A DNA stretch of 64,000 nucleotides from Macrostomum lignano (lineage: Eukaryota), in contig NIVC01000042.1 of the NCBI GenBank assembly GCA_002269645.1, positions 434,001-498,000 on the forward strand. Reading direction: 5' to 3'. The first letter of the stretch is position 1. Every line of letters starts with the position of its first letter. Made by a program: the position numbers and the translations under genes. A model generated the notes under the pieces. It did not search any database, was not told where the DNA came from, and saw only the letters and a program-made list of their open reading frames with translations. Below, in pieces: positions 1-64,000 of the stretch.

Positions 1-2100
1 AAATGCACAGCATGCTACTTTCAGTATAATTCGCACTCGTTCAGTTGAAAAATTGTTATTTACTTTTCTATATTTTATCAAACTATTGAATATGACTTGC
101 TAAAGGTATATTCAAGAAACTGCAGCTTATTCTGGTGTTCAGATAACAATCATAAGACACCTACCTGTCTGCCTTCCTGTATGCTGTTCGTGTGCCACCT
201 AAATATTTTCAAGCAGTACAAAATGCGCACATGCCGTCTGCCTTTCCGTCTGCGCTGCACCTCGACTCGACTCTTTGACAAAATTTTAGTATGAAATTCA
301 GCTTGATGAAACTCATTCCATCAAGTATTTTTTCACACTTTGCCGACTTTGCGTTGCTTATTTTATTTGCTTTTACTTAATTTCTAACGGAAAAATTGGT
401 TTTAATCTTCCAAATGTTTATTTGTTTGGATTAATTTAACTCTTAAATATAAAGACACTATCTCGAATGCTCAATATAATTTCTTTTCATTTATACTTTC
501 TTTCTATTCCTATGTATGGAAATTTGCAAGAGAAGTTTTTTACATCTTTAACATTCTTTGTTTGGCCCTGTATATTTAAAAACATTAGCGCTCGTGTTTA
601 GGGTGACTTTCAATCGATTTTAACAAATGATGAAATGCTCTGTAAGTAAATTAATAGTTTTTTGAAATGCCAAGGCTCAAGAAGTTTCTGAGGTGCCATG
701 ACTCAATGGGCTGATCTTTTAGGTAAGAACACATACTAAAATAACTAGATGGGCCACTCAGCACATTTGCGTGCAAGCTACTCTCAGTTTAGTAGCAAGT
801 TAAACTGAAGCATTTTAATGTTTTTTTTAAAGCCAAAGCTCATTTATTGGCTCTTACCCCCGCCCAAGCTTAAAACCTCCAACTCCACACCGAACTCTAC
901 GCCCGCCGCCCAATTTTTTTTTACCTACCTCGGTTGTTCCAGCCTAAATCTGTCATGTACATTTCAGTGGCTAATTTACATTATGGCTGAACCAATTAGC
1001 TTATGTATTCTTCATTGTATCATTTTGGACGGGTTTTTAGGGGTCCACCAATGAAGCCAAATTGCTGCACGCTTTAAATGTCTATGGCCAAACCACATTG
1101 AGCAAAGCACTTCAGCAAAAATCCAAGCGAGCCAGAATCTCAACTCAGTCAATAGGCCTGCGAACAAAAAGTGGATAGCAAGCACGTAGTACATCTCCTG
1201 TTGAAGAGATTCGGTCCAGAAGGGATCACTTCGGTCAAAGTAGCGGCGTTGCTTTTCCAAATCCTCTGTCTCCAAAGCACAGAACGGTTTCACGGAGCCA
1301 CATAACTTGATGAACATTGGCAGCGGTGGGTTTGAATTGAAGATTGGCCTTTCCGAAACGTTGATCCTCGATGATATTGAGTCCACAGACACGAAGTAGA
1401 TAGCGGAATGGACCAGCTCAAGCGGTAATCAATGAAGCAGGCACATACAATCCGCCATCAATCTTGCGTAAGCGTAGAAGAGCGTAGAAGATGCGCAATC
1501 CAGTGACTAGATGTTCAATATCGGCTGTCGCCGGATCGCAAGAGTAGCTCTTGCTTTGACAGAACCTCTCTAAACTTACGAAGCACCAATTTTCTTGCAC
1601 TAGAACAGACCGGCGTATTGTCCAATTGCATTGCGGACTCTCGCTTACTCGTTCGCCCAACTGGGAACTCGAAGCCCCAACAACGTCAACTTGCGACATG
1701 TGCCGGTTGTTAAATCGTTAAATCCAAAACGAAACCCATTTGCCTTTGGTCGCAGTCGCGCGTTGAGCTTTAGCTAGCTAGCTATTGACTTATGAGCCTT
1801 CTGCTATTGACTTACAACTTCATGTCTACACTTTCTATTTTGGACCATAGATACTTCGAGCGTTGACCCAAACTGATTGTTGCACGCTTCAAATATCTAT
1901 GGTCCAAACGCCTTCAAAATCATACAATATCGGTGAAGAACGGCTACTCGTGCATCAAAAGTTTATGACCTCGGGCGCTTAATTGTACTTATACCCAAAA
2001 GCAATAACAAAATATTTTGGCAATTATTCCACACTTTTCAGGTTCTAGGCCATAGACATAAGGATTTGAAATAACGCAACTGTTATTAAGTGTATTTTAA

Positions 2101-3391
2101 CCATGGAGGAAAGAATAGAATCGAGTGCTAATCTGAGCCAGTTGTTTTTATCTCGTTCGATTTTCGCTTTTAACATCCCTTTCCCCCTGTTCTTTCCTAT
2201 TGGCTCCTGACTGCCATAGACAAAGTCGTTTTCGTCTCGTTTTCGTTTTCACCCCCCCTCTGAAAGGTGTGTCCCAGCATAGTATTGCTTTTGTCGTGCT
2301 ATGTGTAACAGTGGGCATGCAAAACGGAACGGCCCATAGAATTCTATAGCCAAGTGCTTGAATTAACTCGGGGAAAGCAAGCCATAGACAACTCGATTTG
2401 TCATGCAATATGGAACGATGAGCCGGAATAGAAGGAACGGTTAGAGTTTTATTTACAGAAACAATAAAAACAGACATTAATGAAGCACATTTTAAGTCAC
2501 AAATTGAAACCATCAAATATAAAAAGGTAAACTCTTCGTTAGCGTATTAGCTTCTGGCGTCGAGGCTTTCGACTCGGTTGGTGTTTTGGCGCACATCCGT
2601 CCCCTTGGTAGGAAGTTTGATCGTAAAGAGCAAACCATCCATTGCTCGATCAATTGTTTTAAGGCTCACGTGCGGCTTTCCTGACAGGAAAGCTTCCAAC
2701 CAGCTTCTCAGCCATTGACTTTAGCGTTAGAAAGGGATTTAGCTGCACCTCTTGTTGCAAAAAATTGCATCTCTGCGTCCATTTTGCAGCTTTCTTCCTT
2801 GCGTCCTCCACGAGGCAAAGCTTCCAATCTGCTGGCTTGTTCGAATGTTGACCAAATGCGGTGAACAGAAGTTTCGGATACTCCTAACAAAACTGAAACA
2901 TCCGTCATCGACAGTCCACGGTGCAAGGCGGCTATGATACACTGTCGATCGCGTACAGAAATTTGCGGTGCCATCTATACGACCGTAACTTAGCTCGACA
3001 AATCGTTAGAAAATAAAAGCGTCTTGTCTCTGTGAAAAGCTCAAATCGTTCCTTCTATTTTGGCTCACCGTTCCTTCTATTATGGCTCACCCTTCTATTT
3101 TAGCTCACCGTTCCTTCTATTTTGGCTCACCGTTCCATATTGCATGACAAATTAAGTTGTCTATGGCTTGCTGTCTCGAGTTGATTCAAGTGCTGGGCCA
3201 TAGAGCCCTATGGGCCGTTCCGTTTTGGATGTCCCCAGTTCCACATAGCATGACAAAAGCAATACGAGCTCACATCAAAATTTGCTTTCGGCCAATACGA
3301 AGGAACGGGGGAAAAGGGATGCTAAAAGCGAAAATCGAGCGAGACAAAAACAACTGGCGCAGATTAGCACTGCATTCTATTCTTTCCTCCA
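2101..3391 (-). mobile_element. Decayed Tc1/IS630-type DNA transposon with ~300-bp imperfect inverted repeats (~2101-2450 and ~3085-3391)
   Basis: The two flanks are reverse complements (e.g. CATGGAGGAAAGAATAGAAT at ~2102 versus ATTCTATTCTTTCCTCCATG ending ~3391). They enclose an HTH-type transposase remnant. No clean TSD was seen. Confidence 0.6.
2530..2974 (-). pseudogene. Tc1/IS630-like transposase N-terminal remnant (frameshifted; no DDE domain seen)
   Basis: The ORF MAPQISVRDRQCIIAALHRGLSMTDVSVLLGVSETSVHRIW...LPRGGRK is HTH-like. It continues through frameshifts as LQQEVQLNPFLTLKSMAEKL / VSLKTIDRAMDGLLFTIK, which resembles the linker of IS630/Tc1 transposases. Confidence 0.6.
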
Positions 3392-4707
3392 TGATTTTAA
3401 CAGATAAACCCGTGAACCATTTGGCAGTAGAGGCTTCCTTGAAATATTGTATACTTATATTGATATCGAACAAATGCAGTGTTAAAAACGCCAAAGTGCA
3501 TGAAAAAAGATAATTAAATTAAGCTTAACACTTCATCAGTTTGTATAGCCGATTCATCTGTTCAACCGTTGATTTCGGAAGTGACTATAGCTCGGCGCTA
3601 TCCATTGTTGAGATCAACTGCTCACTGAAGCCATCCATGCACTTCCGGCAGGTCCGGCAGTTCTTCAGTTCCATAGTCGTTCAATCCAATCCAATCAATG
3701 GAATCCCGCAAGGCCTGGTCATCGTGACGGTCCGTTGAACTAAGCTCAGACAGCAGTTGCAACTCGTCCATCTTGACTCCGTTTAGCGAGTCCACCGGAA
3801 GATGTTTCCAATTAATAAGCGCAGGCATAGTTGCTTTGTAGATAGAGTTTTAATTTTTGAGAATCGCATAAGATAATCATAGACTGACTTTGAGGAAACT
3901 GTTTTCTCTGGCCCAGCTAAGTATATGGTAGACCTCGTATAGCCCTCGTGTGTTTTGTCTATGGTAAACTAAATCGCAAAACAGACAATAGCACCAGAGC
4001 CAAAAAGTGTTAAATAATGACTGCAAAGTGTGGAATAATGACATGACGCTGTGTAAAAGTATAAATACAATGGACTTTTATAGTATGTAACTTTGTTAAA
4101 AATGGCCATAGACACTCGTGCGCTACGTGCACTTGTGTTTTGGCCATTATTCAACTCAGTTACATACTATACAATCTACCATTGCTACTGAACTTAGAGT
4201 AGAAAGCTGTTTTGCTAAGTATATATATATATACCTGAAAGGCCCATTTAGTCATTCTAGTATCTGTGGGTAAGATTAATATCAGGGATAGCTAATGCTT
4301 TTTCTGTTTAACATCTGTATCTTAAGAAGCCAACAGACTTTCTTACATTCGGTGATTTTCTTTCTTCATTTGGTGCCTCCATGACAGGCAGTTGAGATGC
4401 TGGACTAACCCTAAAACTGACAGAGCGACTCGGGTGGACTCGAAAACTCGAAAACATTTTGACGGTTTCTTGTAGAGATCTTAAGGCTCTCGACATAAGC
4501 CTTGTGTTCAAAATTTTAACTCGTTAAAGGCACTGACTACTCCCTTAAGGACTATTGCTTTTTACACACTTCTGCCATAAACTACTACGAATAAAAGGGT
4601 GGTGTCCATTTATTTCCCACGGAAAGTCGCTATTAATCTGCAGACTGCTCACCTCTAAATCTCGATCTGAATATAGTGGCGAAATTCGACACGGCAAGAC
4701 AAAGCAA

Positions 4708-6579
4708 ATGGCTACAGCTACTACAAAATTAATGAGCAGTGGTGGCGAAGTCAAGATTAAGGCCATTGTGTCGATACAGAAATGGTACCGCCGATACAGG
4801 GCCCGCCTCGAGGCCAGAAAACGCGTAGCCTGGAGAATCCACCAGAACATCGAGTACTCCAGTGAGAATAATCGCATTAATTTGCAAAACTTTTTCAATG
4901 ACGTACTCAACGTTGGCTCCGAACTGTCCGGATGAGGAGCTGATCGCAATTTTGCTCAGCGTCTTCAAGAGATTGAGTCGAGCGCCAACCGGCAGGAGCG
5001 GGAACTACCTAGTTGGACAAATTTTGAAGATATCGCCGTCGAAACGTCCTACTCGGGGCCTCGGTTGACCTTCCCTCTGAGCGCCACTCAGGTCCAAACT
5101 CTGATAGACCACTTCAGTCAGGGAGGACGGCTGCACGCTCGCTACGTCATGCAGCTGCTGCATGAAGTCCGACTGGAACTCAAGACAAGGCCAAACATTT
5201 ATCGACTCAGCACGAGCATCTCCAAGCAGGTGACTGTGGTCGGAGACCTGCACGGGCAGCTGGAGGATCTGCTGCTCATTTTCTACAAGAACGGCCTGCC
5301 GGACGTCACCAACCCGTACGTGTTCAACGGAGATATCGTCGACCGTGGCTCAAATTCGGTAGAGGTAGCGCTGCTGCTGTTCGCCTGTCAGCTGGTGTGG
5401 CCGACGGCGGTTTTTATCAACCGCGGCAACCATGAAGACCCCATTATTAACCAGAAATACGGCTTCAACAAAGAGATTCACAAAAAGTACAATTTACTAT
5501 CACACAAAGTCGTCGATCTATTTAACGAAGTGTTTTCATGGCTTCCGCTTGCCACAATTATTGATGAGAGCATCTTTGTAGTTCACGGTGGCATCTCGGA
5601 AAACCTGGACCTTGAGCTGCTAGATAAACTTGACAGGCACAAGTACTATTCGCTTTTTTCAAACTCAAAAAATGGAAATGTTGATAAAATGGAATGGGAA
5701 CAAGTGGGAGACTTGTTGTGGAGCGATCCTCACGGGCAGCACGGATCCCAAATCAGCAGCCGCGGCAAAGGCTGCCTCTTTGGACCGGACATCACGGCAA
5801 ACTTCTTGCAGCGGAACCGATTCAAGCTGCTAGTTCGCTCTCACCAGGATCCAATTGATGGATACTGTTATACTCACTGCGAATGTGTGCTGACGATCTT
5901 CTCCGCGTCCAACTACCAGTTCGAGGGCAGCAATCCCGGTGCCTACGTCAGGTTCGACAGCAACGGAAAGCCGGAGATTGTGCGGTTCTGCCCAAACAAG
6001 AAAAACATTAAGCCTCTCGGTCGTCAAATTTTCTGCGCCGAAGACGCCGCTCTGCGCAGCCTTCGGGCGAAAATCGCCGCAAGTAAGACCGAGCTGGTGG
6101 CAACCTTCAGCAAAATGGATTCCCGCAAGACCGGCTGCGTCACCGTCGCCCAGTGGTGCAGCGCGATGGAGTCGGTGCTGAAGTTCAATCTGCCGTGGAG
6201 AATGCTGCGGCCTCATCTGACAGAGCTTACTGCGAACAAACGCGTCATGTACATGACGACCTTCCAGAGAGCAACCCTGCAGAACAGTATGGAAAACACA
6301 TTCTTCCCGTTGCCAGACTTTTCAGTGATGGAAGCCGTTTACAAAAACAAGGAAGAGCTGGAGACCATCTTTCGCATCATGGACCGCGACAACAGCGGCT
6401 ACATCAGTCTGGACGAGTTCAAGGAGTGCTGCCGAGTTCTGGGCCGAGCCACCAAGCGTAACCTGCCTGAAGCCGAGATTGTCGACATGGCCAAAGCGAT
6501 GGACCTCAACAAGGACGGCAGGATCGACTTCAACGAGTTTCTCGAGGCCTTTCGAATTGTCGAGTTTAAGAGCAATTAA
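4708..6579 (+). pseudogene. PPEF: PPEF/rdgC-type Ser/Thr phosphatase with EF hands, copy A; intronless, with one in-frame TGA at 4933-4935 (codon 76)
   Basis: The track ORFs 4555-4935 and 5065-6579 are in the same frame and separated only by the TGA. Motifs: IQ (IQKWYRRYRAR), PPP-family GDLHG, GDIVDRG, GNHE, HGG, SASNY, and two EF hands (DRDNSGYISLDE, DLNKDGRIDFNE). The TGA aligns with GGA (Gly) in copy B. Confidence 0.85.
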
Positions 6580-7818
6580 GTCATGGTGCAGTTGTTAAAG
6601 TTGGACTTTCTATAATCCGCAATTTAAGTTTCATAAACGATGTTGCTACCCATGTGTCCCTGTGTGCGATTTCGGTTTGAGATAACAAGTGTCGGTGAAT
6701 TCATCGTCTCTGAAGTATTTACCAAGAAATTTTTCGTTGCATTTTATAGTTGTTTGCTATTTGCTAGATGCAGATTGGTTGGATTGAAAGGGTAGCTTTT
6801 CCTCTGCATACAAGAATATGCGTGCATTAAGCAACGCATCGCTTATTGCAGTGTGCTGAGGGGTTCGAGAGTGCGTTGGTTGACAATCCGTTCTGTGAAT
6901 TTTAGGCTAAGTTTGAAAACTGCAAAAATCAATGTAGTGCATCTCCGTGATTGCACAATGAGGGCTCATTCATGACTGTTCACTAATGCTCAATGGTGAG
7001 GTGTAAGCGTTAGTGAACTCCGCAAGTAACAATTAGCCAATTTGAATTTTCGGTTTACTAATCTTATTCTAGAGTTTTCTTCTATGGAGCCATGTAAGGG
7101 CCAGTTTCCTGAACCAAATGCACTATAAAGATAGCCATTTCCCCTAACCAGCATTTCCTGTCCTGTCCATAAAAAATTAGATTTTATCCCAAGCATCTAT
7201 TGGCAGCAAAAACTAGGAAGATGGAGGAAGCACAAACGTCTAATCACATAAAACTTCAGCTGTTTCTCAAATCAAACAAATGAAATGCGAAGGAAGGAAA
7301 CTAAAAATCATGGTTAAAATGCCTGTTCCATAATTGAAAATTTGGTATTGGCCCCTAAACAAACAGAATTGAAATTATTTTGCTAAGCATAGGATCCTAG
7401 CTGTCTGCTGCAGTTGGGACAGGTTTGAGTTGCTTAGCACGGCAGGTTATTAGCCTAGGCCACTCATCAAACAATACACATTGTAAAAGCATTAGCTAAC
7501 CAATACACGCTCTGTTTAACTGAGCTGCACAAACAATGCAAGGCAATTCTCGTCAGTTATAACTGTCGCTGAACTGCTTGGTTAATAGGAAGGGCCAAAA
7601 GCTGAGTTGCCCTAAGCAACGAGAGGTGGAAGTCATATATGCTTTATATTGGTCAGAAACTTCCATTTGTTACCAAAGTAAATAGGTGCGCTTGGAGCTT
7701 TCTGATTGGAATGATTGAGCCGGTACAGATCGATTCATTTCCTTGATTGCCTCTCTGTTGAGTTGAGTATAACTGCACAGCAGTCAGTCGCCAAGTCTCC
7801 CCCAGAAACTACCAAGGA

Positions 7819-9519
7819 ATGGACGCCCAGCGCCTACCTCTGTCCGTGATAGTCAAAGAATCCGTGGCCAATACCACAGCTCACGCCATCGGCCGTGTGG
7901 CCCCTACAAGTCGCGCCATTGTGTTGAGGATCTTCTGGCTTCTGGCTTTCTTGAGCTTCCTGGGCCTTCTGCTTAACACCTGCACCGTCTACATTCGACG
8001 CCTGAACAGTCCGAGCGTAAGGTCCGAGTTCCAAGCGGAAAAGGTTCCATTCGAGTTTCCCGATGTCTACTTTTGCAACAGTCTCCAAGCCGCTGGCTCG
8101 TTTATCTACCGACTGAACAGGTCAGAGGCGGACCAGGTGAACATGCCGTTCTATGCTGCTCAGACTGCATTCGATGCCGCTCTCGGATCTCTGAATGCGT
8201 CGGAGAGTGAAAACACAACACTGCGCGAACTTCGGCCAACAAGCTTGATCCAGTCTCTGCCCTACAGAACTCTGGCGGACATTGTGGGTCAGAGAAAGCT
8301 GCAGACATTCTACGGAAACTACGGAATCTTCAGTGCAGGCTCAGATCGCAGTCTGAATTCCCCGATCGCGGTAGAGACGCTGTTCCACCCGAACCATCTG
8401 AAGTGCTTCAAGCTTGCCCTCACCGATGCTGAGTTATCACGCATGCAGAATACGAACAACAGATTGCAGCTCGACCTGCTTCTCGATCCTTACTTCTTTG
8501 ACTTCGATAAGCTTGGCCTGTTTTCAAACCATACAGACCGGCTTCCAACAATGTCTGTTTTCGTATCTGGTCAACAGATAACATTATATCCATTCGACTG
8601 GAACCTGGAGAATCCGATTGGGTTCGATAAAGGCAGTGGAATGTATCTCTACCTGACGCCCAGAGGTCACTACCCGTCTCGATTCACCTCTAATGTGATC
8701 AGCCTGGGTCCCGGTCGAGCCTACGACGTCTCCATCGCAATGCAAGATGCCCAGATGACACCGGCGGACTTTCCCGGCCAGTGCGTTGAGAAACACGACG
8801 ACCCAGTTCTGTTCTTGAACCCGTACAACGGCGCCGCAGATGCGTTCAGCTACAGCGAGGCTCACTGCTACTATTCGGAGATGGCGAGGGACAGACAGCA
8901 GAGGTACAACTGCAGCCCGACACCTGAGCCTACAACCTGGGAGTTTAGACATCTCCCTCTGTGCCTGAACCTCACAGCGGCTGAAACTGAAGAAGAAATT
9001 CATCGAAACATGAAGGCGTCCGTAAAGGCGCGTCTGGATGTCAATGGCGGCAACAGCACGTGGTACGACTTGTGCTCCGCGAAGCGACTGTGCAAGCGAC
9101 GCACTTACTCCGTGACGTCATCTTATGGAATGTGGCCGAACCAAGCGAGTCTCGTTCGTCTGGTGGATAACGTCATTGGCTCTTTGCTGCAACGTGTTGA
9201 TCGATCGCAGTTCAGATCACTCGAGACGGGTGTTGGAACATTGCAGTTTATCGATAAATCAGTGCGTCTTATTGACTTCGAAGACGGAGCGTTGCGCTAC
9301 TTCCGGCGAGCAGCGGTGAGAGTCACGTTGAGAGCAGAAGCAAGTCGAAGCTCTCTGACAACATTCAGCCTTGACTATCGGCTTGGTCAGTTCATCGCGG
9401 ACGTTGGCAGCGCACTTGGTTTGTATCTGGGATGTTCGCTGCTCACCGTGTTGGAGCTGTTCGAGCTGCTGCACAATGTGCTTCTTTTTGCTGTCTGCTG
9501 CAGGCCGGCGTCGAATTGA
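7819..9519 (+). CDS. DEG/ENaC (amiloride-sensitive cation channel) family subunit, copy A, 566 aa, intronless
   Basis: TM1 IFWLLAFLSFLGLLL; post-TM1 FPDVYFCN; Cys-rich thumb; Y..S...WP motif; TM2 FIADVGSALGLYLGCSLLTVLE containing the G-x-S filter. Confidence 0.9.
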   Translation: MDAQRLPLSVIVKESVANTTAHAIGRVAPTSRAIVLRIFWLLAFLSFLGLLLNTCTVYIRRLNSPSVRSEFQAEKVPFEFPDVYFCNSLQAAGSFIYRLNRSEADQVNMPFYAAQTAFDAALGSLNASESENTTLRELRPTSLIQSLPYRTLADIVGQRKLQTFYGNYGIFSAGSDRSLNSPIAVETLFHPNHLKCFKLALTDAELSRMQNTNNRLQLDLLLDPYFFDFDKLGLFSNHTDRLPTMSVFVSGQQITLYPFDWNLENPIGFDKGSGMYLYLTPRGHYPSRFTSNVISLGPGRAYDVSIAMQDAQMTPADFPGQCVEKHDDPVLFLNPYNGAADAFSYSEAHCYYSEMARDRQQRYNCSPTPEPTTWEFRHLPLCLNLTAAETEEEIHRNMKASVKARLDVNGGNSTWYDLCSAKRLCKRRTYSVTSSYGMWPNQASLVRLVDNVIGSLLQRVDRSQFRSLETGVGTLQFIDKSVRLIDFEDGALRYFRRAAVRVTLRAEASRSSLTTFSLDYRLGQFIADVGSALGLYLGCSLLTVLELFELLHNVLLFAVCCRPASN

Positions 9520-12500
9520 TGAAAGTAAAGACTGATTTTTTGTTAAATTATTTGAACAGCTGCTTCATAGTGCCCGCCGCTATTCTGGAACCTTCTTTTA
9601 GGACACCAGAGATTGTCTGAAATTCTCAGTGTTTGATAGGTCATGGGGATATACGAGCGTGCATGTACCCGTAAATGAATGGGAACTGAGAGTCGTTCTT
9701 AAGTGCTGATAAGTCCAACCCCTAAATGTAACCTAATTGTTATTTGTACTACATTCCTCTTTATTGTATTCATGACAACGATAAAAAATAAATATTTTAC
9801 ATGCAATAGATATTTTCTAATGTTTCTAACATTTCTTTAAATCCATTGCCTGCACCGGAAACCTGCCGTCACACTGTAAGCATGTGTACGCCCTTTGGCT
9901 GAAGCTTAATATTGCAATTGCTGCCGGAAAAGGACATACATGCATGAGATGCTTATTGTTCCCTTTTATATATCTATGACCACGGCATATGTCGCGCTTG
10001 TAAAGGATTGCTGCCGCCTGCCGGCTGTGGTCAGTCTGTGTCTATAAAGGCGCAGAAGTGGGCGAAAATATAAGTTTTTATGGCTTTCGAACCTGCTGAC
10101 TGTCAGTCGAAGGCGATCGAAACCAGAGAATCTTATTACATTATAATGATTCATTACAAATTAAAAAATTCACGCAGCGTACAGTGCATGTGTGCCTGCT
10201 GTGACTTTGCATGCAGGGTCGCGTATTTTGTTGTTGCTGTACTTAATCAATATTCAATGCCTGTAGTGATTAATTTAAGTACAGTAGTTCATGTATTTGC
10301 ATTATGTGAAACAAAGCTTATAGATCGGGTTCACTTCTACTTTTCAAAAAGTGACGACCTAGGAGCTATAGCTATTATACAGACTTTTAATTCGTAGTAG
10401 CCTAAGCCCACCTAATTTTTTAACACTAATTAAACAATCCGGAAACGTTATGTTTTACCGTCTTTCGTCCGTCGCCGTTTGAATGAAAGAATATTTTATA
10501 CATACACGTGCTCCATAAGCTTTTCTGTGTACGACAAAAGATTTGCCTACATGTACTGTATGTACAATAAATGTTGCATACATGACTGTGTGTATACAAA
10601 GCACGCATGTACATGTGCAATTACCATACTATTTTAGTAAAAACTTCATATGCCTATACCTACATTATAGATCGACTCAAAGCTTGAGAAGTAAACTTAA
10701 GAATTTAATATTTCTGGTTTCCTGTCAGACGAAAGGATCACAATTACGGCAGCGTTAACCAACCTCTCTTTCAACCTACGGACATTTGTCAATGTACGCT
10801 AAGTCTGTGTAGGTATATAAGCTTTTAACAGTAAAGTATTACGCTTTAAATATTTTTTTGATTCAATTTTCAAACATGATACTCTCGTAGGAGTCGTAGC
10901 TCTTAAATAGAATTAATGCATTTTGTCGGTTCCAGGATATTTCGTCAAAAGCCTTTTCGTCAGCAGGACACGTGTTACAAGGGGCCTTTTCATATTGCTT
11001 GTTCTGGTTCTAGAACCAGATCCAATTTGTAAAGTATAACTTTTTGTCTCCTAAACTAGAGGAATATAAGTGCTTTAAAGTTGTGATTATTGAATGGCAA
11101 TAGCCAAGAAGAAAGTGAAAAATTGTGCAAAGTGAAGCTGTAAGGCAATCAAACATTCACCAAAGTTAAATAGTTATACTGCTTTTTTTCTTGGAAGATC
11201 CGAATCGATTCTGGTTCTGGAATTGGTAATGTGAAAAGCCCCAAGCTGTTTTCACAGTTAAAACCGGGCGATGTAAAATCTTTTTTAAAACAAAAGTTAG
11301 CGTAAGTTTAGGTATAAATTTCCTTTTTCTTACTTTAAAGTTTATATAAAAAAGTTATTTTTGTATGTAGTTGAGTATACGGTTAAAACTTTTGTAAGTA
11401 GAATTAATTAAAAGCTACTTTTTTAACTTATAATCGTGCGATTATTAAGCTCGATATGTATAATTAATCATTGACATTTACTTCTTTAGACTTTACATAA
11501 ATTAAATTCTTACAAACTTATTCAGAATTTCTCGCACTATCTGACTCTAAAGTTTTAGTCCATTTATGGCAGGTTTCCAATAGAAATTTATATATCTGTC
11601 TTTCAGATATTTTATCATTTTAAATTAATTTTTAGCTCAGATATTATAAAGATGAGTAGATGACTTAGTCATAGTCTTAACAAGAAAAATTGTCGATTTA
11701 AAATGAATTCTTAAGGCTGGAATATAGATTATAAGAATAATCAGCTCTAAAACTAGGCTATTGGCCTACTTTTGTTCTATACTTAACTTAAACTAGAGTA
11801 GGTTAGGCCTAGGCCTTTTCAGTCTTGTAGGTCATGTTAGTGATCTGATTAAATAATTATATTTAGGATGCAATGTATACAAGCAAGATTTTCAATCTAT
11901 AGAGCATTTTACACAGACAGACAGACATATATTAGGGATTTAGTATAGGCCTATATGATTTAGTATCTATAGGTATAGCATGGATTAGAGGTAGGTCTAG
12001 TTGTTATTTGCATGGTACTGTGTAAATAGTGCCAGTGTTATTTATATGGTCACTGAAATAAATACCTTATAAATGCTTTGGTGCCTTGGATGCTGCTATG
12101 GCTATTGAAGTTGCTGCTGTTGAGGATTCTAAAAGTATATATGATAGACCCCTATTTAACTTTTAAATGCTCTATCAGCTAATCAGTCTCATTGTATCAA
12201 GTGTTCAATCTCACTCTATCAGTTAATCAATCTCAATGTATCAACTGATAAGTTATCCTATCAGGGACTACCTACTATTTGTCTATGTACCATAGTCAGA
12301 ATGATGTACATTACGCCGGAAATTTCTGGCATACAATTGAAAATTTTACTTTTTTGGCATACAATTGCAGAATTGGCGTAAAAAATCAATGAAGCAAAAT
12401 ATATTTGGCATACCTTTTGGCGTGATGCTATGGCATAAATATGTCAAGCAGCATATGCCAATTCCAACTTTCATGCCAAAGTTAATATTAACAATTGTTG

Positions 12501-13040
12501 GCATAACACCATACCTCAGAATCTTATTATAAAATCATAAAAACCATAAAACTCGTAAGATGAAAGTTCATAACTATTTGTGATTTATAAAAATTTAAAA
12601 TTCCATGCAAACTAATCGTGTAATTTTAAAAAAAAAACTTAAACAAAAAATTGATTTTTGTTGGCATTATCTGTAAGTCAATTTACTTTAAATGAAAACC
12701 ACACATTTGTTAAATAATTTATTTGAAGAAAAAGAAATCATTTACTTGTAATCTTTGTGAAGTTCATGGTACTTGTATATATTTTGACATAATTGCCAAA
12801 TTTAAACGATCTATTTGTTCAATTAACACACAAACACGCAAAAGGTCATTTATTGTTGCAAAGCCTAGAAAACCTGGCGTAAGTTCCTAGGACCTTGGCG
12901 TACGTTTCAGTATGAAGTGGCGTAGATTTTTTAGGGGACTTTTTATTCTAGCATATACCATGACATGATCCTGACTATGGTCTATGTATCTTTTATTTTC
13001 GTAATGAGTTTAAACTAAATAAAGTCCCTAGGCCTAGATG

Positions 13041-13113
13041 GGGGGCCGTAGCCTAGCAGTCTAGTGCAGGCTCTAGTGTGCCAGTAACCCAGGCTCGATT
13101 CCAAGTGCAGTCA
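13041..13113 (+). mobile_element. tRNA-derived SINE-like head (degenerate Pol III A and B boxes)
   Basis: GGGGCCGTAGCCTAGCAGTCTAG...CCCAGGCTCGATTCC has an A-box-like and a B-box-like motif at tRNA spacing. It does not form a canonical cloverleaf. Confidence 0.4.
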
Positions 13114-13402
13114 TATTAATTTGGGGCTGAATTGGAATCTTGGCTTGGCTCTGCTCATTCAATTAAGAGCCTTGAGAGCCAACCCCCTAAGGTGCAATGA
13201 AATGTATATGCCTAATGATAATATAAAGTTAGGGCTGCTGTACACTCCTATGTGAGTGTGTGCCTACGTACGTATCCGCGCGCTTGTATGCCTGCTCAGG
13301 GGAGTCGGCGGAATGGGCAGCAATGCCTTTTGCTGGTTGTATGCCTATGTTGCTTAAAGTGCACCAGGGAGCATATAACCCCCCTGCCTCTAATGAAAAA
13401 AG

Positions 13403-13659
13403 TATTAAGAAAGCCTTGTTAAGTTATAATGAATCGGCGTTTATTGAGTTTTGAGAAAGATAGCAAAAGAAAGGGTTAACATGGAATTTAGCACTGGCGT
13501 AGCTCAAACAAAACTTAGTGGTGCAGGTAAGGGAGTCGAAAACCATAGATATAATTAAGAAGTCTGTTATAGAAAATTCTAGAAGGAAAACTTGGATTCA
13601 CTTACTATAAATATAAAGTTGACTATTTTAAGATAAACGATTACTTAACATCTTTAACA
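13403..13659 (-). repeat. Copia 3' LTR
   Basis: Direct repeat of 17806-18062. On the minus strand it is preceded by the PPT-like TTAAGTGGGAG (13660-13670). Confidence 0.97.
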
Positions 13660-13757
13660 CTCCCACTTAATGTTTAGCTTAAAAACTAGTGCATCTGGTA
13701 CAAACAGTTCATATTGTGTATTGAATATCAAAGTTAGATAAAGAGTTAGCAGTTACA

Positions 13758-16700
13758 TTAACGAACAGGAATCAGTTCCTTGAGCACTTGAAACTTGGCA
13801 TTAGACAGTGCTTTAGTAAGAATGTCAGCGATCATCTCCTCTGACGGACAGTAAATTAGCTTTAAAGTTCCACCGACCAACTTCTCACGCACGAAATGGT
13901 GACGGATATCAATGTGCTTAGAACGACTGTGGAAGACAGGATTCCTAGCTAGAGCAATACAGCCTTGATTGTCTTCAAGGATAGTAACGTATTTGAGACT
14001 TTCTACGCGAAGATCTAGTAGTAACTGTTGTAACCATGTGGCTTCTTGGGTAGCAGCTGAGAGTGCCATGTACTTGGCCTCCGTCGTCGATAGGGCTACA
14101 GTTTGTTGCTTTTTGCTACTCCAGCTAATTGGACATTCAGCCAACTTGAAGATGTATCTGGTTGTAGAACGTCGGTCATTGTGATCTCCAGCCCAGTCTG
14201 CATCGGAATATCCAATTAGATCGATTGCACGCGAGTCCTTCTGAAAAACCAATCCTGATGAAATGGTTCCCTTTAGATATCTCAGGACACGCTTCACGCC
14301 ACTCCAATGCTGTTCAGTTGGGTCTGAGCAATATCGCGCGAGAACTCCCACTGCAGATGACACATCTGGTCGTGTAGCTAGTGCTGCGTAGTTTAGACTT
14401 CCTACTGCCGCCTGATACATAGTCTTGTCCACCTTAGCATCACAGGTCTGTGTAGTGTAGAATTTGACACTTGTGTCCATTGGTGTTGATACCGGTTTGC
14501 AGTCCATCATGTTGAATTTAGAAAGGATGTTATTTAGATACCGCTCTTGGTTTAGAAACAATGAGCCATTCTTCCAGGTAGCTTGAATTCCAAGAAAATA
14601 GTGAAATTCGCCTAGATCCTTCATCTTAAATTTAGATTGCAGTTCTTGCTTCAGCACGGGCATGTAGTCGTCAGATGCTGTTAATAGAATGTCGTCCACA
14701 TACACACCGATCGCAGATTGAGAGTTAGCATAGATACACGGTTCTGACTTTGCCTGCACTAGGTTAAGACTTAAAAGTTCATCATGTAGAGTTTGATTCC
14801 AACATCTAGGAGCCTGCTTGAGTCCATATAGACTTCTTTCTAGTTTGCATACTAGTGTTTCCTTGCCTTGCACCACAAATCCTTCCGGTTGTTCCATGTA
14901 AATTTCTTCGTCTAGTTTGCCATTTAAAAATGCTGTTACGACATCCATCTGGTGAATTTTCCAATCTCGTTGAACTCCAACAGCCAGTAGAGTTCTAATT
15001 GATGTAAATCGAGCTACTGGTGCATACGTCTCCTCATAATCTACTCCATGCTCTTGAGAGTATCCTTTGACTACCAATCTTTCTTTGAATCTGTCTACTG
15101 AGTTGTCTGCCTTATACTTGACACGAAATACCCACTTACAGCCAATAGTTTGACGTCCTTTTGGTAGCTCAACCAGTTTCCATGTCCTGTTCTCCATCAG
15201 TGACTCGTACTCTGCGTTCGCAGCCTCTTGCCAGTCTTTAGAGAATGAGCTGTCCAATGCTTGCTGTAGAGTTTTCGGTTCGTCAATTTGTGTTGCAACG
15301 GATGCCACGTACCTGTCAACGGGCTTCTTCTCTCGAGTTGATCTCCGAACTTCTTGCTTGTCGACAGTTTCAGGAACACATTTAAAATCAGACGATGCTG
15401 GTTCGGTACCTGCATTCAGTTGAAGTGTCTCCTGCTTCTCCACTAATTGCTTCACGAAGCACGACTCTTGGAACGTTACATCGCGACTGACAAAAACTGA
15501 TCGTGTTTGGAAATCAAAACAACGATATCCTTTTGAGGTTTCCGAGTATCCAATAAATCTGACTTCCCGAGCTTTTGAGTCAAACTTGTGACGTTTCTCA
15601 GCTGGGACATGCGCGTAGGCAACGCATCCAAATACTCGCAAATGCTGAACACTCGGCTTGCTGCCGGTCCAAATTTGATATGGTGTCGCTTTGTTGACTG
15701 CACTCGTTATTGATCGATTATGCAGATATGTTGCCGTAGAGATTGCTTCTGCCCAGAATTCCTTGCCAATATGAGCATGTGCAATCATTGTTCGTGCTGC
15801 CTCCACCAAGGTTCGGTTCATTCTCTCGGCTACTCCGTTCTGTTCAGGAGAGTGTGGGACTGTAGTCTGGTGAATGATTCCGTTTCGGGCACAGAATGCC
15901 TCAAATTCTCCCGATGTATACTCTCCACCATTGTCAGTCCGAAGAATCTTGATAGACTTGTCTGTTTGATTCGTGACGAGAGCCTGAAAGATCTTTAATT
16001 TTTCTAAGACTTCTGACTTACTTTTAATGAAGTAAACTGAGCAATAGCGCGAATAGTCGTCAATAAATGTGACAAAATACTTTGATCCTCCAATTGACGT
16101 AGTTTTCATGGGACCGCACACGTCACTGTGAATTAGACCCAATAGTTCAGTTGACCTTGACGTTTCACCCTTTGCAAATGGCGTTCGATGTAGCTTTCCT
16201 TCCACACATGCTGTGCAGAAACTGATGCCTTCAGTTTTTACGTCATCCTTGCTAAGCTCAATTCCGTCCACTTGCTTTCCATTAATTAGAGATTTCAGGT
16301 CTTGCTCACCTAGGTGTCCAAAGCGCTGATGCCATAGGTCGATGCTGTTGTTTCTCGCGACAGATGCAGTCTCGTTAGTTAGGTTAAAGCCTTTCAATTT
16401 GTACAGTCTGCCAACTTTCAAAGCTTCTCCAACAATCTTACCAGTTGCGCTCAAAATCTGACACTTGTCGTCGCTGAATTGTACACTGAAGCCTTTTCTT
16501 GTAACTGCTGATACGGAGAACAAATTCTGTTCCATAAGTGGTACATATAGAACGTCGCTCAGCTCGCACAATTTCTTACCAGAACCAGTATTGATATACA
16601 ACCGAACGGTTCCCTTTCCAGTGGCTTCGAGCTTATGTCCATCTGCTAGCGAAATGTTCTCCAGTACCGAAAAATCTTCAAATTTCTCAAAACTTGTCCG

Positions 16701-17651
16701 ATCATTAGTCATATGATTCGTTGCGCCTGAGTCCACAATCCATGTACTAGACTCGTTAGCTGTCGATGATGTGCCTATAGACAACGCCGGAAATGCAGAA
16801 TCTTCCTCATCTGAAGCTGAAAAGTCCTTTAAGTCTTTTGCTAGGGCGTCTGCAATCCTCGCCTGATGCCTTCTGTTAGATTTCTTCAAATCATGTGGTC
16901 TTGAATTCGTGCTCGATCCACCTGTCACAGAGAGGCTATTCTTGAATTTGTAACAGTGCTTCTTTAGGTGACCAGGCTTATTGCAGAAAAAACATACTTT
17001 TGGTCTGACACTCTGGTGCTGTTGCCTCTTGAATCCAACCAGAGCCTTTGAATTGCTGCTAGGTTCACAGCTTTCCTGTTCAAGTCGTTTTGACTCCTCA
17101 TGCAAAAGCCGCTCGAGTACGAAATTCATCGTCAAGTCGTCCGCTCGCGATTCCAGGGCAGTAATCAACCCGTCATATGACTTCGGCAAACTGTTTAGCA
17201 GAATCGTGACTTGATAGTCCTCGGGAACACCTGCCCCGATAGCCGACAGTCGTTTGACGATATCCTTGAACTGATTAACATGCTCCTGCATGGATGCACC
17301 TTCCACCATCTTGAGCGCTTGTAGTTTCCGATTAAGAAACAATTTATTTGCCAGCGAACTCCGCTCGAAATATGCTTGAAGCTTATCCCACGCTTCCTTC
17401 GGAGTTTCTGCATCCTCAATTAGATGAATTTGACTATCCGCAACAGCCAATACGATAGTCGCTAGGGCTTTGTTCGCACGCCGCTTGAACTGAACTTTGA
17501 CCTCGTTGGTCGCGTCCTCAGCAAGTGTCTCTGTACCATCAACAACTTCCCAAAGTTCTCGCTCCATCAGGACGTTCTTCATCTTGAACTTCTAGACAGT
17601 GTAGTTGGAACTATCCAACTTCTCAACCAGTAGTTTGGCATCGAAAGACAT
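13758..17651 (-). pseudogene. Copia Gag-Pol polyprotein with an in-frame TAG at codon 20 (17592-17594); open from 17582 to 13758
   Basis: Starts MSFDAKLLVEKLDSSNYTV*KFKMKNVL. Motifs: zinc knuckle CFFCNKPGHLKKHC; protease DSGA; integrase HHCC with HSDVCGP / TDNGGEY / ERMNRT; RT YVDD; RNase H YSDADWAG...EDNQG...ADILTK. Confidence 0.93.
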
Positions 17652-17793
17652 CGTGTCGATCCACCAGCACAACTGGACTGCTGAGCTTGAACTTTCTAAG
17701 AGACGGTAGAGCCTGACAATCACACCAACTGACGCACTGCCACTGAAGCAGCTTTATTATTCACACTGCAGTAGATCGCAGTGGAGGGGCGCA

Positions 17794-17805
17794 GGGCCCA
17801 TAACC
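17794..17805 (-). promoter_or_regulatory. Copia primer-binding site GGTTATGGGCCC (internal tRNAiMet type)
   Basis: Immediately follows the 5' LTR. It is complementary to the GGGCCCATAACC anticodon arm of tRNAiMet, the half-tRNA priming mode known for Drosophila copia. Confidence 0.9.
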
Positions 17806-18062
17806 TATTAAGAAAGCCTTGTTAAGTTATAATGAATCGGCGTTTATTGAGTTTTGAGAAAGATAGCAAAAGAAAGGGTTAACATGGAATTTAGCACTGG
17901 CGTAGCTCAAACAAAACTTAGTGGTGCAGGTAAGGGAGTCGAAAACCATAGATATAATTAAGAAGTCTGTTATAGAAAATTCTAGAAGGAAAACTTGGAT
18001 TCACTTACTATAAATATAAAGTTGACTATTTTAAGATAAACGATTACTTAACATCTTTAACA
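17806..18062 (-). repeat. Copia 5' LTR
   Basis: Matches 13403-13659. Termini read TGTTAA...TTAATA on the minus strand. Confidence 0.97.
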
Positions 18063-19143
18063 AAAAGTTGGTAGATAGAATTTAGGTGTGATTTATGTTT
18101 ATAGCCTAGCATTTTTTATTAACTTATAGTGCTTGTACTATTTATAATGCAAAGTACAATAGTGTTTCAAAATAAACAAACAAGAATGCAACTGATTCGC
18201 CTTAAAAAGGGTAGATTGGTGGTCAAATGTTACTAGACCATAGCTATAAGTGCTACACAGTATATAAAACAAGTTTTTATTTTAGTTACTATGTAAATAA
18301 CACTGGCACTATTATACGTACCTACCATGCAAATAATGAGTGCCTAGATTTGAAGTAATAAAAAGTTTGTTTTTTATTATTATACTAAGATACAATATAT
18401 ATGTATCAGCATTCTGTATTTATGCCATTCCTATATTATATAAAGCTATAATACATTAATATGCTTTATGTAGATACATTTTTATAAGTAGGCCTAGGGT
18501 AGTAACTCAAGTGAGATTTTGAATTTATTAGTATTTTTTAGGGACTTCACTTCTGCAATATAAATTTACCATAGAAAGAAGACTAGAAACTTGGCTTTAC
18601 TAAGTAATAAATGTATGGCTGGCTGATTGAATTGAAGGTAAATACCAGGAGCAACAAAGCTAATTTACTAAAAAAGTAAAAACAGTATAAATTTTATCAA
18701 AATTTGAAGTATATCTAAAACAAATAATTAGTTAAAAATAACAAAATAATTGTTATATTGGCTTTTGAGGTTGTACATTATAATAAATAATAATATTTCT
18801 ATGCACACTTAATACTTTATATTTTGCTACAATTTACTTTCTTAGAAAACTGCACATTCAAAATTCCACTAACTTTGTTTAAACAGCATTGTTTTAAAAA
18901 ATATTTGTTTTGTTTAAAATTACATATTACATTAAAATACATATATGTCTTATGTTTGCCTGTTAATGTTAATACTGCAATTAGTAAAATCTCTTAAACT
19001 AAAAGTGTTGCATTATTTGATATTTTAAACATATTGTTAATAAACATGCTTTATTATTGTAGAACATGAATTATGTAAGCAAAAGTAAGCCTGTTTAAAC
19101 AACACTTCAGCGCCACACGTCAACCCCAGTCCTACTTATCAAC

Positions 19144-19414
19144 ATGCTGGCTGGCAGTCAATTTAGTTTTCGCCTAGCAACTGTTGCCTGGCGACCGGTA
19201 GGTATTGCTGTCTGTCATCGCAGCCTGTGCTCAGTAGCCACTTCCGCTAGTGTGATTTACCAAGACGGCCTGCCCCGCTTCCGCATTCCCCTGCCTAGCC
19301 GGGGCAAGGCGTGCCAGTTCACCATGAAGCCGCTCACCAATACGGTTAGCGATCTGACTGCCAGCATTCGCAATGAGGATCGGGGCGTTGAGCAGATTAT
19401 TTTCTACACGTCTG
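19144..19414 (+). CDS. MCU: Mitochondrial calcium uniporter, exon 1
   Basis: Arg-rich, acid-free N-terminus typical of a targeting peptide, then IPLPSRGKACQFTMKPLTNTVSDLTASIRNEDRGVEQIIFYTS (MCU N-terminal domain). Donor G|GTGAGT, phase 1. Confidence 0.9.
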
Positions 19415-19504
19415 GTGAGTCCCCTGTTCAACTGTATTACAGCACTTAACCCTTAACATCTCGCATGGGCTCTTCTTCGTCAGTGACACATTATTTCCAA
19501 ACAG

Positions 19505-20215
19505 ATTCCCCATCAGCCGTCTCTTTGATTCCCCACCAGCTCTCTTTGATTCCCCATCAGCCGTCTCTTTGATTCCCCATCGGCTCTCTTTGATTCCTCA
19601 TCAGCTCTCTTTGATTCCTCATCAGCTGCCTTTATTCCTCATCAGCCGTCTCTTTGATTCCCCACCAGCCGTCTCTTTGATTCCCCATCAGCTCTCTTTG
19701 ATTCCTCATCAGCTGCCTTTATTCCTCATCAGCTGTCTCTTTGACTCCCCATCAGCTGCCTCTTTGATTCCCCATCAGCTGCCTCTTTGATTCCCCATCA
19801 GCTGCCTCTTTGATTCCCCATCAGCTGCCTCTTTGATTCCCCATCAGCTGCCTCTTTGATTCCCCATCAGCTGCCTCTTTGATTCCCCATCAGCTGCCTC
19901 TTTGACTCCCCATCAGCTGCCTCTTTGATTCCCCATCAGCTGCCTCTTTGATTCCCCATCAGCTGCCTCTTTGATTCCCCATCAGCTGCCTCTTTGATTC
20001 CCCATCAGCTGCCTCTTTGATTCCCCATCAGCTGCCTCTTTGATTCCCCATCAGCTGCCTCTTTGATTCCCCATCAGCTGCCTCTTTGATTCCCAATCAG
20101 CTGCCTCTTTGATTCCCCATCAGCTGCCTCTTTGATTCCCCATCAGCTGCCTCTTTGATTCCCCATCAGTGCCTCTGATTCCCCATCAGTGCCTCTGATT
20201 CCCTATCAGCCATCT
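19505..20215. repeat. 23-bp minisatellite (CCCCATCAGCTGCCTCTTTGATT)n in MCU intron 1
   Basis: Period 23 read directly (GCTGCC at 19801 and 19824); about 30 copies. Confidence 0.95.
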
Positions 20216-21109
20216 TTGATTCGCCATCAGCTACGAACTGACTCCCCACCACAAACAATTTTTACGCATTTTATTCTTTACCCCAAGTTCACCATAAAAA
20301 CGATTATTAGTCCGCCATTGCGGCATGCATTTTGAAGCATGGAAATAATATTTATAAAATATTATTCAGTCACGATGACATCCGTTTTAATGCTTATGAT
20401 AAAATGAGTCCTACCTAAAACTATTTAGAATCACCCACAGCACATGTACACATGTCTATAGGCCTATAGCTCCGCTTGTTTGGTAAAACTGCTATCTGCT
20501 TTTTTGTCGGGTAACCAAACACAGTCTAGTAGTAGCCAGCCGTCAATCTATCTGGATCGATTGGCCACCGCATGGAAGGAGTAAAAAAAGAGGCGAAATG
20601 ACACGAACTCGGGCAGTACCGGTGCACTCTTATTTAATGAGATTAACAAAGTCAATTCCGTCCTGCTAAATCCTCAAGCCTTTGATCCGAAGAGTCCAAT
20701 TTATTGACTTTATTATTATTGGACTCGCTTGAGCAGTGTCTTGCTGGACCTGTCTCCGTCTAGTTTGCTCTTGGCTAACCCGATTTCTTCTCGCCTTTTT
20801 TCGCCGCTTTTTCTTGCCTATATTCGCTGTAGCTCTGGAGGGACTGAGGCTTGGCTTATTTTTAAAAAAAAACGGCGGTCTCGCTGTGGCTGACATATTT
20901 GATCGATGACTGTTGCAGGACGCGACTGGACTGGAAGCACTTTGAGAGTGTTGCTACTCAGAAACGTTTTTCTTCAAAAATAGTAAAATTAATTAGTCTG
21001 TTGTACTGCTGGATACAGCAACTGTTTTCTTTATTCATATTTTGTATTTTATGATGGGGCCGTTGAACATACTGCATTATGTCGGACAACAGCTGTGTAG
21101 CTGAAATAC

Positions 21110-22655
21110 GAGCGTACACGATGGGGATTATGGGGTGTGGGACAGCATGGGGATGGGGGTTATGGGGTGTGGGACAGCAGCAGTGCAGCTGAAATACACG
21201 ATCGGGATTATGGGGTGTGGGACAGCAGCAGTGCAGCTGAAATACACGATGGGGGTTATGGGGTGTGGGACAGCAGCAGTGCAGCTGAAATACACGATGG
21301 GGATTATGGGGTGTGGGACAGCAGCAGTGCAGCTGAAATACACGATGGGGATTATGGGGTGTGGGACAGCAGCAGTGCAGCTGAAATACACGATGGGGAT
21401 TATGGGGTGTGGGACAGCAGCGGTGCAGCTGAAATACACGATGGGGATTATGGGTGTGGGACAGCAGCAGTGCAGCTGAAATACACGATGGGGATTATGG
21501 GGTGTGGGACAGCAGCAGTGCAGCTGAAATACGAGCGTACACGATGGGGATTATGGGGTGTGGGACAGCAGCAGTGCAGCTGAAATACACGATGGGGATT
21601 ATGGGGTGTGGGACAGCAGCAGTGCAGCTGAAATACACGATGGGGATTATGGGGTGTGGGACAGCAGCAGTGCAGCTGAAATACGAGCGTACACGATGGG
21701 GATTATGGGGTGTGGGACAGCAGCAGTGCAGCTGAAATACGAGCGTACACGATGGGGATTATGAGGTGTGGGACAGCAGCAGTGCAGCTGAAATACGAGC
21801 GTACACGATGGGGATTATGGGGTGTGGGACAGCAGCAGTGCAGCTGAAATACACGATGGGGGTTATGGGGTGTGGGACAGCAGCAGTGCAGCTGAAATAC
21901 ACGATGGGGATTATGGGGTGTGGGACAGCAGCGGTGCAGCTGAAATACACGATGGGGATTATGGGGTGTGGGACAGCAGCAGTGCAGCTGAAATACACGA
22001 TGGGGATTATGGGGTGTGGGACAGCAGCAGTGCAGCTGAAATACACGATGGGGATTATGGGGTGTGGGACAGCAGCAGTGCAGCTGAAATACGAGCGTAC
22101 ACGATGGGGATTATGAGGTGTGGGACAGCAGCAGTGCAGCTGAAATACGAGCGTACACGATGGGGATTATGGGGTGTGGGACAGCAGCAGTGCAGCTGAA
22201 ATACACGATGGGGGTTATGGGGTGTGGGACAGCAGCAGTGCAGCTGAAATACACGATGGGGATTATGGGGTGTGGGACAGCAGCAGTGCAGCTGAAATAC
22301 ACGATGGGGATTATGGGGTGTGGGACAGCAGCGGTGCAGCTGAAATACACGATGGGGATTATGGGGTGTGGGACAGCAGCGGTGCAGCTGAAATACACGA
22401 TGGGGATTATGGGGTGTGGGACAGCAGCAGTGCAGCTGAAATACACGATGGGGATTATGGGGTGTGGGACAGCAGCAGTGCAGCTGAAATACACGATGGG
22501 GATTATGGGGTGTGGGACAGCAGCAGTGCAGCTGAAATACACGATGGGGATTATGGGGTGTGGGACAGCAGCAGTGCAGCTGAAATACACGATGGGGATT
22601 ATGGGGTGTGGGACAGCAGCGGTGCAGCTGAAATACACGATGGGGATTATGTGAT
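21110..22655. repeat. 48-bp G-rich minisatellite in MCU intron 1
   Basis: Monomer ATACACGATGGGGATTATGGGGTGTGGGACAGCAGCAGTGCAGCTGAA, with a variant 7 bp longer (extra GAGCGTA); about 32 copies. Confidence 0.95.
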
Positions 22656-23454
22656 GTGGAACAGCAATAGTTTTCAATTTTCAAATTTTGGGTCATGGGA
22701 AAGTTTTAGTATTCTTACTTTTCTAATTTCTGTTAAAATTTCAACTGAAATTCGACCTCAAACGAGAAGTTAATTAACTTAAAACCTGTAAAAATCAAAC
22801 CTGGAAATCTAGAATGAAAATTGCGCGGACACCCTGATTGTAAGACCTGTATCTAAGAGTCTGTAAACTCTTTGCAAGAGAAGAGGTGGTATGCAGAACC
22901 TGTGGTGAAACTTTAAACCGGTCATCCTCTTTCGGTTTTCTTCAAGCGACACACGTTGACTCTTCCAGCCAACCATCGAGCGGTCTGGCCAGTCTAAAAC
23001 TTTTTGCGTAGCCTTTCTCTTCCCCTCACGGCTTCAGCCTTCAATTTAAAGTGCATCCTGTGTTGCACAGATTCTCTCTCTAGATGAACGATGAATAGTC
23101 TTACTACGAGCGTAGTATGCGGATAGAGCGTTGATGTTAATTGTGCGTGTTGTATAAAAGCTTCTAAGTAAAGTCTTACTGTACTGTAAAGGGATTTTAT
23201 TGCAACTACTGGTCGAGGAGAACCATAATTACAATGGGAAGGTGTTAATTTCTTAGAAATCATCTTAAGATATGCTAGGATTAGCTTAGTAATAGACGGA
23301 ACTAAGTAGAGACTTAAGATGAACTTTGCAACCGGTTTCTGTAGGCAGGGGTCGCCAAAATCCAGCCCGCGAAGCCTCTCTATCCGGCCCTCGGGTCCTT
23401 TGAAACTTCACAATGGCAATTCGGCCCGCTCGATGTTTGTGCCTCTTCTCAGCT

Positions 23455-23815
23455 CTTTCTCTAATCTCTCCTTTCTCCTCTCCTTTCTCCTCTCCCTCTT
23501 CCCTATTTCTCCTCATCTCCCCTCTCTCCTCTCCCCCTTTCTCTCCTCTCGATCTCTCCCCTCGTCTCCCCTCTCTCCTCTTTCCTCTCATCTCCCCTCC
23601 CCCTCCCCCTCCCCCTTTCCTCTCTCCCCTCGTCTCCCCTCTCTCCTCTTTCCTCTCATCTCCCCTCCCCCTCCCCTCTCCCCCCTTTCCTCTCTCCCAT
23701 CGTCTCCCCTCTCCCCTATCTCTCCTCATCTCCCCTCTCCTCTCTCATCTCGCCTCTCTCCTCTCCGCTCCTCCCCTCCCCTTGTCTCCACTCTCCTGTC
23801 TTCTCCCTCTGTCCC
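23455..23815. repeat. CT-rich low-complexity polypyrimidine tract
   Basis: Almost entirely C/T for ~360 bp, with internally duplicated blocks. Confidence 0.9.
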
Positions 23816-24609
23816 GCAGTCATAGTTAGCCGACCCCTGCTGTAGGAGGTAATCTTGGACACGTTTTAATGTTAGTCGGTTTTTAGGTCTGCAGCAAATG
23901 ACACTCTAGACAGTTAAAACCGTTCTCATTCTTAACGAGTTTATTAAAGAAAAAATACTGTATATATTTTTCTTGAAGTATTTAATTAGATTTGCCTGAG
24001 TGCAGAGCTCAATGCTCGATGCTTTACACACACGCGCGCACACACACTCCGTCAAGCTAAGGTGAGTCAGATACGAAATAATGGTGCCCCAATTTCTTTA
24101 GAACACTGGCACTGTACAGTTCAAGCGAAGAAAAGTGAATGACTGACGGTTAGGCAGGAGAGAGGGAGGTTTCTGTCTCACTACATATATGTTTATCGTT
24201 AATTCAACTCAAAGACTCACTCTAATGCTCTGCTGAATTTGTGCGACTGCCCACACGTCCATAGAGATTCATTGTCCATTCTACTCAAAGCCTACTGTGC
24301 TTTAAGCCTCGTATATGCCTCTAACTAATGGAAAGAAAGAAAAGAACGCGTGTGTGTGTTTTTCTCCAGCCACGCTGCAAACCTTGCCTGTGGTATGGCG
24401 CTCTGCCCGTGTCTAGATAGTAGCTACATGTATCTAGACTTATAAATATACGAGTACTATAGACAGAATTATCAACCAACTGCCATTGGTAAATTACAGC
24501 GAATGCGTTAAGCCAACCGCGAGCATGAAAAAGTACTGTACTATCAATTGTCGTACGGCATCAGGGGGCTTAGTTACATGTAGAATCTTTCTTTGCTGGG
24601 AGAGGGTAG

Positions 24610-25775
24610 CAGAGCTACACTGTAAGATGGCGCCAGAGCTACACTGTAAGATGGCGCCAGAGCTACACTGTAAGAGGGCGCCAGAGCTACACTGTGAAAG
24701 AGCGCCAGAGCTACACTGTAAAAAAGCGCCAGAGCTACACTGTGAAAGAGCGCCAGAGCTATACTGTGAAAGAGCGCCAGAGCTATACTAATAGGGCACC
24801 AGAGCTATGCTGTAAAAGATCGCCAGAGCTACACTGTAAGATGGCGCCAGAGCTACACTGTAAGATGGCGCCAGAGCTACACTGTAAAAAAGCGCCAGAG
24901 CTACACTGTGAAAGAGCGCCAGAGCTATACTGTGAAAGAGCGCCAGAGCTATACTGTAAGAGGGCGCCAGAGCTACACTGTGAAAGAGCGCCAGAGCTAC
25001 ACTGTAAAAAAGCGCCAGAGCTACACTGTGAAAGAGCGCCAGAGCTATACTGTGAAAGAGCGCCAGAGCTATACTAATAGGGCACCAGAGCTATGCTGTA
25101 AAAGATCGCCAGAGCTACACTGTAAGATGGCGCCACAGCTACACTGTAAGATGGCGCCACAGCTACACTGTAAGATGGCGCCAGAGCTACACTGTAAGAT
25201 GGCGCCAGAGCTACACTGTAAGATGGCGCCAGAGCTACACTGTGAAAGAGCGCCAGAGCTACACTGTAAAAAAGCGCCAGAGCTACACTGTGAAAGAGCG
25301 CCAGAGCTATACTGTGAAAGAGCGCCAGAGCTATACTAATAGGGCACCAGAGCTATGCTGTAAAAGATCGCCAGAGCTATACTGTAAGATGGCGCCAGAG
25401 CTACACTGTAAGACGGCGCCAGAGCTACACTGTAAAAGAGCGCCAGAGCTACACTGTGAAAGAGCGCCAGAGCTACACTGTAAAAGAGTGCCAGAGCTAT
25501 ACTGTGAAAGAGCGCCAGAGCTATACTTTAAAAGAGCGCCAGAGCTATACTGTAAAAGAGTGCCAGAGCTATACTGTAAGAGAGTGCCAGAGCTATACTG
25601 TGAAAGAGCGCCAGAGCTATACTGTGAAAGAGCGCCAGAGCTATACTGTAAGAGAGTGCCAGAGCTATACTGTAAGAGAGTGCCAGAGCTATACTGTCAG
25701 AGAGTGCCAGAGCTATACTGTCAGAGAGTGCCAGAGCTATACTGTAAAAGAGTGCCAGAGCTATACTGTAATAGA
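24610..25775. repeat. 24-bp minisatellite (GAGCTACACTGTAAGATGGCGCCA)n with higher-order structure
   Basis: 24-bp period. A diagnostic shorter monomer (CTAATAGGGCACC) recurs at 24789, 25075 and 25337. Confidence 0.93.
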
Positions 25776-26654
25776 GTGCTATATACTAAGTTGACAGTAA
25801 ATTTATTGGGCTTACACGCGCTATGACACCAAAATCCTCTGGCTTAGCCAAAAGTACATAAGTTTTTTCTACACTTTTGGTAATTTATTTCTCGTTGCAG
25901 TTTGCATGTTGAGTATGCTTAGTTCATCTCGCGGGACACAACGGGGCCAAACTACGTAAATCTATCTGTATATATGCGATATGCATATCGATTGTTTAGC
26001 ATAATTCAATTTGTTTCAACTTACCTCTCTCTCTCCCCTTCTCTTCTTAGCTCGAACTAAGGATGAGTAAGGTGAACGCATCAGGTCCATCTGTTTATTT
26101 TATCTGTTCAGGTTCCTCTAAACTCTTGTCTGAATTTGTTCAAAAAGCTAAAGCAAATTATGCTTTTCTTTTTTATTTTCGTCCTTTGAAAGGTTGTTAA
26201 TGAATTATTTATCAGGAAGAAAATGAAGAGAAAGACAAGACAGCACAGTGTGGTCAATTTTTTCTTAAAATCAAAGAGTTTGAACATGGGGTTTTAAGGC
26301 TTTCCATTCTGCATATTGGTGTTTTGACGAGTCCCGAAAATCTCCCTTCAGCTCGAGTATAGCTGCTTAGTTGCATTCTAAATGAGATTCAATTGATGCA
26401 ATGTCAAAATTGGGGCAGCACACACCCGACTCGCAAGCACGAGCTTGCGGCTTGATGCATAATTTATATCTGATTTTTATTCATATTTCTCCCACTTTGG
26501 AATTTTTTCTTTTTATTTGATTTATTAATTTATTGCGTTCAACAAGGTTTATTATAGGAATTAAATATGGCAGTCATGTTAATATTGAAGTGGGCATTCA
26601 TTAAATCCCTCAAAAATTCCGTTATGCTCATACGCCAGACTCGATCCCCAGGTC

Positions 26655-27560
26655 CTAAATAATCCTCTCAAATCCTAAATAATCCTCTCAAATCCCAAAT
26701 AATTCTCTCAAATCCCAAATAACCCTCTCAAATCCCAAATAATCCTCTCAAATCCCAAATAGTCCTCTCAAATCCCAAATAATCCTCTCAAATCCCAAAT
26801 AATCCTCTCAAATCCCAAATAATCCTCATAAATCCTAAATAATCCTCTCAAATCTCAAATAGTCCTCTCAAATCCCAAATAATCCTCTCAAATCCCAAAT
26901 AATCCTCTCAAATCCCAAATAATCCTCTCGAATCCTAAATAATCCTCTCAAATCTCAAATAGTCCTCTCAAATCCCAAATAAATCCTCTCAACTCCCAAA
27001 TAATCCTCTCAAATCCCAAATAATCCCTCAAATCCCAAATAACCCTCTCAAATCCCAAATAATCCTCTCAAATCTCAAATAGTCCTCTCAAATTCCAAAT
27101 AATCCTCTCAAATCTCAAATAGTCCTCTCAAATCCCAAATAATCCTCTCAAATCCCAAATAACCCTCTCAAATCCCAAATAATCCTCTCAAATCTCAAAT
27201 AGTCCTCTCAAATTCCAAATAATCCTCTCAAATCTCAAATAGTCCTCTCAAATCCCAAATAATCCTCTCAAATCCCAAATAACCCTCTCAAATCCCAAAT
27301 AATCCTCTCAAATCTCAAATAGTCCTCTCAAATTCCAAATAATCCTCTCAAATTCCAAATAATCCTCTCAAATCCCAAATAATCCTCTCAAATCCCAAAT
27401 AGTCCTCTCAAATCCTAAATAATCCTCTCAAATCCTATATAATCCTCTCAAATCCCAAATAATCCTCTCAAATCCCAAATAATCCTCTCGAATCTCAGAT
27501 AATCTCAAGTCCTAAAAATAATCCTCTAAAATTCCAGATAATCCTCTTAAATTCCATATA
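26655..27560. repeat. 20-bp minisatellite (AATCCTCTCAAATCCCAAAT)n ending just before MCU exon 2
   Basis: 20-bp period, about 45 copies. Confidence 0.95.
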
Positions 27561-27609
27561 CTCTTAATCCCAAATGATCCCCAAATTCCAACTTGGTCAC
27601 ACGCACCAG

Positions 27610-27875
27610 ACGGCCTCCGCATCGCGGGCTCCGACTCCATCGAGAGTCTGCTCCGCCGCGACTTCGATGTCCAGCTTAACGACCAGCGCTTCGCCGTCAC
27701 CGTGCCGGAGTCGCCTGTCGTGACTCATGAGAGCGTCGACCAGCTTGCCGATGTGAAGGCCATGATTTCCCAGCTGCACTCCGCTCTGAACACGCCTGAA
27801 TACCAACTGGCCAAGGAGAAGGAGCTCATGCAGCAGCTGCAGGATCTGCAGTTGCAACTGGAACCCATGGAGGCT
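27610..27875 (+). CDS. MCU: Mitochondrial calcium uniporter, exon 2
   Basis: Acceptor CCAG|; G+AC gives D, then GLRIAGSDSIESLLRRDFDVQLND...KEKELMQQLQDLQLQLEPMEA (coiled coil). Donor |GTGAGT, phase 0. Confidence 0.9.
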
Positions 27876-27989
27876 GTGAGTTGCCGTTTCACAATGTTTA
27901 TATATTCATTCATCCACTTTTAATGGGTCTACGTGTGCGCATTGAGCGCTTCAGGTGCGCCTTTGGCTTTGTTGTACCGTTGTTGGGCA

Positions 27990-28850
27990 CCCTGTCACCC
28001 ATTTTACACCCCCTGTCGCCCATTTCACACCCCCTGTCACCCATTTCAGCCCCCCGTCACCCATTTCACACCCCTGTCACCCATTTCAGCCCCCCGTCAC
28101 CCATTTCACACCCCCTGTCACCCATTTCACACCCCTGTCACCCATTTCAGCCCCCCGTCACCCATTTCAGCCCCCCCTGTCACCTATTTCACACCCCCTG
28201 TCACCCATTTCACACCCCCTGTCACCCATTTCACACCCCTGTCACCCATTTCAGCCCCCCGTCACCCATTTCAGCCCCCCCCCGTCACCCATTTCAGCCC
28301 CCCCTGTCACCCATTTCAGCTCCCCCCGTCACCCATTTCAGCTCCCCCTGTCACCCATTTCAGCTCCCCCTGTCACCCATTTCAGCTCCCTCTCCGGCAC
28401 CCATTTCAGCTCCCCCTGTCACCCATTTCAGCCCCCGTCACCCATTTCAGCTCCCCCTGTCACCCATTTCAGCTCCCCCTGTCACCCATTTCAGCTCCCC
28501 CTGTCACCCATTTCAGCTCCCCCTGTCACCCATTTCAGCTCCCCCTGTCACCCATTTCAGCTCCCCCCTGTCACCCATTTCAGCTCCCCCTGTCACCCAT
28601 TTCAGCTCCCCCTGTCACCCATTTCAGCTCCCCCTGTCACCCATTTCAGCTCCCCCTGTCACCCGTTTCAGCTCCCCCCTGTCACCCATTTCAGCTCCCT
28701 CTGTCACCCATTTCAGCTCCCCCCTGTCACCCATTTCAGCTCCCCCTGTCACCCGTTTCAGCTCCCCCCTGTCACCCATTTCAGCTCCCTCTGTCACCCA
28801 TTTCAGCTCCCCCCTGTCACCCATTTCAGCTCCCCCCTGTCACCCATATT
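27990..28850. repeat. ~22-23-bp C-rich minisatellite (TGTCACCCATTTCAGCTCCCCC)n in MCU intron 2
   Basis: Directly visible tandem array with variable C-run length. Confidence 0.93.
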
Positions 28851-29522
28851 GTGAAGCGCGCCCCTGAGAACCCAGAAAAATTGGTACTGAATTGGACCGT
28901 TTCTGAAGTTAATAAAGTATCCACATTTTCTTAGTTTTACGGATTGAATGAGCATGTTATAGCATTTTCCATCTACAAATGGATTACTGAGAGGACCTAC
29001 GTGTGGACAGTAAAGAATATTAAACTAATTAGTTGTAAGTAGTATACTAGTATGCATAGTATAGATAGTTGTTGGCGGCGCCTTCTGTTTAACACTGGCA
29101 TTAGTCAGTGTGGTGAGTTGTGTTGCAGTGCAGTTGGTTAAATCTGACAAAATTCCCTGATTATCTAGCAAGTCATGGGGGAAATTTCCCAAAGCCTGAT
29201 ATTGCTCGAATTTCCTAAGAGATTCGACTGACTTTATGGAGAGCTCAACTCTCCACGATAGTTAATCTGAGTGGGTAACTGCTCTAGATAGTTTGAGGGA
29301 ACTTTCCTCTTTCTCTCTCTATACGAGAAAACTTTCCATGTTGGTTAGCTTTGATTTGCTTCGCCAATAAGCTCGTAAGCCCTGAACAGTCGGCCTGCAG
29401 GCTTTCACATTAATTAGAGTTGTTGCCGGGCTGTCTGTCCGGCACCGGACTCGCTTCACTGCTTGCCTGCGGATGAATATGCGTAGTAGCTGGCTGTCTG
29501 TTGCTGCGTTTGCGTTAGTGTT

Positions 29523-29838
<316 letters not shown>

Positions 29839-30846
29839 GAGATAGAGAGATGAGAAACACGCAAAATCACAAATTTTATTGAGCTAGCTATATATGAAAT
29901 ATTATTATTAGCCAGAGGAGAGAGAGAGGGAGGGAGGGAACGGACTGAGACTTACGAACGGTCTGTGTGTCTATCTGTCCGTCTCTGTGTGCTTTAGTTT
30001 TGTCCGTCTTTCTGACTTAATGATGACTCTCTGCCTGTTAGTCTATCTGTATGTATCTCTGCCTGTCGATTTGGCTTTTCTGTATGAGTAACCCTATATG
30101 TGATTGTCTATTTGCAAAGCTTTCAACTGTCTGTCCTTTAACCAGCTGCTGTGTCTGTCTTACTTTAGGCTGCACGCAATTATCCATAAATTAGAGCGAG
30201 TCAGCTCAGTCCAGTTGCAGTTGCAGTGAGTCAGATTCTCTTGTCAAGCTCAGACTATCTGCTTCTCCGTTTCTCAAGCAGCAGTAATCAGCATCAGTCG
30301 TTCATGCTTTCTCGAAAAAATCGCGACTTAAACTGTGGGAATGAGGGGGGTTACTGTTAAACTAACTGGTTGCTCCGGTTTCTTGACAGTCATCAACTCG
30401 CCTGCTCGTAATTCGCTTCTAGGCCTACACAGTACACAGCGACTCGTGGGATGGATGGGCCAGAGAACGCAAACATTTGAGCCTAAATGTTTGCGTTCTC
30501 TTAGACAAATCGAAGCGCAGGCATAGCAGACTGGCGAGTTTTACAAGTCTCGAAGCGACCAAAGATTAGAAAATATTTTTCCCTAGGTTTCAGACTTACA
30601 TGCCATTCTTAAAAGCGCTTAGCGACGAATTACGTAATTTTCCAAGGTATTCTATAAATAGCTTAACGACTGACGTCATTCGCTATGGCGTTCTAAAAAT
30701 AGCTCGGCGTATGGCGTCATCTCTATGACATTCTAAAAATAGCTCAGCGGCTGACGTCATTCTCTATAACATTCTAAAAATAGCTCATCGTCCGGCTTTG
30801 TTCTGTAAAAACATTTGCCTCACTTTTCGCTACGTCCGCTCCTCAG

Positions 30847-31050
30847 ATTCGCGGCCAACTAGCTGAGAAGGCCTCCCGTCGGACCAGGATTCTCACCTGG
30901 CTGAGCCTGTCCTACATGGGCGTGCAGTTCGGCGTGCTTGCCCGGCTAACCTGGTGGGAATACAGCTGGGATATTATGGAGCCGGTCACGTACTTTGTTG
31001 GCTACGGCACGGCCATAGCCTGCTATGCCTACTATGTGCTCACTAAGCAG
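30847..31050 (+). CDS. MCU: Mitochondrial calcium uniporter, exon 3 (TM1 - WDIMEP - TM2)
   Basis: CTCAG|[68 protein letters not shown]|GTAAG. The DIME filter is intact (WDIMEP at 30967-30984). This exon is absent from the ORF track. Confidence 0.97.
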
Positions 31051-31174
31051 GTAAGAGGTCTTTGTTGATTGGATCATTTTATTGCTTAAATAGCAGTCTT
31101 TAGAACCTACGTTATAGGATAAAATTGTTCTGTAAAAACTTGGACGAGAATCGTCCAAAGCTACCATCAAATGC

Positions 31175-32005
31175 TAAACCTCACTGAGAATCCCCCCTAA
31201 ACCTCACTGAGAATCGCCCCTAAACCTCACTGTGAATCGCCCCTAAACCTCAGAGAATCGCCCCTAAACCTCACTGAGAATCGCCCCTAAACCTCACTGA
31301 GAATCCCCCCTAAACCTCACTGAGAATCGCCCCTAAACTTCACTGATAATCCCCCCTAAACCTCACTGAGAATCCCCCTAAACCTCACTGAGAATCGCCC
31401 CTAAATCTCACTGAGAATCCCCCTAAACCTCACTGAGAATCGCCCCTAAATCTCACTGATAATCCCCCCTAAACCTCACTGAGAATCGCCCCTAAACTTC
31501 ACTGATAATCCCCCCTAAACCTCACTGAGAATCCCCCTAAACCTCACTGAGAATCGCCCCTAAACCTCACTGAGAATCCCCCTAAACCTCACTGAGAATC
31601 GCCCCTAAATCTCACTGATAATCCCCCCTAAACCTCACTGAGAATCGCCCCTAAACCTCACTGAGAATCGCCCCTAAACCTCACTGAGAATCCCCCCTAA
31701 ACCTCACTGAGAATCGCCCCTAAACCTCACTGAGAATCCCCCCTAAACCTCACTGAGAATCCCCCCTAAACCTCACTGAGAATCGCCCCTAAACCTCACT
31801 GAGAATCGCCCCTAAACCTCACTGAGAATCGCCCCTAAACCTCACTGAGAATCGCCCCTAAACCTCACTGAGAATCGCCCCTAAACCTCACTGAGAATCG
31901 CCCCTAAACCTCACTGAGAATCGCCCCTAAACCTCACTGAGAATCCCCCCTAAACCTCACTGAGAATCGCCCCTAAAACCTCACTGAGAATCGCCCCTAA
32001 AGCCC
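31175..32005. repeat. 23-bp minisatellite (TAAACCTCACTGAGAATCGCCCC)n in MCU intron 3
   Basis: Period 23 (GAGAATC at 31801 and 31824); about 36 copies. Confidence 0.95.
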
Positions 32006-32404
32006 CTAAGCTATCGCTCGATCTCCTATCCACCCTATTCCTTCGAGCGTACTTGCCCTCGGTACTTAATTCATCATCTCTGTTATCTCAAAACTCTCAC
32101 CGCACTCTCGTAAAAGACTCCCTTTTCGCTGGCCATAATGCAGTCCGGCCCTCTTGATATTGATTCTTTAGGAAAAAAAATTCTCTTGCTTCCATCTTCG
32201 TCTTCCTCTTACGAGTAGGCCCTATCTAGTTCGTTTCCCCCCTAGGGATTACTATACATCGCTAGATCCCATGGATTCGTCTCGTCTCGGAACTCTGCTC
32301 TTCTGCTCTTTGATGTACCGGTACGTATGCCGGCCACTTAATTCTTGAGTCGGATGTTCCAGGCCCTTATCTCTCTCGCTAAGCCCGATGTACTTTCTAA
32401 CTTT

Positions 32405-33050
32405 CAGCTCGCTGGATGCTTAAGTTCTGTGGGGAATCCGTTTGCTGTATGCTTAAGTGCGGTGGAGAATCCCCTTGCTCGATGCTTAAGTGCAATGGGG
32501 AATCTTCTTGCTGGATGCTTAAGTGCAATGGGGAATCCCCTTGCTGGATGCTTAAGTGCAATGGGGAATCCCCTTGCTAGATGCTTGTGTGCGGTGGGGA
32601 ATCCCCTTGCTGGATGCTTAAGTGCGGTAGGGAATCGCCTTGCTGGATGCGTGTGTGCGGTGGGGAATCCGTTTTGCTGGATGCTTTAGTGCGATGGGGA
32701 ATCGCCTTGCTGGATGCGTGTGTGCGGTAGGGAATCACCTTGTTTGATGCTTAAGTGCGGTAGGGAATCACCTTGCTGGATGCTTGTGTGCGGTGGGGAA
32801 TCCCCTTTGCTGGATGCTTGTGTGCGGTGGGGAATCCCTTATGCTGGATGCTTGTGTGCCGTAAGGATTCCCTTTCGCTGGATGCTTGTGTGCCGTAAGG
32901 ATTCCCTTTCGCTGGATGCTTGTCTGCGGTCGGGAATCCCTTTTGCTGAATTCTTAAGTGCGGTGGGGAATCCCCTTGCTGACTGCTTATGATGAATACC
33001 CGTACTCGATGCTTGAGTTCAGTTGGGAAATCCCCTTACTGGATGCCTGT
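32405..33050. repeat. Degenerate 33-bp minisatellite (TGCTGGATGCTTAAGTGCAATGGGGAATCCCCT)n in MCU intron 3
   Basis: Recurrent GCTGGATGCTT...GGGGAATCCCC at roughly 33-bp spacing. Confidence 0.85.
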
Positions 33051-33186
33051 CCAAGGGCGTGCCTTAAACCTGGATGTCGTTTATAAAGGAAATTCTCATT
33101 AATAATGATAAGGCGTCTAAACAGGCTTCTACTCTTGGACTCTCAGTTGCCACCGCCCCCCCCCCCCCAATGCCCCGCCAACGCAG

Positions 33187-33399
33187 GAGTACACTTTCCC
33201 GGCCGTGTGGGACCGCGAGTATTTGAAGAAATTCTACAAAGACGCCGACAAGAGCAGCTTCAATGTTGAACAGTACAACGAGCTTCGCCAGCGAATCAAC
33301 GACGTCCAGTCCGACCTGCGGCGGCTGCGCGACCCCCTGATGCTTGGCCTGCCGCTGCAGCAGGAGAAACTGATGAAGCCGCAGCCAGAGCAGCAGTAA
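33187..33399 (+). CDS. MCU: Mitochondrial calcium uniporter, exon 4 (terminal)
   Basis: GCAG|EYTFPAVWDREYLKKFYKDADKSSFNVEQYNELR...LRRLRDPL...*. The four exons total 954 nt, giving 317 aa plus stop, with consistent phases. Confidence 0.92.
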   Translation, partial: EYTFPAVWDREYLKKFYKDADKSSFNVEQYNELRQRINDVQSDLRRLRDPLMLGLPLQQEKLMKPQPEQQ

Positions 33400-35437
33400 A
33401 CCGAACTGTAGGCGTGTTTTAACAGTCGCGTTGCTCGATAGTGAAAGATTCAAATTCATCAACATATTTATTTACTATTTATATAGGGTTTTTTCGAATG
33501 TGTGTACAAGATTTATGACAAAAATATAGGTAGACACCACAGATGCTATTCTAAAGAGATGATTTTTTAGTATAAATTTTTGCCTGTTTTGGTGCATAGT
33601 TGCTATCTGTGGTAGAATCCATCACCTGGAAATGCAAAACAATTTACAGCAGTTCCTGACTGACTTTCTGCTGCTACTGTAGCGCATTGCTGATGCTCTG
33701 CTCTTCTCTCTCCGTCTGTCGCGCGTCTGGACTTTCGCTGCATCATTTTTCGAGGCTGAGCGATAAAAATTTTACTTTTGGTTAATTAATAAATTAAGCT
33801 ACCTGTTTTCATTGACAATATTTTTCATCTCGACACGCGGGGGAAACGGTTCTCAATTTTTGGTCAACTACTAATAGTAACTTGTTATCGCAGCTGGCTG
33901 TGAATTGAGATGGTCTGACGTAATCTAGTATATCTATAACTAACCTGCCTAGGCTATCCTGGTAATCATTTACTAGCAATATCGTATACTGGATAATTAT
34001 GTGTTTTATACGTACTGGCTGGTTAGCGTGCGTTGCGGCATTCGTTTATGTTATCAATTGTTTTCGGTTTCCACAAAAATGAAGAGAAGTGCCTTGTACT
34101 TATTTATATATATATGTTCGACTCCAACTTCTCTCTCCCTCTCTCGATCCCTCTGCTTGCGCCATCTGCCGTTGGATTTAAACATGCAAAACACATTGAT
34201 TTTCTCCTGTTTATTCTTGTATTCATTTAATTTTTCCTCCTAGCAACAAAACAACCGTTTATGTTTCATTCTGTTTTGCCTTACAAAATCTCTTTTCTCC
34301 CGTCTGTAACCCTACGAGAAATTACTTTGTCTTTTATTGCTCTAATAATTTCGATTAATGCGATTTGAATCATTTATTTGTTGTAACACTCTTGAGTGCG
34401 CGCACTCTTCTACTTGTGTAAGTAGAAAAGTTAGCGCGTGCAAATATTTTTTTCAAAGATATCAAGATCTCAAGCCTCAACCCGCTCGTTCCACCGATTT
34501 CATTGTATATTCCTCCCGTTTTATGCTGAGTCCTGCTAATGTCTAATATTGGCTATTAGTCAATAATAGCCATATTTATCTCTTATTGTATTGAGCCCTC
34601 TTAGCTTTTTTCTCTCTCCGCCCTAATACGGTAAGCTTCTCTCTCTCTCTCTGACATTATGCTAGCTCGCTAATTATTATTTTGACTTTGATAGAACCGC
34701 ACTATATTTATATTCTAATATATATATACATATTTATTTATTTACTATTCTCCATTGTTTTGACAAAATTAATTAAAAAAGGATGAAAAGAATTTGTCAA
34801 TAAGACGCTTTTTTTCTATCGCCTCTGTGCTGAAAGCAAGCCTGCGTTGTTGTGCATGTTTTAGCTAATTTTTTTAATATGAGAATCTAATATAGTCTAG
34901 CAGCCTAGTGCTCGTGTAGTCGTTGATAGATTTGATAAATTGATTGATTGATCGGTAGGTAGATAGATAGATAAATTGATTGACAGACAGTTTCAAGCCT
35001 CTAAGCTCTTCGTCAGGCCAAGAAAGCGTATAATTGAACGAATATTTTGCTTTTTAATATGATTAATGTTAGTCTGATAAAATAGATGAGTAGGATGTGC
35101 ATATTAACATTTTCTACCTTGCTCTACCTGGCTTTTAACCAGTCAGTTTATTCAACAGAATATTTTGTGTATAAAACAGTTGTGTCATGAATAGACCGTC
35201 GGCTTTCCTGATCAGAAGCGTCGGAAGCTGACCTCAGTCGATGAGGAGCTGACGGTTAGTTTTATTTTGGGGTTGATGGAATTCACGTGTCAAACAAATT
35301 CTGTCAGAGTCTCAGCCGGGTGATCCTAGTGAATAAATATGTGATCTATGAACCTGAAGTAGATGTTTGGCTTATAAAGGAAAGTTCTCTGGGCAGTTTC
35401 CTCCCAGAGGCTCATGAAGAGACAGGCAGCTGGGTGA

Positions 35438-35689
35438 ATATACTCAGCATCATCGAAAAGTCGCCATTACTGAAGATTCCGTCTGTGGTCGCCACTTTTG
35501 AGAGTGCAGGTAAAGTCTCAATCTTTGCGAGTGAGGCAACTTAGCTACGCCGCGGCAGACTTGAGTTGAGGAATGAAGTGAGGGGAGCGGTGTGCGAGGG
35601 TTGGACGGATTAAAGCTCCCCTGATCAGTTTTCTCGTATCTTTGTTTCCTTGTGCATAGAGGGCGACTTTTCAATGTTGCTGAGTATAT
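35438..35689. mobile_element. MITE-like element bounded by 28-bp inverted repeats
   Basis: ATATACTCAGCATCATCGAAAAGTCGCC (35438-35465) versus GGCGACTTTTCAATGTTGCTGAGTATAT (35662-35689), 2 mismatches, with TA at both ends. Confidence 0.45.
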
Positions 35690-36219
35690 CAGAGTCCCAT
35701 GGCTGCGCCTCTAAGTTGTAAGATAATCGTTTCGTCAAATTCAAAGTCATTTATGTTCAGCATAGTTCAAGTAGCTTTATTATCTCAGCATCCGATTTAT
35801 TAGGCTCCCAGGTACCGGTTAAAGAATACCTGGATTGCTGCAATGCCCCTGGTCTATGAGGATCATGGAGTATTGACACTGGATATTACAGGTTGCTTTC
35901 TAATCAGTTTGCTTTTTCTGAGCGAAGTAATTAACACGAGTTGAACAAGTACGGGACGCGGGTTCGTCAATCTCTATACTGTACTGTAGACAAGGCTTTG
36001 CAGCATCAGAGAATCAATTTAATTAACACAGGAATGCCCTGTATTTGAGATTTTTAACTGAAAAGCAATAAATAGTTTTCGCTATAAAACAACAGACGCA
36101 GAATTGTTTTCCCAAAACTGATATCACTAATTAAACGATTCAGCTTAATTTTTTCTCGACAATTGCTCTCACAGAACATTTCACTCCAGATGGAACTATA
36201 GTGCGCAATCGATCTTGCT

Positions 36220-38082
36220 TTATTTGTTCTTAAACTCGACAATTCGAAAGGCCTCGAGAAACTCGTTAAAGTCGATCCTGCCGTCCTTGTTGAGGTCCAT
36301 CGCTTTGGCCATGTCGACAATCTCGGCTTCAGGCAGGTTACGCTTGGTGGCTCGGCCCAGAACTCGACAGCACTCCTTGAACTCGTCCAGACTGATGTAG
36401 CCGCTGTTGTCGCGGTCCATGATGCGGAAAATGGCCTCCAGCTCTTCCTTGTTTTTGTAAACGGCCTCCATTACTGAAGCATCTGGCAGTGGGAAGAATG
36501 TGTTCTCCATATTATTCTGCAGGGTTGCTCTCTGGAAGGTCGTCATGTACATGACGCGTTTGTCTGCTGTCAACTCCGCAAGATGAGGCCGCAGCATTCT
36601 CCACGGCAGGTCAAACTTCAGCTCCGACTCCATCGCGCTGCACCACTGGGCGACGGTGACGCAGCCGGTCTTTCGGGAATCCATTTTGCTGAAGGCTGCC
36701 ACCAGCTCGGTCTTACTTGCGGCGATTTTCGCCCGAAGGCTGCGCAGAGCGGCGTCTTCGGCGCAGAAAATTTGACGACCGAGAGGCTTAAGGTTTTTCT
36801 TGTTTGGGCAGAACTGCACAATCTCCGGCTTTCCGTTGCTGTCCAACTTAACGTAGGCACCGGGATTGCTGCCCTCGAACTGGTAGTTGGACGCGGAGAA
36901 GATCGTCAGCACACATTCGCAGTGAGTATAACAGTAGCCATCAATCGGGACCTGATGAGAGCGAACTAGCAGATTTAATCGGTTCCGCTGCAAGAAGTTT
37001 GCCGTGATGTCCGGCCCAAAGAAGCATCCAATGTTACGCTCGTTGTTGAATTGGCAGCCCAGCTCCGGTTGAGGATCACTCCACAAAACGTCTATTATCT
37101 GTTGTTGTTCCATTTTGTTTACCGCTTTATTTCCAGAACCAGGAATCAGGGAATAGTACTTGTGCCTGTCAAGTTTATCCAGCAGCCCGAGGTCCACACT
37201 GTCGGAGATGCCACCGTGAACTACAAAGATGCTCCCGTCAATCATCGTGGCAATGGGAAGCCACGAGAACACCTCATTAAATAATCCAATGATTTTCGGA
37301 AATGTGTCTTGGTACTTTGTCTTAACTTCGTCTGTGAAGCCATACCTTATATTTATGGTTGCATCTTCATGGTTGCCGCGGTTGATAAAAACTGCCGTCG
37401 GCCACACCAGCTGACAGGCGAACAGCAGCAGCGCTACCTCTACCGAATTTGAGCCACGGTCGACGATATCTCCGTTGAACACGTACGGGTTGGTGACGTC
37501 CGGCAGGCCGTTCTTGTAGAAAATGAGCAGCAGATCCTCCAGCTGCCCGTGCAGGTCTCCGACCACCGTCACCTGCTTGGAGATGCTCGTGCTGAGTCGA
37601 TAAATGTTTGGCCTTGTTTTGAGTTCCAGTAGGACTTCATGCAGCAGCTGCATGAGGTAGCGAGCGTGCAGCCGTCCTCCCTGACTGAAGTGGTCTATCA
37701 GAGTTTGGACCTGAGTGGCGCTCAGAGGGAAGGTCAACCGAGGCCCCGAGTAAGAATCTTCTACATCAAAGTCTTCAAAACTTGCCAAATTGATATTATC
37801 TTGCTTCGGCTGGATAGACACGCTTTTGAACTCTTGGAGCCGTTGAACAAAGCTACAGCCAATTCCTCCGGCGGAAAGTTCAGCGCCAAGCTCGAGTAAA
37901 TCTTCAAGGAAGTTCTGCAAGTGAATTCGGTTCCGTTCGCTGGCGTACTCGATTTTCTCGTAGATTTTCCATTCTGCCCGTCGTCTTGCCTCTAGGCGGG
38001 CCTTGTACCGGCGGTACCATGACTGAATGAGCACAATCGCTCTTATACTGGTCCTGCCGCGGCCTTGCGAAATCGTGGACAT
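36220..38082 (-). CDS. PPEF: PPEF/rdgC-type Ser/Thr phosphatase with EF hands, copy B, 620 aa, intact, intronless
   Basis: IQ motif (IQSWYRRYKAR), GDLHG / GDIVDRG / GNHE / HGG / SASNY and two EF hands in one uninterrupted ORF. Confidence 0.93.
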   Translation of the reverse strand: MSTISQGRGRTSIRAIVLIQSWYRRYKARLEARRRAEWKIYEKIEYASERNRIHLQNFLEDLLELGAELSAGGIGCSFVQRLQEFKSVSIQPKQDNINLASFEDFDVEDSYSGPRLTFPLSATQVQTLIDHFSQGGRLHARYLMQLLHEVLLELKTRPNIYRLSTSISKQVTVVGDLHGQLEDLLLIFYKNGLPDVTNPYVFNGDIVDRGSNSVEVALLLFACQLVWPTAVFINRGNHEDATINIRYGFTDEVKTKYQDTFPKIIGLFNEVFSWLPIATMIDGSIFVVHGGISDSVDLGLLDKLDRHKYYSLIPGSGNKAVNKMEQQQIIDVLWSDPQPELGCQFNNERNIGCFFGPDITANFLQRNRLNLLVRSHQVPIDGYCYTHCECVLTIFSASNYQFEGSNPGAYVKLDSNGKPEIVQFCPNKKNLKPLGRQIFCAEDAALRSLRAKIAASKTELVAAFSKMDSRKTGCVTVAQWCSAMESELKFDLPWRMLRPHLAELTADKRVMYMTTFQRATLQNNMENTFFPLPDASVMEAVYKNKEELEAIFRIMDRDNSGYISLDEFKECCRVLGRATKRNLPEAEIVDMAKAMDLNKDGRIDFNEFLEAFRIVEFKNK

Positions 38083-39029
38083 GTTTTCAAGCGAACTTCG
38101 CCTCTAACAATTTAACTCCAGTGATCATGTAAACGTCTTGTACAATGTAAATAATCATTTCATTTGGTCTATGGTCACTAGCGTTTAATTTGTAAAACGC
38201 CACTAAAATAGGTATGGAAAATAATTAGTCAAGGGACCTTGGAGTACATTCTAGCCTCTGCTTATTCTCTGGACGATTTTTTTAGAGATTTAACAAATGA
38301 TTGTCTCGGTCAGCGTGCCATTTTCAGATTAAGCAACAGTGTATAGGGTGGGTATGTACAGTTCGGTTTCATTCTTTGCTGTGTAGTTTTATTGTTTGAT
38401 TTTTCTGAAATCGATCACATAGATACCTAGATACCGACAAACCATTTTTAATATATGGAATGCGATTTCTTTTATCTAAGCTATTGATACCATCCGTAGC
38501 ATTATCTAAAATTGTAACCAGCCTTCGAATGCATGGTGGGCTGTGCAACTGAGCACCTTGAAGCGGTCTACGAGCTAGTTTCTTGGGCGAGCCAAAGTTG
38601 AGCTAAATTCCATTTTATTTGCAATATTACTGCCTAAAAGACAATGGAAAGGGGAGAGCAGCTCAACGGTAAACGCGTTGGACTCTTGCGCTACGACCCC
38701 GGGTCGATTTATTGTGTTGTGCTGTAAAAAATGGCCGGGGTTTGTCGTGCAATTCACATCAATGAAAGCCCTAAAAAATTCCCAACGCACAAGAGAGTGT
38801 ACATGCCTGCGTACAGTATTGGCGCGCTTGTATGAATATGTGCTTAGTTGTCAGCGGAATAGGCGGAATTGCCTCAGCGCTGGTATTGGGACGACGTCGC
38901 CAAAAGCGTAGCGCCAGGGTGACCGCGGCCCTCCTGCAGTTCTACTATTCACAACGCAAGGTAGTCTGAATGATTTACTCGTATACCTACATTACAGGTA
39001 GCCTGATGCTATTTGCGATGTGCGTCTTG

Positions 39030-39731
39030 TACTTTGTCATACCGAATGTAGGAATAATGGATAGGGATTCCAAAATCTCGACAATTTACAATCCCGGGAT
39101 TGAGAAATCCTGAAATCCCGATGGGTTAAAATCCCGGGATCACTAATCTCGGAAAATACCGACTGAGAGTAATCCCGGGATCCCGCTTCGAAGTTCAAAA
39201 AAATCTCGGGATCCCGGGATCCCTATATCAAATGTATTGAAACAGCTGCATCCAGCTTCCACCACGACCACGATTTCAATCCCTGGATTTTTTGGGACTT
39301 GAAATTTCGGGATTTATGATCCTCGGGATTACAACAGTGCGGGATTGGGATCCCGGGATTGTAAGGCTTAAATCCCGGGATTGTTTCGGGATTCAAAATG
39401 ATTTTAATTCTCTTTTTTTCAAATTTCTTTATACATTGGAACAAAAATTGAGCTCACGTAGGCAGCCAAACACGCTGAGCCAACTGAGCGAGACGCCAAT
39501 AAAAGAGGCAACGGCGCAGAGGCTAAAGCCCACCCCACCAGGCCACCACCCTACGCACGCAGAGCCAAAGCACCCCCCACACAGCGCGGACAGAGGGAGA
39601 GAGAGAATGTACGCAAGGCGACAAGGCCGGGCAGAGAAGAGGGGTTTAAAACTGGTTATTGACTAGTCAAGACCAGTCACAAACCAACACACCTAATGCT
39701 ACTTTGTCATACCGAATGTAGGAATAATGGA
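39030..39731. repeat. 32-bp perfect direct repeat (39030-39061, 39700-39731) flanking a 638-bp composite insert
   Basis: TACTTTGTCATACCGAATGTAGGAATAATGGA occurs twice. The insert contains an ATCCCGGGAT-rich segment bounded by TAGGGAT...ATCCCTA (39062-39224) and an LTR-like fragment. Confidence 0.8.
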
Positions 39732-39867
39732 GTGTTTATTATGTTTCAAGTAATTTCTTTACACAGTTGGAACAGACATCATAAAGCTAACTAACCACTC
39801 CACAGTTCCAGAAAAGTTCAGTTTGTACTACGTCATGCATAGTGCCAAACCGCTATTGTTGAGAGCG

Positions 39868-41577
39868 CTATAGCAGTCGTTTGCGCTGACGACCAATGCA
39901 TGCTGCACGGATAAGCATGTAGTGCAACAGTTCAAACAGCTCCAGCACGGTGAGCAGCGAACATCCCAGATACAAACCAAGTGCGCTGCCAACGTCCGCG
40001 ATGAACTGACCAAGCCGATAGTCAAGGCTGAATGTTGTCAGAGAGCTTCGAGTTGCTTCTGCTCTCAACGTGACTCTCACCGCTGCTCGCCGGAAGTAGC
40101 GCCCTATTCCGGTCTCGAACGGGACCAAATTAATGCTTCTATACAAAAAGTTCAGTGTTTTAACACCCGTATCGAGTGATCTGAACTGCTATCGATCAAC
40201 ACGTTGCAGCAAAGAGCCAATGACGTTATCCACCAGACGAACGAGACTCGCTTGGTTCGGCCACATTCCATAAGATGACGTCACGGAGTAAGTGCGTCGC
40301 TTGCACAGTCGCTTCGCGGAGCACAAGTCGTACCACGTGCTGTTGCCGCCATTGACATCCAGACGCGCCTTTACGGACGCCTTCATGTTTCGATGAATTT
40401 CTTCTTCAGTTTCAGCCGCTGTGAGGTTCAGGCACAGAGGGAGATGTCTAAACTCCCAGGTTGTAGGCTCAGGTGTCGGGCTGCAGTTGTACCTCTGCTG
40501 TCTGTCCCTCGCCATCTCCGAATAGTAGCAGTGAGCCTCGCTGTAGCTGAACGCATCTGCGGCGCCGTTGTACGGGTTCAAGAACAGAACTGGGTCGTCG
40601 TGTTTCTCAACGCACTGGCCGGGAAAGTCCGCCGGTGTCATCTGGGCATCTTGCATTGCGATGGAGACGTCGTAGGCTCGACCGGGACCCAGGCTGATCA
40701 CATTAGAGGTGAATCGAGACGGGTAGTGACCTCTGGGCGTCAGGTAGAGATACATTCCACTGCCTTTATCGAACCCAATCGGATTTTCCAGGTTCCAGTC
40801 GAATGGATATAATGTTATCTGTTGACCAGATACGAAAACAGACATTGTTGGAAGCCGGTCTGTATGGTTTGAAAACAGGCCAAGCTTATCGAAGTCAAAG
40901 AAGTAAGGATCGAGAAGCAGGTCGAGCTGCAATCTGTTGTTCGTATTCTGCATGCGTGATAACTCAGCATCGGTGAGGGCAAGCTTGAAGCACTTCAGAT
41001 GGTTCGGGTGGAACAGCGTCTCTACCGCGATCGGAGAATTCAGACTGCGATCTGAGCCTGCACTGAAGATTCCGTAGTTTCCATAGAATGTCTGCAGTTT
41101 TCACTGACCCACAATGTCCGCCAGAGTTCTGTAGGGCAGAGACTGGATCAAGCTTGTTGGCCGAAGTTCGCGCAGTGTTGTGTTTTCACTCTCCGACGCA
41201 TTCAGAGATCCGAGAGCAGCATCGAATGCAGTCTGAGCAGCATAGAACGGCATGTTCACCTGGTCCGCCTCTGACCTGTTCAGTCGGTAGATAAACGAGC
41301 CAGCGGCTTGGAGACTGTTGCAAAAGTAGACATCGGGAAACTCGAATGGAACCTTTTCCGCTTGGAACTCGGAATTTACGCTCGGACTGTTCAGGCGTCG
41401 AATGTAGACGGTGCAGGTGTTAAGCAGAAGGCCCAGGAAGCTCAAGAAAGCCAGAAGCCAAAAGATCCTCAGCACAATGGCGCGACTTGCAGGGGCCACA
41501 CGGCCGATGGCGTGAGCTGTGGTATTGGCCACGGATTCTTTGACTATCACGGACAGAGGTAGGCGCTGGGCGTCCAT
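39868..41577 (-). pseudogene. DEG/ENaC subunit, copy B; two in-frame premature stops (TGA 41101-41103, codon 159; TAG 40189-40191, codon 463), no frameshift
   Basis: The three track ORFs are in one frame and colinear with copy A. AGA->TGA and TCG->TAG are single-base changes relative to copy A. Confidence 0.9.
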
Positions 41578-42590
41578 TCCTTGGTAGTTTCTGGGGGGAG
41601 ACTTGGCGACTGACTGCTGTGCAGTTATAACTGTTTTAACGCTTGAAAATTGCATTTTTCGCAAAAAAAACATGTTCCTAATTTAAGTATACTCTTGAAA
41701 ACGACTAAACTGATGCTGATGCGATGAATTCTGCATTTTCTTTCCCATTCCAGTATAGAATGTTTGCTCTTCTATTGAATCATGAGCACAAGCTGCGGCG
41801 CGAATACGAGTCTATCTTTGCTGAGAGGTGTCTAGCATTGTTTGCCCTGCTTCAATTAAAGTGTTTGCGCTGTTTCAGTTTTGCTACGTGTGCACAGCTA
41901 CTGCATGCAAGAATTCTAGTCGGTAACTGTTACAATTTGTCAGGTACGCTCGTAAAGTACATTTAATTTGTTCTTATCGATTGATAGGAGCTCAATATTT
42001 GACTTGTTGATTCTCACATTCATCGTCATTTGAAGATTGTCTTTGTAACGACGTCCAACTTGATAGATCAAATATCAGTCAGGACATTTTAGAAGCTAGA
42101 AGATAGCTATAATTCCTATAAACCATAGCGAATTGTATTGATTGATTTGAGTCAGAGACTTGTTGAAAAGTCTACTGTGATGATTTGATTGGGGTAGATT
42201 ATTTAAAAATGCTTAAAAGTGTCATCGTGAATGCAGAGTTACATGGTAGCCTTGCAAAATGAATTGCGTTTTCTAAATTTTATTTTTGCTTTTTTAATAT
42301 GTATAGCAGATACTTTAAAATACCTAGTAATATGTAATTTAATAACTTTAAATTAATAAATAATATAAAAAGTTCACATTCTCTTTGTCCTTTAAATGTA
42401 CAAGGACCATCTATAAATAGTATTTACGAGGCATCATGCTATCTCAAGAGCCACCCGGGTATACTCACCAACTCTTCTTTTGTCGTCTATGGCCTTCCTC
42501 TAACTGACTCAAGAAATTTGCTGTTTAAATTAGTCATAGTTAATGTTTTAATAGCTTTTTTATTTGACTCGAGAATTTCACTCTAAAGAG

Positions 42591-43439
42591 ATGACTCGAG
42601 GTCGTAGATTACGCATCATCGAAATCTGCAGACTGGTATTGCTAGCTATTGTGCTCTTGCTCTCACAATTTACCGGAAATGTGTTAGGCTGTAGCTCTGC
42701 TATCAAGAAAAGTGAGTTTAATCGTTTTATTTAGCGATTTTGATCTACAAGTAGGCTCAATTTGTTAGGATATTGGACACGAGTGTGCTGAAAATTTCCA
42801 ACAAAAGTTGAGCATTTGCAGTGACCAATTCAAGTACCTTTTGTCGTGTTGGATTTTTTGTTATAAATAAAACCTATTTAGAAAAAATAATCGATATTTG
42901 GTTTATTTTATGCAGTGATTAGTTAACCACAATGTCTGACCTTCCTATCCTGAAGGATCTGTCCAATGTCTGGCCTCCTGAAACGTTTGCAAAATATCTT
43001 AATATCGTATTCTGAATGGTTTAATTTTATTCTACCATCTGAAAACGATAGAATCAGAGTCCTTACCTTTTAATCGTAAAAAAAATCTGCTCCCGTTTCT
43101 GCAGAACTCGACCCGGACCCCGTCACAGTCCATTCGATTCCGGCACTGGGCTGCTACTCCGACAGTGAGAAAAAGCGCGACTTACCCGACTACGTTGGCC
43201 GCTATCAGCACATGCGCAAGCATCTTTGCAACAGTTTTTGTTTACTACGAGGCGCAAAATACTTTGGCATGCAAGATTCCGACGCCTGCTTCTGCGGCAA
43301 CTCCTACGGTCGCCTTGGCCGCGTCACGGAGGTCTATTGTCCAGCCAAGTGTCCCGGCGAAATTGGCGAAAGTTGCGGCGGAAAAACGTACAATTCCATC
43401 TACGAGGTAACAGAGGGTGTGTCACTTGTCAAGTACTAA
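42591..43439 (+). CDS. Small WSC-domain protein with N-terminal signal peptide or anchor; exons 42591-42711 and 43105-43439 (~151 aa; a further exon from a GT at 43407 is possible)
   Basis: Exon 1 MTRGRRLRIIEICRLVLLAIVLLLSQF...; phase-1 GT-AG intron. Exon 2 LGCYSD...CNSFC...KYFGMQ...CFCGN...CPAKCPG...CGG...NSIY matches the 8-Cys WSC pattern. Confidence 0.8.
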
Positions 43440-44483
43440 TGCGCATAATGATGTATCGCACACCTTTTAAGCCTATGTTTACAAGTACGTACTCATTTTA
43501 CTGCAACTAGCATAGCGAATAAAATTTTTGTAAATAATATTGTAGAGATACTATAAGTATAAGTTCCTTTGCAACTACTTGACTGATATTATATATGTGT
43601 GTTGCATGCATAAATACAGTAGCTGTTGCTACTTAACCTTTAAGTTTAACGCAAGTATTTGAGTGGGTTGATTTTTTTATAGTTAATTCCACCTTCCGCA
43701 GGTTTTAAGTTTTATCGGCCGTGCTGAAAGTACTTTATGCTTTCAGATGCAGCACGTTTACAGTGCATGTACGTCAAGTAATATTGCTGCTTTTTAAAAC
43801 GATGCTACATGTGCACTGTAAACTTACACACTGTACGCAATGTAACTAACCGCGAATACGATCAAGTCATATACTTCTGCATTCTACTTTTAATTGAAGA
43901 CATTGAATGATAACATTTGCTTTTGTTATCCAAAGTCAGAGTTCAGGCTTAAATATTTAATTTATAGAATCTTGTCTTTCTAGGGATGCCCTACCATGGA
44001 CTATATAATTACACACATGCATGTTGTCAATTCAACCTTTGTATGTTTATTGGCAATTTAATAGAAGAAATGTCACATCATTTACTCGTGGAGTTGGTTA
44101 CTGCTAATATCGTCATATATATTCTATTTCTGATGAGGACGCACTTTTTCCAAACTTCACGCTCGCACATGGGCTCCAAACTTACTAGCCTACTTACAAT
44201 AGGCTATGGGCATCTTTTCTTCTCTTTATGTAATTTTCCTTGAATTCATAGTTATATGACTAGCAATCTACGCCCCCCGTTGGGGAGCCAAAGAAATGCA
44301 ATACACGTTTTTTTAATAAGCTACATGTATCCTTGAAATCTTACAAAATCTCCTGTCAAACCTTGTAAGCCTTGACATGTCAGTTATCCCCCCCCACAAG
44401 CTTTAACATATCAACTTCCCCCCTTGACATCTCAGCCATGCCCCCAATAAGCCTTGGAAATCTAAAAATATCTGTCAACCTTC

Positions 44484-44527
44484 TAACCCTAACCCTAGCC
44501 TAACCCTAACCCTAACCATAACCCTAA
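44484..44527. repeat. Short interstitial telomere-like (TAACCC)n tract (also at ~47868 and 48704-48729)
   Basis: CTAACCCTAACCCTAGCCTAACCCTAACCCTAACC, which reads (TTAGGG)n on the minus strand. Confidence 0.85.
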
Positions 44528-45429
44528 AGCATTGAAATTTCAGTAATTCTCTCTAAGAGTCATTATAGCACTACTACAGCATTATAGCGATTCCTTGCAA
44601 GCCTCAACATCGTAGGGATTCCCAAATGAATCTCTTAACTTCGACATGAAGCTTCTTTTATTTTTTACATTACGCTTTTTTATCAGCGATCCCTCCCCTG
44701 AGGAGGCATCAAATAATGTAATAAAAAGTTTTCAATAAACTACATGTAGCCTCTGACTTTAGCCTTGAAATCTCATTTATACCCCCGTGAGCCTTGACAT
44801 CTCAGCTATTCCCCCTGTAAGCCTTGACATGTCAGCAATGGCCCCCATTAACCTTGAAATCTAAAAAATCCCCTGTTAACCTTGAAACCCGATAAAATAT
44901 AACCCTCAACCCACACCTGACCTAAACCTAACTTTAACCCAACCTAAAGCCTTGAAATCTCAGCAATTCTTCTCCCCTAAGCCTTGACATTTTAGTGATT
45001 CTTTCTTTAAGAATAACAGCACTATAACGATTTCCACCAAGCTTTGACATTGTAGCAATTCCCAAATGAATCTTTTAACTTCGACATGACTTTTCTTTTA
45101 TGTATACATAGTGCTACTTTTATTTTTTACATGACTTTTCTTCTATCAGCGCCCCCCCCCCGTGACGAGCCAACAAAGAATGCAATAAAAAATGGAGTAA
45201 AGTACATGAACTTTGAAGTAGCTTCTGACTTTTGCTTTGACATCTCAGAAACCCCCCCCGTAATCTCAGTTATTCTCTGAGAGCCTTTACGTCTCAGTTT
45301 TTCTCCCCAGCACAGCATTATAGTTGCATTTAATTTTTACATGAACCCTTCATGTCTGACATGACGTTTCTTTTATTCTACCGTGACGCTTCTTAATTTT
45401 TTAAATAACACTTTCATTAGTTTTAAATG

Positions 45430-46675
45430 AGGCTTCTATGATTTTTTCTTGACGTTTCTATGATTGTTTACATGACGCTTCTATGATTGTTTACATGACG
45501 CTTCTATGATTGTTTACATGACGCTTCTACGATTTTTTACATGGCGCTTCTATGATTTTTACATGACGCTTCTATGATTGTTTACATGACGCTTCTATGA
45601 TTTTTTACATGACGCTTCTATGATTTTTTTACGTGACGCTTCTATGACTTTTTACATGACGCTTCTATGATTTTTAAATGACGCTTCTACGATTTTTTAC
45701 ATGACGCTTCTATGATTTTTTACATGACGCTTCTATGATTTTTTACATGACGCTTCTATGATTGTTTAAATGACGCTTCTATGATTGTTTACATGACGCT
45801 TCTACGATTTTTTACATGGCGCTTCTATGATTGTTTACATGACGCTTCTATGATTTTTTACATGACGCTTCTATGATTGTTTACATGACGCTTCTATGAT
45901 TGTTTAAATGACGCTTCTATGATTGTTTACATGACGCTTCTACGATTTTTTACATGGCGCTTCTATGATTGTTTACATGACGCTTCTATGATTTTTTAAA
46001 TGACGCTTCTATGATTGTTTACATGACGCTTCTATGATTGTTTACATGACGCTTCTACGATTTTTTACATGGCGCTTCTATGATTTTTTACATGACGCTT
46101 CTATGATTGTTTACATGACGCTTCTACGATTTTTTACATGGCGCTTCTATGATTGTTTACATGACGCTTCTACGATTTTTTACATGACGCTTCTATGATT
46201 GTTTACATGACGCTTCTATGATTTTTTACATGACGCTTCTATGATTTTTTCACGTGACGCTTCTATGACTTTTTACATGACGCTTCTATGATTTTTAAAT
46301 GACGCTTCTACGATTTTTTACATGACGCTTCTATGATTTTTTACATGACGCTTCTATGATTTTTTACATGACGCTTCTATGATTGTTTACATGACGCTTC
46401 TATGATTTTTTACATGACGCTTCTATGATTTTTACATGACGCTTCTATGATTGTTTACATGACGCTTCTATGATTGTTTACATGACGCTTCTATAATTAT
46501 TTACATGACGCTTCTATGATTGTTTACATGACGCTTCTATGATTTTTTTAAATTACGCTTCTATGATTTTTTTAAATAACGCTTCTGTGATTTTTAAATG
46601 ACGCTTCTACGATTTTTTACATGACGCTTCTATGATTGTTTACATGACGCTTCTATGATTTTTACATGACGCTTC
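45430..46675. repeat. 23-bp minisatellite (ATGACGCTTCTATGATTGTTTAC)n inside Helitron unit 1
   Basis: Period 22-24, about 55 copies. The same family occurs at 49690-50530. Confidence 0.95.
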
Positions 46676-47878
46676 TTTTTAAAAAGTCTTTTAGTTTTCC
46701 TGACATTGAAAAGCTTTAATTAAAAAAATTATACTCTATGAAAATTCGAACCAATTCGAACCAAACTGCATTTAGCAGTTCAGTTTGTTCACCTCCAGGC
46801 TAGCTCTCATCGTTTTGATAACATCAAATTTTTCACTTATATAATTCAACACTTTAAAATCCAAGCATAGAGTAAATTACACGAAGCAGTTATGACATAA
46901 TCAGTTTCTCAGTCAGTCAGTATCAGTCTGGTGCTACGCTTCCACACTGCATTTTCAATTCAAGTTGGAGTTACAATTCAGTTATGATGCAATCTATTTC
47001 AGAATCAGAATTCAACCAGTCAGTTTTTTCTCTAGCATTCTTACAATGCATTTCAAGTCGAAAAGTTTGCTTGACCTTTGCAAAAAAGCATGTTTTTCAA
47101 ATATTTAATGCCTTTAGCATCGAGCAATTTCTTAGCCACGATGCATGTACCGTCACGGGAAAATTTCTGATCGAACAGTGCAAGTTCGAACAAAATCGGT
47201 CCAGCCATTTTTTCGCTAATCGATCACATAGATAGATAGATAGATAGATAGATAGACACAGACAGAGCATTTTTAGTATATAGGACTAGCTAAAGTTTTG
47301 CCCCCCTTCGGGGAGCAGAAATAATTAATATTCGTCTAATATAATATACCTTTTAGCAGGAGTACTTTAAGTGTTTTTCTTAAGCTTAAGCTTAAAATAG
47401 GAATTTTTGGAGATCGTTAATAACGCATTTTAGGTAAAACAAAACTATCAACTTTTTACAGTTTTTAGTTTAGAGCCCTGTATATGTCAACGTGTTTGAT
47501 AAAAATTTTTTTTATCATTTTTGATAAAAAATGGCCTTCGGGGTGGCCAATAAGCAAGGGACGAATCCTTTTAAATGAAAAAAAATTCTTAGGGAGGGGG
47601 GCTAGGAATCGAATTCTCATTTTAATTCCAGGCTTATGTACCAATAAAACATGTTTGTGCAGAATTTTATAACAGACATTGAAATTCAACCATACTTGCC
47701 TTCTTTCAGAGCTACTTCTACCAGTATGCTTCAGTACGCTACCAGTACCCTTGTAAGCCTTGACATGTCAGCAATCCCCCCCCCACAAGCCTTAACATAT
47801 CAACTCCCCCTTGACATCTCAGCAATGCTCCCACAAGCCTTGAAATCTTAAAAAATCTGTCTATTTTCTAACCCTAAC

Positions 47879-48703
47879 TGTCACGTTATTGGCGTAGCGG
47901 CCAGCTATGCGGTGACCCTTAAAAGGGCCGTTTTAGTCCCAAAATAAGTTGAAGTCAATTCTTGTAAAGCGGATTTTGTAGCGGAGCACTTGGCGATAAA
48001 GGCAGGAACTGCCGTAGTTGTCTTTATTGTTAATATCAGTATTAAGTTTGGTTGTTACTGGCAATAAACAGACTATAGCTTTCTGGGCACTGGCGGCTGC
48101 AGCAATGGGTTGAATATAATTTGGATATGAAGTCAAGTGGCAGGCGAATGACACAATGGCGACGTGACGTGAGCAGTGGCTATGAGCACCGTGAAGGCAG
48201 TGAAACGTAGTGGTGAGTTGGCGTCGGTCGTGGCGTGAAACAGTCAAGTAAGGGTGAGCAGGCTGGCCCAGACAGAAGGGCCGTGATGAGAAAAAGGAGG
48301 CTCGAGGCAGCCAGACAAACAGATAAGACAGCTAAGAGGCCGCAGGGAAGGAAACAAGGAACAGGCGGGGAGAGACGAAAAAGGGGGGAGGGGTGCCCGC
48401 CGCCAGGCGGGGGTTTAATAAAAGAGCGCAGAGGGGGGTAGCGCGAGCACGAGTGATTTCATTGGCTGGCGAGAGAACTTAAAATTATCGATCGTGCCAA
48501 TTTTATACGGTCGCGAGAGAGGATAGCAAAATATACAATGAATTATAAATTGCCACAAAATCGTTGGGCACTACTACAAGTAACCGTCGCAATAAACGAA
48601 TGGAAAAGTTTAGTTGAAACGGTGAAACTGAAGGGTTGAATGACTATGGAGAACAGCAGTCCAACGGCCCTTTTCGGGACCACCTTAAACTGACAACGTC
48701 ACA
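47879..48703. mobile_element. 825-bp TG...CA insertion, probable solo LTR
   Basis: Ends TGTCACGTT...AACGTCACA, with a 5-bp TSD CTAAC (47874-47878, 48704-48708). It is absent from the homologous position in unit 1. Confidence 0.65.
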
Positions 48704-49689
48704 CTAACCCTAACCCTAACCCTAACCCTAAAGCATTGAAATTTCAGTAATTCTCTCTAAGAGTCTATAGCACTACTACAGCATTATAGCGATTCCCTGC
48801 AAGCCTCGACATCGTAGGGATTCCCAAATGAATCTCTTAACTTTGACATGAAGCTTCTTTTTTTTTTACATTACGCTTTTTCTATCAGCGATCCCTCCCG
48901 TGAGGAGCCAACAAATAATGTAATAACTTTTTTCCAATAAACTACATGTAGCTTCTGACATTAGCCTTGACATCTCATTTATTCCCCCGTGAGCCTTGAC
49001 ATCTCAGCTATAGATAGATAGATAGATTCCCCTCGTAAGCCTTGACATGTCAGCGATGCCCCCCATAAACCTTGAAATCTAAAAAATCCCCTGTTAACCT
49101 TGAAACGCGCTAAAATCTAACCCTCAACCCAAACCTGACGTAAACCTAACTTTCACCCAACCTAAAGCCTTGAAATCACAGCAATTCTTCTTCCCTAAGC
49201 CTTGGCATTTAAGTGATTCCTTCTTTAAGAATCACAGCACTATAACGATTCCCTCCAAGCTTTGACATCGTAGCAATTCCCAAATGAATCTTTTAACTTT
49301 GACATGACTTTTATTTTATGTATACATAGTGCTCCTTTTATTTTTACATGACTCTTCTTCTATCAGCGCCCCCCCCACCGTGGCAAGCCAACAAAGAATG
49401 CAATAAAAAACTTAAGTAAAGTACATGTACTTTGAAGTAGCTTCTGACTTTTGCTTTAACATCTCAGAAACCCCCCTGTAATCTCAGTTATTCTCTGTGA
49501 GCCTTGACGTCTCAGTAATTCTCCCCAGCACAGCACTGTACTATAGCTTCATTTAATTTTTATATGACATTTCTTTCATGTCTGACATGACGCTTCTTTT
49601 GATTTTTACGTTACGCTTCTTTCATTCTTCCATGATGCTTCTTAATTTTTTAAATGACACACTTTCATTAGTTTTTATATGAGGCTTCT

Positions 49690-50530
49690 ATAATTTTTTC
49701 ATGACGCTTCTATGCTTGTTTACATGACGCTTGTATGATTTTTACATGACGCTTCTATGATTTTTTACATGACGCTTCTATGATTTTTACATGACGCTTC
49801 TATGATTTTTACATGACGCTTCTATGATTTTTACATGACGCTTCTATGATTTTTACATGACGCTTCTATGATTGTTTACATGACGCTTCTATGATTGTAT
49901 ACATGACGCTTCTATGATTGTTTACATGACGCTTCTATGATTGTATACATGACGCTTCTATAATTGTTTACATGACGCTTTTATGATTGTTTACATGACG
50001 CTTCTATGATTTTTACATGACGCTTCTATGATTTTTACATGACGCTTCTATGATTGTTTACATGACGCTTCTATGATTGTTTACATGACGCTTCTATGAT
50101 TTTTACATGACGCTTCTATGATTTTTTTACATGACGCTTCTATGATTGTTTACATGACGCTTGTATGATTGTTTACATGACGCTTGTATGATTTTAACAT
50201 GACGCTTCTATGATTGTTTACATTACGCTTCTATGATTGCTTGCATGACGCTTCTATGATTTTTTATGACGCTTTTATGATTTTAACATGACGCTTCTAT
50301 GATTTTTTTACATGACGCTTCTATGATTGTTTACATGACGCTTGTATGATTGTTTACATGACGCTTTTATGATTTTAACATGACGCTTCTATGATTGTTT
50401 ACATTACGCTTCTATGATTTTTACATGACGCTTCTATGATTGTTTACATGACGCTTCTATGATTGTTTACATGACGCTTCTATGATTGTTTACATGACGC
50501 TTGTATGATTGTTTACATGACGCTTCCATA
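49690..50530. repeat. 22-23-bp ATGACGCTTCTATG minisatellite inside Helitron unit 2
   Basis: Same monomer family as 45430-46675. Confidence 0.95.
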
Positions 50531-51278
50531 ATTTTTTTTGTCTTGGCGTTAAAAGGCTTTAATTAAAAAAACTCTACTCTCTAAAAATTCGAACCATCGT
50601 CCCTGCATTTAGCAGTTTAGTCTGTTTACCTCTAGGCTAGCTCTCATGAATTTTAGTCATTACCCCTAAATAGAAAATATTCCCAAGACAGCAAGCATCC
50701 CCCAGTAGCAAGCATCCCCTAATACTCCTAGCAAGCATCCACCCAGATAGCAAGCATCTGCAGATAGCAAGCATCTTGCAGATAGCAAGCATCTTGCAGA
50801 TAGCAAGCATACCCCAAATAATGTAGAAGCAACCTTCCAGATAGCAAGCATCCTGCACATAGCAAGAATCCCTAAATAGCAAGCATCCCTGGATAGAAAT
50901 AATCCTATACATGTAGCCAAGCTTATCAAGCGCAGTAATCCTTGGCTATCGAGTGCAGTAATCCTTGGTTTATTAATAGCAATAATCCATGGCTTATCGA
51001 GTGCAGTAATCCTTGGTTTGCCAAGAGCAATAGTCCTTGGTTTTTTGAGTGCAGTAATCCTTGGTTTATTAATAGCAATAGTCCTTGGTTTATTGAGTGC
51101 AGTAATGCTTGGTTTATTAATAGCAATAATCCTTGGCTTATCGATTGCAGTAATCCTTGGTTTGCCAAGTGCATAATCCTTGGTTTATTAATAGCAATAA
51201 TCCTTGGTTTATCGAGTGCAGTAATCCTTAGTTTATTAATAGCAATAATCCTTGGCTTATCGAGTGCAGTAATCCTTG

Positions 51279-54121
51279 TGTCGGATTTCCATCCTCCAAA
51301 TATTTGTACTTTCTATTACCTTGTACTTTTCAGTTAACCGTCTCCCTTTGTCTACCATGCCTTTCCCACAGACTATCGTAACCGTTCATTTACCACAGAC
51401 AATTCGGCTGGCCTGTCATTATTGTTAGTATAAATACAACTTCAACCCGCGGCTTAGGCCCTTCACTTCTTCTCTCCCCTCTCTTCCTTTCTGCACCACT
51501 TAAATCTCGTTCTATTAGTTTATTGTCTATTCGACAATTTTGGTAGCAGAGCGTGGTTATCATGGTCATTACACGATCGACAACGGACCAATCTGGCGAC
51601 CAGACCCAGCAGTCGGAGAATAACCACCTCTCAGCCTCTGCTGAAGCGACCACTGCCGCGGAGCAGCCACCCGCCGAAAGCAGCGACCCGCCGCCAGCCG
51701 CTTCATCCGCCACGACATCCGCTCCTCCCGCTGCTCCGTCCTCAGCTCCGATCCCTGCAACAGCTCCCACTGCCTCCGTCGACGTAAACGCCCTCATCGC
51801 CTCAATGACTGCGATGATGCAGCAGAACCAGCAGCTCATTCAACAGCTCGCCGCCACCGTCCGTCCAGCCTCAACACCAACTGCCTCAACGCCCGCATCA
51901 GATGCTCACGATCCGGCCGGGCTCATCCGCTCCACCATTCACAAGAACGTACATCTCCCGACCTTCGACGGTACGGACCCTGCTGCATTTCCGGGCTTCT
52001 GGGACGCCTTCGTCTACCGCGTTGACCGCTCCAGCCTCAACGACGTCGACAAATTCGAGGCGCTTCGCGGTCTGCTCTCCGGCTCCGCTCTCAAGAAGCT
52101 CGGCGCCCTCAATGCCTACCAACCCAACGCCTACGCCGAGGCCTGCCGTGTCCTCCAGGCCAACTACGCCGACACACAAGAGCAAAAGAACGCCTCCTTC
52201 CAGCGTCTCCTCGCCCTTCACTGCAACTCTGCCTCCGACATAGACGAGCTCGAGACCTACACCGACGCCCTCCGACTCGCTACCGGCCAGCTCCTCCGCC
52301 TTGGCGAGCCCGCCAGCACCATCGACGGCTACGTCTACGCCCTGTGGAGCCGCCTCCCGATCGAGCTGCAGAGCGAGATCCGCAACCTTCGTGCTGCCAA
52401 CGGGCAGCCTCTCATGCCAACTATGACACAGCTCCAGGGCCACCTCGATTACAAGCTGAAGACGCTCAGAGCCGCTTCCACTACCCCGCTGGCTGTGCCC
52501 TTCGCTTCCGCCATCTTTCTGGGCAACGCCAGTTCCCAGCCGCCACAAGCCCGCAGCACCGGCAATCGCTTATCGTCGGACGCCTATCGACCTGACCCCG
52601 CTCCTTGCGCCGACATTAAATCTCGCCCAGCCGCGAAGTTAAGTTCCACTGCCAGCCAAGAGCCCAAGAGTTCTTGTCCCTGCAGCGACGCCAGTCAGCC
52701 TATCAGCCCTAACGTACCCGCCCAAGCGCTTCGACCGACTCTCACAGCCTGCCCGACACCCTTCGGGGCCATCCTCGACGGCTCCCTCGATACCACAGCC
52801 TCTCGTCTCAACGGCTTCCTCAGCTCCTCGCAAGTGGTCATTGCGAACACTTTCCCTAACAACGATGGGCTCCACCTCGACCGACTTCTGGACAGCATGT
52901 CCAACCTCGAAGCTCTCGGCACGGCAAAGGATGCTGAAAGGCCCGACGCCAGGAACGACAGATCCCAGGAACGCCTGCCCGACTCCATCATGCGCGATAC
53001 CGACGGTCGAATCTCCGTCGACCTGCCATTCGAACCTGGAGCCGAGCTCCTACCTTCCAACTTTGGCCAGGCCTTCGGTAGTGCTCAAGCCACCCACCGC
53101 CGCCTCAGCCTTCCCGAGCGCGAGGCCTACTACGCCGAGTTCGAGAAGCGCAAGCAAGAAGGTGTCCTGGAACGAGTCAGCCCTGGCCAGGCAGCTGGCC
53201 CAGTTATCCAGATTCTGCCGCACTTCCCAGTCATCAAGGAGAACTCCAACATGACAAAGATCCGCCCCGTCGTCGACGCTTCTGCCAAGACCTCGCTCGC
53301 TGGCGCTACACTCAACGACCTCCTAGAGCCTGGGCCCAACCTGCTGACCTCAATGCTTCAAGTCCTTCTAGTTCACCGCGCTCACCGGTTCAGCATCTCA
53401 TCTGACCTCAAGGCCGCCTTCTACCAGATAGGTGTTCACGAGCCTCTCCGCGACGCCCTCCGCATCATCCTTCCAAAGGATATCACCAAGCCGCTAGTAC
53501 AAGGCAACTTCGAGCTCTGGCGCTTCACTCGTATCGTCATGGGCGCCTCTCCCAGCCCGTGGATTCTCCTGGCGGTCCTCCACAAGATCTGCTTGGACGC
53601 AATTAACTCTGGAGATTCCGACCTCACCCGACCCGAGCTCGAGCGCATCATCGGCGGCCTCTACGTCGACAACCTTGTCATCGGCGCTGACACCAAGGAA
53701 GATGATGCCCGTCCCGTCTGCCGGCTCGGCTTCCGGCCCGGCATTGTTACAACCTGACTAAACATTTGACAGCCTTCACGAACTAAACTCGCCATTTAAT
53801 CATTCTACTGTTTTTGCCGTTCAAAATCGACTCTATCCATCGTTACCTGTTGGCCCCCGAGCCTGTCGGATTTCCATCCTCCAAATATTTGTACTTTCTA
53901 TTACCTTGTACTTTTCAGTTAACCGTCTCCCTTTGTCTACCATGCCTTTCCCACAGACTATCGTAACCGTTCATTTACCACAGACAATTCGGCTGGCCTG
54001 TCATTATTGTTAGTATAAATACAACTTCAACCCGCGGCTTAGGCCCTTCACTTCTTCTCTCCCCTCTCTTCCTTTCTGCACCACTTAAATCTCGTTCTAT
54101 TAGTTTATTGTCTATTCGACA
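51279..54121 (+). mobile_element. Internally deleted BEL/Pao LTR retrotransposon (2843 bp)
   Basis: Two 258-bp LTRs (51279-51536, 53864-54121), TGTCG...CGACA, with no difference found by eye. TSD CCTTG. PBS TGGTAGCAGAGCGTGGTT (51541-51558) matches a tRNAiMet-type 3' end. GGCCCCCGAGCC precedes the 3' LTR. Confidence 0.93.
51553..53757 (+). CDS. BEL/Pao Gag (DUF1759-like) fused to partial RT; no zinc knuckles, protease active site, RNase H or integrase core (likely start is the ATG at 51562)
   Basis: Gag LPTFDG...FWDAF...DKFEALRGLL; RT LPHFPVIKE...KIRPVVDASAK...LNDLLEPGPNL...SDLKAAFYQI...MGASPSP...LYVDN. The ORF ends RPVCRL..., resembling the Pao integrase C-terminal RP..L motif. Confidence 0.85.
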   Translation: MVIMVITRSTTDQSGDQTQQSENNHLSASAEATTAAEQPPAESSDPPPAASSATTSAPPAAPSSAPIPATAPTASVDVNALIASMTAMMQQNQQLIQQLAATVRPASTPTASTPASDAHDPAGLIRSTIHKNVHLPTFDGTDPAAFPGFWDAFVYRVDRSSLNDVDKFEALRGLLSGSALKKLGALNAYQPNAYAEACRVLQANYADTQEQKNASFQRLLALHCNSASDIDELETYTDALRLATGQLLRLGEPASTIDGYVYALWSRLPIELQSEIRNLRAANGQPLMPTMTQLQGHLDYKLKTLRAASTTPLAVPFASAIFLGNASSQPPQARSTGNRLSSDAYRPDPAPCADIKSRPAAKLSSTASQEPKSSCPCSDASQPISPNVPAQALRPTLTACPTPFGAILDGSLDTTASRLNGFLSSSQVVIANTFPNNDGLHLDRLLDSMSNLEALGTAKDAERPDARNDRSQERLPDSIMRDTDGRISVDLPFEPGAELLPSNFGQAFGSAQATHRRLSLPEREAYYAEFEKRKQEGVLERVSPGQAAGPVIQILPHFPVIKENSNMTKIRPVVDASAKTSLAGATLNDLLEPGPNLLTSMLQVLLVHRAHRFSISSDLKAAFYQIGVHEPLRDALRIILPKDITKPLVQGNFELWRFTRIVMGASPSPWILLAVLHKICLDAINSGDSDLTRPELERIIGGLYVDNLVIGADTKEDDARPVCRLGFRPGIVTT

Positions 54122-54387
54122 CCTTGGTTTATTAATAGCAATAATCCTTGGCTTATCGAGTGCAGTAATCCTTGGTTTATTAATAGCAATAATCCATGGC
54201 TTATCGAGTGCAGTAATCCTTGGTTTGCCAAGAGCAATAATCCTTGGCTTATCGAGTGCAGTATTCCTTGGTTTGCCAAGAGCAATAATCCTTAGCTTAT
54301 CGAGTGCAGTAATCTAAGTGTTTTTATTTAGTCCTTTAATAAAAGCTTTTAATAAAAAATTTTACACTACTACTTTTAAACTACTTA

Positions 54388-54449
54388 GATTCGAACCCAG
54401 GTCGCTGCATTAGCAGTCTGGTCTGCTCAGCTCTAGGCTAGCTCTCATC
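54388..54449 (-). other. tRNA-like (Ser-GCT-like anticodon loop, B box) remnant inside the Helitron unit; degenerate copies at ~46745-46810 and ~50587-50645
   Basis: Minus strand GATGAGAGCTAGCCTAGAGCTGAGCAGACCAGACTGCTAATGCAGCGACCTGGGTTCGAATC: A-box-like, GACTGCTAAT loop, GGTTCGAATC B box. The acceptor stem is not intact. Confidence 0.45.
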
Positions 54450-56944
54450 GAAGTTATCAGTGAATTTGTACCACTTATATAATTCAACACTCACACCAAG
54501 TCAGGTAGAGTAAAAAGTCACGCGAAGCAGTTATGACATAATCAATTTCTTAGGCAAGTCAGTACCAGTGTCTATGAAAGTTAACAATATGGTTACGTAA
54601 TATAAATTCAGTACTGCACTATACTTTCACCCTCAAAGCTGTGACGCAATTCAATTGAGTGTCAAATTCAGCCAGTACACAGACGATAAATAAAGTGTAT
54701 TGTGATGCAATCTATTTCAGAATCAGAATTCAACCAGTCAGATTTTTCTCTAACATTCTTACAATGCATTTCAGGTCGAAAGAGCTGCTTGACCTTTGCA
54801 AAAAATCATGTTTTTCGAATATTTAATCCCTTTAACATTGAGCAATTTCTTAGCCAATATGCATGTACCGTCCCGGGAAAATTTCTGATCGAATGGTGCA
54901 AGTTTGAAGAAAATCGGTTGAGCCGTTCGGGAGAAAATCAATTACAAGCAAGCAACCAAGCATTTCATTTTTAGTATATTAGACTAGCTAAAGTTTTGCC
55001 CCCCTTCGGGGAGCAGAAATAATTAATATTCGTCTAATATAATATACCTTTTAGCAGGAGTACTTTAAGTGTCTTTCTTAAGCTTAAGCTTAAAATAGGA
55101 ATTTTTGGAGATCGTTAATAACGCATTTTAGGTAAAACAAAACTATCAACTTTTTACAGTTTTTTAGTTTAGAGCCCTGTATATGTCAACGTGTTTGATA
55201 AAAATTATTTTATTTATTTAGTTTATAAAACTGTTGAGATCACTTTTTTAGTTGTTACTGAAAATAAATTAAATAATATTCCAAGAAATTGCGACTTTCC
55301 GAGAAATGACTTGCTTTATTCCGATTTTCTTGTTGCTTGTATTGCTCATGTGTACTACAGTTTTATACACATCCCGAGAAATTTTTTACTTTCTTCATTT
55401 GTAAGTGAATTTCTTAGCCCTGCTCATCGTACTAACTGCGACTGCAATGTTCCGAACAATAAGTAGCTCAGCATTGCAACTATTGCCCTTGAATGAGGCC
55501 CCTCTTATTATAATAAATGACTTAAAGAGTCAGTTCAATGCAGCTATCTCATTGTGAATGGACTTTGCAAAAGCAACTGGAGCTACATCCTTCGACCTTT
55601 GGTTTGACACTTTTAATAAAGCTAACATTGGCTATATATAGGCATGATATATGATATATATTATCATGCTAAATTCCCCCTTTCTTTTCTAGTCACACTC
55701 CTCAGCAGACTTCTCTTTTCTTATATGCCTCATTCACATTGTCAAATCTTATTTTGAATCAAATCCTATATGACATAAAAGTCTATTTCAAATTAGATCC
55801 ATTTTGATAGTTCAAAATGGTTAGCTCATATCAATGGCTAATTAAATATCAATGGATCAATTTCTAATCTCCTTTCTTTTTCTTAATGATTCCAGTTCTG
55901 ATCAGATCCTATTTCTCATCTGACCTCTTTTCTTAGTAATCCATTTTGTATCATTCTTCATTATAAATGCATGCCTGACAATTTATCTTTTAAAATAGAA
56001 TAAGGCAGGTACCAGGTGTGCAGATTCATGAATCATGGGACTGGTCTTTGTCCACTGAAACATTTTTTGTATTTCTTCAATTGCAAAACACATTGAAAAC
56101 AACAAAACAACAACAATTGAGTGAGCATCTGGCAAAATTATTATTATACAAATACATATCATTATGACATTATAAGAAAACAAACTCCAAATGTAGAGAA
56201 TTCAGCGATTTTCCTCTTTTGTTTGTTAAATTATTTTTTCGACAGAAACAAGTTGTGACTACTGAGTAATGTCAGAAAACGACAGTAATGGGACAGTAAT
56301 GGGATTCAGTTCAATGAAAAAAGAAAAAATTGCATTGCACCTAAAAATATTACCCACAAACAGTAAACATGATGCACTTGCAGAAGGCTCCGCCAACAAG
56401 ACAGTATCATTGCACAGTTCATTGCATTTGACTGCAAGAATAATGGTGTCAATCCTACTGCTTGTTGGCTTGCTTTACTCTGCACTGCTGGTCAGAGGCA
56501 TTCACTGGGGCAAGTTAAGTTCACGCACTCAACGTCACACAAAAAGCTTAGCTATCACAAGTCTCTAGGTTTGCTGAAGCTGCTTCAAACCTCTCTCTCA
56601 TGGCTGCATACCCTCAGTTTTAGAGTGGAAGAACCTCTGAATCGTGAAAAAGCAGCGAACACGTTATTTCAACCACAATCTCAAGGCCCATTGATATGCA
56701 GCCAACCTGCTATATATTCACCTAATATTTACCTACATTAATTTCACTATTACTTATTAACTTTCATGGCACAACTAAATTGGGATCCGATTGTATCCGA
56801 TCCTATTCTGGTTTGCCTTGATCCCAATTTAGTATGCAAGGATCCCAACTTAGTTATGCCAAATGATCCCAATTACGCTAAGCAATGATCTTAGTTCTGT
56901 TATGCAATGAACCCAATTAGGCTAAGCAATGATCTAGGATTGAT

Positions 56945-58185
56945 ATATAAGATTCTGTGAATTTAGGATTGGGATCTAAGAGATTCTATGAATTTAGGAT
57001 TGGGATCTAAGAGATTCTATGAATTTAGGATTGGGATTTAAGAGATTCTATGAATTTAGGATTGGAATCTAATAGATTCTGTGAATTTAGCATTGGGATC
57101 TAAGAGATTCTGTGAATTTAGGATTGGGATCTAAGAGATTCTATGAATTTAGGATTGGGATCTAAGAGATTCTAAGAATTTAGGATTGGGATATAAGAGA
57201 TTCTATGAATTTAGGATTGGGATCTAAGAGATTCTCTGAATTTAGCATTGGGATCTAAGAGATTCTGTGAATTTAGGATTGGGATCTAAGAGATTCTAAG
57301 AATTTAGCATTGGGATCTAAGAGATTCTATGAATTTAGGATTGGGATCTAAGAGATTCTGTGAATTTAGGATTGTGATCTAAGAGATCCCATGAATTTAG
57401 GATTGGGATCTAAGAGATTCTATGAATTTAGGATTGGGATCTAAGAGATCCCATGAATTTAGGATTGGGATCTAAGAGACTCTGTGAATTTAGGATTGGG
57501 ATCTAAGAGATTCTATGAATTTAGGATTGGGATCTAAGAGATTCAATGAGATTAGGATTGGGATCTAAGAGATTCAATGAATTTAGGATTGGGATATAAG
57601 AGATTCTGTGAATTTAGGATTGGGATCTAAGAGATTCTGTGAATTTAGGATTGGGATCTAAGAGATTCTGTGAATTTAGATTGGGATCTAAGAGATTCAA
57701 TGAATTTAGGATTGGGATCTAAGAGATTCTATGAGATTAGGATTGGGATCTAAGAGATTCTATGAGATTAGGATTGGGATCTAAGAGATTCTATGAATTT
57801 AGGATTGGGATATAAGAGATTCTATGAATTTAGGATTGGGATCTAAGAGATTCTGTGAATTTAGGATTGGGATCTAAGAGATTCTATGAATTTAGGATTG
57901 GGATCTAAGAGATTCTGTGAATTTAGGATTGGGATCTAAGAGATTCTGTGAATTTAGGATTGGGATATAAGAGATTCTATGAATTTAGGATTGGGATCTA
58001 AGAGATTCTGTGAATTTAGGATTGGGATTCAAGAGATTCTATGAATTTAGGATTGGAATCTAAGAGATTCTGTGAATTTAGCATTGGGATCTAAGAGATT
58101 CTGTGAATTTAGGATTGGGATCTAAGAGATTCTATGAATTTAGCATTGGGATCTAAGAGATTCTATGAATTTAGGATTGGGATCT
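56945..58185. repeat. 31-bp minisatellite (GAATTTAGGATTGGGATCTAAGAGATTCTAT)n downstream of RepHel
   Basis: Period 31 (AGATTCTGTG at 57601 and 57632); about 40 copies. Confidence 0.95.
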
Positions 58186-58445
58186 GTTATGCTCAGTTCT
58201 GTTATGCAATGAACCCAATTTAGCTAATCATTTTGCCTAGGTAATCCCTGATCTCAATTCCATTATGATCCCATCTAATTTGAATTTATTAGGTGAATAA
58301 AGCAGGATTTGCCTGATATGTCTCAGCGGGCCATTTACATATCAGGATAAACTACTTGTGATCACTATTAAACACAGATACCAATGCGACAGTCACAGAC
58401 AAAATGACACAAGTAATACTCACTTCAATGACGCCTGGAAATCGC

Positions 58446-61400
58446 CTAATCTCCAGTGAGCACTTCTGGATACACCACGTTTCTGGTCTTGGTGCCACAG
58501 ATCCGGACGCGAACATTCGCGGCGTTCTTCGCCCGTGACAGCGCCGTGTACAGCTGACCATGAGTGAAGCAACCGACAGCCAGGTCAACACCAACGGTCT
58601 CCAGGGATTGTCCTTGTGCTTTGTGTATTGTAAGGCAGAAGCTCGGCTTCACCGGAAACTGCAGCCGCTTGAAACTCACTGGTAGATCCGCATTGTTTGG
58701 AATCAGCGGAATTCGCGGCAGCAGGATCTCGTCTCCAGTGAACTGACCGGCGGCAATCTTGCAGCGCAGCACATTATCGCCCATCGTGAGAACGATGAGC
58801 CGTGTACCGTTGCACAGCCGCGGCGGGTTGATATTCCGAAGAAGCACCAGCGGCATGCCCACCTTGATCCTGAGCAGATAAGTTGGAAAATTCGGGGCAT
58901 CCAGCTGGTTTAGCAACTCCGTCGGGAAATGCGTAGCGGCCTCCTCATCAGCCAGGCTGTCTACAGAGCGATACTCTCGCAGGCAACCCGGGAAAATGCC
59001 CAGACACGTCTCGTTGATGGCATCAACAGAGTCGTTGTACGGCGCCAGTATCGCTCGACTTGCAAAATAGTCGTCCCGCTCCGCTGATTCTTCAAACGAC
59101 GGGTACACGAACTTGATCAGGTCATTCAGCGGAGCCTCTGCAGAAATCACCATCTCAGCGGGAAGGGACACCTTCTCCTCAGCATCCTGCTCGATTGTCC
59201 CGGTTCCGATCTGTGAAAAGAAAAGCAATAAAAACATGAAACAATATTCGCAATGATTCGCGAGAAAAAATGATTTTTACACCCCATTCTCACCTGCATG
59301 AGTAGCTCCGTGAACTTCTGGTACATCGCTGGCTCGGAGCTGCACAGCAGACGAATGTTTCTCGTCAAGCGATGTCGCTTGAAAAGTTTCCACAGCGAAG
59401 ATCTGCAGACACACGCCATGACGCTGTTGGCGCGGGTTCCATTCACTACGACAGGCAGGAGCTGGCGGAAGTCACCGGAACACACCAGAGTGACTCCTCC
59501 AAATGGCTTGTCCTGCTTCCGAACGTCTCGCAGACACCTGTCCACGGATTCCAGATCCTTTCGATTGGTCATGGAGATCTCGTCCCAGACAATCAGCCGA
59601 ACTCTACGAAACACTTCCGCTTGCTTGGACTGCGCGCCAACAGCGCAGACATCCTTGTTGGATCGGAGCAGCCGGACTGGGATCTTGAACCTAGAGTGAA
59701 GTTGTCATAGGTAGAATCGATTAGAAACGCGACTCTAAAATTCAGAAGCATTCCCCTAATCTAAAAAACTTACGTGGAATGCGCAGTCTGTCCGCCTGGC
59801 AGCAGAGTCGCTGCGATTCCAGACGCCGCAACTGCCAGGGCGAGTTCACCGCGGCTGCGCACAAAGGCCAGCAAAACCTCCAGCAGGAAGGTCTTGCCAG
59901 TGCCAGCGGGCGCGTCCAGGAAGTGCAAACCGCCCGAGCCGGCCACAAGATCCGCAGTCACCGACTCGTACACCGCAATCTGCTCCTCCGTCAGCATTGA
60001 CAGTCTCGCTTCCCGGATCTCGGCCTGTTCAACCGGGTCGAACTGCATCGGTCCGACTTGAGGCGGCACGGAGGCCACAGGCAAGCCGTACTCGGGCAGG
60101 CTGTGACCGCCCATGGAGGTCAGCATGCTCTGCAGCTCGCGCAGCGCCAGGTCGGTGATTTCCTCAGCGCTCAGATCTCGGTGGTGAAACCGCAGGTCCT
60201 CGCACAGATCCTCGGCGAATGTGCACCACAGATCGCTGCCATCCTCAGGGTTGCCCCAAATCAGAATGACAGCCAGCAGGTGCCTGAGAGCTCTCGGCAT
60301 TCGCGACTGGACTGCCTCGGCTAGGCAGCGCCGCCAGTGGTCGTCTCGTTGCAGCAGACCCAGGGCCGTGCAAGCAGCCTTGGCGCTGGGACACAGCACT
60401 CCGTCCACAGTGTGCAGCGCCTCGAAGCTGGTTGGCCCTCTAACCTGCAGGAGGAGCATTCGCATATAAAACAGATCCCCTGCTCTCGGACTCACCGTGT
60501 ACATTCGGGCAATGTTCGTGTTGTGCACAACACCAGGGTGGCCCTCAACTCTCGAACCCTTCTTGGCGCGGCGCCACTCCCTCTCGCTGTGGTGCCACAC
60601 GAAGTAGGACGGCACCTCGGTGTACACCAGGCCTCTAGCGAATTCATCAGTGCGGCACAGCTTGAAGAAAGCCGTCAGCGTCGAATCTCTGGGCGCCCTG
60701 GCCTTTGTGCTCGCATTTTGCTCGTTGAAATACACGAGCTGCTCGTTAGACTTGTGCACGCACAATCGGATCACAGCCGGAAATCTGTTGTGCACCTGTT
60801 GTGTTTTAGTTTAAAAACCATATCATTATTTTCCCATTCTTTGCTCCTAGCACTGCCTTGCAAACATCTATGACTTACTTCAAAGCCCAAGATGGTATTC
60901 ACGGCTTCCATTGGGCCTATGTAGCGCGCCAGCAGATACTCCTTGATCTCATTTCGCCCCTCCTTCTTGGCTTGAGTCGGAGCCTTGCTAGCTGAACCTT
61001 CCTGTCGTTCGCCATCCGCAGCCTGCTCTCCTGGCCCGCTCGGCTTCTTGTTTGCCTCGAACTTGAACGACGCCATGTCGCCGCCTTTTAGCAAGTACTT
61101 GATCACGTACTTGACCGACTTGACGGTGGCACAAACTTCAAAGTTCATGTGGCATTCGAAAAGGAGCAGCAGGCCCGGGTTGTATGGTACAACCGACCTG
61201 TATTTGTGCCAGGAAAAGAATTGCTAATTAATGATTTATGTATTCTAGCAATGGTAAATTAAACTTACAGTAAATAAACAATTTAGCAATATAAATAAAC
61301 TAAACACAAGGCTAAACTAAGTACTTTGCTTTCGTATTAAAGAATCAACCTTTCAATCAAGTCTGAAAAAACACCAACACCTCCTCACTCACCTGTTGTC

Positions 61401-64000
61401 CATGCGAATGCTGCGGCCTTTGAATAGTTTGTCCACCGTAAATCCGCCCATCTCAGGGGACAGCCTGCGATACAATGGGTAGCCAGTATCGCTGGTTAGG
61501 GTCGCCTGCTGGAACTCCTTCGGGAAGCCCTTGCTGCACTGGCCGTCCACCATGCACGGGCAGGCTGGATTTACCACGCCGCAGGGGCCATGGATCATGT
61601 GAGTCTTCACCAGCTCGTGCAGCCTCGGCTGCTGCTGTGGGTCCGGGATCTCAGCGGACACGATTTTGTCGTAGCGGTCCGGAGTCACTCTCTGTCCACT
61701 GACCAGCCAGAGCAGAAAGTGCACATGGGGGAGACCTGTGGAAGACATAAACAAGTGATTCAAAGCGACGTATGAGTGATCACAATTTAGTCATGTAAAT
61801 TAATTAAAATTCTAAACCAGCGTTTGCATCGTAGAGAAAGCGGAGTTTGAATCATGGAGAAACTGGAGTTTGAATCATGGCTAAACCAGAGCTTAATTCC
61901 GGTTTGCAATGACCCCTTGCATAAAAATATGGATTGCTAAACCTGGAATGCAATTACAGAATGAAAATTGAAAGCGCAATTTGCTAACTTACCGCGCTTC
62001 TGATATTCCAGAGAGCAAACATGCGCGGCCTCCTTTCCAAAGCGCTTCCTCAGCTCGGCAAGCAGAGCCTTCTTCTTCAGCTCGAAAACACGCGTGACAA
62101 TATCCGGCCGGTCCTCAGGTCGCTGTCCAGGCAGCAGCTGTGCACTGATTTCCGGCCACTTAGGGTTGCACGTCGCCGTGACAAACAGGTCCGGCTTGCC
62201 AAACTTTTGTACATAGGTCATGGCGTCTTGCAGCCTCTCCATCAGGTACCTTGGCCCGCCAACGAAGCTGGAGGACAGGAACACGTGCGCAGGCTTGCCA
62301 ATATCAGTCGGATTTGTGTCGGTCGACCTGCCATCAGCAGCGAATAGAGCGTCTCGCAGACCGCTGTACGTCTCACTGCGCAGATCGCTCTGATGGGTCC
62401 GCAGATAGAGCAGCCTCTCTGACTCAATCTTGGCGCACATGTCCACCAGGTACTGCTGGAACAGCCGCCGTCCGTGGTGCAGCAGGCTGCTATGGCCCGC
62501 TCGCACCATGATTTCGCTGGCATAGTACTTCATCGGCGTCAGCTTGCGGCCATTGCTCATGCGCAGCTCCGGGTGCCAGCCGTCCTCGCCATGGGGGAAC
62601 AGCAACACGTACTCCAGTGCATCATACGATCGGTGCGTTTTGCTAATCCTCTTGTAGCCGCCACCCCGCAGTTGAATGACAACATCTCGGCTAGTTGCTG
62701 GCTCATCACCGTCTTCAGGGGCCTCAGTGTCCTCAGTGTCCTTAACAATGAGGATGCCGACCTCGTTTGCCGTGGGCAAATTGTAGCGCCTGATTTTGAA
62801 CGGTAGTAACAAATGCTTTTAACAAAACTCTTTACAACGGTAAACATTCCTGTGTACACAGGCACAAAGCTTTAAAAGACAGGTTTTAAAATGTGTTCGA
62901 ATCCCTTTTCAGTTATTGTTAGCTCACCGAATGTGTTCCCCAGAAGGTCTTCGGTCCGGGTGAATCACGATTCGCGCATCCACAAGCTCCGGATCCTCCA
63001 TGATCCGCTGTGCTGCAGCCTTCAGGCTCCGAACGTAAAGGTTGCACTCGTGAAGCAACGTCTGTAGCAGCTCATGTAGCTCTGGCTTCACCCTATCGCT
63101 CAGACTCTGCTGGCTTTCGAGTTCGCGGTCAGTGAAGTACACCTGCCAGCCGCGAGGAACAGCAGACGCTTCAGCAAACAGCGGCATAGCAGTGTGGTGC
63201 AGCTGACCGCTGATGATGTAGCTGGGATTCCAGCCTGGCACCAACCGCGGCTTGGCACTCAGCGAGGTCAGGTGCAGCACAGAGTTGTAGCTCCGGATGT
63301 TGGTCAGGAACTCTGAGCTCATGCCATGCCGGCCCATGTACAGGTCAGCCAGCAGCTGTGGCACAGTCCGGGTGGGCAGCTTCACCTTGCCGCCAGCACA
63401 GCAGAAATTGCCTGTCTCCATGCGGAACAGCTTGGCACCGCAATGGTTGCATGCCCAGTCCATTGGCCCGCAGTCATGGGCTGGAGCTTCTGGCCTCGCC
63501 ATCGTCTCAGGCCTGATAATAAAAATGGAATGTATCTCTTAGTAACTGTTAAATGTAAATGTAACTGTTCATTGTGTGTCAGTTTACCTTGCAGTAGCGG
63601 GTCCGTCTTCAGCGCGGCCCGCAGTCTCATGTTCCGCCGGCATCGCGCTGGGGCCCTTGGCCTTTTTGGCCCTCTTGGCAGGAGTTCTGCTTGCTGCCAG
63701 GCTTGGGAACTCAGCATCTGTAAAGGCTTGCAAAAGCTCTCGAAGTCTCAGTGACTCGTAATGTTCATGGCGCAAAAGCACACGCACAATGGCATTAGGA
63801 GGGCGCAAATTAGCCCTGAAATATTGCATCACACTACCATTGGCCTGGTAAATGACCAGATCCACATCAAAGCAGCGGCTCAACAAAGAGGCAACTTCAT
63901 CTGAAACATAAATTCCTGCTTGAAAAGAGGAATTCACGATCTCATCAGCACTCTCAGGTGCAATGAGGCCATCTGCAATCAGCTGTGGCATGAGTTCTGC
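58446..64000 (-). CDS. Helitron RepHel (HUH Rep + PIF1-type helicase, N-terminal OTU-like segment); 8 exons in window, 5'-incomplete, at least 1546 aa open
   Basis: Exons (minus): 64000-63588, 63512-62928, 62789-61993, 61735-61393, 61197-60879, 60795-59774, 59690-59294, 59210-58446. All introns are GT-AG with matching phases; exons total 4641 nt with no internal stop. Splicing rebuilds EHIRRYNLPT, EYQKRGLPHVH, DNRSVVPYNP and TAHSTFKIP. Also present: FVTATCNPKW, KYVIKYLLKG, DAPAGTGKT, WDEISM, TIHKAQGQSL and HGQLYTALSR. Confidence 0.95.

What the first reader, a model, noticed from the sequence alone, without database searches (positions are those of the whole stretch)
4708..41577. Two PPEF + DEG/ENaC gene pairs on opposite strands with permuted gene order, bracketing MCU
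On +, transcription order is PPEF-A then ENaC-A, 1.24 kb apart. On -, it is ENaC-B then PPEF-B, 1.79 kb apart (about 1.1 kb without the 670-bp duplicated-end insert). One inverted duplication would keep PPEF upstream in both pairs, so it cannot produce this layout. Homology also appears confined to the coding exons plus ~50 nt upstream. The two unrelated genes therefore ended up as close same-strand neighbours twice, or derive from a permuted tandem or circular intermediate. Inference: a maintained channel + Ca2+/calmodulin-regulated phosphatase module.
Basis: partly seen in the sequence, partly recalled or inferred. Interest (0 to 1): 0.75.

Follow-up and report, generated by a model that had tools for sequence, protein, structure and literature searches.

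The report
Old flatworm paralog pairs exchanging sequence
Two neighbouring phosphatase + ion-channel gene pairs in the flatworm Macrostomum lignano are real and do sit in swapped order, but they are ancient local duplicates that keep copying stretches of sequence onto each other, which is ordinary genome evolution and not evidence of a functional gene module.

Summary
The window is Macrostomum lignano contig NIVC01000042.1 (Mlig_3_7), bases 434001-498000. It reads PPEF-A(+) 4708-6579, ENaC-A(+) 7819-9519, MCU(+) 19144-33399, PPEF-B(-) 36220-38082, ENaC-B(-) 39868-41577. The same layout is on two other contigs, which match the three published subgenomes, so it is not a mis-join or haplotig artefact.

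A/B homology is confined to the two coding regions plus 53 nt upstream of ENaC. The reason is age plus gene conversion. PPEF is a mosaic: divergent patches have dS about 1.1 and dN 0.32, while intervening tracts have dS 0.06. In the divergent patches A is no closer to B than to PPEF paralogs on another contig. ENaC has almost no fixed A/B differences over its first 1380 nt, and 13 polymorphisms are shared between the A and B copies.

One inverted duplication indeed cannot give this order. An old tandem array plus inversions can, and one of those could be recombination between the ENaC copies.

The "maintained module" inference is not supported:
- Five other PPEF or DEG/ENaC loci show no such pairing.
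- The ENaC ORFs have no transcript-based gene call.
- In this window PPEF-A and ENaC-B carry in-frame stops.

Interest is low.

The parts
4708..6579 (+). PPEF-A coding region (623 codons, single exon). It carries an in-frame TGA at 4933-4935 (codon 76) in this contig only.
   Evidence: The same gene is intact (GGA at that codon) on NIVC01000458.1 and NIVC01001313.1. Full-length Pfam: IQ (below cut-off), Metallophos, EF-hands.
5068..5427 (+). PPEF conversion tract 1, with no fixed A/B differences. Further tracts lie at about 5788-6147 and 6328-6579. Divergent patches lie at 4708-5067 and 5428-5787.
   Evidence: dS is 0.06 in the tracts against 1.14 in the divergent patches.
6580..7765 (+). A-pair spacer, with no homology to the B-pair spacer.
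7766..7818 (+). 53-nt leader shared by ENaC-A and ENaC-B. The homology starts within 1-2 nt after an AG in both copies.
7819..9519 (+). ENaC-A coding region (566 aa, intact, single exon). It is a divergent DEG/ENaC with an FPDVYFCN post-TM1 motif and a GCS filter motif in TM2.
   Evidence: The closest proteins are only 27-31% identical M. lignano paralogs.
13403..18062 (-). Copia-type LTR retrotransposon with identical 257-bp LTRs and a 1274-aa gag-pol ORF. It is a bystander insertion between ENaC-A and MCU.
   Evidence: The site is empty in both other subgenome copies.
19144..33399 (+). MCU (mitochondrial calcium uniporter). Exon pieces lie at 19144-19446, within 27522-27920, within 30784-31065, and at 33205-33399. 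The introns are filled with minisatellites.
36220..38082 (-). PPEF-B coding region (620 aa, intact, single exon).
   Evidence: It is annotated as Mlig032497.
38083..39867 (-). B-pair spacer. It contains 32-bp direct repeats at 39030-39061 and 39700-39731. The spacer is structurally variable between subgenome copies: about 4 kb on NIVC01001313.1.
39868..41577 (-). ENaC-B coding region (569 codons) with in-frame stops TGA at 41103-41101 and TAG at 40191-40189. B-specific unconverted patches lie at about 40160-40100 and at the 3' end, 39955-39868.
   Evidence: The copy on NIVC01001313.1 is intact, and the copy on NIVC01000458.1 is identical to the window.
41578..41631 (-). B copy of the shared ENaC leader.
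42591..43439 (+). WSC-domain gene flanking the B pair. It has no counterpart near the A pair.
   Evidence: L003 4644-5492 mapped to the window through.

Best explanation
PPEF-A/B and ENaC-A/B are ancient local paralogs in the Macrostomum lignano genome. They now lie as interleaved inverted repeats around MCU. They undergo ongoing interlocus (ectopic) gene conversion, which keeps long coding tracts 94-100% identical while everything else has diverged beyond recognition.

Shown:
- The layout is real and predates the split of the three M. lignano subgenomes.
- Homology is a mosaic of near-identical and saturated tracts, also at synonymous sites.
- Alleles are shared between the A and B channel genes.

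Inferred:
- Both genes were duplicated together long ago, most simply as a tandem P-E-P-E array. PPEF tandem duplicates exist elsewhere in this genome.
- The present order arose by later inversions. One inversion of the distal [ENaC + MCU] segment gives P> E> P> <M <E. One recombination between the two now-inverted ENaC copies flips [P <M] and gives exactly the observed P> E> M> <P <E. A single complex template-switching event, or an inverted copy of the E-P junction followed by loss, would also do.
- Adjacency of the two families is therefore inherited once, not assembled twice, and needs no selection for a module.
- After the recent polyploidisation, redundant copies are decaying. This explains the stops in PPEF-A and ENaC-B on this contig.
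For: Identity and reality of the layout:
- L003 from NIVC01000042.1 matches window 26220-48082 at 100%.
- The same order and orientation, PPEF-A, ENaC-A, MCU, PPEF-B, ENaC-B, is on NIVC01000458.1 (L002 + L004) and NIVC01001313.1 (L006 + L001). These copies differ from the window by 1-3% and carry different TE insertions.
- This matches the three subgenomes S, L1 and L2, which differ by 1.9-2.4% SNPs (PMC10733133).

Mosaic structure:
- Fixed A/B differences in PPEF number 126 in nt 1-360, none in 361-720 and 107 in 721-1080.
- ENaC has one fixed difference in nt 1-1380, then dense patches.

Synonymous divergence:
- Divergent PPEF patches have dS 1.14 and dN 0.32.
- Converted tracts have dS 0.06 and dN 0.005.

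Other support:
- A runs test on third codon positions gives p about 8e-4 for PPEF and 1e-4 for ENaC.
- In unconverted patches A-B amino-acid identity (53-60%) is no higher than A against the paralogs C1/C2 on another contig (55-60%). In converted parts A-B is 94-98% against 61-82%.
- 13 sites in ENaC are polymorphic in both the A and the B genes across the three subgenome copies.
- There is no other homology between the flanks and no relic copies.
- A PPEF tandem pair exists at L005.
Against: - The path of rearrangements cannot be reconstructed. At dS > 1 all breakpoints are erased, and no outgroup genome could be searched.
- Both ancient pairs have kept a 1.2-4 kb same-strand adjacency, which is also what selection for linkage would give.
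- All three subgenome copies show the same flip state, so no recombination-driven inversion was caught in the act.
- The contigs of this assembly are partly chimeric between subgenomes (PMC10733133). The assignment of alleles to locus copies is therefore uncertain, although the sharing of alleles between A-type and B-type genes does not depend on that assignment.
Confidence: 0.75

Rival explanations
1. A selected functional module or operon. The Ca2+/calmodulin-regulated phosphatase and the channel are kept adjacent on the same strand because they are co-transcribed or co-regulated, in either order. Possibly they form SL trans-spliced bicistronic units.
For: - Both ancient pairs retain same-strand adjacency at 1.2-1.8 kb.
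- PPEF shows purifying selection in divergent patches, with dN/dS about 0.28.
- M. lignano has SL trans-splicing for about 30% of genes and operons for about 15% (PMC8629364).
- The A/B ENaC homology starts right after an AG 53 nt upstream of the ATG. This could be an acceptor site.
Against: - Four other DEG/ENaC loci and the other PPEF locus lack the pairing within 10 kb.
- The ENaC ORFs have no gene call in the transcript-based annotation on any of three contigs, while both PPEFs do (PMC5730564).
- The spacers exceed the 1-kb operon threshold and tolerate insertions: 1.24-1.59 kb for A and 1.8-4.0 kb for B.
- No YTNCAG acceptor motif lies within 200 nt upstream of ENaC-A, ENaC-B or PPEF-B.
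- In this contig one member of each pair has stop codons.
- The top-ranked papers in a search combining PPEF with ENaC or degenerin did not mention PPEF.
Confidence: 0.1
2. Recent gene-sized duplications. Each gene would have been copied separately, by retroposition of the intronless mRNAs or by transposon capture, and then diverged quickly in patches.
For: - Homology is restricted to the transcribed or coding part of two single-exon genes.
- A Helitron remnant lies 17 kb away at 58446-62812.
Against: - dS of 1.1 in the divergent PPEF patches cannot be recent.
- In those patches A is as far from B as from paralogs on another contig.
- There is no 3'UTR homology and no poly(A) tract. ENaC homology stops before the stop codon and PPEF homology stops at it.
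- Two unrelated retrocopies landing side by side, 30 kb from their parents, is very improbable.
- Other DEG/ENaC and PPEF paralogs are also single-exon, so intronlessness is a family trait.
Confidence: 0.05
3. Independent convergent juxtaposition. Unrelated PPEF and DEG/ENaC paralogs became neighbours on two separate occasions.
For: The gene order differs between the pairs and the spacers are unrelated.
Against: - The two pairs lie only about 30 kb apart. Each gene's closest relative, even in the unconverted ENaC patch at about 50% against 27-31% for other paralogs, is its partner in the other pair.
- A local duplication of both genes is far more parsimonious.
- No such adjacency was seen at five other loci.
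Confidence: 0.03
4. Assembly artefact: a mis-join in the satellite-rich 19-33 kb interval, or haplotigs placed on one contig.
For: - The interval between the pairs is packed with minisatellites.
- 36% of Mlig_3_7 assembly length is in chimeric scaffolds (PMC10733133).
Against: - Three contigs that differ by 1-3% and by TE insertions carry the same order and orientation. One MCU gene call bridges the A and B sides on NIVC01001313.1.
- A and B are not alleles, given dS > 1 in patches and unrelated flanks.
- The window contains no N.
Confidence: 0.02

Closest known systems
Interlocus (ectopic) gene conversion between inverted paralogs, as in the arms of human Y-chromosome palindromes or the inverted repeats flanking FLNA/EMD and F8 int22h (from established knowledge)
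   Same: - The copies are inverted and lie tens of kb apart on one chromosome.
- Near-identical tracts alternate with diverged ones, also at synonymous sites.
- Alleles are shared between the paralogs.
- Such repeats can also flip the intervening segment by recombination.
   Different: - The repeats here are only the coding regions of two unrelated genes.
- The two repeat pairs are interleaved (P E ... P E), not nested as a palindrome (P E ... E P).
- No inversion polymorphism was seen among the three subgenome copies.
PPEF / rdgC / pef-1 family of protein phosphatases with EF-hands
   Same: - IQ motif, PPP catalytic domain with GDLHG, GDIVDRG and GNHE, and C-terminal EF-hand pair.
- 42-48% identity to annotated PPEF2 and pef-1 from many phyla.
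   Different: The family is expanded in M. lignano to at least four single-exon paralogs (A, B, C1, C2). The IQ match of copy A is below the Pfam cut-off.
DEG/ENaC (amiloride-sensitive sodium channel, Pfam ASC) family
   Same: - Full-length ASC match (E about 1e-31).
- N- and C-terminal hydrophobic segments.
- FPxVxxCN after TM1 and a G-x-S motif in TM2.
   Different: - Very divergent lineage-specific clade. Only 142 representatives out of 1.84 billion score E <= 1e-3, and the best named relatives are 27-31% identical M. lignano paralogs.
- The N-terminal His-Gly motif reads His-Ala.
- The ORFs are not annotated in the public gene set.
SL trans-spliced operons of M. lignano (PMC8629364)
   Same: Two unrelated genes lie on the same strand, a short distance apart.
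   Different: - The distances are above the 1-kb repeat-adjusted threshold.
- There is no transcript model for the channel gene.
- The gene order is not conserved between the pairs.
- Trans-splicing could not be tested here.

Membership tests
PPEF/rdgC phosphatases | PPP-type metallophosphatase catalytic domain with the GDxHG, GDxVDRG and GNHE motifs | tested here: met
   PF00149 at E about 1e-28 in both copies. The motifs VVGDLHGQ, NGDIVDRG and NRGNHED can be read in the translations.
PPEF/rdgC phosphatases | C-terminal EF-hand Ca2+-binding pair | tested here: met
   EF-hand_1 and EF-hand_7 at E 1e-18 to 1e-20 in A and B.
PPEF/rdgC phosphatases | N-terminal IQ calmodulin-binding motif | tested here: inconclusive
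   PF00612 scores 20.8 bits in B, just above the 20.3 cut-off. It scores 16.2 bits in A, below the cut-off.
DEG/ENaC channels | Full-length match to the ASC profile, with two transmembrane segments flanking a large Cys-rich ectodomain | tested here: met
   PF00858 covers profile positions 3-455 of 455 at E 8e-32 (A) and 3.5e-32 (intact B from L001).
DEG/ENaC channels | G/S-x-S selectivity-filter motif in TM2 and the conserved N-terminal His-Gly gating motif | tested here: inconclusive
   GCS is present in TM2 (..LYLGCSLLTV..). The N-terminal motif reads TAHAIG, His-Ala instead of His-Gly. Channel activity was not tested.
Interlocus gene conversion | Alternating near-identical and divergent tracts, also at synonymous sites | tested here: met
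   dS is 0.06 against 1.14. Runs test p is about 1e-3 to 1e-4. See the fixed-difference map.
Interlocus gene conversion | Segment-dependent phylogeny relative to other paralogs | tested here: met
   A-B identity is no higher than A-C1/C2 in divergent patches, but far higher in converted tracts.
Interlocus gene conversion | Polymorphisms shared between the paralogs | tested here: met
   13 sites in ENaC and 4 in PPEF are polymorphic in both A-type and B-type genes across three subgenome copies.
M. lignano SL operon | Same-strand neighbours with a repeat-adjusted intergenic distance below 1 kb | tested here: not met
   The raw distances are 1239 nt (A) and 1785 nt (B), and up to about 4 kb in another subgenome copy. 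The B distance falls to about 1.1 kb without the 670-bp unit. No repeat annotation was available for an exact adjustment.
M. lignano SL operon | Downstream gene SL trans-spliced, and a read-through precursor transcript | not testable with these tools
   No RNA-seq access. Indirect evidence only: there is no gene call for the ENaC ORFs in the transcript-based annotation, and no YTNCAG motif upstream of the downstream genes.

The most novel reading that the evidence does not exclude
In Macrostomum, a PPEF phosphatase and a lineage-specific DEG/ENaC channel form a co-regulated sensory unit, possibly bicistronic. Its linkage would have been preserved by selection in two ancient paralogous pairs despite rearrangement of their order. 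This would imply a previously unknown functional link between PPEF/rdgC-type phosphatases and DEG/ENaC channels.
Probability: 0.08. Interest if true: 0.55.

Novelty: new member of a known kind. Interest (0 to 1): 0.22.

Why it matters
This is mainly a cautionary case. "Homology confined to the coding exons" between nearby paralogs looked like evidence for repeated recruitment of two genes. It is in fact the signature of old duplicates homogenised by gene conversion.

It documents active interlocus conversion, and reciprocal decay of redundant copies, in the neopolyploid M. lignano genome. It also flags two long, conserved DEG/ENaC ORFs that are missing from the public annotation.

If the low-probability module reading were true, it would point to a new regulatory pairing of a Ca2+-dependent phosphatase with a DEG/ENaC channel.

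Tried and rejected
1. Relics of extra PPEF or ENaC copies that would reveal a former E-P-E array. tblastn of both proteins against the whole window at E <= 10 found nothing beyond the four genes.

2. Deeper homology between the flanks of the two pairs. tblastx of 1-13400 against 33001-50000 found none. Word-7 blastn of the two spacers gave only chance-level hits.

3. The divergent 60-nt patch in ENaC as an intron. Rejected: it is in frame and type-specific in all six copies.

4. Alternative genetic code or read-through for the in-frame stops. Rejected: the orthologous codons are GGA, AGA and TCG in the other copies.

5. Homology search with ENaC-A in the 5.8-billion-protein collection. It gave nothing at E <= 1e-10 and the exact protein is not on record. 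The exhaustive HMMER search was needed to find relatives.

6. Trans-splice acceptor and poly(A) motif scans were uninformative.

The exons were found from ORF translations instead.

8. My first reading of the L001 comparison mixed two loci held in one file. This was corrected.

9. The species behind the 55%-identical Logan fragment (SRR31628394) could not be determined.

10. The literature search for a PPEF and DEG/ENaC link: the top-ranked of the 839 papers holding at least two of the three terms did not mention PPEF.


Full report
**What the window is.** PPEF-B (36220-38082, -) is 98% identical to a Macrostomum lignano protein. An exact-protein look-up returned a locus from GCA_002269645.1 contig NIVC01000042.1 that matches window 26220-48082 at 100%. 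The window is therefore bases 434001-498000 of that contig of the Mlig_3_7 assembly, in + orientation. It contains no N.

**The observation.**
- PPEF-A is one reading frame, 4708-6579 (+).
- ENaC-A is an intact 566-aa ORF at 7819-9519 (+), 1239 nt downstream.
- PPEF-B is an intact 620-aa ORF at 38082-36220 (-).
- ENaC-B runs 41577-39868 (-), upstream of PPEF-B by 1785 nt.
- MCU lies between the pairs on the + strand. Its exon pieces are at 19144-19446, within 27522-27920, within 30784-31065 (the [11 protein letters not shown] pore motif) and at 33205-33399. Its introns are filled with minisatellite arrays.

The layout is thus P_A> E_A> MCU> <P_B <E_B, followed by a WSC-domain gene (+).

Self-BLASTN finds only two inverted homology blocks between the two regions:
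- 4758-6579 vs 38045-36220, 86.8% identity.
- 7768-9483 vs 41629-39913, 97.2% identity.

Neither the spacers (word-7 blastn) nor the wider flanks (tblastx) share anything else. In ENaC, homology starts 53 nt upstream of the ATG and fades about 35 nt before the stop. In PPEF, it starts about 50 nt inside the coding region and ends at the stop codon. The 32-bp direct repeats 670 bp apart in the B spacer are real.

- PPEF-A carries an in-frame TGA at 4933-4935. B and the other A copies have GGA there.
- ENaC-B carries an in-frame TGA at 41103-41101 and a TAG at 40191-40189. ENaC-A has AGA and TCG there.
- So in this contig each pair consists of one intact gene and one interrupted gene.

**Not an assembly artefact.** The whole arrangement occurs three times in the assembly:
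- on the window's contig;
- on NIVC01000458.1, where L002 is the A side and L004 the B side;
- on NIVC01001313.1, where L006 is the A side and L001 the B side, with a single MCU gene call bridging them.

The copies are collinear with the window at 97-100% identity. They differ by transposon insertions, and the Copia element at 13403-18062 is absent from both other copies, which show a clean empty site. This matches the published finding that Mlig_3_7 holds three homeologous subgenomes (S, L1, L2) that differ by 1.9-2.4% in SNPs (PMC10733133). The layout therefore predates the subgenome split.

The nonsense mutations are copy-specific:
- PPEF-A is intact on the other two contigs.
- ENaC-B is intact on NIVC01001313.1.
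- ENaC-B is identical to the window, with both stops, on NIVC01000458.1.

This is the pattern expected for decay of redundant copies after polyploidisation.

**Why homology is confined to coding sequence.** I aligned all six copies of each gene, three A and three B. The fixed A/B differences are strikingly patchy.
- PPEF has 126 fixed differences in nt 1-360, none in 361-720, 107 in 721-1080, few in 1081-1320, none in 1321-1440, and almost none after 1620.
- ENaC has one fixed difference in nt 1-1380, then 31 in 1381-1500, none in 1501-1620, and 42 at the 3' end.

Nei-Gojobori estimates for PPEF give dS 1.14 and dN 0.32 in the divergent patches, against dS 0.06 and dN 0.005 in the intervening tracts. 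The contrast therefore holds at synonymous sites and cannot be due to protein-level constraint. A permutation test of the longest identical run at third codon positions gives p about 8e-4 for PPEF and 1e-4 for ENaC.

In the divergent patches PPEF-A is no closer to PPEF-B (53% and 60% amino-acid identity) than to two further PPEF paralogs on contig NIVC01000493.1 (55-60%). In the homogeneous parts A-B is 94-98%, against 61-82% to those paralogs.

Thirteen ENaC sites and four PPEF sites are polymorphic in both the A-type and the B-type genes across the three subgenome copies. This requires exchange between the paralogs around or after subgenome divergence.

Together these are the three classical signatures of interlocus gene conversion acting on ancient duplicates. 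At dS > 1, non-coding flanks would be unalignable, so the "coding-only" homology needs no further explanation.

**The permuted order.** An inverted duplication of P>E> gives <E<P, not <P<E. I also checked that recombination between the inverted copies cannot convert a palindromic layout into the observed one, because the palindrome is closed under such flips.

The observed layout is instead a pair of interleaved inverted repeats. It is one recombination flip between the two ENaC copies away from P> E> P> <MCU <E. That state in turn is a plain tandem P-E-P-E array in which the distal [E + MCU] segment has been inverted. So a tandem duplication plus two inversions suffices, and the second inversion is of exactly the kind promoted by the 1.4 kb of 99-100% identical inverted ENaC sequence.

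Other routes would also do: an inverted copy of the E-P junction of a tandem array followed by loss of one unit, or a single complex template-switching event. This part is inference. The breakpoints are erased, all three subgenome copies are in the same state, and no outgroup genome could be searched. Tandem duplication of PPEF does occur in this genome. The locus of the 64%-identical paralog carries a second, unannotated PPEF copy 3.8 kb downstream.

**Is it a maintained module?** The evidence is mostly against.
1. Adjacency is not a property of the families. Four other DEG/ENaC paralog loci (L007, L009, L010, L011) have no PPEF within 10 kb, and the other PPEF locus has no DEG/ENaC.
2. The Mlig_3_7 gene set is transcript-based, with a cut-off of RPKM >= 0.5 (PMC5730564). 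Both PPEFs have gene calls (Mlig002821 g1-g3, Mlig032497). The ENaC ORFs have none on any of the three contigs, and their proteins are absent from the 15-billion-protein collection.
3. The spacers are longer than the 1-kb criterion used for M. lignano operons (PMC8629364). They vary from 1.24 to 1.59 kb for A and from 1.8 to about 4 kb for B among subgenome copies.
4. No trans-splice acceptor consensus lies within 200 nt upstream of the downstream genes.
5. In this contig one partner of each pair is broken.
6. The top-ranked papers in a literature search combining PPEF with ENaC or degenerin did not mention PPEF.

In favour of a module there is only the retention of close same-strand adjacency in both old pairs. 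There is also the fact that ENaC homology starts right after an AG that might be an acceptor site. Retention of a 1-2 kb adjacency is expected without selection.

**The genes themselves.** Both PPEF copies have the family's architecture. It comprises an IQ motif, a PPP catalytic domain with GDLHG, GDIVDRG and GNHE, and two C-terminal EF-hands. The IQ match is weak in A. They are 42-48% identical to annotated PPEF2 and pef-1 proteins from many phyla.

The channel genes match the full ASC profile and have FPDVYFCN after TM1 and GCS in TM2, but His-Ala in place of the usual His-Gly. They belong to a very divergent clade:
- only 142 of 1.84 billion representatives score E <= 1e-3;
- the best named relatives are M. 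lignano paralogs at 27-31% identity;
- one unnamed 381-aa fragment from SRA run SRR31628394 is 55% identical.

**Verdict.** The locus is best explained as ancient local paralogs in interleaved inverted orientation undergoing gene conversion, replicated three times by recent polyploidy and now decaying copy by copy. That is a new instance of well-known processes. The functional-module reading keeps a probability of about 0.1 and can be tested with the existing RNA-seq, SL and poly(A) tracks and with outgroup synteny.

Noticed in passing
window 13403-18062 (-): Copia-type LTR retrotransposon with 100% identical 257-bp LTRs and an uninterrupted 1274-aa gag-pol ORF. It is absent, with a clean empty site, from the two homeologous contigs. 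It is therefore a very recent insertion and possibly still active.
   Followed up: partly
window 51279-54121: A short LTR-type element with 100% identical 258-bp terminal direct repeats and a 734-aa ORF (DUF1759 gag-like plus a partial reverse transcriptase). It is inserted inside a 24/48-bp minisatellite that continues on both sides (50923-51278 and 54122-54314).
   Followed up: partly
window 58446-62812 (-): Helitron remnant. ORFs with Helitron_like_N, PIF1 helicase and the Pif1 2B domain are split over several frames.
   Followed up: partly
window 19504-33000; also 45384-46676, 49556-50536, 56950-58185: At least eight large minisatellite arrays (periods 20-68 bp, 0.3-1.5 kb each) fill the introns of MCU and stretch a 4-exon gene over 14 kb. 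The two 23-bp arrays at 45.4 kb and 49.6 kb belong to one family.
   Followed up: partly
window 7819-9519 and 39868-41577; L001 4316-6025; L002 13464-15164; L006 13112-14812: The 566-570-aa DEG/ENaC ORFs are not annotated on any of the three Mlig_3_7 contigs. No identical or near-identical protein exists in the 15-billion-protein collection. They are either very weakly expressed or missed genes.
   Followed up: partly
L002 10001-11754 (protein P0003, Mlig002821g3); same region as window 6150-6460: The public gene model for PPEF-A follows the ORF for 504 residues, then switches into the +1 frame and loses both EF-hands. This is either a small frame-shifting splice in the transcript or an annotation artefact.
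   Followed up: partly
L005 10067-11887 and 15523-17580 (NIVC01000493.1): A second, unannotated PPEF copy lies in tandem 3.8 kb downstream of the annotated paralog Mlig030419g2. The PPEF family has at least four single-exon members in this genome.
   Followed up: partly
L004 4401-12194 vs window 43690-35889; L002 8345-12134 vs window 3051-6841: Contig NIVC01000458.1 is 99.7-100% identical to the window on the B side but only 98.8% identical on the A side. ENaC alleles of its A side match the B side of NIVC01001313.1. This is consistent with subgenome-chimeric contigs or with recombination between homeologs.
   Followed up: no
window 39030-39061 and 39700-39731; L001 about 6162-6221 and 9008-9072: The 32-bp direct repeat in the B spacer bounds 670 bp in the window, but the equivalent sequences bound about 2.85 kb in the homeologous copy. 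It looks like an element with terminal direct repeats and variable content. I did not identify it.
   Followed up: partly
window 2102-2444 and 3104-3393: A 103-163-bp pair of inverted repeat segments (86-90% identity) about 0.7-1.2 kb apart, upstream of PPEF-A. Possibly a small foldback or MITE-like element.
   Followed up: no
L008 (Logan SRR31628394 contig, 1362 nt): The only protein above 31% identity to the ENaC pair is a 381-aa fragment (55%) from an unidentified sequencing run. It is presumably from a related flatworm and would be a lead to an outgroup.
   Followed up: no
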